Shown: one piece after another, positions 1 to 64,000 of the stretch | Layout of the letters: each line of letters begins with the position of its first letter | How positions within the stretch are numbered: the stretch's first letter is position 1 | Origin: an uncultured Microthrixaceae bacterium | GTDB taxonomy: Bacteria; Actinomycetota; Acidimicrobiia; Acidimicrobiales; Microtrichaceae | NCBI GenBank assembly: GCA_963714875.1 | Contig: CAVQQI010000010.1 | Location: 320,402 to 384,401, forward strand | Length of the DNA: 64,000 bases | Direction: 5' to 3' | Program-made: the position numbers and the translations under genes | Notes under the pieces: model-generated | What the model saw: only the letters and a program-made list of their open reading frames with translations | Told to the model about the DNA's origin: nothing | Database searches by the model: none

Positions 1-75
1 CACCGCATCGCGTTCGCCGCGATGGAGTCGGCCCGCACCGGTGCCGTGGTGGACCTGGCGCCGCTCGACCTGTAG
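1..75 (+). CDS. 3' end of an upstream gene (partial, ...AFAAMESARTGAVVDLAPLDL*)
   Basis: In-frame codons with high GC3 ending at a TAG at 73-75. No start lies within the window. Confidence 0.3.
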   Translation, partial: HRIAFAAMESARTGAVVDLAPLDL

Positions 76-117
76 CGCCGTCCGAGGCCCTGTGTGCACC
101 TTCCTGCGCGCAAATGC

Positions 118-130
118 GACGGATTCCGTC
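118..130. promoter_or_regulatory. 13-bp palindrome GACGGA-T-TCCGTC within a 20-nt motif (115-134) that recurs at 20258-20277; candidate operator
   Basis: Perfect 6-bp inverted repeat read directly in the sequence, with an identical 20-nt copy 20 kb away. Lies ~70 bp upstream of the GTG start proposed for the PPOX-like gene. Confidence 0.35.
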
Positions 131-198
131 ACCTGTGCGCGCAGCCTGGCCGTCTCGGCGCGCCCGGAGCGCTGTGCAGCATCGGTACCCTCGGCGCC

Positions 199-627
199 GT
201 GAGCGTGGAACGTCTCCTCGAGTCCCGCAACCTCTGGTTCGCGACGACACGTCCCGATGGGCGCCCACACCTGGCGCCGGTGTGGTTCGTCTACGTCGAT
301 GACCGGATCTGGATCGGCACCGGGCTGGGGTCGGTCCGTGTGCGCAACCTCCGCAGCAACCGGGCGGCGTCGGCGTGTCTCGAGGACGGCGACGCGCCGG
401 TCGCCGCAGAGGGGACGGTGCTGATCCACGAACTGGAACGCCCGGCGCCGGTCGTGGCGGCGTTCGGGGCCAAGTACCAGTGGGACATCACGGTCGACGT
501 CGATGCCGACGTGGGTGAGGTCGTCGTGTTGGAGCTGCGACCGCACCGATGGCTGTACGGGTCGGATCTCCCCACCGTGCCCTCGGACCCGCCACCGGCC
601 GGGGGCGCGAACGCCGCTCGCTGGTGA
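199..627 (+). CDS. pyridoxamine 5'-phosphate oxidase (PPOX)-family / F420-dependent-like split-barrel protein
   Basis: ORF 94..627. The motif RNLWFATTRPDGRPHLAPVWFVYVDDRIWIGT is typical of the PPOX/PNPOx-like fold. The first 35 codons from ATG 94 are Arg/Cys-rich and noncoding-like, so the GTG at 199 is preferred, giving 143 aa. Confidence 0.65.
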   Translation: MSVERLLESRNLWFATTRPDGRPHLAPVWFVYVDDRIWIGTGLGSVRVRNLRSNRAASACLEDGDAPVAAEGTVLIHELERPAPVVAAFGAKYQWDITVDVDADVGEVVVLELRPHRWLYGSDLPTVPSDPPPAGGANAARW

Positions 628-703
628 CACGACGGCGGGCCCGCGATCGCCGCCGAACGCCCGGACTCGGTACGATCCGTCGGCGACGCACGGGGGTAGG
701 GCG

Positions 704-2890
704 ATGGGGTCGACACGGCGAGAGTTCCTGAGGGCATCTGCGGTGGCGGCCGCGGCAGTGGCGGTGAGCGCGGCCTGTGTCGCGCCGCCGGGAGTGGATC
801 ACGTGCCCACCTGTGCGGCGCCACCGACGGGTCCGCCCGGACCGATGCCGTTGCCCGGCGCCACCGGGCTCATCGATGAGGCCGCCTTCCAGGCACGGGC
901 CGCGGACTACCTGCGCTTCGCCACGGCCGAGCTGCGCCCGAACGACGTCACGAACGTCGTCGCCCACCTGATCCGCCAGCAGCGGGAACCGGGCTTCGCG
1001 TGGGACCCGTCCATGGTCTCCGAGACGTCGCTCGCATCGGTGTTCACCATGCTGGACAACTGGAAGGACACCGGCGACTTCCAGTTGATGTACCTGCTGT
1101 GGGTCCTGCGGCTCGGCCCGGGCGTGCTCGACCCGACGCTGCTGACGGCGATCGAACAGCGCTTCGCCGAGTTCCGCTACCGCTACGACGACCCCTTGCC
1201 CGCGGACCGGTTGGACCACAAGTGGTTCTGGTCCGAGAACCACCGGCTCATCCTGGCCGTCGATGAGTACCTGGGCGGTCTGGCGCTGCCCGAGGTCACG
1301 TTCACCGTCACCGGACTGACCGGGGCACAGCACGCCGAGCGTGCCCGCCCCGCCATCCTCGAGTGGATCGACGAGCGCGCCCGGTTCGGCTTCAGCGAGT
1401 GGCACTCCAACGTCTACATGCTCAAGAACATCACTCCGCTGCTCACGCTCATCGAGTTGTGCGACGACGACGAACTGATCCGGCGGGCCTCGGGTGCGCT
1501 CGACCTGTGCCTGGCCGATGTGGCGATGCACTGCCAGCAGGGTGCCTACGGCGCCACGCGCGGCAGGACCTACAAGAAGGACAAGATGACCTCGCTCGAC
1601 GAGGCCACGTTCGGCTCGGCGAAGCTGCTCTTCGCGGACACCGACCGGGGCTGGCGGTCGACCAGCGACACCGGCGCCACGTACTTCTGCGGGGCCCAGC
1701 GCTACCGCATGCCCGAGGTCATCGGCGAGATCGCGCGCAGCGAGGAGGTGTCGACGAGCCGGGAGCGTCACGGCGTGCCGCTCGACCCCCACGAGCCGTT
1801 GTCACCCGACCCGCAGGCGGCGTTCGGCTACGACTACGACGACCCGGCGAACCTTGCCTTCTGGTGGTCACACGGTGCGTTGACCTCATGGCAGCTGGTG
1901 CCGATGACGTTGGCGACCGCGGAGCGCTGGCGACTGTGGGACACGGATCTGTTCCGTGAGTTCGGGGCCATCCGCAGCCTTGCGGCTGCGGGTCCGGCCG
2001 CCGCGCAGCTGGCTGCGCACGAGCTGGCGTCGATGGCGGCGTTCGGGGTGCTGGCCGAGGCCAACACCTACACCTGGCGCAGCCCCGAGGTCATGCTGTC
2101 CTCGGTGGTCGACCACCGCTTCGGCGACAAGCGGGACCAGGCGCATGCCTGGCAGGCCACGATCGATCCCGAGGCGCTGGTGTTCACCACGCACCCGTCG
2201 CAGCCCACGGAGCAGTCGACGAACTGGGGTGACGACGAGGGGTACTGGACCGGCTCTGCGTCGATGCCGCGTACCGCGCAGCACCACAACGTCGCCATCC
2301 ACGTCTACTCACCCGACTACCTGCCGGCGACCGATCCGCTGCTGGGCCCCGTGTTCGGCTACCTGCGCGAGACCCACGCCTACTTCCCCCAGGACCACTT
2401 CGACCAGGTGGTCCAGGCCAACGGATGGACCATCGGGCGGCGCGGCGACGGGTACATCGCCCTGTGGTCGATGCGCCCCACCGTGTGGCGCAGCTACGAC
2501 CCGTCGGTGGTGGCCACGAACGGACTCGAGCAGCCCTTCGATCTGGTCGCCGAGGGCAGCGCACGCAACGTCTGGGTGGTCGAGGTCGGCCGCCGAGCCG
2601 ATGCCGGCGGGTTCGATTCGTTCGTCGACAGCATCACCTCGGCCGCGATCGAGGCAGAGGTCGCCGGCCGACAGCATCGGGTCCGCTACGTCTCACCGTC
2701 CCAGGGCGAGCTGGTCCTGTCGCACCGCGGCGGGTTCAGCGTCGACGGTGCCGCGCAGCAGCTGGGCGACCACCCCCGGCTCGACAGCCCCTGGGGTCAG
2801 GTGTGCCGCCAGGGCCGGTTCCTGGCGCTGGACCGAGGTGACCGCTCGCTCGTCATCGACTTCGACACCGGAGCCCGCGAGATCACCTGA
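704..2890 (+). CDS. Tat-exported protein of unknown function (~728 aa); possibly a polysaccharide-active alpha/alpha-toroid enzyme
   Basis: Twin-arginine signal STRREFLRASAVAAAAVAVSAAC. Long ORF with good GC3 bias. The ATG at 704 is used rather than ORF start 503 because the upstream part is Arg/Pro-rich. Confidence 0.7.
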   Translation: MGSTRREFLRASAVAAAAVAVSAACVAPPGVDHVPTCAAPPTGPPGPMPLPGATGLIDEAAFQARAADYLRFATAELRPNDVTNVVAHLIRQQREPGFAWDPSMVSETSLASVFTMLDNWKDTGDFQLMYLLWVLRLGPGVLDPTLLTAIEQRFAEFRYRYDDPLPADRLDHKWFWSENHRLILAVDEYLGGLALPEVTFTVTGLTGAQHAERARPAILEWIDERARFGFSEWHSNVYMLKNITPLLTLIELCDDDELIRRASGALDLCLADVAMHCQQGAYGATRGRTYKKDKMTSLDEATFGSAKLLFADTDRGWRSTSDTGATYFCGAQRYRMPEVIGEIARSEEVSTSRERHGVPLDPHEPLSPDPQAAFGYDYDDPANLAFWWSHGALTSWQLVPMTLATAERWRLWDTDLFREFGAIRSLAAAGPAAAQLAAHELASMAAFGVLAEANTYTWRSPEVMLSSVVDHRFGDKRDQAHAWQATIDPEALVFTTHPSQPTEQSTNWGDDEGYWTGSASMPRTAQHHNVAIHVYSPDYLPATDPLLGPVFGYLRETHAYFPQDHFDQVVQANGWTIGRRGDGYIALWSMRPTVWRSYDPSVVATNGLEQPFDLVAEGSARNVWVVEVGRRADAGGFDSFVDSITSAAIEAEVAGRQHRVRYVSPSQGELVLSHRGGFSVDGAAQQLGDHPRLDSPWGQVCRQGRFLALDRGDRSLVIDFDTGAREIT

Positions 2891-2949
2891 GCCGGGTATG
2901 CGTCTCGGGGACGCTGCCGCGGAGCATCCCCGAGGACAGCTCTCGTGTA

Positions 2950-5370
2950 TCAGGTGGTCTCGCGGCGGCGGCGGAATCCGGTGAGCAGGAACCCGCCCAC
3001 CAGGAACGCTCCGGCAGCAGCCAGCAGCCCCAGGATCGTCAGACCGGTGTAGGCCAACGTCTCGGGCAGCGAACGCGCGGTGCCGGCGGCTCCGCTTCCC
3101 GCCGGTGTGGCGCTGCCCTGGGTGCGATCCGCCACCTCGATGATCTGGCCGCTGGCGCTGCCCGAGTTGTCGTCGGGGTCCGTCTCGTCGGTCGACGTGG
3201 TCGCGCTGGCGGTGTTCACCACGGACGACCCGCCGCCTTCGGTGACGGTGCCCGAGATGACCAGCTCTGCGGTGGCACCCGCCGGCAGCGGCGTCGACCG
3301 CTGACAGGTGACCCGACGAGCCACGACGGTGCAGTCGAACGACGTGCCGCTCGCGGTGACGTCGTCGAACACCGCCGGCAGCTCATCGGTGACGGTCACG
3401 TCGCTGGCAGCGGACGGGCCGTCGTTGCGCACCTCGATGCGCCACAGGCCCTCCTGGCCGACCGTGAGCTGGCCCAGCAGCGTCTTGGTGACGCTGATGT
3501 TGGCGAGCGGCACCACCGTGACGGTGTCCTCGTCGCGGTCGTTGCTCGGATCCGCGTCCGCAACGGGGGTCGACACCTCGGCGACGTTCGTCGCGTCGGG
3601 TTCGGCCGCGGGCGTCACGTCGACCTGGACCGCCAGTGCCGGAAGAGCATCACCGACCGCGAGCGCGGCATCGGTGCTGCAGGCGATGATCCGTTGATCG
3701 GTATCGGTCGAACAGGTCCACCCGTCACCCTCGGCGGAACGGAACTCGAGTCCGTCGGGCAGCGTGTCACTCACCGTGATCGGTCCCTCGGGCAGGTCGT
3801 TCGGACCGTTGTTGGTGACCGCCAGCGTGAACGACCCCGGTGCGGAGACCGAGAAGTCGCCCTCGTGGAACTTGTCGATCGCCAGGTCGACCAGTGGGTC
3901 GATGCGGACCCGGTCGTCGTCGGAGTTGTTCCCGGGGTCGTCGTCGAAGGTCGGTCCGCCCACCTGGGCGGTGTTGGCCAGAGTCGGGTCCTCGGCCCCG
4001 CGGTATGCGCCGGGGGCGACGTCGACGGTGACGGTGATCTCTGACGACTCGTCGACGCCGAGCTCGCCCTCGTGGGTGCAGGTGACGTCGGTGCCGCCGT
4101 CGTCAGCGGCGCAGACCCAGCCGTTGCCGGAACCTTCCGCGAAGCTCAGCCCGTCGGGCAGGGAGTCGGTCACGGTGATGGGACCCGACGCCAGGTTCGG
4201 GCCGTCATTGGTCACCACGAACGTGTACTCGCCGGCGGCACCGACCTGGAAGGCGTCGCCCTCGTGGTCCTTGCTGATGCGTAGATCCGCGACTGGCCGC
4301 ACCGGCACCGTATCGGCGTCGGCGCGGTCGACGTCGTCGGTGATACCCGCCGCGCTGGCCGAGTTGGTGACGGTGTTGGTCGCCATTTCCGGGTCGGGCT
4401 GTGGCGTCGGCGCAGCGGCCGGCAGGACCCGCACCGACAGCTCGATGGGGGAGAGCTCGGCGCCGGCGGCGAGCAGCACCGCGTTCTCGTCCAGCCCGGA
4501 CCGGTCGTGCACGCAGCGCACCGTCCCGTTGGGCCCGTTGCCGCCGCCGGTGCGCAGCTCGCACTCCCAGCCGCGGCCGTCGGCATCGCGGTACTCGAGG
4601 CCCTCGGGCAGGACGTCGGTCACGACCACACGGCCGTACTCGCCGGATGGCCCGTCGTTGCCGACCAGCAGACGGAACTGCTGGTCGCTGCCCACGGTCC
4701 ACGGCGCGCTGTCGGCGACGTGGGACTTGTCCAGCCGCAGCTGAGCGACTGGAACGACCGGGGTGTCCTCGGTGTCGCTGCGCTCGCGGTCATCCACGAC
4801 GCCGCGAACGGTCGCGGTGTTGGACACCAGGTTCGCCGCCCCGGGGCGGGGGTCGATCACCGCTGCGGGGTCGACGGCCACCTGCACGGTGACCATGCCG
4901 AGGGACTCCCCGACACCCACGGGGTCAGGGTCGGCATCTGCTCCGATCCACGTGCAGTCGAAACGGCCGCGGTCCCCGTCGCCGAAGCCGGTCCCGGCGG
5001 TCACGTCGCAGTCCCAACCCGGCGCATCGACCGAGACCAGGCGCAGGTGCGCGGCGATCCCGTCGGACAGCTCCACCGGGCCGGTCTCCACCGAGGGTCC
5101 GGTGTTGGACACCACCACGTAGTAGCGGGCGTCGTCCTGTCCGGCGCGGAAGGTGGCGTCGCCGTCCGACTTCGAGATGGTCAACCTGGCGACGGGATCC
5201 GCCGACGAGGACTTGTCGCTCGAGTCGTTGGCCGGATTCGGGTCGTTGGGATGGGTCACCTTCGCCACGTTGGTGACGGTCGCCCGGCCCGGTGTGGCGG
5301 GATCGATCGCCGCGGTGACGACGATGGCCGGGTACGTGCTCTGTGCAGGGCTGTCGGCCGCGGTGCGCAC
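2950..5370 (-). CDS. C-terminal part of a DUF11-repeat (conserved repeat domain) cell-surface protein with LAXTG sortase signal
   Basis: Repeated TVTNxGP...GPITVTDxLPxGL modules. C-terminus reads LPETLAYTG, then a hydrophobic helix, then RRRRETT (class-E sortase LAXTG-type anchor). It has no signal peptide and opens mid-repeat, so it continues ORF 5256..11312 in another frame. Confidence 0.85.
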   Translation of the reverse strand: MRTAADSPAQSTYPAIVVTAAIDPATPGRATVTNVAKVTHPNDPNPANDSSDKSSSADPVARLTISKSDGDATFRAGQDDARYYVVVSNTGPSVETGPVELSDGIAAHLRLVSVDAPGWDCDVTAGTGFGDGDRGRFDCTWIGADADPDPVGVGESLGMVTVQVAVDPAAVIDPRPGAANLVSNTATVRGVVDDRERSDTEDTPVVPVAQLRLDKSHVADSAPWTVGSDQQFRLLVGNDGPSGEYGRVVVTDVLPEGLEYRDADGRGWECELRTGGGNGPNGTVRCVHDRSGLDENAVLLAAGAELSPIELSVRVLPAAAPTPQPDPEMATNTVTNSASAAGITDDVDRADADTVPVRPVADLRISKDHEGDAFQVGAAGEYTFVVTNDGPNLASGPITVTDSLPDGLSFAEGSGNGWVCAADDGGTDVTCTHEGELGVDESSEITVTVDVAPGAYRGAEDPTLANTAQVGGPTFDDDPGNNSDDDRVRIDPLVDLAIDKFHEGDFSVSAPGSFTLAVTNNGPNDLPEGPITVSDTLPDGLEFRSAEGDGWTCSTDTDQRIIACSTDAALAVGDALPALAVQVDVTPAAEPDATNVAEVSTPVADADPSNDRDEDTVTVVPLANISVTKTLLGQLTVGQEGLWRIEVRNDGPSAASDVTVTDELPAVFDDVTASGTSFDCTVVARRVTCQRSTPLPAGATAELVISGTVTEGGGSSVVNTASATTSTDETDPDDNSGSASGQIIEVADRTQGSATPAGSGAAGTARSLPETLAYTGLTILGLLAAAGAFLVGGFLLTGFRRRRETT

Positions 5371-8300
5371 GCAGCTGACCCGACCGCTGCCAGAGGTGCG
5401 ACGGCACGCAGGCCGGCTGGGACCGAGTCGGTCACGACGATCGGCCCGGTGGCCGGGTCGGGGCCGGCGTTGCTGAGGTCCAGGTAGTAGTAGCCGGGCT
5501 GGCCGACGGTGAAGCCGGCGCTGTCGGGGGACCCGTCGTCGTCGGCCGAGGCGTCGGTCTTCAGGATCCGAAGATCGGCGCTGCGCAGCGTCGCAGCTGC
5601 GTCGTCACGGTCGCCGGCGAGGGCGGTGCCGCCGGCGTCGCCGCCGTCGACCCGGGCGTCGTTGACCTGGAGCACCTTGTCGCCATCCTCGTCGAGCAGA
5701 CCCGGTACCTCGGTCGCTGCGGGCAGCGGGGTGGCGGTGAAGCGCACCGTCACCGTCGAGCCCGGTGCCAGGTCGCACAGGTCGGTCCAGATGATCCGCT
5801 GCTGTGCGCCGCCGTCGACAGCGGTGGTCGACACGGGCGGGGTCAGCTGTCGCGGTTCGGTGCGGCACGCCGCGCCGGGTGCCGCGCTGATAGCGACCGA
5901 ACCGGTGTCGAAGCTCCAGTTGGTCGGCAGCGTGTCGGTCACATCGATGCCGTAGGCGGTGCCCTTGCCGGTGTTCGCCACCTCGAGGGTCCAGGCGAAG
6001 GGGCTGCCGACATCGGCATCAGCGACCTCTGTCCCGGCCCCGGTGAGCTTCTGGATCGACAGCTTCGGCAGGTACGTCGTCACGGTCGCATCGGCCTCAG
6101 GGCCCTCGTACTCCTTGAAGTCGTCGCCGTCGTGGGTCGGATCTCCCCAGAAGGTGGGGATCGCCGCGGTGTTGACCAAGGTGCCGCCGTCGTTCAGGGT
6201 GTCGGCAGCAGCGGCGTCGACGCGCTGCGCATACGTCAGCGTGCAGCTCGCCCCGGCGGGCAGGCCGTCGGTGCCGGCGAACAACGCCGGCCAGGTCACC
6301 ACACGCTCGTCGCGGTCGACCGTCGCGGCGTCGGAACCGATGCAGGAGCCACCGATGGAGTCCGGCGCGGACAACCCGGCCGGGTAGCTGTCGGTGGTGG
6401 TGATGTCGTACGCGGGGTGTGTCCCCGAGTTGGTGATCGTGACCGTGTAGGCCAGCCGCTGGCCTGCTTCGACGACGCGGTCGTCGTCGTCCAGGTCCTT
6501 CGCGACGGCGAGCACCGGCTCGACGACGGTGAGCTTCGCGGTTGCAGTGCGGCTGGCATCGAAGCCCTTGCCGGAGAGCTCGTCGACGTCGTCGAAGCGG
6601 TCGACCAGGTTCCAGTGCAACGTGGCGGTGTTGGTGAGCACGTCGCCCGCGACGGCGGCGGAGCCGACGGTCGCGGTGTAGGTCAGTGCGATGGTGCAGT
6701 CCCCGCCAACGGCGCGGAGATCGCCGAGGAACCAGCCGACGCGCTGACCCGATGCGGCGATGGTGTGGGGCTCTGTGCGGTCCACCTCGCAGCTGGCGTC
6801 GAGCGGCGTCAGTTCGCCGTAGCCGCCGAAGCGCAGGTTGGCGGGCAGGATGTCGATCACCGTCGCGTCGGGCACGGTGACGCCCTCGGGCACGGTGACG
6901 CGGATCGAGTAGCTCGCCTGGGTGCCGGGCAGGCGGGTGCCGGGGTCGACCGATTTGGTGATGGCCGGGGGTGCCACCTTGACGGTGTCCTTGGTGGATG
7001 CCGAGTAGCTGGTGCGCTCCCCCTTCACGTCGCCCGTGATGGACGAGCCCGTGACGGTGGCGGTGTTGATCAGCTCCGCCTCCGCGACCGCCGGGGCATC
7101 GACGCTGGCCGAGTAGGTGAGTGCGATGCGCTCGGAGGGCTGCAGGCCGATCCCGTCGGGCCGTGTCGCAGGATCTTCCAGGAGCTTCCGCAGATCCCAC
7201 CGCACGAGTGTGGCGTCGGTCGCGGAGGGGGACGTCCCCTCGCTGACGGTGGCGGTGCCGGCCAGCGCCCCGGTGGGTGTGACCCGCGAGAGGCCCGCGG
7301 GCACGCAATCGGTCACGACCACGTCGTGCAACGGCGGTCGCCCGGCGGTGTTCGCGACGGTCACGGTGTAGTCGACACGGTTGGTGCCGACGACGGTCGT
7401 GGTGGGCGTGTGGGACTTGGTGATCGACGGTTCGGGCTCGACCACCCTGGTGGTCGACCGCGACCTGCGGCTGCGGTCGGTCGACGTGGCGGTGTCACTG
7501 AAGCGCCAGGACAGCCGGGCGGTGTTGGTCAGGGCCGTTCCGTGACGGTTGGCCGACACGTCGGCGACGACGCCGACGTAGGTGATCGTGACGACCTGGT
7601 CCTCGCCCGAGGCGTTGTCGAAGGTGGCGGGCAGATCCAGGGTCCATCCCCGTCCGTCCTTGCGGTCCGACAAGGTGAAGCCCTTGGCGTCGACACCGCC
7701 CGGGAGCTCGAGTCGGGCGGACCCGGCGGCGTAGGAGAGGCCGGCAGGCAGCGTGTCCGCCACCGATCCCTTGTACAGCGTCGTGCCGGCAGCGATGGTG
7801 GCGCGCACCGTGTAGCGGACCTCCTCGCCGATGGTCGCCTGGCCGGTCGGGCCCGTGGTCGGCAGATTGTTGCTCGCCTCGACGATCGAGGTCACCCGGG
7901 TCTTCGCGACCTGGGCGTCGGGCAGTCGCACGAGTGCATCGTCGATCGCCGTGGGAGCGTTCGGGGCCACCGTCGGGTCGATGTTGGACTCGGGGAGGTA
8001 CTCGCCGGTCCCTGTCAGGTCCAGGTACGACCGCACTCCGGCGGTGTCGAGGTGCGACGACCCCGCCGCGGCGGTGTCGCGCATCCGTGCGGTGTAGCTC
8101 AGCTGCAGGTCGTAGCCGGCAGGAATCCGATCGACGATGACCGCCATGCGGGACGGATCGGTGGTGCAGTCGACCTTCAGCGCGGCGATCGGCGCGTCGG
8201 CGAGTGGGAGAGCTCCCGGTCGCAGCACCAGTGCCGAGGACACCTCGGGATAGCCGGCCTCGGGCTGCATGTCGGCGCAGCTGATCTCCGGCGGCAGGTC

Positions 8301-11086
8301 GTCCCAGATCTGCACGTCGAACGCGTCGGACGCCTGGACCTGCCCGTCGGCCCGCGTGATCCGCAGACCTGTGCGGAGGCGGTTCGCGGTCTGCGGCTCG
8401 GCGAAGTCGACCGTGCTGCTGGTGCGTCGCATCTCGTCCAGGTCGAGCAGCGGTCGGACGAGCGTGCGGGGGGTCTGGGTGGTGCGGGGACGCGTGAGCG
8501 CGACGTCATCGGACGGGTCGAACGGGTCGCGCCCGTTGTCGCGGAGCTGGACGCCGGTGTTGGCGACGTCCACCCGGTAGGTGACGAGGTCGCCCTGGAT
8601 AGCGGTGTGCGCATCGCGGCCCGCGGCGGGGTTCGTGCGCGGGTAGCCCTTCAGCGTGTCCTTGCCGCGTGTGATGTCCACCACGCCCTTGGTGAGCGAC
8701 AGCACCGGCTCGGCGACCTGGTACGGACTGAGCGCCCGGGGGCTCACCGTCGAGGCGCCTGCGGTATTGGCGATGGTGACCTTGAGCAGGTTCTGGTAGA
8801 GGTCGGCGTCGCTGTTGGCCCGGGGGTCGTTGGTGACGCGAGCACCCAGCACGACGTGGAAACGACCGCCCTCGGCGGGGGTGTAGCGGGGCTGGGTGCC
8901 GATCGGTGTGCCGTAGCTCCAGATGACGGCGTTGCCGTAGGACGGGACGACCTCGGGGGTGCCGAACTGGCCCGGCGTGTTGTCCGCGGCCTCGACCGCG
9001 CCGACGAAGGACGAGTTCGCAGGCAGGAAGTCGGTGATGACGACGTCGCGCATGCGGATGCCCGAGGGCAGGTCCACCGCCAGGTCGAAGCACACCAGGT
9101 CGCCGGGAGCGAAGCGGGGGCCGTCGGTGCCGGCGGCATCGTCGGGGTCGACCCATCCGGTGGCGCACTGTTCGCGGCCGATCTGCTGCGCCGCAGCGGC
9201 GGCGCCGCTCAGGGTCTGCTTCGCGACCGAGTACCAGCGCGAGCTCAGCGAGGCGCCCGAGACGTCGCCGACCTCGATCGGGGCGAGGCCGTCATCGCCG
9301 TTCACCAACGAGGTGGTGCCGGACAGGCTGGCCCGGTTCCGCAAGGTGTCGAACACCAGCACGGGCTGAGCGGTGGCGCGGTAGGTCTCGAGCGTCACGG
9401 AGTCGAAGCTCAGCTGCACGTCGCTGTTCACGCCGATGGTCGCGGGCAGCGTCCACTGCAGGGTCTGCACGCCGTCGGGTCCGTCGGAGATCTCCGGCTC
9501 GATCGGGGTGCGGGCGCCATCGACCGACACCGAGGAGGATGCGGGGCGGAACGCCAACCCGTCGGGCAGCTCGTCGGTCACGACGACCTTCGCCGCGTCG
9601 CGGTACTCGCCGGTCCGGATCGACAGGTTCCAAGCGGTCACGCCGCCGTACTCCACCCCGTTGCGACAACGGCCGGAGCCGTTGCCGTTGGCGACCGAGT
9701 TGCAGGCGGACTTCTGGATGGCCAGGTCCTCGATCACCACGGTCTCGGTGGCGCGGTCCCAGGTCTGATCGGGCGAGACGCCCGCGGGAACGCGACCGGT
9801 GTAGGCGCCCGCGGCCGAGACACCGTTGGTGGCGCTGCGCTCCGTGCCGCGCTCGGTCGTCGGGGCGCCGGTGTTGTTCGCCAGGTTCGCGACCTGTCCG
9901 CATGAGTCCGCACGGCGGCCACAGATCGGATCGGGCGCACTCGACACGGCCTCGACGGGAGCACCGGGCGCTGCGTCGGGAGTCGGAGCTTCGGCCGGTG
10001 TCTCGGGTTCGGCCGGGGTCTCGCGCGCTGTGGGCACCTCGGGCCAGAGCGCGTTCTCCCGCTCCGGGACCGCGGCGAGGTAGGTGATCTCTCGCGACGC
10101 ACCAGGGGCCAGGTCGCCGATCGTCCAACGCACGTGGGTGTACACGCTGCGGGGCAGTGGGCCTGCGCCGTCGGGATCGACGTCGACGGTCTCGACCCGA
10201 TCGGGGGCGATGCAGCCCTCCCCGGCATCCAACTGCCGCGCCTCGTCCAGGCGTGGAGCGCCGGGGTATTCCAGACCGCCGGGCGTGCTCGGGGTGTCCG
10301 GCGTGTTGTCGACGGTGCCGCAGCCCAGGAACTCCAGCTCTGCCGGCAACCAGTCCTCGACCGACACGGCGTTCGTCGGGGCCACCAGGTTGTTCTCGAC
10401 CCGCACCGTGTACACGGTGGGGCGGTGCGCGCCACGCAGCAGCTCGTTCTCGCTGCTGGGTTCGGATTTGGTCACGACCAACGGCACGATCGTGGTCGAC
10501 CCCGCAGCGGACGCCCGGTCCGTGTAGGAGTCCTTGCCGGGGACGGCGGTTCCGTCCAGGGCGAACTTGGTGATGAAACGGGGGTTGGTGTTGGCGAACG
10601 CCTCAGCGGTGCTGCCGACCTCGGCGCCGACGAACAGGGCCGAGTCGTCCTTGCCCGAGCTGTTGTGCGAGATGCGGTAGCCCACCGATGTCGACGAGCC
10701 GGGCTGGGCGTCGCTGATGTTGCTCCAGATCAGCGTGGTGGCGCCGGGGCCGGGTTGATCGGCGATGATGCGCGTCGGTGCGATGTCGGCCGAGCCGGCC
10801 ACATAGGTCGCTCCGGCGGGGACGACATCGCGGAAGCTCACGTTGAAGTAGCGCTGCAGCCCGGCATCGTCGGTCGACCAGGTGTTGTGCGCGGTCAGCT
10901 CGATCGAGGTCTCGTCGCCGTAGAGCGTGGATGCCGGCAAGGACTTGGTCAATGCCAGCGTGTCCTCGGGCAACGGCGCATCGGCCGACGCTGAGGCATA
11001 CGGCGGCAGCGCTGCTGCGCCAGTGGCGATCAGGGTCACCGCGGCGAGCAGGCGCAACGCAGGACTCGAGCGATGGTTGACCCGCA
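5256..11086 (-). CDS. N-terminal part of the giant DUF11-repeat surface adhesin (signal peptide plus >20 repeat modules)
   Basis: 2018-aa ORF. Signal peptide RLLAAVTLIATGAAALPPYASA follows a candidate GTG at 11086. Many DUF11-like repeats. Overlaps 2950..5370 at 5256-5370 in a different frame, which indicates a frameshift within one ~2,800-aa gene. Confidence 0.8.
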
Positions 11087-12900
11087 CCCGCAGGTCGTTG
11101 ACCGAGCGCGGCGCCACCGGCTCACGGCCGGGATCGGCCGCGGCGGGGATCCAGGCGGCTGCCCAGATGCCCATGAGGGTGTGCAGCACCTCGGGGTCCT
11201 CGTCGTCGAACGCGATGCCGAGGCGGTGGGTGCCATCGGCCAGCGCCAACGAGGACCGCACCGTGGCACGGACGCGAAGCGGGGCGGAACGGTCGATGGG
11301 CCGCAGCAGCACCGAGGTGCTCGAGCCGACCTCTGCGGGTTACGCGACGCGCACGCCCATGCCGAGCGGACCGACGTCCAGCACCTCGAGCTCGTTGCCG
11401 CCCATCTGCACCTGCAGCTGAGATCCGACACGCGCCGAGCCTCGGCGCAGACGCTGGGGGATGATCACGCCGATCGCCCGCAGCAGCGGGACCGACACCA
11501 GCAGTGCGCCCGCGAGCAGCGCCATCTCGACGTCGCGCGGAGGGTCGGCCAACGGCCAGCCCAGCACCGACGACAGGGCGCGCGTCGCCAGGGCGACCTG
11601 CACTGCGACCGTGGCGACGAACGCGATGCCCAACGATCGACCGGCACCGGTCATGGGCCGTCCCGTCACAGCTGTGGCGAGCGAGGCGACCGAGGCGTCG
11701 ATCTCCTCGAACGCGCCGCGCACGGTGGCGGCGGGTCCCAGGCGACGGTCGGACAGCTCCCAGCGGATCAGGCCAGCGGCGCCGTGCAGTGCCACGCCCG
11801 CGATCAGCACCTGCCAGACCTCGACGCTGAACGGCAGCTCGCCGCTCAGCAGTGAGGCCACCAGCACCGCGAGCACGCCCAGCGCGACGGTCCCGCGCAG
11901 CGTGTCCATCGTCCGAGCCAGCGCCGCGGAGCGCATCCCTCGGGGGAGGTTGCGGCGCAGCAGGGCGCCGGGGCCGGCGGCGGCGGCTCGCAGCCGGTCA
12001 GCAGCGGCGGCCACCGGCTCGACCATGCGACTCGACTCGTGCCCGTTCAGCACCGCCAGCGACGTCGGGCTCCACGCACCGCGCCAGCCCTGGGTGATCA
12101 GCTGGTCGCCCAGCTGCGCGATCGACCCGGCGTCCGGGTCGAGCTGGGTGAAGGCCGCGCGACGGACCACCGACGCACCGACCGACCACGCGGCGATCCC
12201 CCGTGCCGAGTCGGCGGGTCCCACCAGGTCGTTGTCGGTCGAGTCCACGACGTTCGCGTTCGGGAGCACTGGTGGACATCGACTGCACCCAGGCGACCCG
12301 GCTGTCACGGAACTCCAGCTCGGTCAGGGAGAACATCTGCTCGTTCGCGACCGAGTCCGAGGTCAGGAGTCCGATCAGCTCTGCATCCGTGGCGGCGAGC
12401 GCAGCCGCCACGAGGACGGGGAGACCGCCCGAGGCGTCCGACGGCCCGATCTGCGCGGTCACCCGAGCAGCACCGAGGTCCTCGGCCAACACGTCGAGGT
12501 CGTGTCCGACGGGGCCGACCAGCAACAGCTCGGTCCGGCGGTCCACCCACGATGCGCTGAGCAGTGCCATGCGCACACGTGCCGGCTCCTGGTCGGTCAC
12601 CAACACAGCGACTGCCCGGCCGGCTCCGCCGCCGCCGTTCGCGACGCGGCCTGGCTCACGCACGCCGGTCGTCACGTCGGCCCCGGTCGCGTCATCGGCA
12701 TCGTTCGCACCAGCCGGCGCGGTGCGCCGGAGGAACATGGCCAGTCGGATCAGGGCGAAGAGCTCAGCTGCCAGGAACGGCCAGAACAGCCAGGGGTTCA
12801 CTCCCTCGGCAGTGCGCGTGACGCGCAGCACCGCCCAGGCGACAGCAACGATCAGCAGCGAGGCGCCGAGCAGCGCCCGAGGATTCTTCGGAGGGTTCAT
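11036..12900 (-). pseudogene. cellulose-synthase-like GT2 membrane protein with possible C-terminal PilZ-like segment, split over three reading frames
   Basis: Frame A (12900->11998): N-terminal TM helices plus a GT2-like core (AVAVLVTDQEP...LLLVGPVG...DSVANEQ). Frame B (12308->11340): TM helices plus QRLRRGSARVGSQLQVQMGGNELEVLDVGPLGMGV, with RxxxR...DxGxxG suggesting PilZ. Frame C continues LALADGTHRLGIAFDDEDPEV. Catalytic motifs look degenerate and boundaries are uncertain. Confidence 0.5.
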
Positions 12901-13016
12901 GCGGATCCTTCGCGACAGGGCACGGGGCTCCATCGGCCGAACCCCATGGCAATCGAGGAGTCCGCGACCCGGCAAGGCGCCGCAGCGGGCATCGGTGGCC
13001 GCGTATCGTTCGGACG

Positions 13017-13784
13017 ATGACCGCTGAGGCCCACCCGACCCCGATCGAGACCGCACGCCGCACGGCCCGGACGATCGGTGACCTGCCCGCCAACTTCATG
13101 CTCGACGGCGAGACCTACAAGGCCGCCGCCGAGGTCGGCTACGAGGGAATGGCCTTCTACTACGCCGGTCGTGCCGGCGTGCTCGGCGACGTCGACGCCG
13201 AGGTCGTCACCGAGGCGTTCGTGTTCTTCCCGCCGACCTCGATCGAGGTGGCCTGGACCTCGGCGGCCGCGATCGAGCCGCGAGACGCCAGCGCGCGGCG
13301 CTTCGCCGGTGCCCTGGCGACCTGGACCGACATGCACATGCCGGCTGGCGCACTCGACTACGCACGCCTGGCCGAGCTGCTGGGCATCGTGATCCGCGAG
13401 GCCGATCCCACCGGGGCGCCCGTGTTCGCCGGATGGAGGGTGTTGGACGAACCCGACGACCCGAGGGCACTGGCGCTGCACCGGCTCAACGCCCTGCGCG
13501 AGTTGCGTGCCGCTCGCCACGGGGTGGCGGTGCTGGAAGCAGGGCTCGCTCCGCTCGAGGCGGTCATGGTGAAGTCGCCCTTCATGGCGGATGTGTTCGG
13601 CTGGCCCGAACCCCGCCCCGAGCCCGACGAGGCGCTGCGTGCACGCTGGCAGGCCGCGGAGGACGAGACCGACCGCCGGTTCGCGGAGGACCTGGCCGCG
13701 CTGGACGGCGCCCAGCGCGCCGAGCTCGAGGAATTGCTGGACACGGCCCGACGGGCGCTGCGAGCCGGTTCGGCCGACAGGTAG
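13017..13784 (+). CDS. hypothetical cytoplasmic helical protein
   Basis: 255-aa ORF with strong GC3 bias and no TM segments. Diverges from the GT2-like gene start. Confidence 0.6.
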   Translation: MTAEAHPTPIETARRTARTIGDLPANFMLDGETYKAAAEVGYEGMAFYYAGRAGVLGDVDAEVVTEAFVFFPPTSIEVAWTSAAAIEPRDASARRFAGALATWTDMHMPAGALDYARLAELLGIVIREADPTGAPVFAGWRVLDEPDDPRALALHRLNALRELRAARHGVAVLEAGLAPLEAVMVKSPFMADVFGWPEPRPEPDEALRARWQAAEDETDRRFAEDLAALDGAQRAELEELLDTARRALRAGSADR

Positions 13785-13805
13785 ACCCGAACCCAGTCCC
13801 TGAAC

Positions 13806-15278
13806 TCAGTTCTCGATGGCGCCCGGGTCGCAGCCGGCACCCTGCGGTCGCGGGACACCACGCTGGTCAGATGCGGTGCTGCAGGGTCCGCCCGTGGCGT
13901 CGATGGCCGGGCTGCCCGGAGAGGGTGCACGGAACCAGGTCCCGCCCACCTCGGAGAGCGGGCCCAGCGCCGGCGGCGTCGGGCTCGCCGGCACGCCGCA
14001 GGTGCCGTCGGAGATGATCGAGTCGGTCACCACGAACGTGTTGCCGTTGGGCTCGCAGCTGGCGGGGCTGCCCTGCGGGTCCGAGATGATCGACGAGGTG
14101 ACCGTGACGGTCGTGCCGCCCCCGGCCCGCAGATCGATGTTGGCGCCACCACCCGGTGTCGCGGTGTTGTGGGCGATGGTCGACCCGGTGATGGTGAGGC
14201 TCGATGTGCCGTGAATGGCGATCCCGCCTGCGGCACGGTTCAGCTGGTCGCGGAAGGCGTAGGTGGCGACGTTGTCGGTGATGGTCGAGTCGATGATCCG
14301 GAAGTCGGCCACGCCGGCGAAGGCCGTCAGCGCTCCGGTGCGGCCGGTGTTCTGCACCATCGCGACCCGCTCGAGCACGAGCGAGCTGACCGATGAGCTG
14401 GCCCAGATCGCAGCGCCGGGACCGCCGCCCGAGTTGTTCTGTCGGAACACCGTGTCGGTCGCCGCGAGCGACGCGCCCTCCAACACGATCGCACCGCCGG
14501 AACCGTTGCCGTTGGCGACGAACTGCGAGTCGTCGATCGTGACCGAGCCGTCGTGGACCGACAACGCCCCGCCGTCGCCGCCGGTGTTCGACGTGAAGGT
14601 CGACCCGGTGATGCTGACCGCACCGAACGACGCGATCGCCCCGCCGGCGCGGTTGGCGGCGTTCGCCGAGAACTCCGAGTTGATGATGGTGGCGCCGCTG
14701 CGTGCCGACACGCCGCCACCCTCGACCGAGCCGCTGCCGATGGATCGGTTGTCGGTCACCTCGACGTCGTCCAGCACCAGCGGCCCGGAGGCGGTGATGC
14801 CGGCGCCGCGGGCGCAGTCGGGCTGGCCGTAGATCGAGATGCCGCACGGCAGCGGCGACTGCAGGCGTCCGCCGGTGACGACCAGACGCTCCAGCGTGAC
14901 CGTGGAGCCGCCGACCGACATGACCCTGGCGGGCGAGCACGTCTGGCGCACCCTGGCGCGGGCCGCGCCGTCGGTGGTCACGGTCAGCGCTCTGTTGCCG
15001 CCGTGGACGAGGGCTGGCTGACCGGTGCACCGCGTCAGCGCGTACTCGGCGCCCGAGCTGACCACGATGGTGGAGTCCGCGTTGTCGTTCGCTGCTGCGG
15101 TGAACGCCTCACGCAGCGAGATGACCCCGTCGGCGTTGTCCACCACGTCGACGGTGGTCGTCACGACGATGGTGGCGGGCGGACCCGGTGGGGTCGGCGC
15201 CGGAGCGCACCCGACGGCGACTGCGACGACGGCCGCTCCCAGGACCGCGACAACTCGACGCGTTCGTGTGGCGATCAT
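13806..15278 (-). CDS. lipoprotein with CSLREA N-terminal motif, right-handed parallel beta-helix repeats and choice-of-anchor-Q-like C-terminus
   Basis: Signal plus lipobox VAVAVGC. VISLREAF matches the CSLREA signature. Repeats follow the form T/S-x-F-x-x-N-x-A-x-x-GGAI. C-terminus GGPCSTASDQRGVPRPQGAGCDPGAIE. Confidence 0.8.
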   Translation of the reverse strand: MIATRTRRVVAVLGAAVVAVAVGCAPAPTPPGPPATIVVTTTVDVVDNADGVISLREAFTAAANDNADSTIVVSSGAEYALTRCTGQPALVHGGNRALTVTTDGAARARVRQTCSPARVMSVGGSTVTLERLVVTGGRLQSPLPCGISIYGQPDCARGAGITASGPLVLDDVEVTDNRSIGSGSVEGGGVSARSGATIINSEFSANAANRAGGAIASFGAVSITGSTFTSNTGGDGGALSVHDGSVTIDDSQFVANGNGSGGAIVLEGASLAATDTVFRQNNSGGGPGAAIWASSSVSSLVLERVAMVQNTGRTGALTAFAGVADFRIIDSTITDNVATYAFRDQLNRAAGGIAIHGTSSLTITGSTIAHNTATPGGGANIDLRAGGGTTVTVTSSIISDPQGSPASCEPNGNTFVVTDSIISDGTCGVPASPTPPALGPLSEVGGTWFRAPSPGSPAIDATGGPCSTASDQRGVPRPQGAGCDPGAIEN

Positions 15279-15430
15279 GGAAGCCCCCTCGTCATCGGTC
15301 CTCCGCCCGTGTCGCCAGTTGCTGCACGGGAGTGGGTCGAACCTGTCGGAACCCTAGCGACCCGGCTGGTGGCGTGACGTGCCCGGTCGCCGATCCCGGA
15401 GGTCGAACCTCGGCCTGTCGGCCGATCGGA

Positions 15431-15865
15431 TCAGTCGACCCTGCTGCTGAAGCGGCTCCTGAGCCACCCCCACCCGCCGGTGGACCACAGCGCCCACAGC
15501 ACCAGCAACGGCTGGAACCACAGCCGGACGAACCGCTGCGCATCGGTGTCCAGTCCGAACCCGTCGTTGCCCTCCAGGAACTGCGCGATGTTGCCCGGGA
15601 AGATCACGATGAAGAACCCGGCGACCACCACACCGACCACCGCCGATCGTCGCCGCCCGCTCAGGATCAGCGCCGCGCCCAGCAGCAGCTCGATGATGCC
15701 CGAGACGATCACCACCGCATCGGCGTCGACCGGGAACCACGACGGCACCTGGGCCTGGAACTCCTCGCGCTGCACCGTCAGGTGTCCGGTGCCCGCGACG
15801 ATCAGCGCCGCGCCCAGCGCCCAGCGGGCGACGCTGCGGACTCCGTCATGGTCGATTCGCTGCAT
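15431..15865 (-). CDS. small integral membrane protein (DoxX-like, 4 TM)
   Basis: 144 aa with four hydrophobic helices. Confidence 0.55.
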   Translation of the reverse strand: MQRIDHDGVRSVARWALGAALIVAGTGHLTVQREEFQAQVPSWFPVDADAVVIVSGIIELLLGAALILSGRRRSAVVGVVVAGFFIVIFPGNIAQFLEGNDGFGLDTDAQRFVRLWFQPLLVLWALWSTGGWGWLRSRFSSRVD

Positions 15866-15901
15866 GAGGCTCCTGTCCGGGGCGTCGGTGGCCGGTCGCG
15901 G

Positions 15902-16408
15902 TCAACAGCCGAGGAGGCCGCGTGCGTAGGCGGCCTGCCCGAGGTGCTGCAGCGAGTCGTCCGCGACGCTGATCAGCCGGACCCCGAGCGAGACCGGGGG
16001 GTCCCAGCGCTCATCGATGATCCGGTCCAGGTCGCCCTCGCTCAGCCCCGCCAGCATGTCGGCGGTGCGCTGCTGCACCTCGGCCAGATACGTCACGAGC
16101 ACGTCGGGTCCGTCGGGCCGCACTGCCGCCATCTGCTCCGCGTCGTGCCCGTAGCCGATGTTGTCCGGGTCCGGGGCCAGGCCGAACCGCTCCGCCAACC
16201 CGCCACGCAGCCACAGCTGGTCGCACTCCAGCAGTTCCGACACGTGGTGGTCCTGCACACGGGCCAGGTGCCACACGAGCCACCCGATGGTGTTGGCCCC
16301 CGGACGGGGCGATCGGGTCAGCTCCTCGGGCGTCAGCCCGTCGACGGCTGATTCGGCGAGCGGGGGGATCCGGCCATAGAGCTCGAGCAGCAGCGCGGCG
16401 ACGTCCAT
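15902..16408 (-). CDS. DinB/DUF664-family (mycothiol-transferase-like) four-helix-bundle protein
   Basis: MDVAALLLELYGRIPPLAESAVDGLTPEELTRSP...WLVWHLARVQDHH. Internal ATG at 16408 chosen as start. Confidence 0.6.
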   Translation of the reverse strand: MDVAALLLELYGRIPPLAESAVDGLTPEELTRSPRPGANTIGWLVWHLARVQDHHVSELLECDQLWLRGGLAERFGLAPDPDNIGYGHDAEQMAAVRPDGPDVLVTYLAEVQQRTADMLAGLSEGDLDRIIDERWDPPVSLGVRLISVADDSLQHLGQAAYARGLLGC

Positions 16409-16446
16409 GCCCCCAGTTGAGCAGACCCGCCGGCACCGGCGTGCGG

Positions 16447-16884
16447 CTACAGCTCGAAGAGGAGGTGGTGGGAGAGGTCGCCGGTCAGATCGACGATCAT
16501 CTCCCGCGACTCGAAGCACCACTCACCGTCCACACGGTGGAACGTGTCGTGGTACCGCCCCGCGATGATCGGCTGCAGCGGCAACTCGTCGGTCTGCTGG
16601 AACACCGTGTAGTACGAGCGTGCGGTGGCCGTGCCCGCCGGGCCGTCGACCCGGACCGCGACGTTGGTGGTGACGTGATGGGTGCGCGGGGTGCCGCTGT
16701 GGTGCAACCGGGTGGCGCTCTCGTACATGGAACGCACCTCGTCGGCCCCGACGAACTCCATCCCCGGCGCAGCCTGGAGACGCCCGTGCCGGAACAGTTC
16801 ACCGACGCCGGCCAGATCGCCGGCGTCGATGCGTTCGGCGTAGGCGTAGATCAGGTTCTCGACCTGCCGGGCGTCGTCGGACAT
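16447..16884 (-). CDS. SnoaL-like / NTF2-fold protein
   Basis: MSDDARQVENLIYAYAERIDAGDLAGVGELF... is a typical SnoaL_2 N-terminus. Internal ATG chosen as start. Confidence 0.6.
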   Translation of the reverse strand: MSDDARQVENLIYAYAERIDAGDLAGVGELFRHGRLQAAPGMEFVGADEVRSMYESATRLHHSGTPRTHHVTTNVAVRVDGPAGTATARSYYTVFQQTDELPLQPIIAGRYHDTFHRVDGEWCFESREMIVDLTGDLSHHLLFEL

Positions 16885-16939
16885 GGTCGGCGATGGTACC
16901 GGTGCGTGGTGGTGGCGCGTCCGGCGCAGCTGCGTCAGG

Positions 16940-17884
16940 ATGCCGGACATGGCAGCGCTGGGACCCGACTCGACCACCGACGACGTCCTGGACGGCGTCG
17001 ACCTCACCGACGTGACGGTGGTGGTGACCGGTACGTCGGCCGGGTTGGGGGTGGAGACCGCGCGGGCGCTGGCCGCTCACGGAGCGACGGTGGTCGGCGT
17101 GGTGCGTGACGTCGACAAGGCTCGCCGGGCGTTGGACGACGTGGGTGCTTCCGGCGTGCAGTTGTACGCCGGCGACCTGGGTTCGTTGGCCTCGGTGCGG
17201 GCCTGCGCGGACGCCATCGTGGCCGACCACGACCGCATCGACGCGGTGATCGGCAACGCCGGCATCATGGCGTGTCCGTTCGGGACGACCGAGGACGGGT
17301 TCGAGCTGCAGTTCGGCACCAACCACCTGGGCCACTTCGTGCTGGTCAACCGGCTCGTTCCGGCCCTGGTGCGCGGCGCACCGGCGCGGGTGGTGATGGT
17401 CTCCTCGGCCGGCCACGGCTTCTGCGACGTCAGCCTGGACGACCCGGGGTTCGAGCGCACCCCTTATGACCCGTGGCTGGGCTACGGCCGCTCCAAGACC
17501 GCCAACGTGCTGTTCGCGGTCGAGCTGGATCGTCGGCTGCGCGACCGTGGCGTGCGGGCCACGGCGCTGCACCCGGGCGGCATCATCACCGAGCTGGGCC
17601 GACACCTGACCGAGGAGTCGATGAACGCACTGGTCGAGGCCCGCGGCAGCACCGAGGTCACGTGGAAGTCGCCCCAGCAGGGGGCTGCCACCTCGGTCTG
17701 GGCAGCGGTCGTCGCGGACGCCGAGGAGGTCGGGGGCCGCTACTGCGAGGACTGCGCTGTCGCGCCGGTGATCGATGATCCGACCGAGTCCCCGGGCGTC
17801 ATGGGCTACGCGCTCGACCCGGAGACCGCCGCCGCGTTGTGGCGACTGTCCGAGGACATGGTCGGCGAGACGTACGGGTTCTGA
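16940..17884 (+). CDS. short-chain dehydrogenase/reductase (SDR) family oxidoreductase
   Basis: VVVTGTSAGLG Rossmann motif. Also holds the SDR catalytic-region motifs. Confidence 0.85.
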   Translation: MPDMAALGPDSTTDDVLDGVDLTDVTVVVTGTSAGLGVETARALAAHGATVVGVVRDVDKARRALDDVGASGVQLYAGDLGSLASVRACADAIVADHDRIDAVIGNAGIMACPFGTTEDGFELQFGTNHLGHFVLVNRLVPALVRGAPARVVMVSSAGHGFCDVSLDDPGFERTPYDPWLGYGRSKTANVLFAVELDRRLRDRGVRATALHPGGIITELGRHLTEESMNALVEARGSTEVTWKSPQQGAATSVWAAVVADAEEVGGRYCEDCAVAPVIDDPTESPGVMGYALDPETAAALWRLSEDMVGETYGF

Positions 17885-17958
17885 TCGACCGGTCGCTCTC
17901 GGGGTAGGAGTGCGGTCAGGCCGGCGGCGGGTGACATCACGGGGAACGAGGAGACACC

Positions 17959-18612
17959 ATGCGAGTCGCAGTCATCGGAGGACACGGGACGGTCGCCATG
18001 CTGCTGTCGCCCCGGTTGGTCGCGGCGGGCCACGAGGTGTCGTCACTGATCCGCGACCCCGACCAGAGCGATGAGGTCGCCGCGACCGGCGCGGTGCCGG
18101 TGGTCGCTGATGTCGAGCACCTGGACGTCGACGGCATCGCCGAGCGACTGGCCGGGCACGACGCAGTGGTGTGGTGCGCGGGTGCCGGTGGCGGCAACCC
18201 GGAGCGGACCTACGCGGTCGACCGTGACGCCGCCATCCGTTCGATGGACGCAGCCGCGTCGTCGGGCGTGCAGCGGTACGTGATGTTGTCCTACTTCGGT
18301 GCGGGAACGGACCACGGTGTGCCGGAGGACTCGAGCTTCTTCCCCTACGCCGAGGCGAAGGGCGCAGCCGATGCGCACCTGCGCGGCTCCGGGCTGGACT
18401 GGACGATCGTCGGGCCGAGCGCGCTCACCGACGAACCCGGCACCGGCATGATCGAGGTGGCGGGCGGTGACGGCGAGCTCGACGCCGGCAGCGTGGCCCG
18501 CGACGACGTCGCGGCGGTCATCGCCGCGGTGGTCGACAACCCCGGCACGGTTCGCTCCACGATCGAGTTCAACTCCGGATCCACGCCGATCGACCGGGCC
18601 ATCGCCGGGTGA
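17959..18612 (+). CDS. NAD(P)H-binding (atypical SDR / NmrA-like) oxidoreductase
   Basis: MRVAVIGGHGTVAMLL... with GxxGxxG at the N-terminus. 217 aa. Confidence 0.8.
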   Translation: MRVAVIGGHGTVAMLLSPRLVAAGHEVSSLIRDPDQSDEVAATGAVPVVADVEHLDVDGIAERLAGHDAVVWCAGAGGGNPERTYAVDRDAAIRSMDAAASSGVQRYVMLSYFGAGTDHGVPEDSSFFPYAEAKGAADAHLRGSGLDWTIVGPSALTDEPGTGMIEVAGGDGELDAGSVARDDVAAVIAAVVDNPGTVRSTIEFNSGSTPIDRAIAG

Positions 18613-18785
18613 AGCAGTTCGTTCTGGCGTCGGAGGGAGCTTGATGCCGCCGAACGCGTCCGTCCGGCCCACACCAGGAACAGCCGGCAAGTGTCACGTG
18701 GCCGATGATTCCGGCGCCGGCGTTCAGGCCGACCGACGAGGTGGCCACCGTGGTGTCGACGCCTGGCGTTGCATGTAGCGGACGT

Positions 18786-20161
18786 TCATCGCCATGCCGC
18801 CGAGCCTGCGGGGGCGACCTTGCTGGCGAACGAGGACGCGACCTGCGCGGCGGCGGTCGGCCCGCGGGCAGCCGGCTGGGCACGCGCCGAGGGTGGACAT
18901 CGTGGCGGCAGGTAGGTGCCGGCCGACGCCAGGAGGATCGGTACGAGCCAGTCCCAGTTGGCGTCCTTGACCTGGGTGACGATGCCGGGGAGGTCGGCGA
19001 ACTGCGGGATCAGGAAGTAGAAGACCGCCGCGAGCATGACGAGGGTGAAGATCTGCTTCGCGCCGAACCGGGTCACCGGCTCGAGTTCCGGCTCCTCGGC
19101 CTCGCAGCGCTGCTCGATCTCCGAGCGGACCTGTTCCAGCAGGCCCTTGTGGGCCTTGAGGTCGGTCTGGGTTGCACCGCTCAGGGCTGCGGGCTGAAGC
19201 CGACCGAGGCAGCTCGACGACGGCATCGGGCCCGAGGACCTCGATCGCGGGCGGACAGCGCGCTCTGCGCCGACCGCGACGGACAGAGGCGATCAGCTGT
19301 GCGACGTCCGCTCGCAGGAGTGTGTCGGATGCGGCGATCTCGGAGAACCCGAAGTCGATGAGCCACGGCTCGCCGTCGTCGGCGAGGAAGACGTTGGCCA
19401 AGCGGAGGTCGCGGTGTGCGATGCGGTACTGGCGGAGCATCGCCACCTGCTCCCAGAGGCCCACCAACACGTGGTCGGTGAGCTGGTCCTCGTCGACGCC
19501 GTCGAGCGAGCTGCCCTCGATGATGTCGTAGCAGAGCAGGAACGAGTCGTTGCCGACGGGTGCCACGCAGCGCAGGCGCGGCGTGCGAACCCGATGTCGC
19601 GCGCCTGGAGCGCGACCAGCGCCTCGTGCTCCACGGTTCGGCGCAGCGACGAGAACGGCCGCTCGTCGCCGACGTTGCGCAGGTGGACCATCCGGTAGAT
19701 CCGGAACAGCAGGTCTGCTGCCCGCTGGTCGGCGCCGAGGACCTTCGCGAACACTCGACTGCCGTCGTCGAGCGTGGCGAAGTAGGGAACCGAGCCACGT
19801 GCATCGACACTCGCCGGGTGAATTTCGGCGACCGGGATGCCGCTCGAGCGCAGCGCATCGATGATCGAGGAGAGTCGCGGTCGCGTGGTCGGTCGACCGA
19901 ACGCGAGCAACACGGCCGAGCCGATCGTCGCGACACGAACAGCACCAGCCCACGTGGGTCGAGGTGCCGAGGCCACACGAGGCGCATCACGATCATCGCG
20001 GTGACGGTCAACGCCCGGCTCGGCGCCACCGACGGCCGACGAACGGTGAGATCGTCACGAACGCCGCCACCAGGTGGGCGGACCCGACGACATCCGCGGT
20101 GACCCTCTCGCAGCAGCCTCTGTGGACGCGACCGACCACGACCGCGATCGACCACGACCAC
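18786..20161 (-). pseudogene. Kdo/WaaP-RIO-like kinase domain fused to a flippase-like (UPF0104/MprF-type) TM domain; frameshifted and C-terminally truncated
   Basis: Kinase motifs HRDLRLANVFL...PWLIDFGFSE sit in one frame. The N-lobe (VFAKVLG...) is in a second frame. The TM region LIPQFADLPGIVTQVKDANWDWLVPILLASAGTYL is in a third and stops after ~140 aa. Confidence 0.5.
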
Positions 20162-20257
20162 GATCGACCGGCCACGAACGCGACCTTGCCAGCGGTGCGG
20201 GCAGTGCGGAGCGAGGGTGTGTCAGTTCTGGGGGCCGAGCCGTCAGGCTGTCGCAGC

Positions 20258-20277
20258 TGCGACGGATTCCGTCACCT
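20258..20277. promoter_or_regulatory. second copy of the TGCGACGGATTCCGTCACCT motif (palindrome core 20261-20273)
   Basis: Exact 20-nt match to 115-134. Sits in the intergenic space upstream of the minus-strand kinase-like gene. Confidence 0.35.
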
Positions 20278-20394
20278 CTGCGCCAGCCCGGCGTGACCTG
20301 GAGCCCCGCGGCTTCGCCGGACGCCGCCGGAACTCCCGCCGCCGAGCTCCAGCGGTTCGCTCGCGCCACCCGGACGTCCCGCCGCGCGGACCGG

Positions 20395-22050
20395 TCAGCA
20401 GGTCGGCGATCCGCCGGGTGACGTGGCCGAGTCGGTCGGGATGCCGTTGACGTACAGGTCGAAGCGGAACTCGACCGGTGCGCACACCTGCGGGGTCGGC
20501 AACTCGATGACGCCGCCGTCGCCGCTCGGCCCTGCGTAGAACAACGCTGCGGGTTGGACCCACGAGGCGCCGGGAGCCGGGCGTTCGTAGCCGGCGATCA
20601 CCACCGACGTGCCCGTCGGGACGCCGCTGCGTGCCAACTCGATCGTGGTGACGCCGTCGGCGAACGCGGCCTGCACGATCTGCAGCGTCGCATCGGTCGG
20701 TGGGGGCGCCGACGGGTCCGCACCCGCTGCGAGAGCGATCATGGCGACCCCCTCATCGGCGAAGCGGGTGGCCAGCTCTGCGCTCGACGGCACGGCGTCG
20801 CCGACGAACTCGAGCAGCGTCAGGTACTGGGCGGCGAGCGTCCGGTTGGTGTCGGTGCCCTGCATCGCGGTCATCTGGTCCGTTGCTCGTTCCAACCACT
20901 CCGAGGCTGTCGTCGGGTCGTCCTGGGCGACGGCGATCGCGGATCTCCACAGCTGGAGCCCGGGCGTCCGCTGCTGCTCGTCGACGGCGTCCTCGAGCAG
21001 CGTCGCGGCGGCGTCCCAGTCCTCCCCGACGATCCTGGCCAGCGCCGCGATCGCCACTGCTTGCGCGTCCTTGGTGGCTCCCAGTTCGAATGCCCGATCC
21101 AGGTCGGCCACGGCTGCATCGACGACCTGGGGGGATTGATCGGTGATCGCCAGCGACGTGAGCAGGTCCGGATTGGCGACCACCAGTCGGGCGAGTCCGC
21201 GCCCCGCGAAGGCCGGCGCGTAGGTGTCACTTGCTTCGATGGCGGTGTCGAAGTCGTCGACGGCGTCCTCCGCACGCCCCTGGGCGAGCGCGACCTCCCC
21301 GGCCGCGGTGGCGGAGATGGCGGGCAGGTCGACCTCGGGGATCGGCTTCAGATAGATGTGGACCGCCCAGCCGAAGCAGAACAGGGCGAGGAGCAGGCCG
21401 GGCCCGACGAACGGCGGGCGGATCCTGGGGCCCACCACCATCGTGAAGCCGATCAGGAAGATCGCGATGGCGAGCGTCGTCAGCACGGTCTCGTACTGCG
21501 AGGCACGCGCGTTCCAGGTGATCCGCTGGTCGACCACCGCACGCTGCTCGAGCGACAGGCGTCGTGCTTCCTCGCTGATCGCGGTCACCCGCGCGTCGTC
21601 ACCTTTCAGTGCGTCGTTCACGAGCGCCTGGCCGGCGTCCACGCGGGCTTGTTCCCGGTTCGGGTCCAGCTCGGCTCCGGCCGCGTCGACGGCAGCGGGC
21701 GAGAGGTTGAAGGCGTCGCGCAGCGGGAACACGTCGATCTCGGCGGCCACCTGCTCGAGCCCGGCCTGCACGCCGCGGTCGACGACCCGAGCCGTCTGCG
21801 CCTCGGCGGCGAGTCTGGTGGCCTCTCGGGTGGTGCGGGACTCGTTGGTGGCAGCGTTGGTCTGCAACACCGCGATCCAGGCGCCGAGCAGCGCCAGCGC
21901 GGCCAGCGTGATCCCGATCCGCCGTCGGTACCGACGCTCGCCCGGGGTCTCCTCGGCAGCTGTCGGTCCCGTCGGTCCGCTCGTCGGCGTCGGCTGTCGT
22001 CGACGGCCGGTCGTCGGCTGGTCCGGTGCGGCGTCGTGGTCGTCGACCAT
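20395..22050 (-). CDS. hypothetical membrane protein (N-terminal TM plus a central TM pair, Ala-rich helical domains)
   Basis: 551-aa ORF. Its start overlaps the stop of the upstream gene (22050/22052). Confidence 0.55.
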   Translation of the reverse strand: MVDDHDAAPDQPTTGRRRQPTPTSGPTGPTAAEETPGERRYRRRIGITLAALALLGAWIAVLQTNAATNESRTTREATRLAAEAQTARVVDRGVQAGLEQVAAEIDVFPLRDAFNLSPAAVDAAGAELDPNREQARVDAGQALVNDALKGDDARVTAISEEARRLSLEQRAVVDQRITWNARASQYETVLTTLAIAIFLIGFTMVVGPRIRPPFVGPGLLLALFCFGWAVHIYLKPIPEVDLPAISATAAGEVALAQGRAEDAVDDFDTAIEASDTYAPAFAGRGLARLVVANPDLLTSLAITDQSPQVVDAAVADLDRAFELGATKDAQAVAIAALARIVGEDWDAAATLLEDAVDEQQRTPGLQLWRSAIAVAQDDPTTASEWLERATDQMTAMQGTDTNRTLAAQYLTLLEFVGDAVPSSAELATRFADEGVAMIALAAGADPSAPPPTDATLQIVQAAFADGVTTIELARSGVPTGTSVVIAGYERPAPGASWVQPAALFYAGPSGDGGVIELPTPQVCAPVEFRFDLYVNGIPTDSATSPGGSPTC

Positions 22051-22051
22051 C

Positions 22052-22843
22052 TCAGAACACCGTCGCGATCGTCGTCACCGTCACCACGGAGAAGAACGCA
22101 GATCCGACCGCGAATCCCGTCCACCTGACGGGTCGACGCTCGGCGAGTTGCGCGACGGTGTAGGCGACGACCGAGACGAGGAGCAGCAGTGTCGCCAGCC
22201 GGAGGCCCCGCACCCGGCTGCGGGTGTCGTCGGCCTGGTCCGCCCATCGCTGGGGGTCGAGTTGGCCGGCTGAGGCGATACCCGTCGTCGCCTGCGCCTC
22301 GAGGGTCGCGATCTGGTCATCGATGTCGAACGGCTGCGGCTGGTCCGACGCCGTGACGACTTCGGTCAGCAGCGTCTGTTCACCGAATACCCCCGCCGCC
22401 GCAGCCAGCTCTGACGCCGAGAGCCTCAGCGTGTCGGCGTCATCGGAGAAGCTGGCGGCGAACGGGTCCTGTTGTTGGGCCTCCAACTCGTCCGCGATGT
22501 CGTCGAGCGCAGCCGCTTCGGCGTAGTCGGCCACGTAGCGGACGTAGGCGACCGCATCGTTCACTGCCGTCAGGCTGACTTCGACGTTCTGCTCCTGCTG
22601 CTGGATCGTCTGGCCGACCGATTGGCGATCCTCGAACGCTGCGCTGGAGCCCAGCTGGCCGGCACGCCAGGTGAACAGACCGGCGGTCACCGTCACGACG
22701 CCGATCAGCAGCGGCACCAGCCAGACCGGAATGACCCGGCGTCGGGAATCCGGTCCGCTCCCGTGACCGGTGTCGCTGTCCTGGCCCGGTTCGCTGTGCT
22801 CATCCGTGTTGTCGTCGTGGCTCATCTCGCTGTCCTGGCTCAT
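22052..22843 (-). CDS. hypothetical membrane protein with acidic N-terminal tail
   Basis: 263 aa with TM helices near both ends. An 18-bp x3 tandem repeat spans the start codon. Confidence 0.55.
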   Translation of the reverse strand: MSQDSEMSHDDNTDEHSEPGQDSDTGHGSGPDSRRRVIPVWLVPLLIGVVTVTAGLFTWRAGQLGSSAAFEDRQSVGQTIQQQEQNVEVSLTAVNDAVAYVRYVADYAEAAALDDIADELEAQQQDPFAASFSDDADTLRLSASELAAAAGVFGEQTLLTEVVTASDQPQPFDIDDQIATLEAQATTGIASAGQLDPQRWADQADDTRSRVRGLRLATLLLLVSVVAYTVAQLAERRPVRWTGFAVGSAFFSVVTVTTIATVF

Positions 22844-22874
22844 CTCGCTGTCCTGGCTCGTCTCGCCGTCCCGG
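22821..22874. repeat. 18-bp tandem repeat x3 (CTCATCTCGCTGTCCTGG; third copy has 3 mismatches)
   Basis: Read directly in the sequence. Encodes SQDSEM repeats at, and just upstream of, the start of the 22052..22843 gene. Confidence 0.6.
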
Positions 22875-24526
22875 GCGGTCGTGTGTCCGACTGGCCATCA
22901 GCCGCCGATGCCGCGGGAGCAGCAACCCCGATGGGACCCTCGCGGTCTCGGGTCGGTGACTCGCTGGGAAGGTCCCGGGTGAAGGCGAGCGAGATCAGCG
23001 CCAGCAGCGCGGCGGCCAGCAGCCCGGCCTTCAGCGCCTGGATCTGGGCCTGCTCGTAGTCATCGACGATCGCCGCGCTGGTCGCGTCGTCCAGCCCGGC
23101 GTCAGCGGCGGCGGTGGCGATCTGGTCCGAGTCCACGAAGTCGATCCCGCCCCCGACGGCGACCCCGACCTGTGCCGCGATCTCGTCGCTGATCCGAGGG
23201 TCGTCCTCGATCCTGTCGACGAAGACCCCGGTCAGCCCGGCCAGCACGATCGCGCCGATGAGCGCGACACCGAGCGACGACCCGAGCTGCTGGCCGGTGT
23301 ACTGCAGGCCCCCGGCCTCTCCGCGTCCGGATGCGTCGACCGAGGACTGCACCACGTTGCCCAGCTGGGACACGATCAGCCCCATGCCGATGCCCAGCAC
23401 GGCCATGGAGATGGCGAAGCCGGACTCGCCCAGGTCGGGCTGCACCGTGGCGAGCAGGGCGAGCACGGCCACCACGGCGGTCACCAGTCCGCCACGCACG
23501 ATGGTGCGCACCGGACCACCGTGCTCGACAGTCGGGAACCAGCGGCCGAGGCGAGGAACATGGTGATGGAGACCGGCAGCATCTTGATGCCCGTCTCGAG
23601 CGCATCCAGGCCCACCACCAGCTGCAGGTAGAGCGGGATGACGAAGAAGACGCCCATGAGGATGAGGTTCTGGGTGAACAGGCCGATCAGTCCGGACCGC
23701 AGCGGCGCGATCCGCAGCAGTGCCAGGTGCACCAGCGGATCGGCACCGGAGGACTCGCGGTGGCGCTGCCACTGGACGAAGCCCCACAGCAGTACGCCGC
23801 CGCCGGCGATGACGAAGATGGTCAGCGAGAAGCCGAACGGCTCCACCGGGGAGTCCTTGGGCACCACCCACCCCCAGGTGCTGGACTGCAGCGTGCCCAG
23901 CACGACCGCACCCAGACCGGTCGCAGCCAGGATGCTGCCCACGACGTCGAGTCGGGGTGCGGTCGCCGATGCGCGGTGCGTCACCGATGAGGCGGGTCAT
24001 CGCCAGGATGAACAGCACCAGGACGACCTCGCCCACGAACACCACCCGCCACGACAGCTCGGTGGTGGCCCAGCCGCCGAGGATCGGTCCGATGGCGATG
24101 CCGGCGCCGGCGACGCCGCCGATGACCGCGTAGGCGACCTTGCGTTCCGGACCCCTCGAAGTTCCCGGCGATCAACGCTGCCAGTGCCGGCAGCACCAGC
24201 GCAGCGCCGATGCCTTCCAGGATCGACCACCCGAACGCCAGGACCGCGACCGATGGTGCGACGGCGGTCACGGCCGAGCCGCAGGCGTAGATGACCAGTC
24301 CGACGGTGAAGGCCGTGCGTCGGCCGATGATGTCGCCGATCTTGCCGCCGGTGAGCATCAGCATGGCCATCACCAGGCAGTAGAGCGTGATGACGCCCTG
24401 GATCGTGGTGACGGTGGTGTCGAAGTCCTCGACGAGCTGACTGATCGACACGTTCATCACGGACTGATCGAGCACCATCACGAACTGAGCGGTCCCCAGC
24501 GCCACCAGCGGCCACCACTTCTTCAC
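22840..24526 (-). pseudogene. MFS transporter, DHA2 (EmrB/QacA-like, 14-TM) family, split over three to four frames
   Basis: N-terminus KKWWPLVALGTAQFVMVLDQSVMNVSISQL...GRRTAFTVGLVIYACGS. The central part (23481..23984 frame) and C-terminal part (22840.. frame) continue the same transporter. Frame breaks fall near 24160, 23990 and 23520. Confidence 0.7.
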
Positions 24527-24647
24527 GGGTGCACCTCGTCGTGTCCTGTCCTGTCCGTGTCGCCGCCCGGGGCGATCTCGTCGGCGAACACTAGCGACGG
24601 CGGCGCCGAACCACGATACCCAGCGTGGCTCACGCCAGACTGGACCG

Positions 24648-25840
24648 GTGGCGACCCCGGAACCAGCCGACGGCATCGAGTTGCAGCAGCGGACCGAGAA
24701 GTGGTTCGTGCGACGTGGGGTGCCGCACTTCATCGACCGACTACAGCGCCTCGGAGGACGTCTTCACCAGGGCCTGGCCGGTGCTGACGTTCATCTTCGT
24801 GCTCGAGACGGTCAGCGCCGTGTCCGACGACCTGCCGGCCTGGGCCAACGTCGCGGCGGTGTTCACCGGCGTGGTGTTGGTGGTCGCAACGCTGGCGTTG
24901 CTGAATCGCGCACGGGCACGGCCCTGGTATCGGCGTCCCGACACGATCGGCCTGCCCGAGCTGGCTGCCTTCGTGCTGGTGCCGCCACTGCTACCGCTCC
25001 TGTTCGGCCTGGACGCGGCGACCGCCGGCGTGACGATCGTGTTCAACCTGGTGGTGCTGGTCGTCGTGTACGTCGTGGTGTCGTACGGCCTGTTGCCGAT
25101 GACCGGCGTGGGCCGTCGCCCAGTTGTTCCGTCAGTTCGCCAACGTCGCGAACCTGATGATCCGTGCACTGCCGCTGCTGTTGATCTTCACCATGTTCAT
25201 GTTCGTCAACGCCGAGATGTGGAAGGTGGCCACCGACATCCCCGGCGACTTCTACGCCGCGGCGATCGTGCTGCTGGTCGTGACCGGATCGTTGTTCATG
25301 GCCATCCGGCTGCCCCGAGAGGTGCACGATGCAGGGTCGTTCGGCGAGTGGAGCGAGGTCCGGGGCTACCTGGCCGACACGCCCCTCGAGGCGACTGGCA
25401 TCGACGGACTGGCGGAGCCTCCGGTGACGCCCACCCAACACCGTCGCTCCCGGTTGAACGTCGGTCTGCTGTTCTTCACCGCGCAGTCCATCCAGATCGC
25501 CTTCGTGACCCTGGCCATCTTCGTGTTCTACGTGATGCTGGGCATCCTGATCGTCAGCCCCGACACCATCGCGCTGTGGACCGGGGACCAGTCGCCCGGA
25601 GTCGTCGCGGAGTTCACCCTGTGGGAGAACGACATCGTGCTCACCGGGGCGCTGCTGCGGTGCGCAGCGTTCATCGCCGCCGTCGGAGGGCTCCAGTTCA
25701 CGGTCTCGGCGCTGACCGACACGAGCTACCGCAAGGAGTTCGTCGAGGAGAACACCGCAGAGATGCGCAAGAACTTCGCGGTGCGCGCCGTCTACCTGGC
25801 GCGGTTCGCCCAGACCGGACGTGCCGCCGAACAGGTGTGA
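24648..25840 (+). CDS. hypothetical polytopic membrane protein (frame-interrupted)
   Basis: N-terminus VATPEPADGIELQQRTEKWFVRRGVPHFIDR in one frame, TM segments in a second frame (24625 ORF) and in a third (25124..25840). Consistent with one gene carrying two frameshifts. Confidence 0.5.
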
Positions 25841-25868
25841 CTCGCCCCGACGGTCCGGCCGACCCGCC

Positions 25869-26984
25869 TCAGCCGACGACCCGGCGCATGACCGATTCGA
25901 GGGGACCTCGGTCGAAGCGTCGTCGCCACGCCCATGAGCCGACGATCGCAGCCGCGCAGAACACCAGGCTGGTGAGCAGCGACCAGCTGAGGGTCTGGTC
26001 CTCCAGACGGCCGAACGCGTCCAGTGCGACCATGCCGACCACGACGTGGGCCAGGTAGATGGTCAACGCCAACTGCCCGGTCGACACCAGCGGTTCGGAC
26101 ACCTTGAGCCGCAGGTGCTCACCGAGCCAGATCGACCCGCAGATGACCAGCACCGCGGTGGCTGCGCCGGCCGCCAGGTACAACGGGAGCGGAGGGACCG
26201 GGCCGACCGAGAACAGCCACCGCCAGCTCTGCTCGTCCAGGTCGTCGAGGCTGGACCCCTTCGGCCCGAGCACCATCCACGCGGCGACCTCGGTGACCAC
26301 CACGACGCCGGCGGAGCGGATGGCCAGGGTCCGCCGCCAGGCCTGATCGCGCAGATCGGTGCGACCGAGCCACATACCGAACAGGTAGAAGGCCACCCAG
26401 GGGAACACCGGGTGGAAGCCGTCCAGGAACAGGTTGCGCAGGAACCCGGCCGGGGTGGCGAGTCCCACGTAGGAGTAGTCGTCCAGGTTCCAGTTGGCGA
26501 GCGGGTCGAAGCCGACGATGAACACGAACGACACCGCGACCGAGGCCGCGGCCAGCCCGATCAGCCACTTCGACGGCGCGAACAGCACGATCGAGCCGAT
26601 CGCCAGATACACGCCGTAGTAGTGCAGGATGTCGGCCGGCCACAGCGGGAAGAACGCCCAGCCGATCACGAACAGGAACAGCGCCCGCTTGGCCAAGGTG
26701 ATGCGAGCCGCACGCTGCTGGTCGGGGTCGCCGCCCTCGCGTGCTCGGCGTGAGCCCAGGCTGGCGCCGACACCCGCCAGGATCACGAACGTGGCTGCAG
26801 CGCGCCCGTCGAACAGCGCGGCGAAGGTGCGCAGCCACTGCGGTCCGGCCTCCTCGGCGCCCATCGCGATCTTGAAGTTCACGATGACCATGCCGATGAT
26901 CGCGAACGCCCGCGCGATGTCGAGGCCGATGATCCGTGTGCTGTTGGCCGCTGTGTCGATCGAGGTGGTCGCGCGGCCGCTCAC
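25869..26984 (-). CDS. DUF418/DUF1624-family membrane protein (heparan-alpha-glucosaminide N-acetyltransferase-like)
   Basis: Multi-TM protein with C-terminus ...WRRRFDRGPLESVMRRVVG, matching the DUF418 GPLEWL signature. Confidence 0.75.
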   Translation of the reverse strand: MSGRATTSIDTAANSTRIIGLDIARAFAIIGMVIVNFKIAMGAEEAGPQWLRTFAALFDGRAAATFVILAGVGASLGSRRAREGGDPDQQRAARITLAKRALFLFVIGWAFFPLWPADILHYYGVYLAIGSIVLFAPSKWLIGLAAASVAVSFVFIVGFDPLANWNLDDYSYVGLATPAGFLRNLFLDGFHPVFPWVAFYLFGMWLGRTDLRDQAWRRTLAIRSAGVVVVTEVAAWMVLGPKGSSLDDLDEQSWRWLFSVGPVPPLPLYLAAGAATAVLVICGSIWLGEHLRLKVSEPLVSTGQLALTIYLAHVVVGMVALDAFGRLEDQTLSWSLLTSLVFCAAAIVGSWAWRRRFDRGPLESVMRRVVG

Positions 26985-27040
26985 CGGTCGACCCGACGAC
27001 GTGGTGGGAAGCGGAGTGGTCGTCGTTGGGGGTGCACGAA

Positions 27041-27066
27041 CTGATGGTACTGACAGTGACTATCAG
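27041..27066. promoter_or_regulatory. imperfect inverted repeat CTGATGGTACTGACAGTGACTATCAG between divergent DUF418 and TetR genes; candidate TetR operator
   Basis: Inverted repeat with ctgat/atcag outer arms and an actgNcagt core. Confidence 0.2.
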
Positions 27067-27106
27067 ATCAAATGTGACTTTCAGTAGCCGTCGCTAAGCT
27101 CCGACG

Positions 27107-27688
27107 ATGGCCGAAACCGTTCCCCTGCGTCGCCGGAACCGGCTGGCCGCCATGCGGTCGGTGCAGGCCATTGCGGTTGCGATGTTCGAGTTGGCTGGGT
27201 TCGAGACCACGACGGTCGAGCACGTCGCCGGGGAGAGTGGGGTCTCGGCCTCGACGATCTACCGCTACTTCGGCACCAAGGAGGCGCTGGTGCTCTGGGA
27301 CGAGCGCGACGACGTGGTCGAGGCCGAGCTGACGGACCGACTCGCGATCCAGCGTCCGGTCGAGGCCTTCCGAGATGCGATGGTCGTGGCATTCGGTGAG
27401 CGCAACGACAGCGACCTGTTCCTGCGCCGACTGCGCCTCGTCTATGCCGAGCCGGCCATCTGGGCCGCTGCTGCCCAGCGCGACCGTGTGGACCGCCGTG
27501 AGCTCGCGGCGGGATTCGCCGCGGCGGACGGCCGCTCGTCGGCGGAGTTCGCCGACACGCTGTCGGCTGCGGTGTGTCTGGCGGCGTTGGACGTGGCGTT
27601 CGAGCGGTGGCAACAGGACCCGTCGAGGGCGGACCTGGCCGAGCTCATCACCGAGGCGATCGACCGGGCGAGCGCGAGCCTGTCCTGA
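27107..27688 (+). CDS. TetR/AcrR-family transcriptional regulator
   Basis: N-terminal HTH: FELAGFETTTVEHVAGESGVSASTIYRYFGTKEAL. Confidence 0.85.
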   Translation: MAETVPLRRRNRLAAMRSVQAIAVAMFELAGFETTTVEHVAGESGVSASTIYRYFGTKEALVLWDERDDVVEAELTDRLAIQRPVEAFRDAMVVAFGERNDSDLFLRRLRLVYAEPAIWAAAAQRDRVDRRELAAGFAAADGRSSAEFADTLSAAVCLAALDVAFERWQQDPSRADLAELITEAIDRASASLS

Positions 27689-27712
27689 CGGAGTCGCCGG
27701 TAGGGTCGGCGC

Positions 27713-28024
27713 ATGGGCCTACCTACTGCACCTGTTGTCGCCGGTTCGCTGATCGGCGGCTACGTCGTCGCCCGCGAGACGAAGATCCGGCCCCTCGGCG
27801 GCATCGTGCTCGCTGCCGGTGGTGTGCTGGCCGGACGTCAGTGGGCGCGTCGCGTCGGGCCGGCGGGCACCGTGGCGCTGACCGCGGTGTACCTGGGCGC
27901 CTTCGGCGCGTCACATCCGCTCGCGAAGAAGATCGGAGCCTGGCCGGCGGTGTTCACCGCCGCCGGGGTGAGCGCGGCGGCTGCCTGGATCGTGTCGGAC
28001 CGACGCAGGGTCGCACCGGACTGA
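27713..28024 (+). CDS. small membrane protein
   Basis: 103 aa with three hydrophobic helices. Placed 25 nt after the TetR stop. Confidence 0.45.
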   Translation: MGLPTAPVVAGSLIGGYVVARETKIRPLGGIVLAAGGVLAGRQWARRVGPAGTVALTAVYLGAFGASHPLAKKIGAWPAVFTAAGVSAAAAWIVSDRRRVAPD

Positions 28025-28043
28025 AACCACCCGCGGCGGGCGG

Positions 28044-30623
28044 TCAGCTGATGGTGGTGGTGCTCAGCACCGGGTTGACCTGGGCGTAGCAGCGGGAGTT
28101 CGACGTGACCGAGCCGAGCAACGGGATGCCGGTCACCCGGGTCTGGAACGTCAGCGACGGATCGCCGTAGGACACGCCGCCGTACTGCGTCGTGATGCTG
28201 GTACCGACCGGACCCGAGGCGGTCAGGGTCACCGTCACCTTGGGCAGCACCGCGGTGACACCCGGAGCGAGCGTGCCCGGCACCACGAGCAGCACGTCGT
28301 CGTCGTTCTGGCCGACGGTGATCGTCCCGGTGCCCAGAGCGCTGCCGCCGCTCCACTCGGCGCCGACGAACGACGTGCCGGTGGGGATCTTGAACCGGAC
28401 GTTGACGTTGCCGAGCCAGGCGATGGGGTAGCCCTCGCCGGAGGTGGGCACGTCGATCGGGTCGGGCGTCAGCTCGATCTGGAACGTCGAGCCCTGGGCG
28501 ACCGAGGTCGGGGCGGTGACCGTCGCACCCGTCGGGTTCGCGTTGATGCGTGTCTGACCCGACGCCGTCGTCTGACACGTCTTGGCGACCGCGGTGTAGG
28601 TGGTCGAGGTGGGCGCAACCGTGGTGGTCGTGCTCGTGGTGGTGGTCGTCGGCGTCGTGCTGGTCGGTGCACCGGTGACGCCGTTGTCCCAGCTGCCGAG
28701 CTGCAGGCCGACCGCACCGGGGTTGCCGGTCGGGCCGGCGTTGCCGGCACCCGCCGAGGCGCCGTTGCCGCCGTCCTGGGTGCCGGAGCCGCCGGTGCCA
28801 CCAGCACCGGGTGCGCCCCCTGCGCCGCCCGGACCGCCGATCGCGGCCGGAGCCGCGGTGAGCGAGCTCCCGGTCAGCGACATGGAGCCGATGCCGAGGT
28901 GCAGCGCCGCGATGGACGGGCCGCCTGCGCCACCACCCGCACCGCCGCCGGCGCCGCCGGCGCCACCGCCGCCTCCACCGCCGCCGCCACCGGCGAGGCA
29001 GCAGGACCTGGTGCCGCCGTTGCCGCCGGCGCCGCCGTTGCCGCCCTGACCGCCGGCCTGGCCGACGCCGCCTGCGCCGCCCGAGCCTGCGATGATCTCG
29101 ACGCCGGTCAGCTGCACGGTCGCGTCGTAGCTGTAGGCACCGAAGGACCCGCCACCGGCGCCGCCGCCGATGGTCGCTGCGGCACCGCCGAGCCCGCCGC
29201 CGCCACCACCGCCACCGCCACCACCGGAGGCCGACGCGGACTTGCCGCCACCGCCGCCGCCCGCACCGTTGCCGGCCGAACCGGCGGTACCGGCCGCGCC
29301 GCTGGCACCGACGTAGGACTCTGCGCCGCCCGGGGCGTTGGGGCCGCCGGCGCCGGGTGCGCCCGCCAGGCCCGCCGGACCGGCCGCGCCGCCACCGGCG
29401 TCGGTGCCGCACCCGAAGAGGCTGCCGCAGCCGCCGTTGCCGCCGGCTGCTCCGGTTCCGGCCGTGCCGGCGGAGCCGGAGCCGCTGTAGTCGCCGCCGC
29501 GTCCACCGGCGCCCGAGACGGTCGGGGCGGGGCCTGCGCACCCGCTGCCGCCGTTGCCCGGCGACGAGGGTCCGCCGGCGTTGCCGCCGCCGGATCCGTT
29601 GCACGCCGCGGGCGGTGCCGGCGGCGCTGCGCCGCCGGATGCTCCTGCGACGCCGTCGGCGGCGGTCAGGGAGCCGCCGGTGACGCTGACGATCGCGCCG
29701 TTGACCGCTCGCAGGCCGTAGGCGCTCGCGCCCGCGCCCGACGGCGTGCCGCTGGCGATGTCGGATGCCTCGATCGAGACCGTCGACGGACCGTTCACGA
29801 ACAACCCGGTGGCATCGGCGCCGCTGGCCCCACCGTCGACCTGGACGCTGTCGAGGGCGAGGCCGGCACCGGTACCGCTGACGTGCAGGCCGAACGCCGG
29901 CCGGGCGTTGCCCGACTCGTCGCCGCCGGCGGCGCGCAGGCCGGAGATCGTGGTCGGTGCGGCGACGTCCACCGCGATGATCGCTGCGGACACCCCCGCT
30001 GCGCCGTCGAAGCTGCCGGTGACCCGGGTCGTGCCCGACGCTCCGAGGAAGTCGTCGTCGTAGCCGCCGAGCACGTCGACGCCGGGCAGGACACGGAACG
30101 CTCCGTAGGTGCCGTCGGCGATCCGCAGCTGGAACCCGCCGGTCGCCTCGGCGCGGGCGAGGCCCTGGGTGATCGACGCGCACGGTGCTGCCAACTCGCC
30201 ACAGGTCCCGGAGTCCGAGCCGGCATCGTCGACGAAGACCACGCCATCGAGGTTCTCCATGACCTCGATGACCTCGGTCGCGGAGCCGGTGGCGCCGCCG
30301 TCGTCGGTCACCACCAGGGTCACCGTGTAGCTGCCGGCGGCCGCATACTCGTGTGATGTCTCGACGCCGGTCGCGGTCGTCCCGTCACCGAAGTCCCAGG
30401 CGTAGCTGGCGATCGTCCCATCGGAATCGGTGCTGCTGGCGGCCGAGAAGTCGACCTGCAGCGGCGCAGCGCCTGCGGTCGGCAGGGCCGACACGACGGC
30501 GATCGGCGACAGGTTCGTGCCGGTGCCACCGCCTCCGCCCGGGGTCGGAGCGGTGCAGGCCGCTGCAATCAGCAGGAGTGCCGCACCTGCACACAGCAGT
30601 GCAGTCGTCCGGTGTCGCAACAT
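28044..30623 (-). CDS. secreted (possibly lipo-) protein: PKD domain + long Gly-rich PGRS-like region + Thr-rich linker + C-terminal beta domain
   Basis: Signal MLRHRTTALLCAGAALLLIAAAC. PKD motif YAWDFGDGTTATG...YTVTLVVTDDGG. About 350 aa of GGAGGxG repeats, then a TTTTSTTTT linker. Confidence 0.8.
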   Translation of the reverse strand: MLRHRTTALLCAGAALLLIAAACTAPTPGGGGGTGTNLSPIAVVSALPTAGAAPLQVDFSAASSTDSDGTIASYAWDFGDGTTATGVETSHEYAAAGSYTVTLVVTDDGGATGSATEVIEVMENLDGVVFVDDAGSDSGTCGELAAPCASITQGLARAEATGGFQLRIADGTYGAFRVLPGVDVLGGYDDDFLGASGTTRVTGSFDGAAGVSAAIIAVDVAAPTTISGLRAAGGDESGNARPAFGLHVSGTGAGLALDSVQVDGGASGADATGLFVNGPSTVSIEASDIASGTPSGAGASAYGLRAVNGAIVSVTGGSLTAADGVAGASGGAAPPAPPAACNGSGGGNAGGPSSPGNGGSGCAGPAPTVSGAGGRGGDYSGSGSAGTAGTGAAGGNGGCGSLFGCGTDAGGGAAGPAGLAGAPGAGGPNAPGGAESYVGASGAAGTAGSAGNGAGGGGGGKSASASGGGGGGGGGGGLGGAAATIGGGAGGGSFGAYSYDATVQLTGVEIIAGSGGAGGVGQAGGQGGNGGAGGNGGTRSCCLAGGGGGGGGGGAGGAGGGAGGGAGGPSIAALHLGIGSMSLTGSSLTAAPAAIGGPGGAGGAPGAGGTGGSGTQDGGNGASAGAGNAGPTGNPGAVGLQLGSWDNGVTGAPTSTTPTTTTTSTTTTVAPTSTTYTAVAKTCQTTASGQTRINANPTGATVTAPTSVAQGSTFQIELTPDPIDVPTSGEGYPIAWLGNVNVRFKIPTGTSFVGAEWSGGSALGTGTITVGQNDDDVLLVVPGTLAPGVTAVLPKVTVTLTASGPVGTSITTQYGGVSYGDPSLTFQTRVTGIPLLGSVTSNSRCYAQVNPVLSTTTIS

Positions 30624-30905
30624 CTCTGTTCCCCCGTTCAGCAACGCCCTCGCCATCGAGCGTCGGCAACCTTGTAGTTGCTGACTCGGAGTCAACGCAA
30701 GCTCCGGGCACGGGGGGGGGGGCGCGGCGCGGCGGTCGCCCGGCCGGGCAGCCCGACCGTGCTCGCCGTAGCGTGCCGGACGTGCCAGCAGAGTTGGTCG
30801 GGAGCAGGTGCCGCGCCGGCCGTCGCAGATGCCCGCGGGCGTGTCCGCTCGCCGACCCGTCGACGGTGCGCAGGTGCTGAACCGGCGGGCGCGCCTGGAC
30901 CGAGG

Positions 30906-31246
30906 TCATGCGCCGCGACGGTGCGGTGTGCGTGTGGTGCGGACGACACATCGACACCGACCTGGTGGGTGCGACGACCGAACACGTGGTGCCGCGATCC
31001 AAGGGCGGTCCGTCCTGGATCGAGAACGAGCTGGCCGCGTGCGCACGCTGCAACCACGATCGTGGGCACCGTGGTCTGGCCGAGTTCGCGGACGAGTGCG
31101 AGGGGCTCGGCCGCACCCCGGACCGGGGCGCGCTGGTCGATGCACTCGAGCGGCTCGACGCTGCCATCCAGGTCCGGGGCGGACAGCGCCGTGCCCGGCG
31201 GTACCTCGACAGCCAGCTCCGTCGCCTGCGCAACCAGCTGCGCTGA
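30906..31246 (+). CDS. HNH endonuclease
   Basis: CVWCG...EHVVPRSKGGPSWIENELAACARCN is an HNH zinc-finger nuclease motif. Confidence 0.75.
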
Positions 31247-31342
31247 ACGCGGCGAAGGGCACGACGGGCCGGGCGAGCGCCATCGCGCCGGGCCCGGACG
31301 CTGCCCCGGGACGCGAACCCCGCGGCAGGAACCGCTCGACCG

Positions 31343-32659
31343 TCAGTCGGCGTCGGCGTCGGCGGCGCCGGTGTCGTGGTCGACGCTGACGGTCGCGTCG
31401 ATCTCGGTCGGGTCGGTGTCGGGCCGCAGGGCGGCGAACAGGTCGACGCCGGTGGCGGTCTCGAGCTGCTCGGCCAGGCTGATCACCGATGCCGGGAGCT
31501 GCTGCATGAACCCCGGAACGCCGTTGCCCTGCCCGCCGCTGTCGATGATCGACACCTTCTCGATGTCCACCGAGGCCACGGTCGACACGATCGAGTCGAC
31601 GAGCTCGGGCAGCATCTGCAGCACGAAGATCCGCTGCGCGTCGGGCCCTGAGGCCTGGTACTGCTCGACGAGCCGCCGGAACACCTCGACCTGTGCGTTG
31701 CCCTCCTCGATGATCTTGGCGGCATCCGCCCGGGCCGAGAGCTCCTTGGCCTCCAGGTCCGCCCTGGCCGGGGCGACCACGTCTGCTTCCAGGCGTCGCG
31801 TCTCGAGCTCGACACGCTCGCGCTCGAGCTCCTGCTGGGCGACGACCCGAGCCTTCTCGCCGGCCACCATGGCCTCCGCCTCGGCCGCGCCGGCGAGGGC
31901 TTCCAGCTCCGCCTGGCGCACACGCAGGGCGTTCTGCTCCTCGACGATCTGCAGGTCCGCCTGCGCGGTGGCGATCTCGCCGCGCTGGCGGGACTGGGCC
32001 TCGGACTCCTCGGCCTCGGCGGTGCGCTGCGCCTCCGCGACCCTGGCCTCCTTGAGCACCTCGGCGGTCTGGCGACGCCCGACCGAGTCCAGGTAGCCGA
32101 CCTCGTCGGTCACGTTCTGGATCTTCATCACGTCGAGCTCGAGCCCGAGCGTCTTGATGTCGTCGTCGGCCTCGTCGATGAGGGTCTGGGCGAACTTGAG
32201 CCGGTCCTCGTTGACCTCTTCGGGCGTCAGCGTCGACAGCACACCGCGCAGGTTCGCCTCGAGCGTCTCCTTCGCGATCGCGGCGATCTCGGACTGCGGA
32301 ACGTCGAGGAATCGCTCGACGGAGTTCTGCAACAGCCCCTCGACGCTCGAGACCTTCACGTTGGCGATGCCCTGCACGTTCAGCGGGATGGCGCCGCGGG
32401 AGAAGGCGTTCTGCACCGCGACCTCGATCGGGATGGTGTTGAGCTCCATCCACGCCACCCGCTCCAGCAGCGGCACGCGCATCGTGCGGCCGCCTCGGAT
32501 GGCCCGGTAGCCGACGGTGCGTCCGTCGGAGAGCTGACGGGAGCGACCCGAGATGACCGCGACCCGGTTGGGTGGGCAGATGATGATCAGGCTCCGCACC
32601 GTGGTCAGCACCACGATGATCGCGAGCGCGACGAGTCCTCCGAGAACGAGTGTGGTCAT
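31343..32659 (-). CDS. flotillin / SPFH (band-7) family protein
   Basis: N-terminal TM plus SPFH domain, then an EA-rich coiled-coil (AEAEESEAQSRQRGEIATAQADLQ) and a flotillin-type C-terminus. Confidence 0.85.
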   Translation of the reverse strand: MTTLVLGGLVALAIIVVLTTVRSLIIICPPNRVAVISGRSRQLSDGRTVGYRAIRGGRTMRVPLLERVAWMELNTIPIEVAVQNAFSRGAIPLNVQGIANVKVSSVEGLLQNSVERFLDVPQSEIAAIAKETLEANLRGVLSTLTPEEVNEDRLKFAQTLIDEADDDIKTLGLELDVMKIQNVTDEVGYLDSVGRRQTAEVLKEARVAEAQRTAEAEESEAQSRQRGEIATAQADLQIVEEQNALRVRQAELEALAGAAEAEAMVAGEKARVVAQQELERERVELETRRLEADVVAPARADLEAKELSARADAAKIIEEGNAQVEVFRRLVEQYQASGPDAQRIFVLQMLPELVDSIVSTVASVDIEKVSIIDSGGQGNGVPGFMQQLPASVISLAEQLETATGVDLFAALRPDTDPTEIDATVSVDHDTGAADADAD

Positions 32660-32699
32660 GGCAGGTCTGCTCCTGTGTCGGGCGGAAGGGCCGGCCGGA

Positions 32700-33279
32700 G
32701 CTGGCTCATGTGAGTTCCGGGTCGAGGCGGGTGACGCTGGCGACGCCGTTGGCCACCTGGACGATCAGGATCGGATCGCCGACGTCGAACGTCGGTGCGC
32801 CGTCGGCCTCGGCGAACGGGACCGCCGAGAAGTACAGGCGCTGATCGCCGACGTCGACCGCGACGCGACCGCGGCGGTCGGGCAGCGATGGGCAACACGG
32901 CGCGTCCCACCGCGCCCACCACCTGATCATCGGCGATCGCGGCGGTCGAGCTCGAGCGCCGCAGGTAGCCGAACACCGTCGAGTTCAACGCTCCGGCACC
33001 GAGGCCGATGACGATCGCCGCAGCCAGGGTGGCAGCGTCCGAGGTGTCGAGTGCGCCGAGCACCAGCCCGGTGATGCCGAACATGGCGACGGCGATGGCG
33101 ACCGTGCTCAACGGCAGCATCCGCAGCGTCACCGCTGCGAGTCCGTCCCCACCCCCGGACCCGTCGTCGGCGCCGCCGTCACCTCCGCCGCCATCAGTAC
33201 CGTCGTCGGCACCGCTCAGCAGGAACCAGACCACCAGCGGGACGCCGGCAGCCGCAGCGAACAGGTAGATCCCGGTCAT
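32700..33279 (-). CDS. NfeD-like membrane protein (flotillin partner), frame-interrupted near 32900
   Basis: TM N-terminus in the 32656..33279 frame. The characteristic OB-fold C-terminus GRVAVDVGDQRLYFSAVPFAEADGAPTFDVGDPILIVQVANGVASVTRLD lies in the 32706..32930 frame. The stop overlaps the flotillin start. Confidence 0.6.
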
Positions 33280-33494
33280 CGGGCATCAGCGGCGATGAGC
33301 GGACCCTACCTCTCGGTCACCCGATGTCCGGGGGGCGCGCGACGGCACAGCGCGACGTGCGTTCCGGTCGGTCGCGACCTGCTGCGTGGTCGGGAACGTG
33401 GCGCCACGTTCGCGACGTCGCGGATGGCCGGCGCGTGCCTTGCGGTCATGCGATCGACTCGTACCCTCGACTGGCCGAGAGGGTTGGGGGACAG

Positions 33495-35802
33495 ATGGCT
33501 GTGCGGGCAAGTTCGATCTCGATCGCGTTGGTGGCTGTCGTGCTGCTGGCGGCGTCCTGCGGGACGCCGACCACATCCCAACCCCCCTGCGCCCCCCGAC
33601 GGTGGCTACACGCTTCCCACCGATCCGACGGCGGACACGCCCGAGTTGGTCACCTACTGCGGTGGCGAAGTGGTCGAGCTCGGCCCCTTGGAGCCGTCGG
33701 TCATCGCTGCGTCGATCCGGATGGCGAAGCCCGACCTGTTCGACGGCGAGATCGCTCGTATGGTCGAACGCGCTGATGGAAACCCACTCATCGCCGAGAT
33801 GCTCGTTGCGGCAGCTGACGACAGCCCGATCGGTCCTCCGGCGGCGCATTCAAAGGTGCTGGCGGCGGCGCTGGCCCGCCAGTCCGGAGCCGCGCGGTCG
33901 ACGTTGTTCGCCCTCGGCGCGGCGCCCGGGCCGCTGCCGGTCGATCTGCTCGAGGATGTGGATGCTCTGGAGGGTGCGGGCATGGTCCGCCGCACCGCGG
34001 ACGGGTGTTGTGAGCTGGCGAACCGGATCTTTGCGAGCCCAGGACTCCTCGAGGTGGGTGATGCCGAGCGCAGAGCGGTGTTCGAGCGGCTCGCCGGCCT
34101 ACCCGGCATCGGCGCCCAGCAGCGCTCGGAGTACCTGCTTGCCGCTGGCCAGCTGACGCGTGCGATGCGCGACGCGCTCGCAGTTGCGAGTGGGCCGATC
34201 TCGCGTGCCGAGCAGGCGAGCGTCCTGCTGGTCGCCGACGGGAGCGCGCAGCAGCTGCATGCGAAGGGAGAGATTCCGTCGTCGGAGCTCGACCCGCTGC
34301 TCGCTGGCGCGGCCCGGGCGCTCAACGACAGCGCCCGCTTCGCAGAGTCCGGGGAACTGCTCGACGGCGCCGATCATGGCGGTGGACCACTCACGATCGC
34401 TGTCGTCGTGGAACGTCTGCGAGCAGCCCTCGGGATGGGCGACCGGCGGCGGGCCGGTCGGCTCCTGCACGAGCAGCGTTCGCTCATCGACGAGGCCGTC
34501 GGGATGGACGGAGTCCGGGCGCGCAGGCTGCGCAACACGCTGACGCTGTCGTCGTCGACGGAACGCGAGCTCGGAGCGCCCGCCGATGGGCAGCTCGACG
34601 CCTCGACCGACGCCGCGCAACGGGCACAGGCGGCGATCGTTGCGGGTCTGGCCACGTACTCCGTCGATATCGACGTTGCGATGAAGTGGTTCAGCGCAGC
34701 GCGGGAGGAGGCGGCGAGTAGTGGTGAGCTGGCATCCGAGCTCGATGCGACCCGCAATCTGGTGTCGGTCCAGATCGCCCTGGGTCGCCACGGTGAGGCA
34801 CGGGCGACGGCACGCGCAGCCGAATCGACCGCTGCGCGTGCGGGCGAGGCGTCATGGGCGATCGAGTTCCGGACGCTCGAGGTGCTCAGCCGGTTCTATG
34901 ACGAGGTCGACCACGACGATGCGCTCTCCTGGCTCTCGTTCGTGCGCACTGCGCCGGTCCGGCTCGAGACCCGTGCCATGGCGACCGCCGCGTTGGCGAC
35001 ACTGCTGGCTGATCGTGGCGCTTCGCAGCGCAGCCAGGAAGTGCTGGGGCCGTGGATGCAGGAGGTGCACCTGAACGAGCTCGGCCCGTTCGTCCAGGCG
35101 TTGATCGCGTGGGGCGCTGCGCAGCGGTCGTGGATCGTCGGCGACCTCGCCGAGACGATCCGGATCGCACGTTGGCTCACCGACACGGTGCCACCGGGCT
35201 ACCCGTCGGTCGCCGGGACCCAGGTCGTGTGGCGGTGGGCGGAGTACGAGTCCGGACTGCCGCTCACCGCGCCCGATCCGGTCGGGGGTCTGCTCGACTG
35301 CGCCATGATCGAGTCGGCCGCGATCGAGATGCTCGCCGACGGTCGTGCTGCGGATGCGGCCGAGGGGTTCATCGCAGCAGCCGACTCGTGGCGGCCGATC
35401 CTCTGGCGGTGTGCGCTGCGGTGTCGGTGGGCCGCCGGCCACTCCCTGGCCCTGATCGGCGACAGAGATACCGCGATCGACATGCTCGACGGCGTGGACG
35501 CCGAACTCGACCTGGCTGGTCTGCCGGCCCTGCGTCCTCGAATCCGGTCATCGTTGCGATTGGCGGCCCGACCGTCGACGACCTCGTCGTCGTCGCCCGG
35601 CCCGCGAGGCACAGCTCTGCTGACCGCGCAGGAGCACAAGGTGATGTTGCTGGTCGTCGAGGGGCTGACGAGCGGGGAGATCGCACGTCGTCTCGGGATC
35701 GCGACCTCGACGGTCGAGTCCCATGTCCGCAGCGCGAGGCGGAAGCTCGGCGCACGCACCCGAATCGAAGCAGCGGCGATGGTCGGGCTGCAGGCCGGAT
35801 GA
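33495..35802 (+). CDS. large LuxR-family regulator (LAL-like helical/TPR region + C-terminal GerE/LuxR HTH) without a recognisable P-loop; N-terminus uncertain
   Basis: C-terminus LTAQEHKVMLLVVEGLTSGEIARRLGIATSTVESHVRSARRKLG. An out-of-frame upstream segment from ATG 33495 reads like a lipoprotein signal (MAVRASSISIALVAVVLLAASCG) and joins the main frame at a C-homopolymer near 33590. An alternative start is ATG 33721. Confidence 0.6.
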
Positions 35803-36246
35803 TCAGGCGTTCGGGCGGAGCTCATCGATACGACGACCGATGATCGACACCGCCTCTGCGCGGGAGCGGGCGCCGAGGGCGTGTCGGGCATCTGCGAGTC
35901 TGCGGGCGGCGGTGCGAGCACTCAGGTGGTGACGTCGAGCGGCCTGTTCGATGTCGTCCCCGGACCGGACGGCGAGCAACAGCGCCAGCTGCTCGTCGGT
36001 CAACCGGTCGGCCAACGGCCGGTGGGTGTGGTCGAACCACTCGGCGGTGGCGACCCGCCGACACTGATCGAACAGGTCGGTCGCCATCGCCCGGTCGGTG
36101 GCGAGCACTGCGACAGAGACTCCTGACATCAGCAGATCCACGATCCCGGCGATGTCGATTTCCGTGCCGCCTCGACGATGCACACCGTGTGTGCGGCGCT
36201 CCGCCGCCCCGGGCCCGCCGGGTCGGCCGGGGTCGAGGGTATCCAT
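35803..36246 (-). CDS. small LuxR/GerE-type HTH regulator
   Basis: C-terminus LTDEQLALLLAVRSGDDIEQAARRHHLSARTAARRL. Converges on the large LuxR gene. Confidence 0.5.
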   Translation of the reverse strand: MDTLDPGRPGGPGAAERRTHGVHRRGGTEIDIAGIVDLLMSGVSVAVLATDRAMATDLFDQCRRVATAEWFDHTHRPLADRLTDEQLALLLAVRSGDDIEQAARRHHLSARTAARRLADARHALGARSRAEAVSIIGRRIDELRPNA

Positions 36247-36664
36247 CCTGCAGCCAGGAACTCTCGCCTCACGCCGGCGAGCGCGAGTTCGTCGGCACAC
36301 ACGCAGATACGTCCGGACCGGGCCCACGGGGAGTGATCATGGTGGGGATCGTTCACGGCCAGCCTTGTGATCCCACGCGCGTGTCGCAGTGGCAGGAATT
36401 GAGGATGCTAGCGGTGGCCTCGGCGGGCATCGTGAACGCAGGCAGTTTCGTGGGTGTCCGCCTCGTGGGCGCCGGCTGCGCCGAGTCGTCGGCGCTGGAT
36501 CGCGGGTCCTGTTCTCCGGTGGATGCGCCCCATCGCCGGACAACAGGACCCGCACGGGCTGTGCAACATGCTGGGCCCGCTCGTGGACACGCTGTGTCGG
36601 TGACGGCCGCAGCACCTCGTCCGCCCGACAGGTACCCGGCGATGGCAGGTGCCCAGTCCGTCGC

Positions 36665-38314
36665 TCAGAAGATCCGGTCCACGTCGTGGCGCACGATGTG
36701 GTCGATGTTGCGCTCCGCGAGGGCAGCGATGGTGAGCGACGGATTGGCGCACGCGGTGGAACCGGGGATGAGCGCGCCGTCGTTGACGTACAGGCCACGC
36801 TGGCCGAGCACCCGGCCATGGTCGTCGCAGACCTTGCCGATCACCGCACCGCCGAGCGGATGGAACGTCGTCGGGTCGATCGCGGTCATGTCGATCGACC
36901 CGATCGCGCCCGCTGCGGTCCCCACCCGTGCGACACGCCGCCGGGCCTCCTCCATCGCAGGTCCGTGTGCGCTCGCGGGGAAGTCCAGCCGGGCCTCGTC
37001 ACGGATCGGGTCGTAGCGGAAGCTGCCGTGGCCGTCGGGGAGGAAGATGCCGACGGTCTCCATCACGTTCGCCTCGAACGGGATCGGGAGCGGAGCGAAC
37101 AACACGGTGACCGGCCCGGCCGGGTTGTCCCAGTCGAGTGATCCGATGCTGGCCGGGCCCCCCTGGAGAGTTCCCATCGGGGTCGACAGGAGCTGCGTGG
37201 TGATCAGGTCGCCGTTGGTCGACCACCATCGGCCGACGTCGTCGGGCAGGTCCGGGATGTCGTCGGTTCCGTCGGCGCGCACGAGCAGCTTGGTCGTGTT
37301 CGGCGAGCCGGCGCACAGGAACAGGGCGTCGGCGACCAGCTCCACGTGCTCCCGCACGACCCCGTCCAGGTCCAGTCGGTCGGTGGAGACCACCCAGCGG
37401 CCGTCGCCGTCGCGCTGCACCCGTTCGACGCGGTGCAGCGCCAGGAGCTCGACGCGGCCGGTGGCTTCCGCCGCGGGCAGGTAGTTGGTGTCGAGGGACC
37501 GCTTGCCGGGTCCGTTCACCCCGTAGATCACGTCGCCCGACGAGATGCTCCTGGGGAGCTCGCCGCGGATCTCCCGGCGCACGACGTCCCAGTCGATGGG
37601 CATCGGGACGCCCTCCGCATCGGGGAGCCCGGCGGCCCGCACGAACTCGGCGAACCGCCGACTCGACAGGTAGGGCGCCGACGCGAGCACGTCGGCGGGG
37701 ATCGGCGACGCGCCGAGGTTCTGTCGCACCAGCGGGTACCAGCGGTCGTCGAACTCCTCGTAGTCGAGTGCGTCGGGCATGACCCGGTCGAACAGGTCAG
37801 CTCTCGGCTGCACCGTCATGCCGTGGTACGGCAGGGAACCGCCGCCGACCGCCGCTGCGCACACGATGTCCATGCCCCGGCCCTTGATGCGCTCGAGCAG
37901 CCCCGTGTACGGCTGCCACGGCAGGGAGGGGACGAAGTTGCCCGCGGCGGTGTTCTCCGGGCTCAGCCAGGAGACCCGACGGTCGGCGCCGAACATGGTC
38001 GGGAACGTCCCCCGCTCCCCGCTGCGCCACCGCTTGCCCCGTTCGATGAGGGTGACGTCCACACCGCGCTCGGCGAGGCGGAGCGCGGTGACCGATCCTC
38101 CGAACCCGGTCCCGACCACGACCACCCGCCGGCGCTCGGACCGGCGGCCGGGGCGTGGCAGAGGGGCACATGCGGTCCCGATGAGCCCGGCGCCGGCGGC
38201 TGCGAGTGCACCGCCCAGCACCCCTCGCCGGCTGATCGTCACGTCTCCAGACACGCCCACCCACCGTCCGCCCGTCGAAGGGCCGACGGTACGGGGCGGG
38301 CGGTGGTCGTTCAA
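36665..38314 (-). CDS. Tat-exported GMC-family FAD oxidoreductase (cholesterol-oxidase-like)
   Basis: Twin-arginine signal ISRRGVLGGALAAAGAGLIGTACA. FAD motif VVVVGTGFGGSVTALRLAERGVDVTLIERG. GMC C-terminal region present. Confidence 0.85.
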   Translation of the reverse strand: MNDHRPPRTVGPSTGGRWVGVSGDVTISRRGVLGGALAAAGAGLIGTACAPLPRPGRRSERRRVVVVGTGFGGSVTALRLAERGVDVTLIERGKRWRSGERGTFPTMFGADRRVSWLSPENTAAGNFVPSLPWQPYTGLLERIKGRGMDIVCAAAVGGGSLPYHGMTVQPRADLFDRVMPDALDYEEFDDRWYPLVRQNLGASPIPADVLASAPYLSSRRFAEFVRAAGLPDAEGVPMPIDWDVVRREIRGELPRSISSGDVIYGVNGPGKRSLDTNYLPAAEATGRVELLALHRVERVQRDGDGRWVVSTDRLDLDGVVREHVELVADALFLCAGSPNTTKLLVRADGTDDIPDLPDDVGRWWSTNGDLITTQLLSTPMGTLQGGPASIGSLDWDNPAGPVTVLFAPLPIPFEANVMETVGIFLPDGHGSFRYDPIRDEARLDFPASAHGPAMEEARRRVARVGTAAGAIGSIDMTAIDPTTFHPLGGAVIGKVCDDHGRVLGQRGLYVNDGALIPGSTACANPSLTIAALAERNIDHIVRHDVDRIF

Positions 38315-38535
38315 GCGGAACCCGCGCCCCGTCGTCGGGCCACCGTGCGCAGAGATCGTTGCGCGCGCCAGTGGTGCGGAGCATCATGACAGCCGGGTCG
38401 ACGGCAGGCGGATCCGATCGGTGTCACGGGCGACCGTGCTCGCAGCTGCCACGCTGATCGGGGGTGCGCCCTCGAACGCCGTGCAACCCAGCACGCACGT
38501 GCTCGCGTCGCCCAGATCGAGGTCCCTGCCGCTGG

Positions 38536-40458
38536 CTACCGCTCGTTCCTGGCCAGCCAACCCTGCAGCGCCGACCGGGTCGCGTCGCAGGCCACCTCGA
38601 AGGCGTCCAACAGCTCGGGGTCGGGTGGGAACGGACTGTCCTCGAGCTGCTGGCTGAGGCGGTCCAGCTCGACCGCCCCCAACGTCCGACAGGTCGACCG
38701 CAACGTGTGGGTCGTCCGTGTCAGGCCCTCCGGGTCGAGCGCTCCGACCGACTCGGCGACGGCCCGTCGACGGTGCTCGAGCTCGACCAGGAACGTCCCG
38801 ACGATGGACACCACGGGCACCACCGATCCGAGCTGGTCCACCAACAGGTCGAGCGCATCGGTGTCGGCCGGGGCACCGTCGACCATCTCTCCCGAGCGCG
38901 GCCGGGACCGCCGTTCGCCGATGTAGGGCTGCAACGCGTGTCCCAGCTCGAGGAGCCCGACCGGCTTGACCAACATCAGGTCCATGCCTGCCGACAGACA
39001 GGTGGTGCGGTCCGAGGCTCTCCCACTGGCGGTCATCGCGATGATCGGGACCCGGTGTCCGGGCGCTTCGAGCGACCGGTGCAGCCGCGTCGTCTCGACA
39101 CCGTCCAGGCCGGGCAGCTGCCAGTCCATCAGCACGCAGTCGATGTCGTGGTCGCCCGACAGCGCGTCGAGCGCCTCGTTGCCCGTACCCACCACGGTCG
39201 TGCGGGCACCCAGACGTGCCAGCTGCTCCGCGACCAGCATCTGGTTGACCGCGTTGTCCTCGACGACCAGCACGTGTGCGCCGCCGCGGGCGCGGACCGG
39301 ATCGCCGGTCGGGCGGTCGGCCGCGTCGCCGCCGACCTCGTAGGGGATCTCGACGGTGAAGCGTGACCCCTCGCCCGGTGTCGACTCGACCCGGATGCTC
39401 CCGCCCAACAGGTCGACCAGACCCGATGTGATGGCGAGCCCCAGGCCCACCCCACTGGTTCGGTCTCCCTGGGAGCCCTGGTCGAAGGGGTCGAAGATGC
39501 GTTCCAGGTCCGAGGCGTCGATGCCCCGTCCCGTGTCGGTCACGGTCCACCGCAACCCGACGCAGTCCTGTCGTCGGCACAGCGACACCCGCAGCACGAT
39601 GCGACCCGACGAGGTGAACTTCGCCGCGTTGGTGACCAGGTTGGCCAGCACCTGGCGGACCTTCGCCCCGTCGATCAGGACCGTGTCGGGCACGTCCTCG
39701 TCGCTGTGCCCCTCGACGACCACGCCGTCGACGGCGAGCTCGCGGCCGAGTGCGGTCGCGTCGGAGAGCAGCTGACGCGCCAGTGTGGGTTCGGGTCGCA
39801 GCGGGTTCCGAGCGGCGTCGGTCCGGGAGTACTCGAGCAGCTCGTCGACCAGGTGCTGGAACGCCTGCGCCTGTCGATGGGTCGAGTCGACGAGGCGGCG
39901 GGACGACCAGGGCAGGTCGGCCTCGCCGAGCAGTTCGGTGAGGCCGCGCAGCGCGTGGAGCTGGTTGCGCAGTTCGTGGCTGACACGCGCGAGCAGCTCG
40001 GAGCGGAGCCGGGACTGCTCGACGGCCTCGTCGCGTCGGAGGGCCAGCTCGGCCTCGATCGCCTTGCGGGCGGTGATGTTGCGAGAGGTGATCACGATTC
40101 CTGCGACCAGTGGGTCCTCGAGCAGGTTGACCGCGGTGAGCTCGATGTCGGCCCACGACGAGTCCGACTGCACGACCCGGACGTCGATGGTGACCTGCTC
40201 CCTCGGTCGTTGCAGCACGAGCTCGCGGGTGGCCAGCAGGCGCGGCAGGTCGTCGGGGTCGACCAGGTCGAAGATGGACCGCTCGCGCCAGTAGTCCGGC
40301 TCGTAGCCCATCACCTGCGCGTGGAGTCCGGTGGTGTCCAGCACGTGGCCGTCCGCGTCGACCAGCGTGACCGTGTCGCTGATGTTGGCCAGCATCGCCT
40401 GCATCCGGCGCAGCGCCTGCTCGTCGCTGTCCGACCGGGTGGTCGACACGATGCTCAT
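38536..40458 (-). CDS. cytoplasmic hybrid sensor histidine kinase (PAS - HisKA - HATPase - REC - HPt-like)
   Basis: H-box VSHELRNQLHAL. N/G boxes NLVTNAAKFT...DTGRGI...GVGLGLAI. Receiver HVLVVEDNAVNQ...LMDWQLPGLDG...IIAMTA. C-terminal helical region consistent with an HPt domain. No TM segments. Confidence 0.9.
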   Translation of the reverse strand: MSIVSTTRSDSDEQALRRMQAMLANISDTVTLVDADGHVLDTTGLHAQVMGYEPDYWRERSIFDLVDPDDLPRLLATRELVLQRPREQVTIDVRVVQSDSSWADIELTAVNLLEDPLVAGIVITSRNITARKAIEAELALRRDEAVEQSRLRSELLARVSHELRNQLHALRGLTELLGEADLPWSSRRLVDSTHRQAQAFQHLVDELLEYSRTDAARNPLRPEPTLARQLLSDATALGRELAVDGVVVEGHSDEDVPDTVLIDGAKVRQVLANLVTNAAKFTSSGRIVLRVSLCRRQDCVGLRWTVTDTGRGIDASDLERIFDPFDQGSQGDRTSGVGLGLAITSGLVDLLGGSIRVESTPGEGSRFTVEIPYEVGGDAADRPTGDPVRARGGAHVLVVEDNAVNQMLVAEQLARLGARTTVVGTGNEALDALSGDHDIDCVLMDWQLPGLDGVETTRLHRSLEAPGHRVPIIAMTASGRASDRTTCLSAGMDLMLVKPVGLLELGHALQPYIGERRSRPRSGEMVDGAPADTDALDLLVDQLGSVVPVVSIVGTFLVELEHRRRAVAESVGALDPEGLTRTTHTLRSTCRTLGAVELDRLSQQLEDSPFPPDPELLDAFEVACDATRSALQGWLARNER

Positions 40459-41189
40459 CGGGCCACCGCCCGCCCGGGGCGCCCGTCGCCACCCTCGGTC
40501 ATCGGCTCGGGCGCCGGCTGGTGCATCCCGTAGCCCACGCCGCGCACGGTGCGGATCCTGTGGATCCCCGGCCGATCGATCTTGCGGCGGAGGTTGGCGA
40601 TGTGGACGTCGACGACGTGGTCGTCATGGATCCAGTCATCGCCCCAGACCCGCTCGCACAGCGCCTGTCGTGACAGCACCCGGTCGGTGTGCTCGCTCAA
40701 CGCGTCGAGGATCGCGAACTCGATCCGGGTCAGCGGCACCTCGTCGCCGTCGACGGTGCACCGGTGCGCTGCGGGTTCCACGACCAGCGTGCCGATGCGG
40801 CGCTCGGCCGACGTCCGGGCGCTGCGGTCACCGCGACGCCGCATCATCGCCTCGACCCGGGCGAGGATCTCCCGGGGTGAGTACGGCTTGGTGACGTAGT
40901 CGTCGGCGCCGAGCTTCAGGCCCAGCACCTTGTCGATCTCGTCGTCGCGAGCCGTCAGCATGACGACGAACGCGTCGGAGAACGTCCGCAGTTCGCGGCA
41001 CACATCGGTGCCGTCCATGTCGGGGAGACCGAGGTCCAACAACACGACGTCGGGGCGCAGGGCGCTGGCAGCGGTCAGGCCCGCGCGGCCGGTCGACGCG
41101 GAGCTGGTCTCGAACCCCGCGCTGCGCATCACCGCCGACGCGAGCTCCGCGGCGTCCGGTGCATCCTCGATGATCAGCACGCGCGTCAT
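40455..41189 (-). CDS. OmpR-family response regulator (REC + winged-helix)
   Basis: MTRVLIIEDAPD...VVLLDLGLPDMDG...VVMLTARDD...YVTKPYSPREL. wHTH region VRGVGY. Its stop overlaps the hybrid-kinase start by 4 nt. Confidence 0.9.
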   Translation of the reverse strand: MTRVLIIEDAPDAAELASAVMRSAGFETSSASTGRAGLTAASALRPDVVLLDLGLPDMDGTDVCRELRTFSDAFVVMLTARDDEIDKVLGLKLGADDYVTKPYSPREILARVEAMMRRRGDRSARTSAERRIGTLVVEPAAHRCTVDGDEVPLTRIEFAILDALSEHTDRVLSRQALCERVWGDDWIHDDHVVDVHIANLRRKIDRPGIHRIRTVRGVGYGMHQPAPEPMTEGGDGRPGRAVAR

Positions 41190-42078
41190 GGCTGCACCGT
41201 CGTGTCCGGGCCACAGGCCGGTCCCGCGGGCACCGTCGCGGTGACGACGAGTCCGCCCTGGTCGGAGATCTCGGCCCATGCGTCGCCGCCCATGCAGGCG
41301 GTGAGTCCCGCGACGATCGCCAGACCGATGCCGGAGCCGCCGACCACCCGGGCGGTGCCGTTCTCGAGCTGGACGAACGGCTCGAAGATCCTGCTCAGCT
41401 CGGCCCGGTCGACGCCTGGTCCCTCGTCCTCGACCTGGAGCTCCACCCGGTCGCCGTGGGCGGAGAGACGCAGGTGCAGGGTTCCGGGCATGGCGAACTT
41501 CTGGGCGTTGGACAGGAGCGCGTCGCCGATCTGCGTCAGCCGATCGGGGTCCACCAACGCCGCGCCCCCGGAGTCGGGCACCAGCAGGAGCCCACGTGCG
41601 CGCAGCGGGTTGGCCCAGCGGTCCACCAGCTCGTCGGCCACGGCGTCGAGGTCGGTGGGGATCGGGTCCACCTCGATGCTGCCCACCTCGGTCTGGGCCA
41701 GTTCGAGGAGGTTGTCGAACAGGGTGCAGAGCTCCTGGGTCGCGGCGGCGGCCAGCTCGATGCGACCTGCGTCGTCCGCATCGCTGGTCCGCACCAGCTC
41801 CAGCGCGGACAGCACGGTCTGCAGCGGTGTGCGGACCTCGTGACCGAGGTTGGCCAGGAAGGCCGTCTTCGCCGCCGCGGCCGACTCGGCGCGGTCGTGC
41901 TCGGCACGGAGCTGGCGGGTGCGTTCCTCGACCCTGGAGTCGAGCTCGGCGGTGGCCTCCCAGAGTCGTCGGAGCCCGGCCTCCGCGATGCGTTCGCTCT
42001 CCAGGCGCGCCGCACGCTCGCGCGACCAGCGGCGTTCCATCAGTGCCGCGTCGTGTGCGAGCGGGGTCTCAGACGTCA
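41186..42078 (-). CDS. soluble histidine kinase (coiled-coil + HisKA + HATPase), H-NOX-associated
   Basis: H-box LANLGHEVRTPL. HATPase N/G boxes GTLHLRL...DEGPGV...GGSGIGLAIV. No TM helix. Overlaps the response-regulator start (41186/41189) and the H-NOX stop (42069/42078). Confidence 0.85.
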
Positions 42079-42677
42079 TGCCCGGTCTCCGTGCGCACCC
42101 GCAGGACACACCGGTCCCCACCCTCGAGCGCGCACTGCGTCTGCACGACCTCGGCGGTGGTGGCGAAGCTCGCCGCCGCACCCTGGACGAGCCCCTCTGC
42201 CAGGTGGCAGAGCCCTCGATCGGAGCGGTAGACGAGCTCCCAGCATCCGGGGCCGAGATCGGTCACCGAGAACTCGGGCGGGGCTGCGTCGGCGTACAGC
42301 TTGTGCACCTCCGGGTGGATCACGTCCTCGAGCTGGTGCAGCAACGCCCCCAGGTCGGCGATGCCGGCCACCAGGGACGGTTGACGTCGGACCAGGGGCT
42401 CGTAGCCGTGGCGCCCGACGTGCCGGAGCACCTCGGCGGGGTCGAGGCCGCTCGCCGCGGCGATCGCGTCGACGATGGCGTCCAGCTCTGCGTGGGGGTA
42501 GTCACCGAGGGAGGTGTAGATGCCCTCGACGCACGCATGGTGGAGCGCGGCGTCCCACGCAGCAGCCCCGAGGGTCTGGTCGACCACGTCCTCGGTGACG
42601 TTGAACAGCACGCCTTTCACGTCCACGCTCCTCGCAACCGGCCCGATCCGCGCGTCTGCGCCCGACCGGGCCGCCAT
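42069..42677 (-). CDS. H-NOX (haem nitric oxide/oxygen-binding) domain protein
   Basis: KGVLFNVTEDVV... N-terminus. Proximal-His region LEDVIHPEVHKLY...AAPP. Invariant Y-x-S-x-R reads WELVYRSDRGLCHLAEGLVQGAA. AAGGAG RBS 7 nt upstream of ATG 42677. 203 aa. Confidence 0.85.
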   Translation of the reverse strand: MAARSGADARIGPVARSVDVKGVLFNVTEDVVDQTLGAAAWDAALHHACVEGIYTSLGDYPHAELDAIVDAIAAASGLDPAEVLRHVGRHGYEPLVRRQPSLVAGIADLGALLHQLEDVIHPEVHKLYADAAPPEFSVTDLGPGCWELVYRSDRGLCHLAEGLVQGAAASFATTAEVVQTQCALEGGDRCVLRVRTETGHDV

Positions 42678-42723
42678 CTCCTTGCATCGGCTCGTACCGG
42701 GGCGACTTGAGCAACCCGCTGCA

Positions 42724-43818
42724 TCAGGGGGCACACGGCGGTGCACCAGCGCGCGACGACGGGGTCGCAGGGGCGGGCGCCTCGACGGGCGAGAGCAGCA
42801 CCCAGGCCGAGCCGACCCGGCCAGCCATCTCGGGTGGCAGCTGGTCGACCGGCACGGCGAAGGACCCCGGGGCCCAGCCCACCGTGAGGTTCGGTACGGG
42901 CTGTGCTGTCGGTGCAGGCGGCGCGTGGTGGGCGCACGGGGTGGGTGTCGGGACCTGCACGACGATGACCTGCGGCGGCGCGGCTCCGGCGGTGTGGGGG
43001 ACCGGCGGCGGGACCTGGACGAACGGTGGCGGGGTCGACCGGGGCGGCGGCGGATCCCCGGGGGTCGCCTCGGCGGGCACGTCGACCGGCACATCGACGG
43101 ACGGCGCTGCGTCGCGGGATGGCGCTGTGTGGTCGGACGGCGCTGTGGGGTGGGGTGGAGCGCTCCGGGCCGGGCCGGGGGCGGCCGCCGCGAGCCGGGC
43201 CGCACGTCGGTCGAGCAGGGTCTGACCGACGTAGATCGAACCCGGAACCAGGATCAGCAGCAGGGTGCCGAGCCCGGTCGACAGGAAGACCATGGTGCGA
43301 CCGACCTTCGGGATCGAGAACCAGCGGGTCCCGAGGACGTCGCGGGCCTTGGTGGTGAACGGGTCCTCGGTGTCGTTCGCGTCGCCCTTCGTCGAGAACG
43401 TGTCGCCGTTGTCGCTGACCTTCGTCACCCGGTGCGTGACCAGCGTGTTGTCCGCCGAGGGCACCCGGAAGGTGATCACGTCACCCCTCCTCACGGTCCG
43501 GGGGTCGACGTCGCGGCTGATGAGCAGGTCGCCGGGCTCCATCGAGGGGGCCATCGAGCCGGTGCGGATCGCGAGGAGCTCTCCGCCGGAGAACCGCAGG
43601 ACGGTCATCGCCACGAAGACCACCAGGGCGAGGCTCATCACCAGCGTGAGCAGCAGGCCGCCGACGCGGCTGAGCCGGCGTCGCGCCGAGCGGTGCCCGG
43701 CAGAGGGGAGCGGCGACGGCGGCGGGGTGCGGTCCCGGGCGAGGTGGTCGCGGGAGTGGTGATCAGCTCTGGGACGACGGACATGGCGGGCAGCTCCTGG
43801 TTCGGTCCGGGCCGGCAC
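42724..43818 (-). CDS. sipW: SipW-type (S26B, ER/archaeal-type) signal peptidase I with Pro-rich C-terminal extension
   Basis: TM helix, then LAIRTGSMAPSMEPGDLLISRDV (catalytic Ser box) and DVITFRV...LVTHRV (His box). Long PxP-rich tail. Confidence 0.8.
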   Translation of the reverse strand: MPARTEPGAARHVRRPRADHHSRDHLARDRTPPPSPLPSAGHRSARRRLSRVGGLLLTLVMSLALVVFVAMTVLRFSGGELLAIRTGSMAPSMEPGDLLISRDVDPRTVRRGDVITFRVPSADNTLVTHRVTKVSDNGDTFSTKGDANDTEDPFTTKARDVLGTRWFSIPKVGRTMVFLSTGLGTLLLILVPGSIYVGQTLLDRRAARLAAAAPGPARSAPPHPTAPSDHTAPSRDAAPSVDVPVDVPAEATPGDPPPPRSTPPPFVQVPPPVPHTAGAAPPQVIVVQVPTPTPCAHHAPPAPTAQPVPNLTVGWAPGSFAVPVDQLPPEMAGRVGSAWVLLSPVEAPAPATPSSRAGAPPCAP

Positions 43819-43966
43819 GTCGGCGGCACGTCGGCGGTGCGACAGCGGTGCGGTGGATCAGCGGTGGGTGTGGCGGGAACCGGGGCGATCAGGGACGCCT
43901 GATCAACGTGGTGGGCCCGGTGGGGCGGACGAGCCGCCCCACCGGGCCTGGGTGTGTGCTGGGAGC

Positions 43967-44545
43967 TCAGTTGCCGGCGTTGTCGCCGTTGTCGATCTCC
44001 TGGCCGGCCAGCTGCGAGGCGTCGACCTGGAAGTCGAACCCGACGCTGGCGCCCTGGTACTTGTTGTCGATCTCCGGCGCGTTCTCGGGCCAGCTGATCG
44101 CCACTTCGTAGGCGGTCGCCTCACCCGATTCGAGTCCGGCGGCGATGGGCTCCAGCTCGGACAGCTTCGAGCCCTTGGCCAGCTCCTTGCCGTCCTGGGA
44201 GACCGTGACCACGAGCACGTCGTCGAGGGCGCCGTCGACGTTGATCGCGTCGAGGGCGAAGTCCTCGGTGAGGGAGCCGGTGTTGATGACCTGGACCTTC
44301 TGGGTCGTGGTGTCACCGGGCTTCATGTTGCCGACCTCGAAGTACCGGGCATCCTGCCCGAACGCGACGTCGAGGGTGCCGGAGGAGATCTCGTTGTCGG
44401 TGTTCGCGTCCTGGGCGGTGAACCCTGCCAGGGTGGCGACGCCGGGTGCGGCGGCGACCAGGCCGGTCAGGACCAGGCCGACGGCGAGGCCGCGACGGTG
44501 GCGCCTGCGTGCCGGTGCGGGGGTGGTGTCGAGGGTGGTGTCCAT
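43967..44545 (-). CDS. TasA/CalY/camelysin (peptidase M73)-family secreted protein with SipW-cognate signal peptide
   Basis: LAVGLVLTGLVAAAPGVATLAGFTAQDANTDNEISSGTLDV aligns with the TasA N-terminus AAFND...ASGTLDL. NMKPGDTTTQKVQVINTGSL matches NLKPGDKLTKDFQFENNGSL. NKYQGASVGFDFQVDASQ matches NKYQGNSIKLQFSFEATQ. Confidence 0.8.
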   Translation of the reverse strand: MDTTLDTTPAPARRRHRRGLAVGLVLTGLVAAAPGVATLAGFTAQDANTDNEISSGTLDVAFGQDARYFEVGNMKPGDTTTQKVQVINTGSLTEDFALDAINVDGALDDVLVVTVSQDGKELAKGSKLSELEPIAAGLESGEATAYEVAISWPENAPEIDNKYQGASVGFDFQVDASQLAGQEIDNGDNAGN

Positions 44546-45085
44546 TGCTCTTGCTCTCCTTGGGTTGGTCCGGTGGTTCCGGATCGCAGCGGCGTTCGCC
44601 GGCGCAGGAATCACTGTCGGGGACCCACCTCAAGACCACAGGAGGTCGAACCTCAAGATCTGCTCAAGTCCTCGGTACGGGTCCCGGTCCGGTCCGGTTC
44701 CGGTGCGGGCCCCCCGCCCGAGAGCGCACTGGCGACAGCGGCCTGGCGTGGGGACGGACACCATGTCGGGTCCGTCCGGAACCCGCACGCTGTTGGAGAT
44801 CGACCGGGCCAACCCCGACTGGAGCCTCCAGAGCGGACCGGTCTGGTCAGCCGACTTCGCCTGGGTCATGACCTGGGACGGGCGCCTGCTGCTCACCACC
44901 GACGGCAAGGAGCCCAGCGACACGCGTCCTGGCCGAGGGAGCATCGTGGTCGCCGTACGGCGAGGAGGTCCCGAACTTCTCGATCCTGGGCGACGACGTC
45001 GAACTCGGCTGAATCTGCGCCGTTCAGGAACTCGATCTCCCGAGCAGCACACGCAGCGTCGGACGTGGGATCGAAGGAGCGCTGG

Positions 45086-45130
45086 CAGAGCCCGAGAGGA
45101 GAATCGAACTCCTGACCTGCTGTTTACAAG
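45086..45130. repeat. attL/attR-type direct repeat: 45-bp exact copy of the 3' half of tRNA-Thr (identical to 62936-62980)
   Basis: Exact 45/45 identity (cagagcccgagaggagaatcgaactcctgacctgctgtttacaag). Flanking sequence diverges immediately on both sides. Confidence 0.8.
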
Positions 45131-45337
45131 TCGTGGGTCGAGTGTCCACCGAGTGCCGTTCAGGCCCGCCAGGTCGCGGAATCTGCGTCGACGTCTCACG
45201 TGATTCAACCGCTGATATCCGTGGTCGTCCAGAGATTCGTGAGACAAACCGTGAGACGCGATGCCTACGAGGTGGCGGACTACTCGAGGTCTCCAGCCGG
45301 GAACGGTGAGACTGGGTTCGGGTGGCCCCAGGACGCG

Positions 45338-46321
45338 ATGATGGACGCTGTGGAGGACTTCGTCGTCGCCCGGAATCCGGATGGGGATTCGGGGTTGCCG
45401 TATCTGGTTCGGCTGCCGTTGGGCGCTCACGGTGTGGTGCTGAAGGTGCGCGACACGTGGCCGCGCACCGCGAAGGTGTACTGCCACCCGTCGCAGGACT
45501 GGGACGACTCGGTCGAGGTGGTGGAGCGGGTGCCGGTGCGCTCGTGTGTGCGTCGCGGCGCGGCGATCGACCTGGTGCTGGACCGAGGCCGGGAGAACCG
45601 GTCGCAGTTCGTCTTCACCCGGGCTCGTGGTCGCGAGGTGATCTTCTGGCAGAGCGCTCGTACTGCGAAGCAGGCCCGGCCCGCAGTGAGCACGCCGACA
45701 CGACGCGCGTCCGGGTTGGTGCTCGACATCCTGGTCGACAGCCACGAGCGGTATCCGTGGAAGTTCAGCGCGCAGCAGGCAACGACCCGTCGGCAGGCGT
45801 TGCCGGCAGGTGACTACGCGGTCGAGCATCGACGGTCGGCGTCGTCGCCGCGGTCGAGCGCAAGAGCTTGGCGGACCTGTCCTCGACGTTGACGACCGGC
45901 AAGCTGCGCTACCTGCTCGCAGCGCTCGACGAACTGCCTCGTGCCGCGCTGGTGGTCGAGGACCGCTACTCGGCGGTGTTCAAGTCGACGTTCGTCGTCA
46001 CCGGGTGTGCTGGTCGAAGGTCTGGCCGAGGCGCAGGTCCGGTTCCCTGCGGTGCCGATCGTGTTCTGCGAGACGCGACCGTTGGCACAGGAGTGGACCT
46101 ATCGGTTCCTCGGCGCCGCGCTGGCGCATCACGCCGAGGACGCGCCGGCCGCCGAGCGTGCCGCGGAACTCCCGGCGGCTGGTCCGTTGGCGCCAGCGGA
46201 GCCGACCGCTGCGGAGATCCGTGCCTGGGCGAACGCCAACGGCCACCCGGTCTCCGCGAAGGGGCGCATCCCGGCGTCGGTGCGAGCGGCGTTCGACGCG
46301 TCGCGACGACGGCCGGGCTAG
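45338..46321 (+). CDS. ERCC4/XPF-like nuclease-fold protein fused to a C-terminal Lsr2-like DNA-binding domain (frame-interrupted)
   Basis: GDYAV...ERKSLADLSSTLTTGKLRYLLAALDELPRAALVVED gives an ERK-type nuclease motif. C-terminus PTAAEIRAWANANGHPVSAKGRIPASVRAAFDA resembles the Lsr2 C-terminal domain. Split over frames 45200, 45868 and 45941. Confidence 0.5.
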
Positions 46322-47166
46322 CGGCCGAGCTGGTCGAGGAGAAGGCGACCTGCGGTGGAGATCTCGACGGGCTCGAGGCGGCCTTGGACGGCGCTTGCGG
46401 CATTCGCCAGACGTGCGGTGCGCAGCGCGTCGTCGATGAACCAGCGCTCGACCCCTGCAGCGACGAGCGAGGCGAGATCGAACGGCGCGGACTGGAGCGC
46501 TCGGACTGACTCGTCGGAGCGAATCAGGTCGCCGGTGAGGCGGACGAGGTCGAGTGCGTCGCTCTCGCGCTTCGACAGCGACGGTCCCTTCCGGTCCGCG
46601 ATGGCGTGCAGCTTGCACGCGACCAGCGCAGGCACTGTCGCGACGGACAGTGTGCCCGTCTCGAGGACGGCGCCGTCGGGCGACACCGCATCGATCTCTA
46701 CGGGAGTCGCGCTGTCCAACGCCCATCGGTGGCCGACGACGAACAGCCGGTCGAGATCGGCATCAGGCAGGTCATCGCTGTGGTCAGGTAGCGGCCAGGT
46801 CGCCATGACGTCGACCTTCACGCCGTCGACCACGATTCGGTTCTGATCTGCTGCCTCTCCGTCCCCCAAGTACTGCAGCGCCAGGTCCCGAGGGCCTTCA
46901 CCTTCGGCAACCGTGTCAACGTCGTTCGTCGCTCGGTGCACGGTGGCGAGCCGGACGGTGACTGCCAGGCCGCCGACCAGCGCTGCCGGGTGAAATCGTG
47001 GCGTCTCGAACAGCGTCGTGGCCGTGCGGATCAGTCGGCTGATCGCGCCGTCGCCGGAGTCGATCAGTGCGACGTCACCAGACACGAACGAACCCCTTCG
47101 GCGGCTCCCACTGATCGAGCACTTCGCGCCCACGGGACGTGGCTGCGAGACCGAGCGCGCAGGCAA
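46318..47166 (-). CDS. AbiEii/AbiGii-type nucleotidyltransferase toxin (DUF1814-like)
   Basis: N-terminal ALVGGLAVTVRLATVHRATNDVDTV matches the GGtA...R.T.D(I/V)D NTase signature. Start uncertain because of an overlap with the upstream ORF. Confidence 0.55.
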   Translation of the reverse strand: MPARSVSQPRPVGAKCSISGSRRRGSFVSGDVALIDSGDGAISRLIRTATTLFETPRFHPAALVGGLAVTVRLATVHRATNDVDTVAEGEGPRDLALQYLGDGEAADQNRIVVDGVKVDVMATWPLPDHSDDLPDADLDRLFVVGHRWALDSATPVEIDAVSPDGAVLETGTLSVATVPALVACKLHAIADRKGPSLSKRESDALDLVRLTGDLIRSDESVRALQSAPFDLASLVAAGVERWFIDDALRTARLANAASAVQGRLEPVEISTAGRLLLDQLGR

Positions 47167-48136
47167 CCGGATGTGCGAGCGGCGCCCCGGCCCTCCTGGC
47201 GGGATAGCGGTCGTGGGTCAGCAGCCCCACCGGGTCGACCGCGAGCTCGATCGATGGCCGGGACTCGTCGGACGCCACCTCGCCGCCGACGATCTTGGCG
47301 CGACGGAGCGACTCGTCGTCGGGCACGAAGAGCAGCGTCGGGTAGTCGCCGGTCAGCACCAGCGGCGCACCCCAGGCCACGGCGCCACGTTCGCCAGCGA
47401 TCGCCCAACCCGCAGCGCTCAGGTCGTCGATGTTCGCTCCCAGACGCGGGTCCTTCAGGTCAGCGATCGACAACCGAGCCGACGTACTCCCAGCGGCCCA
47501 GACATCGGCGACGGCCCAGAACAGCTCAGGGGTCAGCGGACGGTATCTGCCCCGACCCACGCGTTCAGCGAGCTGCGCGTCACCCAGAGCCGACATCGCC
47601 CGGCTCACCGAACTGACGTCGAGCCCGGCGAGACGAGCGATCGCCGTGAGGGTCATCGGATCGTCGGGTCGCGTGAGGAGTCCCATGGCAGCGCTCAGGC
47701 CGGAGCGGCCGGCGATCGCCGTCGTGCTCGACCGGTCTGGGTCGAATCGGCTGGCAGGGGCGATGTCGGTATCGATGAAGAGGCCGTCAGCGACGAGCCG
47801 AAGGTGACCTCGGCGGTCGAGCCAACCGATGCCAGCGTCGTTGAGGATCGGCCGCAGCGACGCAGGTACCTGGTCCGCCACGACCATGTGGAACGTCCCG
47901 AGCTTGCGGTGGCCGACCTTGAATTTGGGCATGGCACCGGACAAGACCGACGCCGCGGTGACCTCGATCTCGGTCGGCGGGCGGGAGGGGCGCTCGACGA
48001 TCACGACGTCCGGTTGGTCAGGCTGGCGAACCGTGAGCCCGAGCGAGGTCGCTGCGTCCATGAACGTCTGGACTGCGTCTCGTTGGAGTTCAGCCTGCGA
48101 GGTGCGACTTCTCATGCGTCTTGAATTATAACGCAA
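47075..48136 (-). CDS. AbiEi-like antitoxin/transcriptional regulator (winged HTH) with N-terminal extension
   Basis: Central wHTH MTLTAIARLAGLDVSSVSRAMSALGDAQLAERVGRGRYR followed by an AbiEi-like C-terminal domain. Lies immediately upstream of the AbiEii-like gene and overlaps it. Confidence 0.45.
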   Translation of the reverse strand: MRYNSRRMRSRTSQAELQRDAVQTFMDAATSLGLTVRQPDQPDVVIVERPSRPPTEIEVTAASVLSGAMPKFKVGHRKLGTFHMVVADQVPASLRPILNDAGIGWLDRRGHLRLVADGLFIDTDIAPASRFDPDRSSTTAIAGRSGLSAAMGLLTRPDDPMTLTAIARLAGLDVSSVSRAMSALGDAQLAERVGRGRYRPLTPELFWAVADVWAAGSTSARLSIADLKDPRLGANIDDLSAAGWAIAGERGAVAWGAPLVLTGDYPTLLFVPDDESLRRAKIVGGEVASDESRPSIELAVDPVGLLTHDRYPARRAGAPLAHPVACALGLAATSRGREVLDQWEPPKGFVRVW

Positions 48137-48260
48137 GACACAAGATCTATCCGTTCTAGCCGATCACGTGCTCGCGAGACGGTCGAGGATCTCTCGGTCT
48201 TCGGCGATCACTTCGAGCAGGTTGCCTGCTCCGATAGGGCGCTGCGTCGAACCGCGGTCG

Positions 48261-49523
48261 TCAGGCGTGGGGCGTCGGGAGTTCCGCCTTGCGCGACTTC
48301 AGCTGTGCCACCACCGCGGCGGTGAGCAGGTGCGCGGTGACGACGGCGATCGCGATCGGGGCGGCGGTGAGGGGGCCGAGGCCGATGGACAGCACGGCGA
48401 TGAAGGTCAGGCCGATCGGGGCCTTGATGGTTGCTCCCGGCACGGCGGCCAGCATGGCGCCGACGGCGATGGCGTAGGGGATGTCAGGGATCGCGAGGTG
48501 GATCATCACGCCGGCCGTTCCACCCACGAACAGCATCGGGAGGACGTTGCCGCCGATGAACCCTGTCGCCAGGCTGAGCGCCATCGCCACCATCTTCCCG
48601 ACGACGACCGCGGCGAGCATCCAGAGGCTGATCGACGCGGAGTTGTCGATCACGGTGGTGAGCTGGTCGTTGCCGGCACCGACGGTGAGGGGAAGTGCGA
48701 CGGCGATGAGGCCGACCAGCGCTCCGCCAACCACGCCGCGCACGAGCTGGTTCGGCACCTTGTCGGCCGCCGCTTGGACCAGCTTGACGATGACGACGAA
48801 CGCGATCATGAGCACGCTCGCGGTGATGCCGAGGCCGACGCCCATGAGGAGCTGTGTGACGCGGAACTCCTCGACGGGGATCGCGAAGCTGTTGAGGAAC
48901 GTCGTGCCGACGACTCCGAAGAACACGGCGAAGGCCACGGTCGCGGCGATGAGCTGGGCCAGGATCCCTTCCATGTAGCGCTGCTTGGGAATCGGGGCGA
49001 GCTCGCTGACGATCAGGGTGCCCAGGCCCGGAGAGGTGAACGCTCCGCCGAAGCCGCCGGAGATGCCTGCCATCGTCGCGTCGAGGCGTGCCGACTCGTT
49101 GCCGGGCCACCATCGGGACGCGATCCACGAGCCGAGGCCTCCGCCCATCATGATCAGGGCGAACGACGGGCCGAGGCTGGCTCCGGCGACCGCCGAGACC
49201 GCCGCCAATCCCACCCACGATGCTGCGACCCGATGGTCGACCTCGCCGGACTCGATGACGGCGACACCCCCGGGGACGTGCTCGGGGACCTTCCACCAGC
49301 CGCGCAGCGCGGTGACGATGAGGCCTCCGGCCGCGGTGACGGCGATCCACCACCAGTCACCGGACCATGCGTCGATCCGGGGGTCGCCGAAGACCAGGTC
49401 GGTCACCTTGCCCGTGGCTCCGAGATAGGCGAGGCCGAGCAGCCCGACGATGAGGCCCATGACGCCCGAGGCCACCAGCAGCTGCCGGTACCACGGCGTG
49501 TCGATCGGTATCGGCGTCGCCAT
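48261..49523 (-). CDS. ClC-type voltage-gated chloride channel / H+-Cl- antiporter family protein
   Basis: ~10 TM helices with GASLGPSFA and GGxxGxxxP segments typical of ClC selectivity regions. RBS-like gaggggaca precedes ATG 49523. Confidence 0.6.
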   Translation of the reverse strand: MATPIPIDTPWYRQLLVASGVMGLIVGLLGLAYLGATGKVTDLVFGDPRIDAWSGDWWWIAVTAAGGLIVTALRGWWKVPEHVPGGVAVIESGEVDHRVAASWVGLAAVSAVAGASLGPSFALIMMGGGLGSWIASRWWPGNESARLDATMAGISGGFGGAFTSPGLGTLIVSELAPIPKQRYMEGILAQLIAATVAFAVFFGVVGTTFLNSFAIPVEEFRVTQLLMGVGLGITASVLMIAFVVIVKLVQAAADKVPNQLVRGVVGGALVGLIAVALPLTVGAGNDQLTTVIDNSASISLWMLAAVVVGKMVAMALSLATGFIGGNVLPMLFVGGTAGVMIHLAIPDIPYAIAVGAMLAAVPGATIKAPIGLTFIAVLSIGLGPLTAAPIAIAVVTAHLLTAAVVAQLKSRKAELPTPHA

Positions 49524-49548
49524 CGTCTGTCCCCTCAGTACCTGGTGA

Positions 49549-51297
49549 TCACTCGATCGGGCGGCGAGGATGCAGCGTTGCATGCCGTTGGACCGCGGCG
49601 TCGATGTTGTCATGGACGCGATCGCGGTCCACCAGTTCGAAGAACCCGTCGCGTTCCAGCACCTCGAGGACCTGCGACTTCACCCGCGCGAGGTGCAGGT
49701 CGATGTCGTGGTCGATGCCAGCCTGAGCGATCGCGATCAGGACGTCGGCCCCTTCGGCGTCGATGAAGTTGACACCCTCCATGCTCAGGATCACCCCGTC
49801 GATCCCGGTGGGCGTCTCGACACGGATCTGGCGCAGGCGGTCGGACAGCGCGTCGGCGTTGACGAAGAAGAGGCCGCCGTCGAAGCGCAGGATCTTCACT
49901 CCGGGGATCGTCTCGCAGTCGTCGTGCTGTTCCAGGTCGTAGAACGCGTCGGTTCCGGGCTTGCGTCCCAGCTCCGGGATGTAGGGCAGCGCCGAGACGG
50001 CGACGAGCCAGATGATGGAGATTCCGACGCCGATGAAGACGCCCTGGAGGATGCCGAACGTCATCACTCCCAGAAGGGCCGCCAGGGCGGCCGCGAACTC
50101 GTAGGGCTTGACGAGGATCAGGCGTTTCATCTCGCCCACGTTCATCATCCCCAGCGTCACTGCTTGGATGATGACCGCGCCGAGGACCGCCTCGGGCAGG
50201 TTGGAGAAGAGCGGGGCGAGGACGAGCAGGGTGAGGATGACGAATCCCGCCTGGGCGAGGCTCGATACCTGTGACCTGGCGCCTGCGCCGTCGTTGACGG
50301 GGCTCTTGGAGAGGCTGCCGTTGTTGAAGACCCCCTGAAAGACGCTCGACGCGACGTTGGACATGCCTTGCGCGAGCAGCTCCTGGTTCACGTCGACCCG
50401 ATAGTTGTGCTTGGTCGCGTACTGGCGCACACCCGCGGTCGTCACCGAGAACCCGATGAGGACCAGCCCGACGGCAGCCCCGATCACCGTCTCCCAGTTG
50501 TCGACGATGAGCTGGAGGTCGGGGATCGACGGCGTCGGGAATCCGCGTGGGACCTCTGCCACGAGCGCGACGCCGCTGTCACCTAGGCCCCACACAACGG
50601 TCACGGTGATGCCCACGACCACCGCGACGAGCTCGGCCGGAACCTTCGGTGCCAGGAACTTGAGGCTGAACAACAACACCAGGGCCGCCCCACCCAGCAG
50701 GACGGTGGTCCGATTCGCCTCGGGGAGACTCGCCCCCCAGTTCCACAGCTTCTGCCATGTGTTCGAGCCGGACTTCTCGGTTCCCGTGAGCTTGAACAGC
50801 TCGCCCGAGACCACGTTGATGGCGACGCCGAAGATGAATCCCGTGAGAACGGCCGCCGACAGGAACTCCGCGATCCACCCCATCTTGAGCACCGCCATGA
50901 CGACGTACAACAAGCCCGCCACCAGCACCACGGCGGCCGCGATCGCCACCGCATCCTCGGAACCCGCTGCTGCGATGGACAACACCGCCGCACCCAGCAC
51001 CGGGGCGGTCGACGAGCCCGGGGTCTGCACCAACTGCTTGGAGGTCGTGAACAGCGCGAACGCGATCATGCCGAACGCAGCGGCGTACAGGCCGTTCTGG
51101 ACGGGCACGCCGCTCAGCGACGCGTAGCCCAGCGACGTCGGGACCGTCAGCGCCCACACCGACAGCCCGGCGATCACGTCGTTCTTCAACCACGACCGCT
51201 GGTAGTTCGGCAACCAGACCAGGCTCGGGATGAACCGCCTGATCGAACCGGGCTGCTCCGGCGCTCGTGCGGTGCTGGGTGCGTCGTCGGGTGTCAT
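49549..51297 (-). CDS. SulP-family anion (sulfate/bicarbonate) transporter with C-terminal STAS domain
   Basis: WLPNYQRSWLKNDVIAGLSVWALTVPTSLGYASLSGVPVQNGLYAA signature region. STAS region: GVILSMEGVNFIDAEGADVL. Confidence 0.9.
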   Translation of the reverse strand: MTPDDAPSTARAPEQPGSIRRFIPSLVWLPNYQRSWLKNDVIAGLSVWALTVPTSLGYASLSGVPVQNGLYAAAFGMIAFALFTTSKQLVQTPGSSTAPVLGAAVLSIAAAGSEDAVAIAAAVVLVAGLLYVVMAVLKMGWIAEFLSAAVLTGFIFGVAINVVSGELFKLTGTEKSGSNTWQKLWNWGASLPEANRTTVLLGGAALVLLFSLKFLAPKVPAELVAVVVGITVTVVWGLGDSGVALVAEVPRGFPTPSIPDLQLIVDNWETVIGAAVGLVLIGFSVTTAGVRQYATKHNYRVDVNQELLAQGMSNVASSVFQGVFNNGSLSKSPVNDGAGARSQVSSLAQAGFVILTLLVLAPLFSNLPEAVLGAVIIQAVTLGMMNVGEMKRLILVKPYEFAAALAALLGVMTFGILQGVFIGVGISIIWLVAVSALPYIPELGRKPGTDAFYDLEQHDDCETIPGVKILRFDGGLFFVNADALSDRLRQIRVETPTGIDGVILSMEGVNFIDAEGADVLIAIAQAGIDHDIDLHLARVKSQVLEVLERDGFFELVDRDRVHDNIDAAVQRHATLHPRRPIE

Positions 51298-51494
51298 GGG
51301 TCGCTCCTCATCGGCCTGACTGCGAAGCGGCGATCATCTGGGGTGGGCGTCACGAGAACTCCTCGGCCTCGGCCCGGGTGTCGACGTCATGGCTCATCGA
51401 ATCCTCCGAAGTGATCGCAGCCGTCGCTCCGCACCCGCTGCAGCGTGGTGCCCGAACCGATCACGGGCCGGACACCACGTCAGCAGGTGATGTG

Positions 51495-52022
51495 TCAGCC
51501 GTCGGCGTCGGCGTCCTTCTGGATCTCGTCGACGTCGGCCTCGATCTGCTTCTGCTGGACCTTGTCGGCCTGGCGCATCGCTGCTTCGACCTTCGCTCCC
51601 ATGTCGGAGGCGCCCACGACGACGAGCCCGGCCTGTCCGGCGTCGAGTTGCTCACCGAGCTCCTTCAGGTCGCTCCGACTCATTCCCGCCGCTGCGTGAC
51701 CGGCGAGTGCTCCGAGGCCGGCGCCGACGGCGGTGGTGCCAGCAAGCAGGCCGCCACCGATTGCAGCAGCCGGGAACAGCGCGACCACGAGTCCAGTGGC
51801 GAGGCCGAGTGTCCCGCCCCCGACGCCGCCGACCCGGGTCGGGGTCTCGTGCTTCTTGACGATCTTGACCTTGCCGTTGTCCTTGCGTTCGATGACCGCG
51901 GCGTCATAGGCATCGATCAGACCGTCCTGGACGTGGAGGTCGTGCACCGCCTGGTAGTCGGCCCTCGCTGCGTCCACGTTCGGGTACACCCCGACGTATG
52001 CGATGAATGTGTCCATTGCCAT
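51495..52022 (-). CDS. DUF1269-domain membrane protein
   Basis: MAMDTFIAYVGVYPNVDAARADYQAVHDLH...YDAAVIERKDNGKVKI, then Gly-rich TM segments. Confidence 0.55.
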   Translation of the reverse strand: MAMDTFIAYVGVYPNVDAARADYQAVHDLHVQDGLIDAYDAAVIERKDNGKVKIVKKHETPTRVGGVGGGTLGLATGLVVALFPAAAIGGGLLAGTTAVGAGLGALAGHAAAGMSRSDLKELGEQLDAGQAGLVVVGASDMGAKVEAAMRQADKVQQKQIEADVDEIQKDADADG

Positions 52023-52208
52023 GCGTTGTTCTCCTTGTTGGGATTCTGCGTTCTGGGTGTCCGGCGGTCCGGTGATGCAGCCCGGCCGTCGCGAGCAGAG
52101 TGACATCTGCGGCGATGCGACGGAAGCGATGCATCGGGATCGTGCTCAGGCGAGCAAGTCGGCCTTCTGCGCGTCGAACTCCTGGGCCGAGATGACACCC
52201 TGAGACCC

Positions 52209-52616
52209 TCAGCTGGCGTCGGAGATCCGTTGGATGTCACGGCCGTGCGCCGTGAGCGCCCAGATGATGGCAACGTCCAGCGCAATGACGAGGATCCCCC
52301 ACACCGGGTACCAAGGAAGCCACAGGAAGTTGACGACGGCGCTCAGCCCAGCGACCACGACGCCGACGGTTCGTGCTGCGGCGTTGCCGGTGAAGATGCC
52401 GAAGCCCGAGGCCAGGATGATGACGCCGAGGATCAGGTGGATCCAGCCCCATGTCGTGATGTCGAACTTGAAGATCCATTCGGCGCCAACCACGAAGAAC
52501 TCGTCGTTGAAGATTGCGACCAGGCCTGCGCACGCTTGGAAGAACCCGACGACCACCAGCACGACGCCAGCGAACGCCGCATAGCCAGCGGCCCATCCAC
52601 TCGGTTGCTCTGACAC
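52209..52616 (-). CDS. small integral membrane protein (4 TM, Trp-rich)
   Basis: 135 aa with four helices. Confidence 0.5.
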   Translation of the reverse strand: MSEQPSGWAAGYAAFAGVVLVVVGFFQACAGLVAIFNDEFFVVGAEWIFKFDITTWGWIHLILGVIILASGFGIFTGNAAARTVGVVVAGLSAVVNFLWLPWYPVWGILVIALDVAIIWALTAHGRDIQRISDAS

Positions 52617-52816
52617 GTCACTACCTCCTCGCGCTTCGGAACCTCCGTCGCGCTCAACGATGGATCGTAAGGTTGACCCGGCGAGATGGAATCACCCCCG
52701 CCGGGTGATGGAGTTGCGCTGGACTGCGAGGACAGCGCGGATTCATCCTCCCGCTCGCCACGCGCTCGCCCGGACGGCTTCCCGTAGGCTCGGCTGAACG
52801 AACCCTCGATGTGCGA

Positions 52817-55435
52817 TCAGAGCAGGCCGAGCTCGATGGCTCGTTCCACGGCGTCGTCGCGGTCTGTGGCGTCGAGCTTCCGGTAGATGTTGCGCAGATG
52901 CGTCTTGATGGTGTTGGTCGAGACGTAGAGCTCACGGCCAATACCGGCGTTGGACAGTCTGCTCGGGAGGAAATCGAGGACGGCCAGCTCGCGCTCGGTG
53001 AGTGGCTCGATCAGTTGAGCCTGGCCTGACCGTCGCGCCTCGGCGCTCGCTGCCGCGTCGAGCAACGACCTCACGAAGGTCTGGGAGCCGCGTTGTGACG
53101 TCGGCGCGAGGAGACGTAGCAGCGGCGAGTGGTCCAGGAACGGCCGGCGGAGTCCCTCCGCCGCAGCCTCGCTCGCCGCGTGGAGGAGCGCTGCTCGTGC
53201 CTCATCAGGATGCCCCTCCGCGTCCAACACCGCAGCGGTGCGGATGCGGTGTTCGACGACCTCAGTGAGGTTCCGAGAGTCGGGCACCCATCGATCGAGG
53301 TTCCGCCGGGCGGTGTCGACCTCGCGTGTGGCCAGGTCGAGGTCGATCAGCGCTGCTCCCGTCGCCGGTGGCCTCTCGCCTCGCGACATGACCGACTTCG
53401 CCTGGAGCAGATCGCCTTCAGCTATGAGCAACTGGGTGCGGAATGAATCCTCTGCATGTGCAAGGAGCGGACGGCCCGGCACATGCGCGGGGTTGCGAAG
53501 TGCCGCAAGAGCCGCAACGTGCCCGTCCGTGATGGCAGCAAGGCGCGCTGCGAGCAGCCGCTGCAGGTCGTCGAACGTTGCCCCGCGTCCCCGCTGGATA
53601 CGAGCGGCGGACTCGCTCAAGCTCCGGGTTGCGAGTCCGATGTCGTGTCGTTCGAGTCCGACGACGCCCAGCGCAGCGAAGGCGCTCGACGCGGCGACGT
53701 GGTAGGTGACTCCGGCGGCCGCTGCGGCGCTCAACGCGGAAGTCGCCAGGCGATGCGCTTCGTCGAGGTGGCCGAGCCAGGCTTCGATCAGCGCCTGGGC
53801 ACCGAGTGTGTTGAGCCGCCAGATGATGTAGCTCACGCCCGGCAGGTCGGCCACTCGTGCGAGCCGCGCCCGGCTCGACAGAACGTCCTCGTCGAAGAAC
53901 TCTGCCAGCGCGGCCGTGTACTCGGCGATGACCCTGACCGAGTCGCGGCCACCGATGCCGAGGAAGTCGACGATGTCGTCATCGTCGAGCAGAGACAGAG
54001 CTCCCAAGCTCCTTGATGCCGCGCTCATGGTCTCGGCGGTCGGCAGGTCATCGAGCACAAGACACGCATAGAGGGCGTCCGCTGTGGCCCGCGCCCCCGG
54101 AGTGAGGTCCGTTCGCCGTCGCAGTCGACGGTGGGTTTCGGCTGCGTCGACGAACCTGTTGGCCGCGACCTGCGCAGCAAGCAGATTGATGCCGACGGCG
54201 GGCGGAGCATCGGGGAGCCCTCGCTCGATCGCTGAGAGCCACTGCACCAAGGTGGCCGATTCCCCCCGCTCGAAGAGCCCGTGCCCATGTTCGAGCACCA
54301 GCTCGAACGCCGACGAGTGGTCGCCGGCGGACATCAGCTGCTCGATGCCGTCCTCGACGAACCCGTTCGCGCCGAGCCACTCAGCCGCCTGCCGGGACAG
54401 GCGGTGTCCCAGGTGCGGGTCGTCGGCCCGCAAGCGGTTGCGCAGCAGGTCGGCAAAGAGCTGGTGGTAGCGCAGCCGGTTGCCCGCGGGGTCCAGCCGT
54501 GCAACGAAGAGCGACCGTTGCTCCAGGGCTGCGAGCATCTCGCGTGCGTTGCCGTCGCCCGTGACCGCATCGCAGAGGTCAATTGATAGCCAGGGCAGAA
54601 CCGAGGTGTGGAGCAGGAATCGTCGGGTGGCCGGATCCAGGGTGTCGAGCACCTCCTGAGTGAGATACTCGACGATGAGGCGGTCGGAGCCGGAGAACGA
54701 CTCGACGAAGTCGGTCGGATCATCGGTGGACTGCAGCGAGATCGCTGCGAGGCGCAGCCCCGCCGCCCAGCCATCCGTCCGCTCGACGAGCGATTCGGCT
54801 TGTGCTGCGGACAGGCCGGTGCGGCTCGCGGAACTCAGAAGTTCCGTGGCCTCCTCGCAGTCGAACGCCAAGTCGGACGCTCGCACCTCGATCAACCTGC
54901 CCTCCAGCCTCAAGTCGCCCAGCCGGAGCGCCGGATCCCACCGTGCGGCGAGCACCAGGCGCACGTTGTCGGGGAGGCGGCACATGAGATCGCCGAGGTC
55001 GGCGATCAGGGCGCTGTTGGTCAGGACGTGAAGGTCGTCGAGCACCACGACGATGTCGTCGGGTTGCGCCCGCAGCTCTGCGAGGAGCCCTTCGATGAAC
55101 GGTTCCCCCAGCTTGCTGCCGCCGGTCGCTCGGAGCTCGGCGAGCTTGGCCGTGATCGGCTGCGGTGCCCGGGCGAGCGCGATCAGCAGCGCCTGGACGA
55201 ATGCCGCCGAGTCGTTGTGGCGGCTGGAGAGTGCCACGGTGCACACGCACAGGTCGGGTCGGGATTCCGCCCATTGCCCCAGCAGCACCGACTTGCCGGA
55301 ACCGGCCGAGGCCACCACGAGGCCGATTCCGCCCCGCTGAACCGCGTCGAGTTGCCGCTCCAAGCGCGGCCGACCGACGAACGATATGGGTGCGCCCGGC
55401 ACCCGATCTCGCAGATTTCCAGACGCACCTTCCAC
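52817..55435 (-). CDS. LAL-subfamily LuxR regulator (N-terminal AAA/NACHT P-loop + TPR-like + C-terminal LuxR HTH)
   Basis: Walker A GLVVASAGSGKSVLLGQW. C-terminus LTERELAVLDFLPSRLSNAGIGRELYVSTNTIKTHLRNIYRKL. 872 aa. Confidence 0.85.
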   Translation of the reverse strand: MEGASGNLRDRVPGAPISFVGRPRLERQLDAVQRGGIGLVVASAGSGKSVLLGQWAESRPDLCVCTVALSSRHNDSAAFVQALLIALARAPQPITAKLAELRATGGSKLGEPFIEGLLAELRAQPDDIVVVLDDLHVLTNSALIADLGDLMCRLPDNVRLVLAARWDPALRLGDLRLEGRLIEVRASDLAFDCEEATELLSSASRTGLSAAQAESLVERTDGWAAGLRLAAISLQSTDDPTDFVESFSGSDRLIVEYLTQEVLDTLDPATRRFLLHTSVLPWLSIDLCDAVTGDGNAREMLAALEQRSLFVARLDPAGNRLRYHQLFADLLRNRLRADDPHLGHRLSRQAAEWLGANGFVEDGIEQLMSAGDHSSAFELVLEHGHGLFERGESATLVQWLSAIERGLPDAPPAVGINLLAAQVAANRFVDAAETHRRLRRRTDLTPGARATADALYACLVLDDLPTAETMSAASRSLGALSLLDDDDIVDFLGIGGRDSVRVIAEYTAALAEFFDEDVLSSRARLARVADLPGVSYIIWRLNTLGAQALIEAWLGHLDEAHRLATSALSAAAAAGVTYHVAASSAFAALGVVGLERHDIGLATRSLSESAARIQRGRGATFDDLQRLLAARLAAITDGHVAALAALRNPAHVPGRPLLAHAEDSFRTQLLIAEGDLLQAKSVMSRGERPPATGAALIDLDLATREVDTARRNLDRWVPDSRNLTEVVEHRIRTAAVLDAEGHPDEARAALLHAASEAAAEGLRRPFLDHSPLLRLLAPTSQRGSQTFVRSLLDAAASAEARRSGQAQLIEPLTERELAVLDFLPSRLSNAGIGRELYVSTNTIKTHLRNIYRKLDATDRDDAVERAIELGLL

Positions 55436-55520
55436 CGTGACAGGTTGCCATGACCGGTGTCGGACCCAAGAAGTCAGCGGAGCTCAGACCGTCGGTGCCG
55501 ATTCTCTCCTGCTCGACCGC

Positions 55521-55739
55521 TCAACCGGAGGACTCGTCGCCGAGCCTCCGGACCTCGAGTAGTTCGACGTGGAAGTCCTGCAACCGGTGCAGTGCCCCGT
55601 GCAGCGCCGCCTCGTCCGGGAGCGCTCCCACCAGCCGCGACCGGTCGGGAAGGGACGGCTGGACTTCGAACCCCTCGAACTCGCCGAGCAACATCTCGCC
55701 AGCGGGACCCGCGATGACAATCTCGTAGCGAATGGACAT
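55521..55739 (-). CDS. hypothetical small protein (72 aa)
   Basis: ORF with good GC3 bias, 86 nt upstream of the LAL gene. Confidence 0.3.
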   Translation of the reverse strand: MSIRYEIVIAGPAGEMLLGEFEGFEVQPSLPDRSRLVGALPDEAALHGALHRLQDFHVELLEVRRLGDESSG

Positions 55740-56072
55740 GGGTCACAGCATGTTCGACCCACCTCGCGTACCCCTCACCCGCGCCGGGTGATTCCTCGGC
55801 GAGATCGCTCGGTCTCGGCAGGGTCCGCTTCGGTCGTATGGGGCAAGCGGCTCCACCTAGGTCGGCCGCTTCCACTCGGCGACCGCTGATGCGAGGTCCC
55901 TGTCGTCGGTGTTCACCCTGCGCGGGTGATGCAGCGTCGCCCGGCAACTCCCATACTCGATGGCGCGTCCCAACATTCGTCGAGAGTCCTGAGGAGCCGT
56001 TCTGATGACCCGGAACAGCCAGATTCAGCAGGAGCAGGCGGGGGATGCGAGAAGCCGACGATTGGATGCCGT

Positions 56073-56531
56073 ATGACCAATGACCCGCTCGACGAACTGG
56101 GACCGGTCGACTTCGTCATCATCGAATTCCCCGCCGGTGAGGCGAACTTCACCGGCGAGGCGGCGGCAGAACTCGCGGCGCTGATCGAGGCGGGCACCAT
56201 CCGCCTTGTCGACCTGCTCATCCTCACCAAGGACGACGATGGGAACGTCGACGCGGTGGAGCTGGCCGATCTCGACGACCTGGGCCCGTTCGAGGCACTC
56301 GAAGCAGAGCTCGCCGAGTTCCTGGCCGAGGATGACGTCGAGCACCTGGCCGCGGCCATGGAACCCGGCTCGGTCGCCGGTGTGATCGTCTACGAGAACC
56401 TCTGGGTGGCGCCGTTCGCGTCCGCTGCTCGCCGCGCCGGAGGACAGCTGATCGCCAACGGTCGCATCCCGGCCCAAGCCATCATCGCAGCCATCGAGGC
56501 GGACGAAGCACTCGAAGCGCAAGGAGCCTGA
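56073..56531 (+). CDS. DUF1269-like soluble protein (acidic, Ala/Glu-rich C-terminus)
   Basis: MTNDPLDELGPVDFVIIEFPAG...GTIRLVDLLILTKDDDGNVDAVEL resembles the DUF1269 N-terminal fold. Confidence 0.5.
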   Translation: MTNDPLDELGPVDFVIIEFPAGEANFTGEAAAELAALIEAGTIRLVDLLILTKDDDGNVDAVELADLDDLGPFEALEAELAEFLAEDDVEHLAAAMEPGSVAGVIVYENLWVAPFASAARRAGGQLIANGRIPAQAIIAAIEADEALEAQGA

Positions 56532-56726
56532 TATGCCAGTACGACCAGGACGAAGGGGACGAGCAGGAGTCGTCGGCGCTCCCGTTGCCAAGGCTGCCGT
56601 CGTCACCAAGGCCGTCACCCCGGGACCCTCACCCGTCGCGAAGGCCGCTGTCGTGGGCGCCGCCGTCACGCCGGGACGCGGTCGCCGGCGGCGTCGGATC
56701 TGACAGTTGCCCGGAGGGATATCGCG

Positions 56727-57233
56727 ATGGTGAAGCCAACCCCAAGTGGCGAGGTCTCCGAGGCCCGCCAGACCCAGCTCGGGCTCTACGTCACCTCCGG
56801 CGAGGCCCTCGGTCTGCTGAGCTCGGACGAGGGAGCCCGCTTGCTCGACGTCCGCTGCCCGCAGGAGTACGTGTTCGTCGGCCACGCTGAGGTGGCGGTC
56901 AACATCCCGCTGGCCACCGTCGCCGACGAGGTCGACCCCGCGACCGGTTCGTTGCGGTGGGTGCCCAACCCTCAGTTCGTCGAGCAGGTCTCCGACTGGG
57001 CGGACAAGGGCGACCTCATCCTCGTCACCTGCCGTTCCGGTGGCCGTAGCGCGATGGCGGTCAACGCGCTCGCCGGTGCCGGGTTCACGAACGCCTACAA
57101 CATCATCGACGGCTTCGAGGGTGACAAGGTCGACGACCCCACGAGTCCTGATCACGGCAAGCGACGCTGCAACGGCTGGAAGAACTCGGGCCTTCCATGG
57201 ACCTACGCCGTTGACCCCTCTCGCATGCGCTAG
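56727..57233 (+). CDS. rhodanese-like sulfurtransferase domain protein
   Basis: Active-site loop VTCRSGGRSAMAV with the catalytic Cys. Rhodanese fold. GGAGGG RBS upstream. Confidence 0.85.
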   Translation: MVKPTPSGEVSEARQTQLGLYVTSGEALGLLSSDEGARLLDVRCPQEYVFVGHAEVAVNIPLATVADEVDPATGSLRWVPNPQFVEQVSDWADKGDLILVTCRSGGRSAMAVNALAGAGFTNAYNIIDGFEGDKVDDPTSPDHGKRRCNGWKNSGLPWTYAVDPSRMR

Positions 57234-57287
57234 CGGCAGCACTAGCGGCCCACCCACGACCCCATCAACGCCAGGAGAACATCCCCG

Positions 57288-58451
57288 ATGACCGAACAGC
57301 GAGTATCGACCACCGTTCCACTGGACTGGAACGAAGTGTGGTTCACAAATTGCCCGATGGTGTCGGCGAACAACGTCGACCAGGAATTGGGGTGGTGTCG
57401 TGAGGAGTTCAAGAAGATCGGGGTCGAGTACGCCTACTTCCGCCACGCACCCGAGAACAACTGGTACCCGCACTACATCCACAACCTCGACAACCTGATC
57501 CGTTTCGGCGGTCTCTACCCGCCGATCCACGTCCACGCGGACCTCCGCCGCACCGTCCTGCTCGGGGCGACGTGGGTGCACGAAGGCGGATGCATGGCCG
57601 TGCGTGCACGGGACGGAATCCACCGCATGGAGCACCTGCGCGGGAAGAAGGTCGGCATCTCGAAGAGCCTGAACACCATCAAGAACGACTGGTGGCGGAT
57701 CCAGGAGCACATGGGCATCGAGAACATGCTCATGCTGAATGACATGACGATGGACGACATCGAGCTGGTCGAGTTCCCCTATGCGGACGACTGGTACGAC
57801 AAGCCCGAGATGCTCACGCCGCCGATGAACAACCCCTCAGAGCTGTGGATGCGACGCGACCACAAGCACGACCTGGCGTTTCGACCCCTCGAGAACGCCC
57901 TGCTCGGCGGAGTTGTTGACGCCATCTACACGCAGAGCAAGCCCTTCCAGCACCTCCAGGAGGCGACTGGCAAGATCACGATGATCGAGGACCTCTCCAG
58001 GCTTGCCGACTGGACCATCCAGGTCGCCAACACGCCCGCCGTCATCACCTGCACCCAGGAGATGGCCGACGAGCACCCCGAGCTCGTCCTCGCCTACATG
58101 CGGGCGATGGTGAAGGTCGGCAGGTGGGCCAACGAGCACAAGCGCGCAGCGGGCGCGATCCTCAACCGCCAGACGTTCTACCTCGACGCCGAGGACACCT
58201 ACCAGGGCATCAAGCACGTCGACATGGTCCCGAGCCTCAATGCGCAGAACATCGAGACCGTCAAGATCGGCAAGGACTTCATGGTCAGCCACGGCTACAT
58301 CAAGAACGACTTCGACGTCGACGAATGGGCCCGACCAGAGTTCCTCGAGCAGGCCTCCAAGCAGGTCCTCGAAGAAGAGTGGGAGCGTCGCAGTTGGAGC
58401 AAGCTGCCCGAAGGCGGCGCGCTCGAAGCCGAAGCCGTGCGGCTCGGTTGA
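57288..58451 (+). CDS. DszB-like (2'-hydroxybiphenyl-2-sulfinate desulfinase) / SsuA-NMT1-type periplasmic-binding-fold protein, apparently cytoplasmic
   Basis: N-terminus VWFTNCPMVSANNV aligns with the DszB catalytic-Cys region (SNCPVPNALL). C-terminus WARPEFLEQASKQ aligns with WAAPEFLNNSLNR. No signal peptide. GC is visibly lower than surrounding genes. Confidence 0.7.
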   Translation: MTEQRVSTTVPLDWNEVWFTNCPMVSANNVDQELGWCREEFKKIGVEYAYFRHAPENNWYPHYIHNLDNLIRFGGLYPPIHVHADLRRTVLLGATWVHEGGCMAVRARDGIHRMEHLRGKKVGISKSLNTIKNDWWRIQEHMGIENMLMLNDMTMDDIELVEFPYADDWYDKPEMLTPPMNNPSELWMRRDHKHDLAFRPLENALLGGVVDAIYTQSKPFQHLQEATGKITMIEDLSRLADWTIQVANTPAVITCTQEMADEHPELVLAYMRAMVKVGRWANEHKRAAGAILNRQTFYLDAEDTYQGIKHVDMVPSLNAQNIETVKIGKDFMVSHGYIKNDFDVDEWARPEFLEQASKQVLEEEWERRSWSKLPEGGALEAEAVRLG

Positions 58452-58970
58452 CCCGCCACCCCGTGGTCCGGCGCGATGTACGCCCGCGCCGGATCACCAG
58501 CGGCCGCTGCTCGCCAAGCCCAACGCGAAGGGCCACCGTCTGTTGCGTCATCCTCGATCATGGCCCGCCCGGTGCTTCAGCGGAGGCCGGTCCCGCCGGG
58601 TGAGGCCGCGGAAATCTGGCGCCGCGCGCAGGAAAGCGATTCCGCTGGGGGATCGCGGGTGCCCTCAAGGTGCCGGCAGGGGCTCCCCGCGACCGTCGAC
58701 GTTCGCCGGGAGCCTTGACCGGCCGGTCTCGCTCGGCAGCGCGATTCGGCGGTCCTCAGCTGGTGATGCGCGATGGCGACGCGGGGTTGACCGCGCTCGA
58801 GTGAAGCCCACAGAGATGCACCGGGGTGACCGGGACTCTGACCACGCGCTCGACCGGTGTCTCGACCGCACCGATTTCTCCGCTCGGCGTGTCGTTGACT
58901 TGCGCTTAGGAGGGTGTGGAACGAGCGAGCGTCAGCACGCAGGGTGCGGCCGTCGGTGGGGGCTGCTCGT

Positions 58971-61614
58971 GTTGAGCGTGCACCGGTTGGGGGCCGGGTC
59001 GGAGGGCTACTACCTGGACCAGGTCGTGGCCGGGGTGGAGGACTACTACGCCGGCGCGGGCGAGGCGCCGGGTGAGTGGCTCGCCTCGTCCGCGCTGCTG
59101 GGTCTCGAGGGCCGGGTTGATCCGGATGATCTGCGGGCGGTGCTGCTCGGTGTGGATCCCGGTTCGGGCGACGGGTTGCATCACGGGTCGGGTCGGTCAG
59201 TGCCGGGTTGGGATCTGACGTTCCGTGCGCCGAAGTCCGTCAGCGTCCTGTGGGGCCTCGCTGACCCGGAGATCGCGGACGTGGTCGTGGCGGCGCATGA
59301 GGCGGCGATGCAGGTCGGGCTCCGCTACGTCGAGGAGTGGGCGGGGTTCACCCGCACCGGCCGAGGCGGCGCAACCCGGGTCCGCGGCGGACGGGCTTGA
59401 TCGCGGCGGGGTTCCGGCATCGCACCTCGCGTGACGGCGACCCGCACCTGCACACTCATGTGCTGGTGGCGAACTCGGTGCGCACGCCGGACGGGCGGTG
59501 GCGGACGTTGGATGGCCGCGGGTTGCTGGTGCACATGAAGACCGCCGGCTACGTCTACGACGCGCAGCTGCGCCACGAGCTGACCGAACGCCTCGGCGTC
59601 GAGTGGGGCCCGGTCGTCAACGGGCTCGCCGATATCGAGGGCATCGACGCCGAGGTGCGCGAGCTGTTCTCGAAACGACGCAGCGCGATCGAGGACCGCA
59701 TGGCCGAATGGGGGCTCACCTCCGCGAGAGCAGCGGAGGTCTCCGCGCTCGACACCCGCCAGGCCAAGACCGGCCGGGTGGAGCACACAGACGAGCTGCG
59801 CGACCGGTGGCGCACCGAGGCCGCCGAGATCGGCTGGACCCAACGGGATCTGCTCGGAGCGTGCCCGGCCGTGTTGACCGGTCAACACCACTCGACCGCG
59901 GCCGCGTTCACCGGTCAACGCCACTCGACTGCTGGCGCGTTCGACCGGTCAACGCCACCGAGGGGCTGGCGGTCACGGGTGACCAGGCGCTGATCCGTCC
60001 GGTCAACACGGGGCTGAGGTGCCGTGGTCAGGGGTGACCAGCCGTCTGACCACCTCGTCGACGCTGCGTTCGAGGAGATGTCGTCACCGGTCGGGTTGAC
60101 GGCGCACGCGTCGAGCTTCGACCGCCGCCACGTCATCCAGCATCTCGTCGACCACCTCCCACCAGGACCGCCCGCCGAATGGTTCGAAGCGACCGCGGAT
60201 CGGTATCTCGAACGTGTCGAGGTCGTCGCGCTCGGATCGGATCCGGTGAAGGGCGAGTGCTACTCGACCGTCGATCTGCTCGCGCTCGAACGACGCCTCG
60301 CCGACCAGGTCGCTGACCCGCGGTTGGGGGAGCGGTCACCGGAGGTGATGCCCTCGATCGTCTGGTCGGTGTTCGAGGAACGACCGTCACTGTCGGGCGA
60401 GCAACGGGACCTGATCGGCGACGTGTGCCGCAGCACCGACGCGGTGAGCGTGGTCGTCGCCGGGCCGGGGACCGGCAAGACGTTCTGTCTCGACGCGATC
60501 CGCGACACGTTCCAACGCAGCGGGTACACGACGATCGGCTGCGCCCTGTCCGCCTCCGCGGCGCATGAGCTCGAGCAGGGCTCGGGGATCGAGTCGATGA
60601 CGATCGCCCGGCTCCGAGGTCAGCTCGATACAGGCGAGCGGAAGCTCCGGGCCCGCAGCGTGCTCGTGGTCGACGAAGCGGGCATGGTCGGCACCCGAGC
60701 CCTCGCGCCGCTGCTCGACCACGCAGCGACCGCGGGAGCGAAGGTGATCCTCGTCGGTGACCCGAAGCAGCTACCGGAGATCGAAGCCGGCGGCTTCCTC
60801 CGCCACCTCGCCCAACACCACGAGGTGTCACTCGCTCACCGAGAACCGCCGTCAACGCGTCGGCTGGGAACGCGACACGATCAGCGACCTCGCCCACGGC
60901 CGAGTCGACGCAGCGCTCGAACGTATGACCGCGAACGACGGTGTCGTGGTCGGACACAACGCCGACCTGGTCCGACAACGCATGACCGACGACTGGTTCC
61001 GTCCACCGCAGCAGCGGGGCGTCTGCGGTGATGATGGCGAGCCGTAACAGCGACGTCGATGACCTCAACCGGCGAGCCCATCAGCTCATGGCCGACCACG
61101 GCCACCTCCACGGCGAGGCGCTCCACCTCGATGGCCGGCCGTTCCAGATCGGCGACCGCGTGGTGTGCCTGCGCAACGACCGGCGACTCGGCGTGCGCAA
61201 CGGCACCGTCGGCGACATCACCCACATCGACCACCAGCACCGCACCCTCACCATCGACACCCCCGACGGGACACGGCGGCGTACCGGGCGAGTACCTCGA
61301 CGATCGGGCATGTCCGTCATGGCTACGCCGTCACCATCCACAAAGCCCAAGGCATCACGTGTGACCACGCGCTGCTGCTCGGCAGCGACGAGCTCTACCG
61401 AGAGTCCGGCTACGTCGGACTCTCCCGCGGCCGCGAATCGAACCGGATCTACGCCGTCTCCACAGCACCCGACCCCGAAGCCCACATCCCCAAGCACCTC
61501 CGCACCGAACGTGAACCGCTCGACGTGCTCACCCACGCACTCGAACAAACACGAGCCCAGAAGCTCGGCATCGACCACGACGCCGAGCCCGATCTCGGGG
61601 CAGGTCTGTAAGGC
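58971..61614 (+). CDS. MobF/TrwC-TraA-type conjugative relaxase with C-terminal RecD-like helicase (multiple frame interruptions)
   Basis: N-terminus VLSVHRLGAGSEGYYLDQV...WDLTFRAPKSVSVLW. HxH motif DPHLHTHVLVANS. Helicase Walker A VVVAGPGTGKTF, then VLVVDEAGMV...ILVGDPKQLP. C-terminus ...GYAVTIHKAQGITCDHALLL. Pieces lie in frames 58240, 59337, 60024, 60757, 61028 and 61165. Confidence 0.7.
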
Positions 61615-61636
61615 GGTGCCGACCGCCCTCGGATCG

Positions 61637-62790
61637 TCAGCCGGGCCGTGGACGGTCGCCGTGCCACACGCGGTCGCCGATGACATCGGCGGATCGGGCA
61701 TCTGACTCCTGGACCCAGTGGGCGTAGATGTTCGTCGTCGTCGACGGGTTGCGGTGGCCGACGCGGCCGGAGACGCTGCGCAGTGGTACGCCGGCGTCGA
61801 GCAGCTGGGTGACCTGGAGGTGGCGCAGCCCGTGAAGGTGGATCCAGCTCGGCAGGTCCATCCGGTCGCGCAATCGGCTGAACGCCCTCGTCGCGCTCGA
61901 CGGGTGCAGCGGCTGGAGGCCGCCCGGTTCAGGTGCGAGCACGTACGCGTCGTCGCTCAGCTCGATGTCGCACAGTGCGCACGCTTTGGCGTGACGTTCC
62001 AGGTGGTCGAGCAACCAGTCGAGCGCGAACGACGACAGCGTGACCGTTCGGTGCTGGTGGGTCTTGGTGTCTTTCTCGTAGACGACGTTCGTCTCACCGA
62101 TCGCCGCCTCGATCCGAACCGTGCCTGCGTCTCCGTCGACGTGCCGCCAACGGAGCGCGCACAGCTCGCCGCGGCGCGCTCCTGTGTCGGCAGCGAGCAC
62201 CATCAGTGTCGCGAGCGTCGGGTTCACCTTCGACGCTTCGTCGATCATCGCCCGTGCCATGTTGATCGGCACCGGCTTCGGGTTCGAGGTGTGCTGTCGG
62301 GGCGGACGCGCGTCTCGACCGACGTTGACCGCGACCCAGCCCCAGCGCTTCGCCTGGTCGAGCACCCGGCACAACAGGATGTGACAGCCCCGCACGGTCG
62401 AGCGCGAGTAGCCCGGCCTCGACCAGCGCGCCGTAGAAGCGGTCGAGGTGCTCGGCGGTCAGGTGCGACAGCCGACGGGACCCGAGCGCCGGGAGCACGT
62501 GGCACTCGGCCGAGGTGCGGTAGCACGCGCAGCGTCGTCGGCTCGAGCCCCTCGAGCTCGGCCTGGCGCAGTCCTGCCTCGACGGCGTGCGCGACCGTGC
62601 GCTGTCCGACCGACACCTGGCCACGTGCGGACTTCGTGATCAGCTCGGCCAACGCGATGTCGGCCTCGCGGGAGGTGCCGTGGAAGGTCACCGACTTCTG
62701 TTGACGCTTGCGCGTCAACGGGTCCTCACCTGCGTCGACGCGCAGCTCCCAGGTCCCCGGAACTCGTCCCTTGCGCTTGTTGCCCTTCAT
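61637..62790 (-). CDS. tyrosine-type site-specific integrase (phage-integrase family), two frame interruptions
   Basis: N-terminus MKGNKRKGRVPGTWELRVDAG... The catalytic domain holds ...ARRGELCALRWRHVD...HGLRHLQVTQLL...IYAHW with the R..HxxR..Y catalytic residues. Adjacent to tRNA-Thr. Confidence 0.8.
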
Positions 62791-62935
62791 CCCGTCTCCG
62801 TTCTCGCACCGATTCGTGAGACGTCGGTGAGATTCCGTGAGACAGGGTGATGGTGAGGTCTCGACCGGTGTCTAGACCGGAGCCTGACCATCGCCGGAAA
62901 CCCTTGTGGCTACTGGGTTCCCGAGTGGGTCTGAA

Positions 62936-62980
62936 CAGAGCCCGAGAGGAGAATCGAACTCCTGACCTGCTGTTTACAAG
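62936..62980. repeat. second copy of the 45-bp att direct repeat (within the tRNA-Thr 3' half)
   Basis: Exact identity to 45086-45130. Confidence 0.8.
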
Positions 62981-63011
62981 ACAGCTGCTCTGCCAACTGA
63001 GCTACTCGGGC
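62939..63011 (-). tRNA. tRNA-Thr: tRNA-Thr (anticodon UGU)
   Basis: Manual fold. 7-bp acceptor stem GCCCGAG/CTCGGGC. D-arm GCTC-AGTTGGCA-GAGC. Anticodon stem-loop GCTGT-CTTGTAA-ACAGC. T-arm AGGAG-TTCGATT-CTCCT. 73 nt. CCA not encoded. Confidence 0.85.
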
Positions 63012-63197
63012 GGGAGTGGCGGAGTTCGTGGAAGACAACTGCCGCTGGTCCGTGGTGGCTGATGGTATCGGGGCTGGGTCCCGCTGATCGACAGCCGTTC
63101 CGGGCGGGGTCTGTGGGCAAGCGTGGTGGCCGCCTGCCCACGTATGGTGGCCGACGTGAGCAGGCCAGCCGGGGATGCGATGGGCGCCCGGCCCTGG

Positions 63198-64000
63198 GGT
63201 GACCGAGGCAGCGACGGGTCCGCCCCGCGACCCTGCCCTGACGCTGGTGGCCACGGGCCTCGGACTGTTCATGGTGTTCCTGGACGCGACGATCGTGAAC
63301 GTCGCGCTCCCGGCCATCCAGTCCGACTTCGACGTGGGCGAGAGCGGCGTGCAGTGGGTGGTGGCGGCCTACAGCCTCACCATGGGCATGTTCATGATGA
63401 CCTCGGCGTCGTTGTCGGACTCCCATGGGCGTCGCAGAGCGTTCGTGGTCGGGATCGCGTTGTTCTCCGTCGCGTCCCTCGCCTGCGGGCTCGCACCGTC
63501 GATCGCCGTGCTCAACATCTCCCGGGCCGTCCAGGGGGTCGGTGCCGCGGTGGTGAACGTGGCCTCACTCGCACTGGTCGGCGCCGCGTTTCCCGAACCC
63601 GCAGCGAAGGCCAAGGCGGTCGGGCTGTGGACCGGCATCGCCGGCATCGGCGTGGCGATCGGGCCGACAGCCGGTGGCTTCCTCACCGAGCAGTTCAGCT
63701 GGCGAGCGGTGTTCCTCGTCAACCCGGCGGTCGGCCTTGTCACGATCGTGCTGACCCTGGCGGTTGTGCGGGAGTCCGCGTCGCCCACGAAGCACAGCTT
63801 CGACATCATCGGCCAACTCCTGTTCATCGTCGGGATCGGTGCGGTCACGTTCGCCCTGGTCGAGGTTCCCGTGTTCGGCTTCGGGTCGCCGATCATCATC
63901 GGGTCCCTCGTGCTGTCGATCCTCGTGCTTGTTGCGTTCGTACGGTTGGAGCTCCGATCCGACGATCCGATGATGGACGTGCGGGTCTTCGCCGACAAGG
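63198..64000 (+). CDS. MFS transporter, DHA2/EmrB-like family (5' partial; runs off the window)
   Basis: GTG start, then ...LTLVATGLGLFMVFLDATIVNVALPAIQSDF...WVVAAYSLTMGMFMMTSASLSDSHGRRRAFVVG. This frame is not in the supplied ORF list because no stop falls inside the window. Confidence 0.8.

Follow-up and report, generated by a model that had tools for sequence, protein, structure and literature searches.

The window, the whole stretch of 64,000 nt that was analysed, carries eight genes whose reading frames are broken: a giant surface-protein gene, a kinase/flippase-like remnant, an MFS transporter gene, a membrane-protein gene, an NfeD-like gene, an ERCC4-Lsr2 fusion gene, and the relaxase and integrase genes of an integrative element. 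The breaks were mapped by frameshift-aware protein-to-DNA alignment against intact homologues, and by nucleotide alignments where homologue DNA existed. Altogether, about 27 frame-breaking lesions were placed in these eight genes, the N-terminus of a LuxR-family regulator lying outside this set. Interruptions were thus found at nearly all of the sites that an earlier sequence-only reading of this DNA had named as split genes.

The EmrB/QacA-type MFS transporter gene is present at full length on the minus strand (22840-24526) and contains three insertions, namely +1 at 24148, +1 at 23962 and +2 at 23516-23517, in agreement with the break predicted at 22.8-24.5 kb. Its repaired product shares 86.6% identity with the intact protein P0001. 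On the plus strand at 24645-25840 lies the gene of a conserved membrane protein of approximately 390 aa, to which no family was assigned. Two +1 insertions, at about 24738 and about 25105, were mapped in it, corresponding to the split reported at 24.6-25.8 kb, and the repaired protein is 74% identical to the intact P0242. Three genes are each precisely missing from L080 and L081, the closest relatives: that of the membrane protein, the MFS gene and the kinase remnant.

The kinase/flippase-like (LPG_synthase_TM) remnant occupies 18613-20394 on the minus strand. The break claimed at 18.8-20.2 kb turned out to comprise at least six frame changes between 18765 and 20013, together with a truncation: only residues of about 201-670 of an 850-aa homologue are left, and the gene is cut inside the LPG_synthase_TM domain. 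The segment is wholly absent from relative L081. Five of the six events scored are of the -1/+2 type, a spectrum which differs from that of the other genes (Fisher's exact P of about 0.02, hand calculation). The remnant matches neutrally decaying pseudogenes in full, being truncated, diverged and affected by deletion-type shifts. This gene is a genuine truncated relic, a product of ordinary decay.

A giant surface-protein gene of approximately 3,300 aa covers 2950-12900 on the minus strand. Its homologues P0243 (3458 aa) and P0244 (3408 aa) each span both the PilZ region and the adhesin, and its layout consists of a TM/PilZ-like N-terminus, DUF11 repeats (Pfam matches) and a C-terminal LAxTG sorting signal. 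As in these homologues, the PilZ region, a 2018-aa ORF and an 806-aa adhesin ORF are parts of one giant gene. The 2018-aa ORF, which had been listed among several long intact genes, is consequently a piece of this gene and has to be struck from that list. Its three lesions are a +1 insertion at about 12250, a TAA codon in frame at 11340-11342 and a frame change of net -1/+2 at about 5385. The last one, seen by alignment to the homologues, agrees with the adhesin break proposed at about 5.3 kb, and distant homologues carry an extra DUF11 unit at this point. The first two correspond to the breaks expected in a "GT2/PilZ" gene, but this label itself did not hold. At E <= 0.01 to 0.1, neither the window nor homologue P0244 matched a GT2 domain, and the PilZ match, which runs across the TAA stop codon, is only borderline (E = 3e-4, 21.3 bits versus a cutoff of 22.5; 21-22 bits overall). 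A BcsA-like GT2-PilZ synthase was therefore rejected, given that GT2 is lacking and that the corresponding part of the homologues forms the N-terminus of a 3,400-aa adhesin. The TAA at 11340-11342, a substitution-type change, may be a real nonsense mutation.

The integrative element of about 4 kb (58849-62879) is flanked by direct repeats of 20 nt (58849-58868 and 62860-62879) and adjoins tRNA-Thr (62938-63011). Its TrwC relaxase and helicase domains, together with the tyrosine recombinase, the repeats on either side and the tRNA target, are the features of elements of the MobF-relaxase/tyrosine-integrase kind. The MobF/TrwC relaxase-helicase gene (58969-61608, plus strand; domains TrwC, AAA_30, SH3_13 and UvrD_C_2) contains +2 at 59387-8 and +1 at 60828, 60999, 61281 and 61304, and further changes, not resolved singly, lie in a variable linker at 59890-60021. 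The "five or more breaks" ascribed to the relaxase were thus recovered as five insertions plus the linker changes. After repair, the protein is 92.1% identical to the intact P0121; a tblastn search against plasmids gave only relatives of 32-34% identity, too distant for mapping. The tyrosine integrase gene (61640-62790, minus strand; Phage_integrase domain) shows +1 at 62412 and 62525, which accounts for the two breaks noted in it.

The NfeD-like gene lies at 32709-33279 on the minus strand, upstream of an SPFH/Band 7 gene, and the break suspected at about 32.9 kb was confirmed by alignment as one +1 insertion at about 32880. It is colinear with the homologues P0360 and P0372 (184-188 aa), with 57% identity after repair, and gave no Pfam NfeD match. 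The ERCC4-Lsr2 fusion gene (45338-46318, plus strand) is colinear with an intact Rhodococcus plasmid protein at 58.5% identity, and the break assigned to 45.2-46.3 kb resolves into two frame changes, at about 45839 (+2 or -1) and about 45997 (+1); a scan of viral contigs with this protein matched its Lsr2 tail only. As for the LuxR-family (GerE) regulator (33468-35802, plus strand), the N-terminal break proposed at about 33.6 kb at a C6 run is a candidate only: the region shows no more than a lipoprotein-like signal peptide in another frame, beside C6 runs at 33582-33587 and 33592-33597. No NTPase domain was found upstream in any frame, and the N-terminus had no match among plasmids. GC3 was too noisy over 120 nt, and comparison with the second LuxR gene of the window was uninformative.

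The lesions are not evenly spread. Four accessory or mobile segments, together 15% of the window, hold 23 of the 27: the kinase remnant, the stretch with the MFS and membrane-protein genes, ERCC4-Lsr2, and the 4-kb relaxase/integrase element beside tRNA-Thr. This amounts to one lesion per 424 nt in the segments versus one per 13.6 kb elsewhere, an approximately 30-fold difference. Counted in 2-kb bins, the lesions have a variance/mean ratio of 2.38 (P = 0.0002), indicating that the positions are non-random, and stretches of 12-13 kb between clusters are free of lesions. Frame changes seen at 15.9 kb separate adjacent genes, and those at 40.4-43.8 kb are ordinary gene boundaries; neither were counted as breaks.

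With the kinase remnant set aside, the spectrum consists of 13 unambiguous +1 insertions, 2 two-base insertions and 2 ambiguous events. It includes no clear deletion, and no indel of 3n or larger size was seen outside the variable relaxase linker. Four inserted bases are unlike either neighbour (T in G_C at 60828, G in C_T at 61281, T in A_C at 61304 and A in C_C at 62525), and some insertion pairs of the same direction lie only 1-25 nt apart. The isolated +1 events at about 12250 and about 32880 have the same signature as the clustered ones. Once repaired, all genes except the kinase remnant are full length and colinear with their intact homologues at 57-92% identity, and in-frame stops are left only in the variable relaxase linker.

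Homopolymer enrichment is the classic and best-known error mode of Nanopore sequencing. The sequence-only reading had stated that several breaks sit at G/C homopolymers and had favoured ordinary long-read homopolymer-length errors scattered over the contig. Its statement did not survive: a run of at least 4 lies within 12 nt of only 2 of the 17 well-placed breaks, versus 18% under the null, and none of the 90 runs of at least 5 in the window coincides with any of the 17. The count of homopolymer versus non-homopolymer breaks which it had proposed, carried out here, therefore puts proximity to runs of at least 4 at the chance level. It is true that such assemblies typically carry small indels that break conserved genes (PMC9262707), that two MFS events fit G3-to-G4 or C3-to-C4 runs, and that the candidate LuxR site stands beside two C6 runs; but with the long runs left unstruck and the events clustered rather than scattered, this explanation is very improbable. 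It should be pointed out that breaks away from homopolymers are atypical of the best-known Nanopore error mode, and that this counts against the error reading. The homopolymer count would have given a misleading answer, while selection tests, that is, branch dN/dS and changes at conserved columns relative to indel number, are informative without reads.

dN/dS was obtained from three-taxon branch counts for the MFS and relaxase genes. On the window's branch the relaxase value was 0.18, versus 0.15 and 0.13 for the intact homologues, and the MFS value was also 0.18, versus 0.23 and 0.26; the value for an intact neighbour in the window was 0.26-0.34. Moreover, at 441 columns that are conserved among distant homologues, of which 163 belong to the relaxase, 238 to the MFS protein and 40 to the membrane protein, the window shows no private deviation. 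On these comparisons, no signal of relaxed selection is apparent in the dN/dS of the MFS or relaxase genes, nor at the conserved columns, including those of the membrane protein. If the decay were real, about 12 indel events without any conserved-column change would imply at least about 0.8 indels per neutral substitution, as calculated from those counts. Measured by mutation accumulation, the ratio of indels to substitutions is 33/245 = 0.13 for B. cenocepacia (bioRxiv 10.1101/011841) and 207/856 = 0.24 for M. smegmatis (PMC4938668). With a ratio of 0.24, about 9 neutral amino-acid changes would be expected in the MFS protein and about 27 in the relaxase, and the chance that no such change strikes a conserved column is approximately 0.005 × 0.003.

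These values bear on the view that most or all breaks are real, reflecting recent inactivation of dispensable accessory or mobile genes in an insertion-biased, indel-rich host, with the genes heading for deletion as in sister lineages. Much of the placement evidence fits this view. The lesion-rich 15% of the window is entirely accessory DNA, and clustering in dispensable genes is predicted by real decay, too. The precise absence of the same genes from L080 and L081 is as expected if they are being lost in the clade, and there is one substitution-type TAA stop, in the giant gene, and one truly truncated gene inside a lesion-rich segment. All three points count against the error reading. Real pseudogene indels also need no homopolymers: those of Burkholderia are not tied to long homopolymers, and comprise 396 deletions versus 300 insertions with a long size tail (PMC6054270). 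We had taken the insertion bias as evidence of error (P = 0.006 versus the Burkholderia pseudogene data), but this argument was withdrawn, as M. smegmatis, an actinobacterium without MutS/L, naturally shows a 2:1 insertion bias consisting mostly of 1-nt insertions (PMC4938668). With such a natural bias in an actinobacterium, insertion bias alone does not discriminate error from decay.

Nevertheless, the likeness to known decay is only partial. Like the decaying pseudogenes described by Danneels et al. (2018, PMC6054270), the dispensable genes here contain several indels each and are missing from sister lineages. Unlike them, the MFS and relaxase genes show no excess of amino-acid changes, these two and the membrane-protein gene no change at the conserved columns, and the seven genes other than the kinase remnant no clear deletions, no 3n or longer indels outside the relaxase linker, no truncation and, with the exception of the giant-gene TAA, no nonsense codons. 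The mostly 1-nt insertions in a high-G+C actinobacterium resemble the M. smegmatis spectrum; however, 79% of the small indels of that species lie in simple repeats (PMC4938668), whereas simple repeats hold at most 3-4 of the 17 well-placed breaks here, and the indel ratio needed, at least 0.8, is also above the 0.24 of M. smegmatis. The closely spaced same-direction insertion pairs, and a window-branch dN/dS that is not raised, likewise speak against decay. Real inactivation of most or all of these genes is hence unlikely, although it deserves serious weight. The earlier caution that clustered breaks could be real decay is right for the truncated kinase-flippase remnant and possibly for the TAA, while the other genes lean to error.

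Two further explanations would accept the insertions as genuine. If programmed ribosomal frameshifting or transcriptional slippage were at work, the genes would be functional as they stand, in line with purifying selection up to the present. However, recoding would be expected to use a single conserved slippery site, whereas eight unrelated genes here carry two to ten shifts each, inspection by eye revealed no common slippery motif around the sites, and close intact homologues lack the extra bases. To our knowledge, no known system recodes at such density, and we give this explanation almost no credence. Only slightly less far-fetched is that the +1 insertions are real products of a targeted mutagenic silencing which riddles newly acquired or mobile DNA, without substitutions, in this Acidimicrobiia lineage. 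Such silencing of foreign genes would account for both the accessory-only placement and the indel-only spectrum.

We therefore prefer, with a probability of roughly 0.6, the reading that most breaks are insertion errors in the consensus, limited to accessory segments with poor support on a MAG-type contig. The earlier lean towards long-read error is supported because no relaxed selection and no conserved-column changes were seen, the genes are full length and colinear, and the lesions are insertions of 1-2 nt only; its homopolymer argument drops out. Under this reading, residual 1-2-nt insertion errors would have been left in the consensus of a long-read assembly. The accessory segments may be strain-variable or shared between populations, so that few or heterogeneous reads would be available there, while the core of the contig would be well covered and thus clean. 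Ordinary decay would be overlaid on these errors, in the kinase-flippase relic and perhaps in the TAA of the giant gene.

Long-read metagenome assemblies are known to contain frameshifts from small indels, and these depend on coverage (bioRxiv 10.1101/2021.08.23.457338; PMC9262707); frameshift-causing consensus indels are the problem behind the IDEEL test and proovframe (bioRxiv 10.1101/2021.08.23.457338; Sereika et al. 2022, PMC9262707). The present case resembles them in that 1-2-nt indels split conserved genes into adjacent ORFs, repair against homologues restores full length, and the sequence comes from one long contig of a MAG-type assembly. It differs in that the breaks lie off homopolymers, are nearly all insertions and are confined to short accessory segments.

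The finding is thus mainly a quality warning, the breaks looking like local assembly error rather than gene decay. Gene boundaries and pseudogene calls in the four segments and in the giant adhesin hinge on the choice between these explanations. Should the breaks be errors, the MFS exporter of the organism would be functional; the organism would likewise have the conserved membrane protein, an NfeD-like/SPFH pair and an ERCC4-Lsr2 protein, its relaxase/integrase element would be potentially mobile, and pseudogene counts for this MAG would be inflated. If they are real, they would still represent ordinary accessory-gene decay.

The close relatives of the window are all MAGs, and an acyltransferase scan of genome and metagenome collections returned none closer than 84% amino-acid identity. 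In a 15-billion-protein collection, the window's ORF fragments P0241 and P0381 occurred as singletons only, on one NCBI/ENA contig. At three of four relaxase sites, private substitutions lie within 5 nt of the insertions, an excess that is not significant (P of about 0.13, hand estimate). One idea for the origin of the insertions is a merged allele, in which polymorphic alleles are both kept by the consensus, as might be the case for GA[T]C at 61304 and TTC[G]ACC in the linker.

The gene map combined a codon-usage Viterbi frame map, a comparison of all stop-free segments with Pfam, and a purpose-written frameshift-aware protein-to-DNA aligner. Same-strand frame changes at 15.9 kb proved to be the DoxX/DinB gene boundary, and those at 40.4-43.8 kb the boundaries of the response regulator, kinase, H-NOX and S26 peptidase genes. 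With such ordinary boundaries removed, the remaining frame changes are real interruptions. The frame breaks listed by the sequence-only reading are confirmed with corrections, apart from the LuxR N-terminal break, which is putative. The window has a G+C content of 70% and its relatives are Acidimicrobiia, chiefly MAGs of Microthrixaceae and Ilumatobacteraceae; the best relative of the acyltransferase (25869-26984) shares 76% amino-acid identity among species-representative genomes and 84% among metagenome contigs.

The MFS gene (22840-24526, minus strand) has its Pfam MFS_1 domain distributed across three frames. Compared with two intact homologue genes (L163 and L160, encoding P0001 and P0002), it carries extra bases at 24148 (+1), 23962 (+1) and 23516-7 (+2), and the repaired product shares 86.6% identity with P0001 across 528 residues. 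Similarly, the membrane-protein gene (24645-25840), whose product is 74% identical to P0242, an intact homologue of 390 aa, has +1 changes at ~24738 and ~25105, and the NfeD-like gene, colinear with homologues P0360 and P0372, has one at ~32880. Nucleotide alignment of the relaxase gene (58969-61608) against the intact genes L161 and L162 placed a +2 at 59387-8 and +1 insertions at 60828, 60999, 61281 and 61304; the repaired protein shares 92.1% identity with its homologue P0121 across 849 residues. Its variable linker contains a 33-nt tandem repeat (59877-59971) in three copies, the third at 34-nt spacing, and is itself ambiguous to align; L161 has a single copy, and linker length varies across all homologues. 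The integrase gene has +1 insertions at 62412 and 62525 relative to L162. Together, MobF relaxase and tyrosine integrase are the only contents of a ~4-kb integrative element (58849-62879), which ends in 20-nt direct repeats (58849-58868 and 62860-62879) and adjoins tRNA-Thr (62938-63011). In the related element of L162, by contrast, two additional genes (569 and 73 aa) separate relaxase from integrase. The ERCC4-Lsr2 gene, whose relatives are on actinobacterial plasmids, is shifted at ~45839 and ~45997 relative to an intact Rhodococcus plasmid protein, and a complete ERCC4 domain was obtained solely from the repaired gene. On its 5' side, the codon-usage map alone gave an apparent frame change at ~44923 in a small ORF (44743-45007) with no homologue or Pfam match. 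The window's AbiEii gene (46321-47217) is intact, while its homologue on the JGI metagenome contig L085 (1557-2352) is split across two frames.

An important correction concerns the region first labelled GT2/PilZ, in which a GT2 domain was not detectable. A protein-representative search matched it to the first ~610 residues of intact 3,398-3,542-aa homologues (P0243-P0245, P0253), the rest of which is a DUF11 adhesin. Colinearity of the window with these homologues extends from ~12900 to 2950-3070, where an LAxTG sorting signal lies. The supposed 'PilZ gene', the 2018-aa gene previously called intact and an 806-aa ORF are therefore one giant gene of ~3,300 aa (2950-12900, minus strand) with three lesions. 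Its predicted product has a membrane/PilZ-like N-terminal part of ~610 aa, DUF11 repeats and the C-terminal LAxTG signal; joining of a possible c-di-GMP-sensing module to a surface adhesin would be an unusual combination. One lesion is a +1 at ~12250, another is a TAA in frame at 11340-11342, opposite a serine of P0244, and the third is a frame change at ~5385, where both distant homologues compared carry one more DUF11 unit. In a 15-billion-protein collection, two of the window's own ORF calls, the 2018-aa ORF (P0381) and a 309-aa fragment (P0241), were present solely as singleton clusters, both from a single 385,322-bp NCBI/ENA contig; the collections covered gave no independent copy of the sequence.

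With a combined length of 9.7 kb (15% of the window), four segments hold 23 of the ~27 lesions, giving one per 424 nt within them versus one per 13.6 kb elsewhere (dispersion P = 0.0002). All four are accessory DNA. The kinase-flippase remnant, the MFS gene and the membrane-protein gene (window-only segments 18613-20394, 22750-24500 and 24620-25870) are each separately missing from the closest metagenome relatives L080 and L081, which keep the short intergenic piece 24502-24617 between flanking genes. Such clustering in genes deleted by sister lineages is exactly what recent real inactivation predicts. The earlier argument that breaks sit at homopolymers fails: runs of at least 4 lie within 12 nt of 2 of the 17 well-placed breaks (18% by chance), and none of the 90 runs of at least 5 coincides with any of them. 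This context differs from textbook Nanopore error (PMC9262707), and Burkholderia pseudogene indels are likewise independent of long homopolymers (PMC6054270), and both points count against error. Without the kinase-flippase remnant, the spectrum consists of +1 insertions in 13 clear cases, +2 insertions in two and ambiguous events in two others, and neither clear deletions nor 3n or longer indels occur; four inserted bases differ from both neighbours, and insertion pairs are spaced 1-25 nt. Insertion bias was dropped as evidence for error, because M. smegmatis, an actinobacterium without MutS/L, naturally shows a 2:1 excess of mainly 1-nt insertions (PMC4938668).

Selection tests speak against inactivation. 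By three-taxon parsimony counts, branch dN/dS of the window lineage was 0.18 in the relaxase (intact homologues 0.15 and 0.13) and 0.18 in the MFS gene (0.23 and 0.26), compared with 0.26-0.34 for the intact neighbouring acyltransferase. No private window deviations were found at columns conserved in distant homologues of the relaxase (163), MFS (238) or membrane protein (40), and the window and P0121 have identical states at ten clade-specific relaxase columns. Measured indel/substitution counts were 33/245 for B. cenocepacia (10.1101/011841) and 207/856 for M. smegmatis (PMC4938668). At measured bacterial ratios, the three MFS and at least nine relaxase events predict ~9 and ~27 neutral amino-acid changes, and the chance that none would fall on a conserved column is ~0.005 and ~0.003, respectively. 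Conversely, by our calculation inactivation would need at least ~0.8 indels per substitution. Branch dN/dS, conserved columns, indel-to-substitution ratio and lesion spectrum all point the same way, and most of the breaks are best explained by local insertion errors in the consensus (probability roughly 0.6), recent inactivation being the main but considerably less probable alternative. Such errors would cluster where read support is poor or heterogeneous across strain-variable segments.

The kinase-flippase, however, is certainly a real truncated relic. What remains corresponds to just residues 201-670 of an 850-aa homologue, with six frame changes; it breaks off within the LPG_synthase_TM domain (residues 567-837), and the flanking genes leave the missing ends no space. 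Five of its six shifts are of the -1/+2 type, opposite to the spectrum of the other genes (Fisher P ~ 0.02, hand calculation). The TAA of the giant gene is possibly a real nonsense codon. Where the choice between assembly indels and decay had been left open, the relic and possibly this codon show that both are present in the window. Whichever reading is right, the phenomenon belongs to a familiar and ordinary type; it matters for annotation and calls for caution with this contig.

Directly 5' of the LuxR-family ORF, a lipoprotein-like signal peptide (MAVRASSISIALVAVVLLAASCG) was observed in frame +2 (33468-33600), ending at two C6 runs. This ORF lacks an NTPase domain, for which the divergent NfeD-like gene leaves no space. 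A weak LysR-type HTH match (E = 0.006) at 35806-36336 (minus strand) may mark a further gene fragment; a substrate-binding domain would not fit before the LuxR gene. The signalling cluster at 38536-43253 (minus strand), comprising an H-NOX (HNOB) protein, a histidine kinase, an OmpR-type response regulator and a hybrid PAS kinase with Hpt, is intact.

What the first reader, a model, noticed from the sequence alone, without database searches (positions are those of the whole stretch)
2950..11086. ~2,800-aa DUF11-repeat LAXTG-anchored adhesin encoded in two frames
ORFs 5256..11312 (signal peptide plus repeats) and 2950..5370 (repeats plus LAXTG anchor) overlap by 115 nt in different frames. The downstream piece has no signal peptide and starts mid-repeat. 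They are therefore one gene with a single indel near 5260-5370.

This is either a sequencing error in a repetitive gene or a real phase-off mutation in a giant surface adhesin.
Basis: seen in the sequence. Interest (0 to 1): 0.55.

Follow-up and report, generated by a model that had tools for sequence, protein, structure and literature searches.

The report
Broken giant adhesin-sensor fusion gene
The two overlapping reading frames are fragments of one recently inactivated gene of about 3,480 codons, broken by a 499-base deletion, a stop codon and a one-base insertion; intact relatives show an apparently undescribed fusion of a catalytically dead cellulose-synthase-like c-di-GMP sensor to a wall-anchored adhesin.

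Summary
ORFs 2950..5370 and 5256..11312 (minus strand) overlap by 115 nt in different frames. Both carry DUF11/CLIPPER repeats, and the downstream one ends in LAYTG, a TM segment and RRRR.

They are one gene, but the break is not a small indel at 5260-5370. It is a 499-nt (3x166+1) deletion at 5397-5399, flanked by 3-nt microhomology. This was shown against a syntenic relative with 85% nt identity (L008) in which the gene is one uninterrupted ORF.

The gene also starts about 1.8 kb further upstream, at ATG 12900. Its first ~600 codons encode a full BcsA-like fold with a PilZ domain. The catalytic motifs are lost and the c-di-GMP-binding motifs are kept. This module is fused in frame, through a signal-peptide-like segment, to the adhesin. 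It carries two more lesions: a 1-nt insertion (~12252-12255) and a TAA replacing Glu (11340-11342).

At least 35 cluster representatives share the N-terminal module and extend beyond 1,000 aa.

dN/dS of about 0.2 on all segments indicates recent inactivation. No repeat tract is present, so this is not phase variation. An assembly artefact is unlikely but cannot be excluded without reads.

The parts
12256..12900 (-). 5' part of the gene: start ATG 12900 (MNPPKNPRALL..., GAAGGA 8 nt upstream), N-terminal TM helices and first half of the BcsA-like GT-fold domain; this frame is native up to ...AWVQSMSTSAPER (12256)
   Evidence: GC3 frame plot; tblastn of P0064 aa 10-203 to 12876..12253, E=5e-33; P0019 aa 11-261; start context; coordinates
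12252..12255 (-). Lesion 1: four bases GAAC where relatives have one codon (P0064 ...SAPERDVLH...). This is a 1-nt insertion that shifts the frame
   Evidence: Three-frame translation and DNA; tblastn frame switch between 12253 and 12275; coordinates. Not covered by L008, so it rests on relatives with 41-54% identity
11343..12251 (-). Rest of the BcsA-like module: degenerate GT core, TM helices, and first half of PilZ (RxxxR at 11453..11430, D.G..G at 11378..11361)
   Evidence: Single tblastn HSP of P0019 and P0064 in this frame; motif table; PilZ Pfam hit spanning the stop position at 21.4 bits; coordinates
11340..11342 (-). Lesion 2: in-frame TAA inside the PilZ domain, where L008 has GAG (Glu)
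   Evidence: VRVA*PAEV in the window against VRVAEPAEV in L008; alignments of P0019 and P0064 run through it; coding signal is continuous across it
11088..11339 (-). Second half of PilZ plus a conserved linker (...LMGIWAAAWIPAAADPGREP...).
10983..11087 (-). Signal-peptide-like hydrophobic segment ending LPPYASASA|DAP. It is internal in the ancestral protein and homologous to the N-terminal signal peptide of stand-alone adhesin relatives
   Evidence: Conserved in all fusion relatives; stand-alone homologues start here; predicted as an extra helix after PilZ; coordinates
5400..10982 (-). Adhesin ectodomain: non-repetitive N-terminal region, Cna-B-like pilin domain (7832..7509), and CLIPPER/DUF11-type repeats up to ...VTDSVPAGLRAVA
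   Evidence: Pfam; colinear with P0064 at 54% aa identity and with L008 at 84-86% nt identity, with no net frameshifts
5397..5399 (-). Lesion 3 (the finding): junction of a 499-nt deletion. GCA is the microhomology shared by both breakpoints in L008 (6513-6515 and 7012-7014)
   Evidence: the same gap of about 150-160 aa is seen against P0064, P0056 and P0040
5256..5396 (-). Out-of-frame tail of the upstream ORF (47 nonsense codons and TGA). The same bases encode native CLIPPER sequence in the other frame
3058..5397 (-). C-terminal CLIPPER repeats in the shifted frame (second half of the hybrid repeat, ...TSGSGRVSCVRT..., plus five complete repeats) and a Gly/Ser/Ala-rich spacer
   Evidence: Pfam; repeat alignment with invariant K, D, N and paired Cys; 55% aa identity to P0064 aa 2632-3458; 85% nt identity to L008
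2953..3057 (-). Cell-wall sorting signal: LAYTG (3057..3043), hydrophobic segment and RRRRETT tail (3042..2953); stop codon at 2950-2952
   Evidence: LAXTG is the class E sortase motif (PMC8225981)

Best explanation
The region 12900..2950 (minus strand) is a recently inactivated copy of a single giant gene (ancestrally 3,482 codons), now cut into four ORFs by three independent lesions. They are a 1-nt insertion at about 12252-12255, a Glu-to-TAA change at 11340-11342, and a 499-nt out-of-frame deletion with its junction at 5397-5399.

In intact relatives the gene encodes one polypeptide with these parts, in order: (i) a complete BcsA (cellulose synthase)-like fold whose glycosyltransferase motifs are lost; (ii) its C-terminal PilZ domain, with c-di-GMP-binding motifs retained; (iii) a linker and a signal-peptide-like helix ending in an AxA|A motif; (iv) an N-terminal ligand-binding region and a long stalk of CLIPPER/Cna-type domains; (v) an LAXTG sorting signal.

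Inferred mechanism for intact copies: the dead synthase serves as a membrane-embedded c-di-GMP sensor attached in cis to the adhesin precursor. The hydrophobic segment takes the chain across the membrane. Signal peptidase probably cuts after AxA. A class E sortase then links the C-terminus to peptidoglycan. This would put export or release of the adhesin under direct second-messenger control.

In this window none of that can happen. At most, an unanchored 1,943-aa fragment could be secreted if the internal GTG 11087 is used as a start.
For: SHOWN.
- One gene: a CLIPPER domain is split across the two ORFs. P0064 (3,458 aa) aligns colinearly at 54-55% identity over 12876..2953 in three frames. 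L008, with about 85% nt identity and synteny through the downstream gene, has one ORF of at least 3,164 aa over the same stretch.
- Lesions: 499 nt are missing between two GCA triplets, TAA stands where L008 has GAG, and all other indels against L008 are in frame. GAAC replaces one codon at about 12252-12255.
- Frame arithmetic closes: (9948+499-1)/3 = 3,482.
- The N-terminal module is BcsA-like: phmmer links it to GT2+PilZ proteins; the family profile hits BcsA at E=1.4e-10; the AF2 model (pLDDT 84.9) matches 4p00_A with TM 0.73 and E=6e-22.
- Catalytic motifs are lost and PilZ motifs kept.
- The fusion is conserved and intact elsewhere: 35 of 131 representatives are at least 1,000 aa; identical full-length copies occur on several independent contigs; P0064 has no start codon before the hydrophobic segment.
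- Recent inactivation: dN/dS is 0.17-0.21 on every segment against 0.18 for the neighbouring gene.
- Collapse is unlikely: the repeats are too diverged at DNA level.

INFERRED: cleavage by signal peptidase, sortase E anchoring, and any regulatory role of c-di-GMP.
Against: No reads are available, so the three lesions are not independently verified in this organism. L008 is a different species-level lineage and shows only the ancestral state. At least four other genes in the window are frame-broken, some several times. Close relatives of this organism are known mostly as metagenome-assembled genomes. Local consensus errors are therefore a real possibility for the 1-nt lesion. Lesion 1 rests only on relatives with 41-54% identity. 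The window's PilZ hit (21.4 bits) is just under Pfam's cutoff of 22.5. The functional model for intact relatives is untested: c-di-GMP binding, cleavage and anchoring are predictions from motifs.
Confidence: 0.8

Rival explanations
1. Assembly or consensus artefact: the organism has an intact gene, and the deletion, stop codon and 1-nt insertion were introduced by sequencing or assembly, for example in a low-coverage or long-read metagenome bin or a chimeric join.
For: Other genes in the window show clustered frame switches: a kinase-like gene with at least 4, an MFS transporter with at least 2, a helicase with at least 3, and a membrane protein with 1. One of these looks like GGGG to GGG. Relatives of this organism are mostly MAGs with 'contig_N' names. 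A stand-alone homologue in a 4.3x-coverage contig is also frame-split inside a CLIPPER repeat.
Against: A 499-nt loss with 3-nt microhomology is not a typical consensus error. Repeat DNA identity is too low for collapse, with best matches of 27-72 nt at 62-85%. TAA against GAG differs at two positions. Over about 11.2 kb comparable with L008 there is no other uncompensated indel. Frame breaks in the window fall in 5 of 44 genes where about 9.6 would be expected at random (P about 0.001). That pattern fits decaying genes better than uniform error, although local coverage dips could mimic it.
Confidence: 0.15
2. Reversible phase variation: a slipped-strand tract switches the adhesin on and off.
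For: Giant surface adhesins are classic contingency genes in other bacteria (general knowledge). A frame break within repeats is also seen in a homologue.
Against: There is no homopolymer longer than 4 nt and no tandem repeat within about 200 nt of the junction. The lesion is a 499-nt deletion. Two additional disabling lesions lie upstream.
Confidence: 0.01
3. The pieces are functional as they stand: either separate genes with translational coupling at the GTGA overlap (5256-5259), or a single product made by programmed frameshifting or stop-codon readthrough.
For: A gene caller started the downstream piece at GTG 5259, overlapping the upstream TGA. The downstream piece still shows low dN/dS of 0.165.
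Against: The downstream piece lacks a signal peptide, so its LAYTG signal cannot reach a sortase. Its first 38 codons, and the codons before them, are native mid-domain sequence. A frameshift cannot restore 166 missing codons. No X XXY YYZ slippery site is present. The low dN/dS is explained by recent inactivation, since the comparison spans dS of about 0.45.
Confidence: 0.03
4. Truncated but used: after loss of the sensor module and the anchor, translation from the internal GTG 11087 yields a secreted, unanchored 1,943-aa adhesin fragment that retains some function. This is a variant of the best explanation, not exclusive of it.
For: GTG 11087 directly precedes a canonical signal-like segment and is also GTG in L008 and ATG in P0019. 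Stand-alone homologues begin at exactly this point. The 5.7-kb ORF is free of further lesions.
Against: No Shine-Dalgarno-like sequence lies upstream. P0064 has GTC at this position, so an internal start is not a conserved feature. The fragment ends in 47 out-of-frame residues within a half CLIPPER domain that cannot form its isopeptide bond.
Confidence: 0.12

Closest known systems
Gram-positive fibrillar adhesins with CLIPPER (DUF11, PF01345) / Cna-type isopeptide stalks and LPXTG-type anchors (bioRxiv 10.1101/2025.04.25.650565)
   Same: Tandem PF01345 repeats with conserved Lys/Asp/Asn positions, a Cna-B-like pilin domain, a signal-peptide-like segment, and a C-terminal LAYTG plus TM plus Arg-rich tail. 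About 20 stand-alone homologues have exactly this classical layout.
   Different: Here, and in at least 35 related cluster representatives, the adhesin precursor is preceded in the same ORF by a module of about 600 aa (BcsA-like fold plus PilZ). The 'signal peptide' is therefore internal. The copy in this window is disrupted.
BcsA, the c-di-GMP-activated bacterial cellulose synthase (PDB 4p00, 4hg6, 9fmv; review PMC8892547)
   Same: Same overall fold over about 660 aligned positions, including TM helices, a GT-A domain and a C-terminal PilZ barrel. Sequence-profile homology is also detected. The PilZ RxxxR and DxSxxG-type motifs are retained.
   Different: The defining catalytic motifs (the D, D, D of TED and Q(Q/R)xRW) are absent in all 12 fusion proteins examined. 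There is no BcsB partner gene nearby. An extra TM helix and a giant extracellular protein follow PilZ. It should not be filed as a cellulose synthase.
c-di-GMP-controlled adhesins: LapA/LapD/LapG in Pseudomonas; riboswitch- and PPEP-1-controlled LPXTG adhesins CD2831/CD3246 of C. difficile and Cap of B. thuringiensis (PMC4933901, PMC6200980, PMC8225981)
   Same: They link the second messenger c-di-GMP to display of a large surface adhesin. The Gram-positive examples are sortase substrates.
   Different: In those systems the sensor is a separate protein or an RNA element. Here a PilZ receptor is covalently part of the adhesin precursor. No functional data exist for this family.
Ordinary bacterial pseudogenes in large repetitive surface-protein genes
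   Same: Multiple independent disabling lesions relative to an intact orthologue (frameshift, nonsense, internal deletion), with neighbouring genes intact.
   Different: Nothing distinguishes it in mechanism. Only the identity of the gene that was lost is unusual.

Membership tests
CLIPPER / DUF11 (PF01345) isopeptide stalk domain | Significant match to the Pfam model, in tandem copies | tested here: met
   E=8e-53 (5 stretches) and 9e-61 (5 stretches), far above the 24.6-bit cutoff
CLIPPER / DUF11 (PF01345) isopeptide stalk domain | Conserved Lys, catalytic Asp and Asn that form the intramolecular isopeptide bond (10.1101/2025.04.25.650565) | tested here: inconclusive
   K5, D49 and N102 are invariant in the six C-terminal repeats and sit where the triad is expected. 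Their equivalence to Lys715/Asp748/Asn806 of the solved domain was not checked structurally. In the hybrid junction repeat, K and D lie on one ORF and N on the other.
Sortase (class E) substrate | LAXTG motif followed by a hydrophobic segment and a positively charged tail at the C-terminus | tested here: met
   LAYTG, then LTILGLLAAAGAFLVGGFLLTGF, then RRRRETT. Motif definition from PMC8225981.
Sortase (class E) substrate | N-terminal export signal on the same polypeptide | tested here: not met
   In the window, the anchor-bearing ORF (2950..5370) has no signal peptide. The feature is met only in the reconstructed or ancestral gene and in L008 and P0064.
Sortase (class E) substrate | Cleavage and wall attachment by a sortase | not testable with these tools
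   No sortase gene was found among the annotated ORFs of the window. Housekeeping sortases are commonly unlinked.
BcsA-type processive family-2 glycosyltransferase | Overall fold: TM channel, GT-A domain and PilZ | tested here: met
   The AF2 model of the intact relative (pLDDT 84.9) matches 4p00_A with E=6e-22 and TM 0.73 over 663 columns. Profile against BcsA sequence gives E=1.4e-10.
BcsA-type processive family-2 glycosyltransferase | Catalytic motifs D, DxD, TED and Q(Q/R)xRW (PMC8892547) | tested here: not met
   Window residues at these positions are LVG, TSDS, AGS and AAAAD. All 12 fusion proteins lack Q..RW, whereas stand-alone relatives P0060, P0067 and P0072 keep all of the motifs.
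PilZ c-di-GMP receptor domain (PF07238) | Pfam match above the gathering score | tested here: inconclusive
   Window, with the stop replaced by X: 21.4 bits against a cutoff of 22.5, spanning the TAA. Intact relatives P0019 and P0041 score 30.4 and 24.5 bits.
PilZ c-di-GMP receptor domain (PF07238) | RxxxR and [D/N]xSxxG ligand-binding motifs | tested here: met
   The window has R-GSA-R and D-V-G-P-L-G (Ser replaced by Gly). All fusion relatives keep both motifs. Binding itself was not tested.
Phase-variable contingency locus | Homopolymer or short tandem repeat at the frameshift site | tested here: not met
   The only run is CCCC at 5463, and the nearest tandem repeat is at 5630. The lesion is a 499-nt deletion.
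Pseudogene | Disabling lesions relative to an intact orthologue at the syntenic position | tested here: met
   L008 carries a single ORF. The window has TAA in place of GAG and a 499-nt out-of-frame deletion, plus a frame switch against P0064 and P0019.
Pseudogene | Lesions present in the organism rather than in the assembly only | not testable with these tools
   No reads are available and the source genome is absent from the species-representative collection.

The most novel reading that the evidence does not exclude
Intact members of this family are a previously undescribed kind of second-messenger-controlled adhesin. A cellulose-synthase-derived pseudo-enzyme with a working PilZ domain is built into the precursor of a sortase-anchored isopeptide-stalk adhesin. 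It would gate the adhesin's export, signal-peptidase release or surface retention in cis, in response to c-di-GMP. That would be direct post-translational c-di-GMP control of a Gram-positive wall-anchored adhesin.
Probability: 0.3. Interest if true: 0.85.

Novelty: new variant of a known kind. Interest (0 to 1): 0.58.

Why it matters
The frame break itself is an ordinary gene-inactivating deletion and matters mainly for annotation. The four called ORFs should be merged and flagged as one pseudogene, not listed as separate hypothetical proteins.

The gene that was lost is the interesting part. It belongs to a conserved family, under purifying selection, found in uncultured Actinomycetota. In this family a complete but catalytically dead BcsA-like fold with an apparently functional c-di-GMP receptor is fused to a giant wall-anchored adhesin. 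If the fusion works as its anatomy suggests, it offers a compact, testable system for how Gram-positive bacteria couple c-di-GMP to surface attachment. It would also be an example of a polysaccharide synthase re-used as a regulatory membrane scaffold.

Tried and rejected
- **Single-base indel within the 115-nt overlap.** Rejected. Protein sense, the GC3 frame plot and the orthologues all place the switch at 5397-5399.
- **Homopolymer or short-repeat slippage.** None is present.
- **Assembly collapse of near-identical repeats.** The repeats are too diverged at DNA level.
- **Programmed frameshift.** No slippery site was seen, and 166 codons are missing.
- **Source record look-up.** Both pieces exist as singletons on a 385-kb NCBI/ENA contig, but the contig could not be retrieved.
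- **Word-indexed homologue search with the reconstructed upstream module.** It found nothing. The exhaustive representative search was needed.
- **Genome-collection scans for the fusion.** The six-sequence alignment had no conserved stretch usable for a search. The two-sequence alignment matched nothing, which shows the source genome is not a species representative.
- **Synteny with the intact P0064 locus.** None was found.
- **A separate GT2-PilZ gene next to stand-alone adhesin homologues, as an operon precursor of the fusion.** Not seen in two loci.
- **Pfam on the window's N-terminal pieces alone.** No hits. Homology emerged only through relatives, profiles and structure.
- **Sortase or c-di-GMP enzymes near the gene.** None was found among the annotated ORFs.
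- **Literature searches for PilZ combined with LPXTG, isopeptide or fibrillar adhesin terms.** No description of this architecture was found in the searchable library.
Full report
**Observation.** The two ORFs exist exactly as described: 2950..5370 (806 aa) and 5256..11312 (2018 aa), both on the minus strand, overlapping by 115 nt in different frames. Each has five significant PF01345 (DUF11) matches, and the upstream one also has a Cna-B-like pilin domain. The downstream ORF ends LPETLAYTG, then a hydrophobic stretch, then RRRRETT. It has no signal peptide and starts inside a repeat. DUF11 has recently been renamed CLIPPER. It has been shown to be a CnaA-like stalk domain stabilised by a Lys-Asn isopeptide bond with a catalytic Asp (bioRxiv 10.1101/2025.04.25.650565). 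LAXTG is the class E sortase motif of GC-rich Actinobacteria (PMC8225981).

**Where the break is.** Three-frame translation shows sensible sequence in the upstream frame only to ...VTDSVPAGLRAVA. The other frame makes sense from TSGSGRVSCVRT... onwards. The third-position GC plot switches between 5420 and 5370. The switch is therefore at about 5397, upstream of the 115-nt overlap. Aligning the junction repeat with the five downstream repeats shows that it lacks the GW.C segment and the first of two conserved cysteines. Its conserved Lys and Asp are on the upstream ORF and its Asn on the downstream ORF. No homopolymer longer than 4 nt and no tandem repeat lies near the site.

**The gene is longer than reported.** The stretch between 11312 and the signal-like segment at 11087 is not a leader. 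The upstream ORF 11340..12323 ends in TAA in the same frame. The sequence on both sides reads as one PilZ-type domain, and coding signal is continuous across the stop. Further upstream the coding frame changes again at about 12270.

A distant orthologue from an Actinomycetota MAG (P0019) is a single ORF. It runs from a multi-pass membrane module through PilZ (30.4 bits) and a signal-like segment into the adhesin. It aligns to the window as one HSP straight through the TAA.

An exhaustive search with that N-terminal module found 131 representatives. Of these, 35 are at least 1,000 aa, including proteins of 3,229, 3,361, 3,362, 3,458 and 5,415 aa. Several end in LPXTG- or LAXTG-type signals.

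**The intact state and the exact lesions.** P0064 (3,458 aa) is encoded identically on four contigs spanning at least three sample accessions. It aligns at 54-55% identity to 12876..12253 (one frame), 12275..5403 (second frame) and 5388..2953 (third frame). Its residues 2477-2631 have no counterpart in the window.

A metagenome contig, L008, is about 85% identical in DNA and syntenic through the downstream gene. It carries the region as one uninterrupted ORF of at least 3,164 aa. Against L008:
- TAA 11340-11342 corresponds to GAG (Glu).
- The junction corresponds to two GCA triplets 499 nt apart (3x166+1). The deletion removes the second half of one CLIPPER repeat and the first half of the next.
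- All other indels over about 9 kb are in frame.

The upstream frame switch is a four-base GAAC where relatives have one codon. Restoring 499 nt and removing 1 nt gives exactly 3,482 codons.

**What the N-terminal module is.**
- Pfam does not recognise it.
- Its distant stand-alone relatives are GT2+PilZ proteins; two of the four tested (P0063, P0072) also give weak cellulose-synthase (PF03552) hits near or below Pfam's cutoff.
- The family profile hits BcsA at E=1.4e-10.
- An AlphaFold model of the intact relative (pLDDT 84.9, pTM 0.84) superimposes on BcsA 4p00_A with TM 0.73 over 663 columns.
- The catalytic motifs that define BcsA (PMC8892547) are absent from all 12 fusion proteins examined, while the PilZ RxxxR and DxSxxG-type motifs are kept.
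- The hydrophobic segment after PilZ ends in a conserved LPPY..AxA|A and is homologous to the N-terminal signal peptide of stand-alone adhesin relatives.
- In P0064 no start codon precedes it, so the adhesin there must be made as part of the fusion.

**Real mutation or artefact?** Evidence favouring real lesions:
- A 499-nt loss with microhomology and a two-position codon difference are not typical consensus errors.
- The repeats are too diverged for assembly collapse.
- There are no other net frameshifts in 11 kb comparable with L008.
- Frame breaks in the window are concentrated in 5 of 44 genes, against about 9.6 expected at random (P about 0.001).

Reasons for caution:
- Four other genes are broken, some repeatedly.
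- The organism is an uncultured Acidimicrobiales-like actinobacterium whose relatives are known mainly as MAGs.
- No reads are available.

I put about 0.8 on real inactivation. dN/dS between the window and L008 is 0.17-0.21 for every segment, the same as for the intact neighbour (0.18), at dS of about 0.45. The whole gene, including the dead-enzyme module and the 'orphan' C-terminal piece, was therefore under purifying selection until recently.

**How it most likely works.**
- Shown: the domain order, the fold, the motif pattern, conservation of the fusion, and the three lesions.
- Inferred: in intact copies the PilZ-bearing pseudo-synthase sits in the membrane with PilZ in the cytoplasm. The following helix (N-in, C-out, with positive charges before it) carries the chain outward. 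Signal peptidase probably cleaves after AxA, and sortase E anchors the LAXTG end to the wall. c-di-GMP binding could then control export or release in cis.
- No paper describing such an architecture was found in the searchable library. Sources name these proteins only 'uncharacterized repeat protein (TIGR01451 family)'.
- In this window the gene is dead. The anchor-bearing fragment has no export signal, and the exported fragment, if it is made at all, has no anchor.

**Verdict.** It is one gene, but the cause is not a single small indel, it is not phase variation, and it is probably not a sequencing error. The lesion itself is ordinary. The gene family it disrupted is an unusual and apparently undescribed variant of known parts.

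Noticed in passing
window 18724-20054 (-): A kinase-like gene, with a possible flippase-like C-terminal part, is broken by at least four frame switches within about 500 nt. Only Pkinase profile positions 78-152 lie in one frame. One switch looks like GGGG to GGG near 19590.
   Followed up: partly
window 22843-24763 (-): An MFS transporter is split over three frames. MFS_1 profile positions 3-116, 126-264 and the remainder fall in different ORFs, which implies at least two frameshifts.
   Followed up: partly
window ~25095 (+) and 60018-61705 (+): A membrane protein is frameshifted at ...SYGLLPMT | AWAVAQLFRQ.... A RecD/TraA-like helicase has AAA_30 truncated at profile position 148 of 191, its SH3_13 domain in the next frame and its C-terminal motifs in a third. 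The latter suggests a decaying mobile element at the window's right end.
   Followed up: partly
L006 11211-11325 (ERZ2648042 NODE_1268, coverage 4.3x): A stand-alone adhesin homologue (P0034, 1,774 aa) is itself split by a frameshift inside a CLIPPER repeat. A 644-aa ORF bearing the LAFTG anchor overlaps its stop by 4 nt. Frame breaks in these giant repeat genes recur across assemblies. Whether this reflects error or biology is open.
   Followed up: partly
window 5256-5259: The public gene call for the downstream fragment (P0001, 769 aa) starts at GTG 5259, overlapping the upstream TGA (GTGA). This mimics translational coupling, but it is a by-product of the frameshift.
   Followed up: yes
P0043, P0046-P0049, P0052, P0053 (C-termini): A subfamily of the fusion proteins (about 1,600-1,800 aa) ends not in LPXTG/LAXTG but in a conserved L[AL]G[YFV]GG motif followed by a TM segment and RRR.GW. 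This may be a variant sorting signal or a plain membrane anchor.
   Followed up: no
P0057, P0061, P0075, P0080: Some stand-alone GT2-PilZ relatives (about 620-720 aa) also lack Q..RW and other catalytic motifs, so degenerate BcsA-like PilZ proteins also exist without an adhesin attached. P0057 even has a similar hydrophobic segment after PilZ.
   Followed up: no
window 40455-43253 (-): A cluster of an H-NOX (HNOB) domain protein, a histidine kinase and a response regulator sits next to a 695-aa hybrid kinase (38536-40623). A signal peptidase S26-like gene (42727-43857) and a camelysin M73 gene (43970-44629) follow. All appear intact.
   Followed up: no
window 9949-10042 vs L008 1945-1954: The window carries about 84 nt (28 codons, in frame) in the adhesin N-terminal region that L008 lacks. 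This is a Pro/Ala/Glu-rich linker (...ETPAEPETPAEAPTPDAAPG...), consistent with rapid length change in low-complexity spacers.
   Followed up: no
window 28044-30905 (-): A second large surface-type protein (953 aa, with a PKD domain) appears intact. Weak tblastn matches from the C-terminal parts of some adhesin homologues fall here.
   Followed up: no

Follow-up and report, generated by a model that had tools for sequence, protein, structure and literature searches.

A conserved actinobacterial H-NOX phosphorelay cassette and its possible regulatory link to TasA/SipW secretion genes

In an uncultured Microthrixaceae bacterium (an actinobacterial MAG lineage), genes for an H-NOX sensor relay lie beside genes for a TasA-like protein and a SipW-type peptidase, which raises the question of whether, and how, the two sets are functionally connected. 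The analysis covered a 64-kb stretch of DNA (the window), and profile matches confirmed that all six predicted minus-strand genes are real and belong to the families assigned to them: the tasA-like gene (43967-44545; Peptidase_M73, E = 2.7e-11), sipW (42724-43818, exact start uncertain; TIGR02228, 88.4 bits against a cut-off of 51.85), hnoX (42069-42620; HNOB, 102 bits against a cut-off of 25.5), an HnoK-like histidine kinase gene (41186-42079; 297 aa), an OmpR-type regulator gene (40455-41189) and a hybrid kinase gene (38536-40458; 640 aa, PAS-HisKA-HATPase-REC-Hpt). The kinase start initially placed at 42078 was out of frame and was corrected to 42079. Translation of hnoX most likely begins at GTG 42620 (MKGVLFN, 183 aa) instead of at ATG 42677, because the GTG has an AGGAG 7 nt before it, H-NOX homologues are mostly 176-185 aa long with the aligned ones beginning M/V-K-G, and a database protein 99% identical to the window H-NOX also has 183 aa. 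With the corrected starts, tasA and sipW are separated by 148 nt and sipW and hnoX by 103 nt; the last four genes do overlap, by 11, 4 and 4 nt and not by the 4-10 nt first given.

The signalling genes encode the multi-component relay that had been predicted. The HnoK-like kinase comprises a coiled coil of about 65 aa followed by HisKA and HATPase_c domains in profile searches, and hydrophobicity windows gave no transmembrane segment other than at the ATPase G2 box, in agreement with its proposed role as a soluble H-NOX partner. The hybrid kinase, in which no transmembrane segment was found outside the catalytic domains, is likewise soluble. The regulator combines REC and winged-helix domains (Response_reg, E = 4e-26; Trans_reg_C, E = 1.6e-23) and is the sole DNA-binding protein encoded within the cassette. 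The order hnoX, kinase, OmpR regulator, PAS hybrid kinase is the same in every cassette locus that is long enough (about 20 loci): the kinase gene is immediately 3' of hnoX in every full-length locus, the regulator orthologues are 58-88% identical across all cassette loci and the hybrid kinase is conserved as gene 4. These four genes are a conserved cassette of an actinobacterial (Microthrixaceae-like) clade. H-NOX proteins as such are common in Actinomycetota: a search of species-representative genomes gave more than 551 relatives, a good many of which are actinobacterial, and actinobacterial H-NOX were already noted in a 2022 review (PMC8738867). What had not been noted previously is the H-NOX link to TasA/SipW and the candidate operator described below.

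The TasA-like protein (192 aa) has an N-terminal signal anchor, with a hydrophobic segment at residues 18-43, and its orthologues share the motif AAAPGVATLAGFTAQD-N-DN-I--GTLDV. Its Peptidase_M73 match covers the N-terminal part only; Bacillus subtilis TasA (8aur/5of1) matched it with E of about 5e-6, and the top three PDB fold matches of its AlphaFold model (pLDDT 60.6, with low confidence across the N-terminal 67 residues) were TasA (5of1/5of2). Such a protein may build extracellular fibres or matrix. SipW is an archaeal/ER-type signal peptidase I (SipW model, E = 3.7e-20; Peptidase_S26 match) with hydrophobic windows between residues 48 and 197, the maximum falling at 56-74, and a proline-rich C-terminal extension of about 160 aa.

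A SipW-type peptidase and secreted cargo directly flank the cassette in four gene arrangements. In the window, L081 and L091, tasA-sipW lies upstream and co-directional; in L098 the same position and direction are taken by genes for small secreted proteins and a CBM96/DNRLRE protein together with sipW. Downstream, tasA-sipW-tasA2 is co-directional in L071 and L172-174, 74 nt past the hybrid kinase, and sipW with CBM96 and small secreted protein genes is convergent in L083-88, L092 and L096. The window and L071 have no other flanking genes in common, and none of 140 other H-NOX loci, 1.65 Mb in total, yielded a SipW. The arrangements fall into two clades in a rough tree and may stem from one ancestral linkage, so that they are not fully independent. 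About half of the adequately flanked cassette lineages have no SipW within 4-10 kb (L001, L002, L004, L007, L009, L082, L089, L099), and two TasA orthologues (L171 and L177) have no cassette nearby. In L175/L176, only the regulator (64% identical in L175) and the hybrid kinase stand beside tasA-sipW-tasA2, without H-NOX; the H-NOX branch would therefore be an input added to a core unit of regulator, hybrid kinase and cargo.

A shared cis-element also connects the two gene sets. The ACCTCAAGA element is present as three direct repeats (44625-44672, plus strand, antisense to tasA) 84-123 nt upstream of the tasA ATG, with 14-mers at 44625-44638, 44648-44661 and 44659-44672 whose CTCAAG cores are 23 and 11 nt apart. 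The element is statistically exceptional: the exact 9-mer has only two copies in 64 kb, both in this region, and the tandem pattern with at most one mismatch matched once in the window against 0.02 expected. Most cassette genomes also have the repeat ahead of hnoX; in L001, L002, L003, L004, L007, L082, L091 and L099 it has the position and orientation of the window's hnoX copy described below, as a tandem pair 11 nt apart in L001 and L082 and as two copies 20 nt apart in L004. A matrix trained exclusively on other genomes' hnoX-upstream sites, with no cargo site and no site from this window, found its best match in the 64-kb window upstream of tasA (22.2 bits), a score reached in 0 of 300 simulations. 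The window's own hnoX-upstream copy, GTTGCTCAAGTCGC (42702-42715, minus strand), is single and weaker (12.6 bits), sense to hnoX and 82-95 nt upstream of GTG 42620. The triplet architecture, with 11/22-nt spacing, recurs upstream of cargo genes in L091, L071/L172, L175, L085, L088 and L092; in L175/L176 it lies upstream of tasA and one further copy lies upstream of the regulator gene. In L171, tasA has a degenerate triplet and no cassette lies closer than 8 kb, a situation compatible with regulation in trans.

Tandem direct repeats at 11 nt are the classic site geometry of OmpR/PhoB regulators. As the regulator and hybrid kinase alone are kept in L175/L176, the OmpR regulator is the only DNA-binding protein in the gene set common to all these loci, and it is most likely the binder of the element; another factor encoded elsewhere could also fill this role. 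The shared element and the four-arrangement adjacency lend comparative support to the original proposal that the gas-sensor relay and TasA/SipW are functionally connected, and the element suggests that the sensor system may switch the fibre genes on or off directly.

It had been proposed that the six genes form one operon, with tasA, sipW and the signalling genes co-transcribed from a promoter upstream of tasA, and sensor and matrix genes rising and falling together. The genes do share a strand with short gaps, co-directional arrays are also present in L071 and L098, folding analysis gave no significant RNA structure in the sipW-hnoX gap, and a sigma-70 consensus scan found neither a promoter nor a T-tailed terminator, although actinobacterial promoter types lie outside the consensus of that scan. 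Against co-transcription, a stem-loop (43914-43948, minus strand) with a perfect 15-bp GC-rich stem begins 18 nt past the tasA stop. Its folding energy (-41.6 kcal/mol, z = -4.2) was reached by 0 of 200 shuffles, and equivalent hairpins with different stem sequences follow tasA in L091, L071, L175, L171 and L177, making six lineages with the window. The hairpin likely separates tasA from sipW as a terminator/attenuator or as an mRNA stabiliser. In addition, the element typical of hnoX promoter regions in genomes without an adjacent sipW is present in the 103-nt gap before hnoX. Elsewhere the position of sipW varies: it can lie downstream or convergent, or be missing altogether. L071 has the two gene sets in reversed order and L083-L092 have them convergent, and co-transcription therefore cannot be the conserved feature. 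With a conserved hairpin behind tasA and a separate element in front of hnoX, a single operon is unlikely, and the locus is probably two units in one regulon.

The H-NOX identity, the soluble HnoK-like kinase and the relay are retained from the original prediction, and the single operon and O2 sensing are considered unlikely. We consider it about 60% probable that the H-NOX cassette and tasA(-sipW) are the two units of a regulon linked through the ACCTCAAGA repeats and the OmpR regulator. An NO/CO-type haem H-NOX with an additional three-Cys redox site would control autophosphorylation of the soluble HnoK-like kinase, a second input would come from the PAS hybrid kinase, which has REC and Hpt domains of its own, and both kinases would determine how far the single OmpR-family regulator is phosphorylated. 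This regulator would bind the direct repeats at 11-nt spacing, the one copy upstream of hnoX mediating autoregulation of the cassette and the three copies upstream of tasA(-sipW) controlling the cargo unit, in which the SipW-type peptidase would mature the TasA-family secreted subunit. Through the hairpin that follows tasA, more of the subunit than of the peptidase would be made. The phosphotransfer routes and the sign of regulation, like every function assigned to the locus, are our reading of the sequence. One point against the two-unit regulon is that the element is oriented oppositely upstream of hnoX and upstream of the cargo genes; a simple model of activation does not account for this inversion.

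The signal perceived by H-NOX was considered from its sequence features. Its closest solved relative is the Shewanella oneidensis H-NOX (4u99; E = 1.2e-23). The YRSDR motif and proximal His that had been predicted are both present and invariant across 25 homologues; in the homologue alignments His102, Pro115 and Tyr131/Ser133/Arg135 (Y131-x-S-x-R135) are invariant. Aligned with the H-NOX of So and Tt, the window protein has Leu140 at the distal Tyr140 position and lacks the distal Tyr/Trp/Asn network of O2-binding H-NOX; O2 sensing is therefore unlikely. We propose that the window H-NOX is a haem protein of the NO/CO type with an apolar distal pocket, a feature that goes with NO selectivity in this family, and NO would be its ligand.

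It is also conceivable, if rather improbable, that the regulon is real but H-NOX does not report NO, acting instead as a thiol/zinc redox or oxidant, haem or CO sensor while the PAS hybrid kinase is the main driver. Cys138, Cys163 and Cys171 are equivalent to the zinc-site cysteines of Shewanella and Vibrio; Cys138 and Cys171 are invariant and Cys163 at least 90% conserved in one alignment, and all three are at least 90% conserved in the 25-homologue alignment. According to the 2022 review (PMC8738867), oxidants are sensed without haem at the zinc/Cys site of Vibrio cholerae H-NOX, and three-Cys motifs are present in the actinobacterial H-NOX group. In the L175 lineage, moreover, no H-NOX accompanies the regulator, the hybrid kinase and the tasA unit. 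However, a haem protein is indicated by the invariant proximal His, Pro115 and YxSxR haem-propionate motif, NO selectivity is in keeping with the apolar distal pocket, and the fourth ligand of the Shewanella zinc site, a His, is Gln in the window H-NOX. Least probable is a coincidental neighbourhood, in which the cassette regulates unrelated targets and the tasA/sipW adjacency is a relic of shared ancestry or local shuffling: lineages with one gene set and not the other, and the relatedness of the lineages, would fit this, but four distinct arrangements with otherwise unrelated flanks, the lack of SipW in the other H-NOX loci, and a rare repeat found upstream of both gene sets by an independently trained matrix speak against it.

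The two-unit regulon shares elements with several known systems. Like the window, S. oneidensis HnoX/HnoK (with HnoB, HnoC and HnoD) and its V. cholerae equivalent have a stand-alone H-NOX beside a soluble histidine kinase, and the Shewanella protein matches the window H-NOX at the His, YxSxR and Cys positions. The Shewanella network has several components, among them two or more receivers, and its outputs include a DNA-binding regulator by which the hno genes themselves are also controlled; the proposed window relay would likewise be multi-component with a biofilm-related outcome. Unlike Shewanella, the window cassette has no c-di-GMP enzymes (EAL, HD-GYP, GGDEF), and it has an OmpR/PhoB-type regulator, a PAS hybrid kinase with Hpt as an integral fourth gene, a TasA/SipW secreted-protein cluster as its proposed direct target and a Gram-positive actinobacterial host. 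In Vibrio harveyi (H-NOX/HqsK to LuxU) and Pseudoalteromonas atlantica (H-NOX/HahK), the H-NOX-controlled kinase joins an Hpt/receiver phosphorelay that integrates other signals, and the H-NOX partner is itself a hybrid kinase or feeds a shared Hpt protein. The window also encodes a phosphorelay with Hpt and receiver domains, but with a plain partner kinase, a separate PAS hybrid kinase and a dedicated OmpR regulator as output.

As in B. subtilis tapA-sipW-tasA, a SipW-type peptidase is encoded beside a TasA-family substrate, whose N-terminal motif and predicted fold match TasA. In contrast to Bacillus, the window has no TapA, tasA precedes sipW with a hairpin between them, and SipW has a long Pro-rich tail; the Bacillus operon is controlled by the repressors SinR and AbrB, whereas control in the window is apparently by a two-component regulator at direct repeats. 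Pho boxes and similar OmpR/PhoB operators, like the window element, are 11-nt-periodic tandem direct repeats upstream of targets and of the regulator's own operon. The window element differs from them in its ACCTCAAGA sequence, which is new as far as could be found, in its triplet spacing of 11 and 22/23 nt, and in its inverted orientation between cassette and cargo promoters.

The six minus-strand genes at 38536-44545, in a window of ~70% G+C, were each placed by Pfam and NCBIfam in the family originally predicted. They encode a Peptidase_M73/TasA-family protein (43967-44545; E 2.7e-11), an archaeal/SipW-type signal peptidase I (42724-43818; TIGR02228, 88.4 bits against a cut-off of 51.85), an H-NOX protein of 183 aa, a HisKA/HATPase_c kinase, an OmpR-type regulator with receiver and winged-helix domains (40455-41189) and a PAS-HisKA-HATPase-REC-Hpt hybrid kinase (38536-40458). 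Membrane segments are present in TasA and SipW, and neither kinase has any. Two starts were revised. The kinase start at 42078 is out of frame, the true start being 42079. For hnoX, the proposed ATG at 42677 would give a protein of 202 aa, and this ATG abuts its AAGGAG, leaving no spacer. An AGGAG lies 7 nt 5' of a GTG at 42620, the HNOB profile and Shewanella protein alignments both begin at that residue, and the 105 database homologues are mostly 176-185 aa long (aligned ones begin M/V-K-G, and a 99%-identical protein has 183 aa). On ribosome-binding-site spacing and homologue length, the start of hnoX is almost certainly GTG 42620. The predicted overlap of the last four genes held, with sizes of 11, 4 and 4 nt rather than 4-10 nt; the tasA-sipW and sipW-hnoX gaps are 148 and 103 nt. 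The only Rfam match was a tRNA-Thr at 62938-63011; neither a riboswitch nor any other RNA turned up around the locus.

The last four genes form a cassette, and ~20 distinct loci within a single clade keep its order (hnoX, kinase, OmpR regulator, PAS hybrid kinase), the genes overlapping or lying close together. The remaining H-NOX loci, whether actinobacterial or from other groups, have other partner genes. The closest relatives of the window are from uncultured Actinomycetota and Microthrixaceae metagenome-assembled genomes. Since the arrangement is shared with a near-identical contig from an independent assembly (locus L081) and with an 85%-identical relative from a JGI metagenome (L091), it is not an assembly artefact. 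The kinase beside hnoX is paired with it in every full-length cassette locus, and a hydrophobicity check bore out the prediction that, like HnoK-type partners, it lacks transmembrane helices. It is soluble, carries HisKA and HATPase_c, has a coiled coil of ~65 aa ahead of HisKA and has no sensory domain of its own. The receiver and Trans_reg_C domains of the regulator are both well above threshold; its best equivalog models (CreB, MtrA) all fall below their own cut-offs, so it has no named orthologue.

An early tblastn search with the window SipW and TasA found them as neighbours only in L071, another cassette locus, and in L081, and this proved a false negative. With Pfam tables and a small SipW HMM, SipW was found beside the cassette in many further loci (TIGR02228 scores the peptidases of loci L088 and L083 at 71-77 bits), directly adjoining it in four arrangements. 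In arrangement A (the window, L081, L091), tasA-sipW lies upstream and co-directional; in A' (L098), two secreted proteins of ~130 aa, a CBM96/DNRLRE protein and sipW take the same position. In arrangement B (L071, L172-174), tasA-sipW-tasA2 lies downstream and co-directional, 74 nt past the hybrid kinase; in C (L083-88, L092, L096), sipW, a CBM96/DNRLRE gene and two small secreted-protein genes are downstream and convergent. Apart from the cassette and tasA-sipW, no flanking gene is common to the window and L071. A rough neighbour-joining tree of H-NOX, kinase and regulator placed A beside C, and B and A' in another clade with lineages that lack SipW. SipW was absent from eight lineages with 4-10 kb of flank (L001, L002, L004, L007, L009, L082, L089, L099), and the SipW HMM had no match in 140 other H-NOX loci (1.65 Mb).

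The association was also examined in reverse, from TasA orthologues toward the cassette. One orthologue lay in arrangement B, and two (L171, L177) had no cassette within the sequence available. In loci L175 and L176, the regulator (64% identical) and hybrid kinase (52%) stand ahead of tasA-sipW-tasA2, and neither H-NOX nor the HnoK-like kinase is present. The persistent core is therefore the regulator, the hybrid kinase and the SipW cargo, and H-NOX with its kinase is an input module that most lineages possess. The SipW clusters of this group hold exchangeable cargo under a single conserved control module.

A short repeat is shared by the two parts of the locus. The element (A/G)ACCTCAAGA lies in the sense orientation 40-95 nt before the hnoX start in nearly all cassette loci; it is doubled at an 11-nt spacing in L001 and L082 and at a 20-nt spacing in L004, and the window has a weaker single copy in the sipW-hnoX gap (42702-42715). 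On the cargo side it occurs in the opposite orientation as a triplet, CTTGAG-N5-CTTGAGGT-N15-17-CTTGAGG, 85-130 nt 5' of the first cargo gene. The triplet precedes tasA in the window (at 44625-44672), in L091 and in L175, and precedes a small secreted-protein gene in L085, L088 and L092; L071/L172 have two copies and a degenerate third upstream of tasA, and in L171, where tasA has no cassette nearby, the triplet ahead of that gene is degenerate. The 64 kb of the window hold the exact 9-mer twice, both times 5' of tasA, and the tandem pattern (at most one mismatch) matches once against 0.02 expected. Exact tandem matches were confined to ten cassette loci of 170, always at hnoX or at a cargo or associated gene. 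A weight matrix was trained only on hnoX-upstream sites of other genomes; as its training set held no cargo site and no window site, the test was not circular. Its best hit in the window was at 44648 (22.2 bits), the next outside the locus reached 15.6, and none of 300 Markov-simulated 64-kb sequences reached 22.2 (mean maximum 14.0, sd 1.9). The repeat common to the hnoX and cargo promoters is statistically exceptional. Together with the recurrent adjacency, it strengthens the predicted functional tie between the sensor and tasA/sipW; the accompanying proposals of a single operon, of O2 as a ligand and of rarity gained no support.

Further copies were seen elsewhere. A very strong one, AAACCTCAAGATCC (21.6 bits), lies at 19291-19304 of L001, ~100 nt upstream of a secreted CAP-domain gene (19395-19907) and 4.8 kb from the SipW-less cassette, which hints at a regulon reaching other secreted proteins. 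In L083 alone, a gene (11039-11428, minus strand) lies between the hybrid kinase and sipW with a full triplet upstream (11499-11545). Its 129-aa product has sigma-70 region 4 and nothing else, and could either belong to the regulon as well or act as a secondary regulator.

The OmpR regulator would be the protein that binds the repeat, since it is the sole DNA-binding protein common to all loci, including L175, which lacks H-NOX; the 11-nt spacing supports this, as 11-nt direct repeats fit OmpR/PhoB dimers. The neighbouring LuxR-type genes at 33295-36327 were set aside as alternative binders, being not conserved beside the cassette elsewhere. That interval, just past a GMC oxidoreductase gene downstream of the cassette, holds a MalT/LuxR-type regulator of 835 aa (plus strand) and a small HTH protein of 174 aa (minus strand). 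By analogy with Shewanella and Vibrio, NO-bound H-NOX would modulate the HnoK-like kinase, and the hybrid kinase could act through its REC and Hpt domains as a second input or a phosphate sink. The regulator would then autoregulate the cassette and control tasA-sipW, whose TasA-like product would be cleaved by SipW and build extracellular fibres. That the element is inverted between the cassette and cargo promoters may reflect opposite signs of regulation.

Gram-negative H-NOX proteins act on biofilm via c-di-GMP enzymes or quorum-sensing relays, and to our knowledge no H-NOX signalling pathway has been worked out outside this group. The system proposed here resembles the H-NOX-HnoK networks of Shewanella and Vibrio. 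It differs from them in having an OmpR regulator as output and no c-di-GMP enzymes, in including a separate PAS hybrid kinase, and in its proposed direct target, a SipW/TasA-type secretion cluster. The boldest reading is a c-di-GMP-independent route from a gas or redox sensor to the extracellular matrix in Gram-positive bacteria, in which H-NOX/HnoK and PAS hybrid-kinase branches would converge on one OmpR regulator that acts directly, through a new ACCTCAAGA repeat operator, on SipW-dependent secreted-fibre clusters; the interchangeable cargo would include an undescribed ~130-aa family of secreted proteins (MKRTL...ASLGGV...SCDTDGV), maybe a new class of SipW-processed subunits. We hold this reading tentatively, at a probability of roughly 40%. 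The locus offers a concrete circuit for study in vitro, comprising a sensor, two kinases, one regulator, an operator, and a TasA-family protein with its dedicated peptidase. Some of the related genomes carry the label Microthrixaceae, a family with sludge bacteria that form flocs and foam, and NO arises in such habitats by nitrogen cycling; speculatively, NO-controlled fibre production could matter for aggregation.

The HNOB match of the sensor (PF07700) spans profile positions 1-161 of 163 at 102 bits, against a curated threshold of 25.5, and the closest solved relative is Shewanella oneidensis (So) H-NOX (4u99/2kii; E 1.2e-23). The predicted Y-x-S-x-R motif and proximal His/Pro are present and conserved: His102, Pro115, Tyr131 and Ser133 are invariant in both homologue alignments (n=25 and n=28), and Arg135 is invariant in the larger and at least 90% conserved in the smaller. 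The haem-site residues, including the proximal His, align with So H103 and with H102/P115/Y131/S133/R135 of Tt H-NOX, an O2-binding reference whose landmark numbering is correct in the sequence used. The prediction had left open NO or O2. The O2-binding subclass has a distal Tyr140 in a hydrogen-bond network with Trp9/Asn74, which is missing here: Leu140, invariant in the clade, replaces the Tyr, and Thr9 occupies the Trp9 position. The distal pocket is consequently apolar, which in the H-NOX family predicts NO/CO binding and O2 exclusion, and O2 is disfavoured. Of the Cys3-His zinc site that marks redox-sensing H-NOX of the V. cholerae/S. oneidensis type, the three Cys have conserved counterparts here, Cys138, Cys163 and Cys171 matching So C139/C164/C172, but Gln160 stands three residues before C163, where So has its zinc-site His.

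The idea that such a sensor is rare in actinobacteria did not survive. More than 551 H-NOX relatives were found in the species-representative genomes scanned, many of them actinobacterial (including Microthrixaceae, Ilumatobacter, Nanopelagicales, Micrococcales, Mycobacteriales, Kitasatospora and Mycobacterium), and H-NOX is not rare in Actinomycetota. A 2022 review had already recorded it in Acidimicrobiaceae, Nocardioidaceae, Micrococcaceae and Mycobacteriaceae, and noted for this actinobacterial group a 3-Cys motif and a complete lack of characterisation (PMC8738867). According to the same review, which describes the group as an open area, no report had shown a Gram-positive H-NOX to be an NO sensor; it mentions neither SipW nor TasA (PMC8738867). 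In the literature searched, no report linked H-NOX with TasA or SipW.

The six genes had been predicted to form one operon. The tasA stop is followed, 18 nt on, by a GC stem-loop with a perfect 15-bp stem (43914-43948; -41.6 kcal/mol, z -4.2), and a comparable hairpin with another stem sequence is found 3' of tasA in L091, L071, L175, L171 and L177. Its conservation with different stems implies a function, probably one that favours the structural subunit by termination, attenuation or transcript stabilisation. The sipW-hnoX gap, the region past the hybrid kinase and the tasA leader had no significant RNA structure, and a scan of 38300-45300 for consensus sigma-70 promoters and T-tail terminators, which is uninformative for actinobacteria, found none. 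The hairpin, the hnoX element in the sipW-hnoX gap and the swapped or convergent gene orders of other loci make a single obligatory six-gene operon unlikely; some read-through may occur.

The TasA-like protein scores 44 bits against 22.5 for PF12389, over residues 25-93 only. It is 192 aa long and has a close-knit set of orthologues, all with a hydrophobic anchor followed by AAAPGVATLAGFTAQD-N-DN-I--GTLDV (conserved motif A-x-L-A-G-F-T-A-Q-D...G-T-L-D-V), as for a SipW-type signal peptide, and this part matches Bacillus subtilis TasA by sequence (8aur/5of1, E ~5e-6). An AlphaFold model from 18 sequences was only moderately confident (pLDDT 60.6, residues 68-176 mostly >70), and its three best PDB fold matches were TasA (5of1/5of2) at TM ~0.46. 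Phmmer matches of TasA to PDB RecA concatemers were an artefact of repeated weak matches. As its score against the NCBIfam TasA equivalog is far below cut-off (39 against 450), the protein belongs to the family but is no orthologue of B. subtilis TasA. Likewise, the SipW-type peptidase is below the cut-off of the Bacillus SipW equivalog (72 against 190) and so is no SipW orthologue. Its C-terminal ~160 aa (42724-43200) are proline-rich, with a final segment conserved in L091 (GSFAVPVDQLPP...GSAWVLLSPVEAP); in B. subtilis SipW, a peptidase-independent role is reportedly assigned to the C-terminus.

The ~130-aa secreted proteins (MKRTL..AGLAV.GGV.ASA.SLGGV.S..LGS.A.VV.SCDTDGV...) are encoded in pairs in L088 (15667-16540), L083 (12756-13566), L098 (297-1163) and L085 (15672-16482), always with a CBM96/DNRLRE protein and a SipW-type peptidase, and with the repeat triplet upstream. 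Neither Pfam nor NCBIfam assigns them to a family, and profile comparison detected no kinship with TasA (hhalign probability 0.7%). These proteins may represent SipW substrates of a new class.

Several genes that are intact in the window (among them SulP, 49549-51297; CLC, 48261-49613; the regulator; the hybrid kinase) are split in L081, an independent ENA contig of the same organism, in a manner typical of long-read indel errors, so gene lengths in that contig are unreliable. Two plus-strand ORFs of the window (45200-45892 and 45941-46321) correspond to one 363-aa ERCC4 and Lsr2-DNA-binding fusion in L081, which indicates that one of the two assemblies contains a frameshift or a sequencing error; the ERCC4-Lsr2 fusion is unusual in itself.

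What the first reader, a model, noticed from the sequence alone, without database searches (positions are those of the whole stretch)
45086..63011. ~17.9-kb integrative element in tRNA-Thr with perfect 45-bp att repeats and shared arm-type repeats
An exact 45-bp direct repeat (45086-45130 = 62936-62980) matches the 3' half of tRNA-Thr(UGU) at 62939-63011.

A tyrosine integrase (61637-62790) lies next to the intact tRNA, and a MobF/TraA relaxase-helicase (58971-61614) lies next to it.

GATTCGTGAGAC and CCGTGAGAC motifs occur just inside both ends (45233-45257, plus an inverted GTCTCACG at 45193, and 62810-62843). This is the pattern expected for integrase arm-type binding sites.

There is a relaxase but no T4SS or FtsK-like Tra gene. 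That points to a mobilisable element (IME) rather than a self-transmissible ICE, unless transfer functions are missing or decayed.
Basis: seen in the sequence. Interest (0 to 1): 0.7.

Follow-up and report, generated by a model that had tools for sequence, protein, structure and literature searches.

The report
Mobilisable island in a tRNA-Thr gene
This is an ordinary integrated mobile element (integrase plus relaxase, no transfer machinery) sitting in a threonine tRNA gene of an uncultured Microthrixaceae bacterium; its mobility genes are broken in this assembly by single-base insertions that are most likely sequencing or assembly errors.

Summary
An exact 45-bp direct repeat (45086-45130 = 62936-62980) is the 3' part of tRNA-Thr(UGU), from the anticodon loop to the end. 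It brackets a 17.85-kb, lower-GC island.

The island carries a tyrosine integrase next to the tRNA and a MobF relaxase-helicase next to the integrase. It has no T4SS, coupling protein, FtsK/TraB or Rep gene. CGTGAGAC motifs cluster inside both ends.

Relatives in other Microthrixaceae assemblies have the same integrase, motif block, tRNA-Thr and relaxase with different cargo. One assembly (L019) carries the same cargo at 99% identity beside different chromosomal genes. The reading as an integrative mobilisable element (IME) is therefore supported.

I judge these to be assembly artefacts:
- They are private to this assembly.
- Two other assemblies with 'contig_N' names (L019 and L006; platform not known) carry different private indels.
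- Four JGI/NCBI assemblies carry none.
- Lineage-specific substitutions keep the synonymous excess seen in intact genes.
- Chromosomal genes in the window are also frameshifted.

No empty site or circular form was found. This is a new member of a known kind, of modest interest.

The parts
45086..45130 (.). Distal att core: a 45-bp copy of the tRNA-Thr 3' part (a fragment only)
   Evidence: Exact repeat with no extension. No tRNA is called here.
45193..45313 (.). Distal arm: GTCTCACG (45193-45200, inverted), GATTCGTGAGAC (45234-45245), CCGTGAGAC (45249-45257) and a degenerate GGTGAGAC (45306-45313). These are candidate arm-type Int binding sites.
   Evidence: The same layout follows the tRNA-Thr fragment in L013. 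Binding is inferred, not shown.
45338..46321 (+). ERCC4 nuclease plus Lsr2 DNA-binding domain gene, interrupted by single-base insertions at 45829, 45840 and 45998
   Evidence: The repaired product reads through and is 90-94% identical to intact 322-331 aa homologues.
46318..47166 (-). AbiEii-like nucleotidyltransferase toxin (weak match)
   Evidence: Pfam AbiEii E=8.5e-5. PADLOC AbiEii E=6.6e-7.
47075..48136 (-). Winged-helix protein, a possible AbiEi-type partner
   Evidence: Only weak HTH matches. The role is inferred from its position.
48261..49613 (-). Cargo: CLC-type chloride channel/exchanger
   Evidence: Voltage_CLC E=5e-32. Present in L019.
49549..51297 (-). Cargo: SulP-family anion permease with STAS domain
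   Evidence: Sulfate_transp E=4.5e-81 and STAS. TIGR00815 sulP scores 353.9 bits, just below its 380.45-bit cut-off.
51495..52616 (-). Cargo: DUF1269 (51495-52106) and DUF7144 (52209-52616) membrane proteins
52817..55435 (-). Cargo: large MalT/LuxR-type ATP-binding regulator
   Evidence: GerE plus AAA_22. The MalT model matches partly.
55521..55739 (-). 72-aa ORF of unknown function
   Evidence: No family match. Also called as a gene in L019.
55926..58451 (+). Cargo: DUF6325 (55926-56531), rhodanese (56727-57233) and an SsuA/NMT1-like substrate-binding protein (57288-58451)
   Evidence: The last protein is identical in L019.
58800..58925 (+). Candidate oriT: non-coding blocks conserved in four relatives (58809-58852, and 58901-58922 TGCGCTTAGGAGGGTGTGGAAC), lying 45-160 bp upstream of the relaxase start
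   Evidence: Function is inferred from position and conservation only.
58969..61611 (+). MobF (TrwC/TraA-type) relaxase-helicase. It carries six single-base insertions (59385, 59396, 60828, 60999, 61281, 61304). Its linker (59866-60030) is variable, with a 33/34-bp tandem repeat and two in-frame stops.
   Evidence: The closest intact homologue, P0001, passes NCBIfam MobF (250 bits against a cut-off of 100).
61637..62790 (-). Tyrosine integrase, with single-base insertions at 62412 and 62525. The catalytic R, H-x-x-R and Y are present.
62811..62843 (.). Proximal arm: GATTCGTGAGAC, GGTGAGAT and CCGTGAGAC at 10-11 bp spacing, 20-55 bp upstream of the int start
   Evidence: The block is 100% conserved in L003 and L005, and its 33-nt core is exact in L016.
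62936..62980 (.). Proximal att core, inside the intact tRNA gene
62938..63011 (-). tRNA-Thr(UGU), the integration target, intact

Best explanation
The 17.85 kb between the two 45-bp repeats is an integrative mobilisable element (IME) of an uncultured Microthrixaceae (Acidimicrobiia) genome.

Likely mechanism (inferred unless stated):
- A lambda-type tyrosine integrase recombined the element's attP with the anticodon-loop-to-3'-end segment of tRNA-Thr(UGU). This regenerated the tRNA and left a 45-bp copy at the far end. The anatomy is shown; the reaction is inferred.
- CGTGAGAC repeats about 60-130 bp inside each core are the probable arm-type sites for the integrase N-terminal domain.
- After excision, the MobF relaxase would nick a conserved oriT-like stretch just upstream of its own gene. 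It would then pilot one strand through the coupling protein and T4SS of a helper conjugative element, because the island has none of its own.
- Cargo is anion/sulfur transport (CLC, SulP-STAS, rhodanese, SsuA-like), a MalT/LuxR regulator, an AbiE-like toxin-antitoxin pair and an ERCC4-Lsr2 nuclease.

The element belongs to a family that shares int, arm block, tRNA-Thr and relaxase, and swaps cargo.

The 11 single-base insertions that break int, the relaxase and ERCC4-Lsr2 in this record are most likely consensus errors of a metagenome assembly. They arise in the module that many co-occurring elements share. The element is probably intact in the cell.
For: Anatomy:
- Exact tRNA-derived repeat and a single intact tRNA.
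- Island GC is 67.6% against 70.8% for the rest (Mann-Whitney p=7e-7).
- Int and the MobF relaxase are identified by Pfam, NCBIfam and close homologues.
- No transfer or replication genes in any island ORF.

Family:
- L003, L005 and L016 have relaxase, then 3-4 kb, then int, then the motif block, then the tRNA-Thr core, at 85-89% DNA identity with unrelated cargo.
- L006 has relaxase abutting int, as in the window.
- L013 shows the same distal-arm layout.
- L019 has the same cargo at about 99% identity, and shares only 81 nt beyond the tRNA.

Frameshifts as artefacts:
- All 11 are +1 insertions and none is a deletion.
- Deleting them restores full-length int and ERCC4-Lsr2. The relaxase also reads through apart from two in-frame stops in its linker.
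- None is present in L019, which has its own set, including a 2-nt insertion inside the tRNA.
- Private 1-2 nt indels: window 8/0 (insertions/deletions), L019 12/4, L006 3/0, and zero in L002, L003, L005 and L016.
- The window's private substitutions are 42 synonymous to 23 non-synonymous in the relaxase and 12 to 6 in int. Intact relatives give the same ratios.
- Private amino-acid changes at otherwise invariant columns are ordinary: 5, 4 and 0.
- A chromosomal MFS gene is also split: its pieces in four frames rejoin to a full MFS_1 match. A kinase-like gene appears to switch frame too, judged from translations.
Against: - No empty attB and no attP junction was found. The only syntenic relative (L007) diverges 410 bp before the repeat and has no tRNA there.
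- Excision, arm-site binding, oriT and mobilisation are untested.
- No helper T4SS is in the window.
- The insertions are in the public record: P0132 is the truncated int ORF. They are not in long homopolymers. They cluster in a few genes while ORFs of 2027, 986, 884 and 872 aa are intact. Plain random error does not explain this clustering. My explanation, cross-recruitment of reads from related elements, is an inference I could not test without reads.
- ERCC4-Lsr2 is an ordinary chromosomal gene in other Actinomycetota and lies outside the distal att in L013. The left part of the island may therefore have a more complex history.
Confidence: 0.75

Rival explanations
1. A genuinely decaying, immobilised island. 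After fixation, the host kept the useful cargo while int, the relaxase and ERCC4-Lsr2 were inactivated by real frameshift mutations. This would be a cis-mobilisable or dead remnant.
For: - Frameshifts hit the backbone genes, while 11 kb of cargo is intact and 99% identical to L019 with one indel.
- The mobility module is 4-8% divergent from L019, against about 1% for the cargo.
- The truncated int ORF is what the public annotation carries.
Against: - All 11 events are insertions and none is a deletion. From general knowledge, bacterial pseudogenes are deletion-biased.
- There is no excess of non-synonymous or private substitutions on the window's branch.
- The perfect 45-bp cores and a 100% conserved arm block are retained.
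- Different private indels occur in the two other 'contig_N' assemblies, and none occur in four JGI/NCBI assemblies.
- Chromosomal genes are frameshifted too.
Confidence: 0.12
2. A remnant of a self-transmissible element (a T4SS-type ICE or an actinomycete AICE) that lost its transfer module by deletion.
For: - Relaxase and integrase abut with nothing between them, whereas L003, L005 and L016 have 2.5-4 kb of extra genes there.
- The 2017 IME review (PMC5704250) listed no canonical IME with a MobF relaxase.
Against: - None of the relatives shows VirB4, T4CP, FtsK/TraB or Rep genes within 10 kb upstream of the relaxase or between the relaxase and int. Their genes there are defence-like or of unknown function.
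- L006 and L019 have the same compact arrangement.
- The closest plasmid relaxases are on 12-45 kb Corynebacterium plasmids.
Confidence: 0.08
3. An assembly chimera: the contig was mis-joined at the int-relaxase-tRNA module shared by several genomes, so the element's right junction is not real.
For: - The same island has a different right flank in L019 and L006 beyond 81 nt.
- The shared module is exactly where consensus quality collapses.
Against: - Both att cores and both arms are present, and they match in a single record.
- int-tRNA-Thr adjacency is seen in four other assemblies.
- Even if the flank beyond the tRNA were mis-joined, the element itself and its target would stand.
Confidence: 0.05

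Closest known systems
Canonical IMEs (tyrosine integrase plus own relaxase, no T4SS or coupling protein), e.g. NBU1/NBU2 of Bacteroides in tRNA-Leu/tRNA-Ser (Guedon et al. 2017, PMC5704250)
   Same: - Integration into the 3' end of a tRNA gene, with a direct repeat that regenerates the gene.
- Integrase at the tRNA-proximal end.
- A relaxase but no mating-pore genes.
- A toxin-antitoxin pair and adaptive cargo.
- Size under 20 kb.
   Different: - The relaxase is MobF with a fused helicase. The review lists only MobP, MobQ, MobV and MobC for canonical IMEs, and a single actinobacterial example (ATE-1, MobV).
- The host is an uncultured Acidimicrobiia lineage.
- No helper is known and no transfer has been shown.
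Actinomycete ICEs (AICEs such as pSAM2 or SLP1; named from general knowledge)
   Same: - Actinobacterial host.
- Tyrosine integrase targeting a tRNA 3' end.
- Similar size.
   Different: AICEs move double-stranded DNA with an FtsK-like TraB and carry a Rep. Neither is present here. The window has instead an HUH relaxase-helicase for single-strand transfer.
MobF relaxases of small Corynebacterium plasmids and the TraA_Ti/TrwC family
   Same: The domain order is the same: TrwC relaxase, then AAA_30/RecD-like helicase, then SH3_13. The homologue P0001 passes the NCBIfam MobF and TrwC relaxase-domain models. From my own reading of the sequence, the YY...DYY and HxDxxxHxH-type motifs are present.
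   Different: Identity to the best plasmid relaxases listed from PLSDB is only 31-33%, and every match is below 60%. The gene is chromosomally integrated, and no cognate T4SS is known.
Lambda-type (arm-binding) tyrosine integrases targeting the tRNA anticodon loop (sublocation classes of Williams 2002, from memory)
   Same: - The identity block starts at tRNA position 32 and runs to the 3' end.
- Repeated arm motifs lie on both sides.
- There is a weak Arm-DNA-bind_4 signal at residues 13-56 (E=0.048, below the cut-off) and a SAM-like domain.
   Different: The arm-binding domain is not significantly detected. No excisionase gene was identified.

Membership tests
Integrative mobilisable element (IME, canonical type) | Site-specific recombinase gene at one end | tested here: met
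   A tyrosine integrase lies at 61637-62790, next to the tRNA. It has the Phage_integrase domain and is 91% identical to the intact P0121. As assembled, it is interrupted by two single-base insertions.
Integrative mobilisable element (IME, canonical type) | Flanking direct repeats (attL/attR) derived from the target gene | tested here: met
   Exact 45-bp repeat equal to tRNA-Thr positions 32-74 plus 2 nt.
Integrative mobilisable element (IME, canonical type) | Own relaxase and/or oriT | tested here: met
   The MobF relaxase is present. It is interrupted by six insertions as assembled. The oriT is only a conserved candidate at 58800-58925.
Integrative mobilisable element (IME, canonical type) | No mating-pore (T4SS) and no coupling protein | tested here: met
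   Pfam scans of all island ORFs show no VirB4, VirD4/TraG or FtsK domains.
Integrative mobilisable element (IME, canonical type) | Excision to a circle and mobilisation by a helper element | not testable with these tools
   No attP or attB was found in the scans I could run. There are no reads and no culture.
T4SS-type ICE | VirB4 ATPase, coupling protein and other mating-pore genes within the element | tested here: not met
   None in 45131-62935.
Actinomycete ICE (AICE) | FtsK/SpoIIIE-like TraB translocase and a replication initiator | tested here: not met
   No FtsK_SpoIIIE or Rep domain in any island ORF.
MobF relaxase family | N-terminal TrwC-type HUH relaxase domain scoring above the curated cut-off | tested here: met
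   The Pfam TrwC match is split over two window ORFs (profile positions 5-136 and 135-285 of 286). The 91%-identical intact homologue P0001 scores 250 bits on NF041492 MobF (cut-off 100) and 164.7 on TIGR02686 (cut-off 145.5).
Arm-binding (lambda-type) integrase system | Arm-type repeats on both sides of the core, and an N-terminal arm-binding domain | tested here: inconclusive
   Repeats are present on both arms and conserved in relatives. The Arm-DNA-bind_4 match is below threshold (E=0.048, 13.7 bits against 22.3). Binding was not tested.

The most novel reading that the evidence does not exclude
The single-base insertions are real. In that case int, the relaxase and ERCC4-Lsr2 (and some chromosomal genes) carry multiple +1 insertions yet still evolve under purifying selection. 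This would require an insertion-only mutational process of very recent origin in several co-occurring populations. The alternative would be some form of recoding (transcript- or ribosome-level frame correction) that keeps the genes functional.
Probability: 0.04. Interest if true: 0.85.

Novelty: new member of a known kind. Interest (0 to 1): 0.3.

Why it matters
The island adds a concrete, well-delimited example of a MobF-relaxase IME family in Acidimicrobiia (Microthrixaceae, which includes sludge-bulking filamentous bacteria). A 2017 review listed no canonical IME with a MobF relaxase and only one actinobacterial IME.

The family shuttles variable cargo into tRNA-Thr(UGU): anion and sulfur transport here, defence-like genes in relatives.

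There is also a practical point. Frameshifts in this and sister metagenome assemblies pile up in modules shared by related elements. Anyone calling mobile-element genes 'decayed' or 'pseudogenised' from such assemblies would be misled.

Tried and rejected
- Empty-site search. The left-flank peptidase M73 protein was used against genome contigs and metagenome contigs. It gave only L001 and L007-L009, none with a tRNA next to the gene. L007 is syntenic only up to 44676.
- Exact look-up of the flank protein and of the truncated int ORF: not on record.
- attP junction pattern in viral contigs: no match.
- A second, degenerate att copy inside the island, which would indicate a tandem composite: none with at least 28 of 45 matches.
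- Cargo homologues in the relatives fetched by then (L001-L009): none. L019, fetched later, does carry the same cargo.
- Selective decay of the mobility genes. I considered this first and then rejected it as the main reading, on insertion-only polarity, substitution pattern, assembly-specific indels and frameshifted chromosomal genes.
- ERCC4-Lsr2 as a conserved backbone or defence gene of the family. Not supported: it is an ordinary chromosomal gene in L017 and L018, lies outside the element in L013, and has no PADLOC match.
- Excisionase: no candidate was found. The 72-aa ORF has no family match.
- Homopolymer explanation for the insertions: rejected. Only 2 of the 11 extend a run.
Full report
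**Observation**

The window is high-GC (about 70%) actinobacterial DNA. ARAGORN finds a single tRNA, tRNA-Thr(TGT), at 62938-63011 on the minus strand.

The repeat finder returns an exact 45-bp direct repeat, 45086-45130 = 62936-62980. It cannot be extended by one base on either side. On the tRNA strand the repeat starts at position 32, the first base of the anticodon loop. It runs to the 3' end plus two bases.

The left copy is a fragment only. No other copy with at least 28 of 45 matches exists in the window. The 17.8 kb between the repeats has 67.6% GC against 70.8% for the rest (p=7e-7 on 1-kb windows).

**Gene content**

Pfam, NCBIfam and PADLOC scans give the following, from left to right:
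- ERCC4 nuclease fused to an Lsr2 DNA-binding domain (45338-46321, +)
- an AbiEii-like toxin and a winged-helix partner (46318-48136, -)
- a CLC channel, a SulP-STAS permease, DUF1269 and DUF7144
- a large MalT/LuxR regulator and a 72-aa ORF
- DUF6325, rhodanese and an SsuA-like binding protein
- a TrwC/MobF relaxase with AAA_30 helicase and SH3_13 domains (58969-61611, +)
- a convergent tyrosine integrase (61637-62790, -), whose start faces the tRNA

No ORF carries a VirB4, coupling-protein, FtsK/TraB or Rep domain.

**Motifs**

All five exact CGTGAGAC copies in the 64 kb lie just inside the two ends: 45193 (inverted), 45238, 45250, 62815 and 62836. Degenerate GGTGAGA(C/T) copies lie at 45306 and 62826.

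The count alone is not above chance (5 against 7.6 expected). The placement is, and so is the conservation. The 47-nt block holding the int-proximal copies is identical in the window, L003 and L005, although the surrounding DNA is about 87% identical. In L013 a tRNA-Thr 3' fragment is followed by two inverted and two direct copies, in the same layout as the window's left end.

The 10-12 bp spacing and the 60-130 bp distance from the core fit arm-type integrase sites. Binding itself is an inference. The N-terminal arm-binding domain is detected only below threshold.

**Family**

A repaired relaxase finds intact 839-853 aa homologues at 84-91% identity. A repaired integrase finds P0121 (383 aa, 91% identity, 144 members named Microthrixaceae). 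It also finds P0132, which is the window's own truncated ORF in NCBI/ENA.

Related loci:
- L003, L005 and L016 carry relaxase, 2.5-4 kb of other genes, integrase, the motif block and the tRNA-Thr core. DNA identity is 85-89% for these modules only. The remaining genes are unrelated and often defence-like.
- L006 has relaxase abutting integrase, as in the window.
- L019 (ENA ERZ25039600) carries the very same island. The cargo from 47.3 to 58.4 kb is about 99% identical, with one indel in 11 kb. Beyond the tRNA only 81 nt are shared. After that the window has an MFS gene, while L019 has the TetR-AurF-Aldedh-Coq4 genes also seen in L006.

This is the best comparative sign that the island moves as a unit. 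A chromosomal rearrangement, or a mis-join at the shared module, cannot be excluded.

**Frameshifts**

Neither mobility gene is one ORF. tblastn with intact homologues places the integrase in three frames and the relaxase in five or more.

DNA alignments show that every break is a single extra base in the window:
- 59385, 59396, 60828, 60999, 61281 and 61304 in the relaxase
- 62412 and 62525 in the integrase
- 45829, 45840 and 45998 in ERCC4-Lsr2

Deleting these 11 bases restores full-length proteins. The exception is the relaxase linker (59866-60030). That stretch holds a 33/34-bp tandem repeat, is hypervariable among relatives and carries two in-frame stops.

**Real decay or artefact?**

I first read the pattern as decay of mobility genes with retention of cargo. 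Five results argue against that.

1. Polarity: 11 insertions and no deletions.
2. No relaxed selection. At columns invariant in all the other sequences, the window has 5 (relaxase), 4 (integrase) and 0 (ERCC4-Lsr2) private amino-acid changes. These lie within the range of intact homologues. Its private nucleotide changes are 42 synonymous to 23 non-synonymous in the relaxase and 12 to 6 in the integrase. Intact relatives give the same ratios.
3. The insertions are assembly-specific. L019, the same island, has none of them. It has 12 private 1-2-nt insertions and 4 deletions of its own, plus a 2-nt insertion in the tRNA that stops ARAGORN from calling it. L006 has three others. L002, L003, L005 and L016, which come from JGI or other NCBI assemblies, have none.
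4. Location. Between the window and L019, 39 of 40 indels lie in the 4.4-kb relaxase-int-arm-tRNA module. Many elements of the community share this module.
5. Chromosomal genes are also broken. An MFS gene at 22.9-24.5 kb is spread over four frame segments, which together give a complete MFS_1 match (3-346 of 347). A kinase-like gene at 18.8-20.0 kb also appears to switch frame, judged from the six-frame translations.

The most economical reading is consensus error where reads of related sequences mix. I could not test this without reads. The errors are not homopolymer-type, and several very long ORFs are clean. I keep about 12% for real recent inactivation.

**Mechanism**

The anatomy and family membership are shown. 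The rest is inferred:
- integrase-mediated recombination in the anticodon loop of tRNA-Thr, helped by the arm sites
- excision to a 17.85-kb circle
- nicking by the MobF relaxase at an oriT in the two conserved non-coding blocks (58809-58852 and 58901-58922) upstream of its gene
- transfer through a helper's T4SS
- re-integration in the recipient

From memory only, the second block (TTAGGAGGGTGTGGAAC) recalls the GGTGT/GG nick core of F-type MobF systems. This is a lead, not a test.

**Comparison with known systems**

The element meets the in-silico criteria of a canonical IME. It fails those of a T4SS-type ICE and of an AICE.

Guedon et al. 2017 state that known canonical IMEs had MobP, MobQ, MobV or MobC relaxases, none had MobF or MobH, and only one was actinobacterial. 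Later genome-wide surveys list thousands of IMEs, including in Actinobacteriota. A MobF IME is therefore a new member rather than a new kind. The best-matching plasmid relaxases listed from PLSDB are on small Corynebacterium plasmids, at 31-33% identity.

**Open points**

- No empty site or circular junction was found.
- The distal ends of relatives lie outside the DNA I could fetch.
- ERCC4-Lsr2 is a very abundant and highly conserved gene: 7704 hits, and 72-94% identity among the 120 best. It sits among ordinary chromosomal genes in L017 and L018, next to tRNA-Val in L010, L011 and L014, and just outside the distal att in L013. In the window it lies inside the element, after the arm motifs. 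I have no explanation for this swap.

**Verdict**

The IME reading is supported. The mobility genes are broken in the record, probably not in the cell. This is a new member of a known kind, with interest 0.3.

Noticed in passing
window 22900-24540 (minus strand): A chromosomal MFS (EmrB-like) transporter gene is split over four frame segments. The joined pieces give a complete MFS_1 match (3-346 of 347, E=2e-39). This is frameshift damage outside the island.
   Followed up: yes
window 18800-19990 (minus strand): A kinase-like gene with a C-terminal membrane region appears to switch frame near 19575 and 19290, judged from six-frame translations. The joined sequence gives only sub-threshold kinase-family matches (Pkinase 27.9 bits against a 31.7 cut-off). 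It may be another interrupted chromosomal gene.
   Followed up: partly
window 45338-46321; L010, L011, L013, L014, L017, L018: The ERCC4-nuclease plus Lsr2-DNA-binding fusion protein (about 322 aa) is very abundant and highly conserved in Actinomycetota (7704 hits, 72-94% identity among the 120 best). It often lies beside tRNA-Val or tRNA-Thr island boundaries. It has no PADLOC match, and no paper in the library mentions both domains together. Its position relative to the att site is swapped between the window and L013.
   Followed up: partly
window 59866-60030: The relaxase linker holds three 33/34-bp tandem repeat units (a 48-nt expansion relative to relatives) and two in-frame stops. The region differs by 5-, 10- and 23-nt gaps from L019.
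   Followed up: partly
L016 17789-17900 (IMG/VR UViG_3300048599_000546): A family element whose int-proximal 45-bp core is followed by only 4 nt of the tRNA and then unrelated DNA. No tRNA is found in 22.5 kb. This suggests tandem accretion or rearrangement at the tRNA-Thr site. The contig is filed as viral in IMG/VR.
   Followed up: partly
window 63012-63092 against L019 15687-15767 and L006: Only 81 nt upstream of the tRNA are shared between the window and the otherwise identical island locus L019. The genes beyond are unrelated (MFS against TetR-AurF-Aldedh-Coq4).
   Followed up: partly
window 2950-11339 (minus strand): Two very large DUF11/pilin-like repeat surface proteins (884 and 2027 aa). 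Their stop-free ranges overlap by 350 nt. They could be one gene or two.
   Followed up: no
window 38536-44629 (minus strand): A signalling cluster (PAS hybrid histidine kinase with Hpt, a second histidine kinase, and an H-NOX/HNOB protein) lies next to an S26 signal peptidase and a camelysin-like peptidase M73. The cluster is syntenic at 82% with JGI contig Ga0105045_10000906 (L007) up to 44676.
   Followed up: partly
L003 and L005, 1-9900: Relatives of the element carry defence-like cargo: a PLD-helicase with DUF3427, thymidylate synthase with aGPT-Pplase3/ADDT, DndB and an nSTAND NTPase.
   Followed up: no
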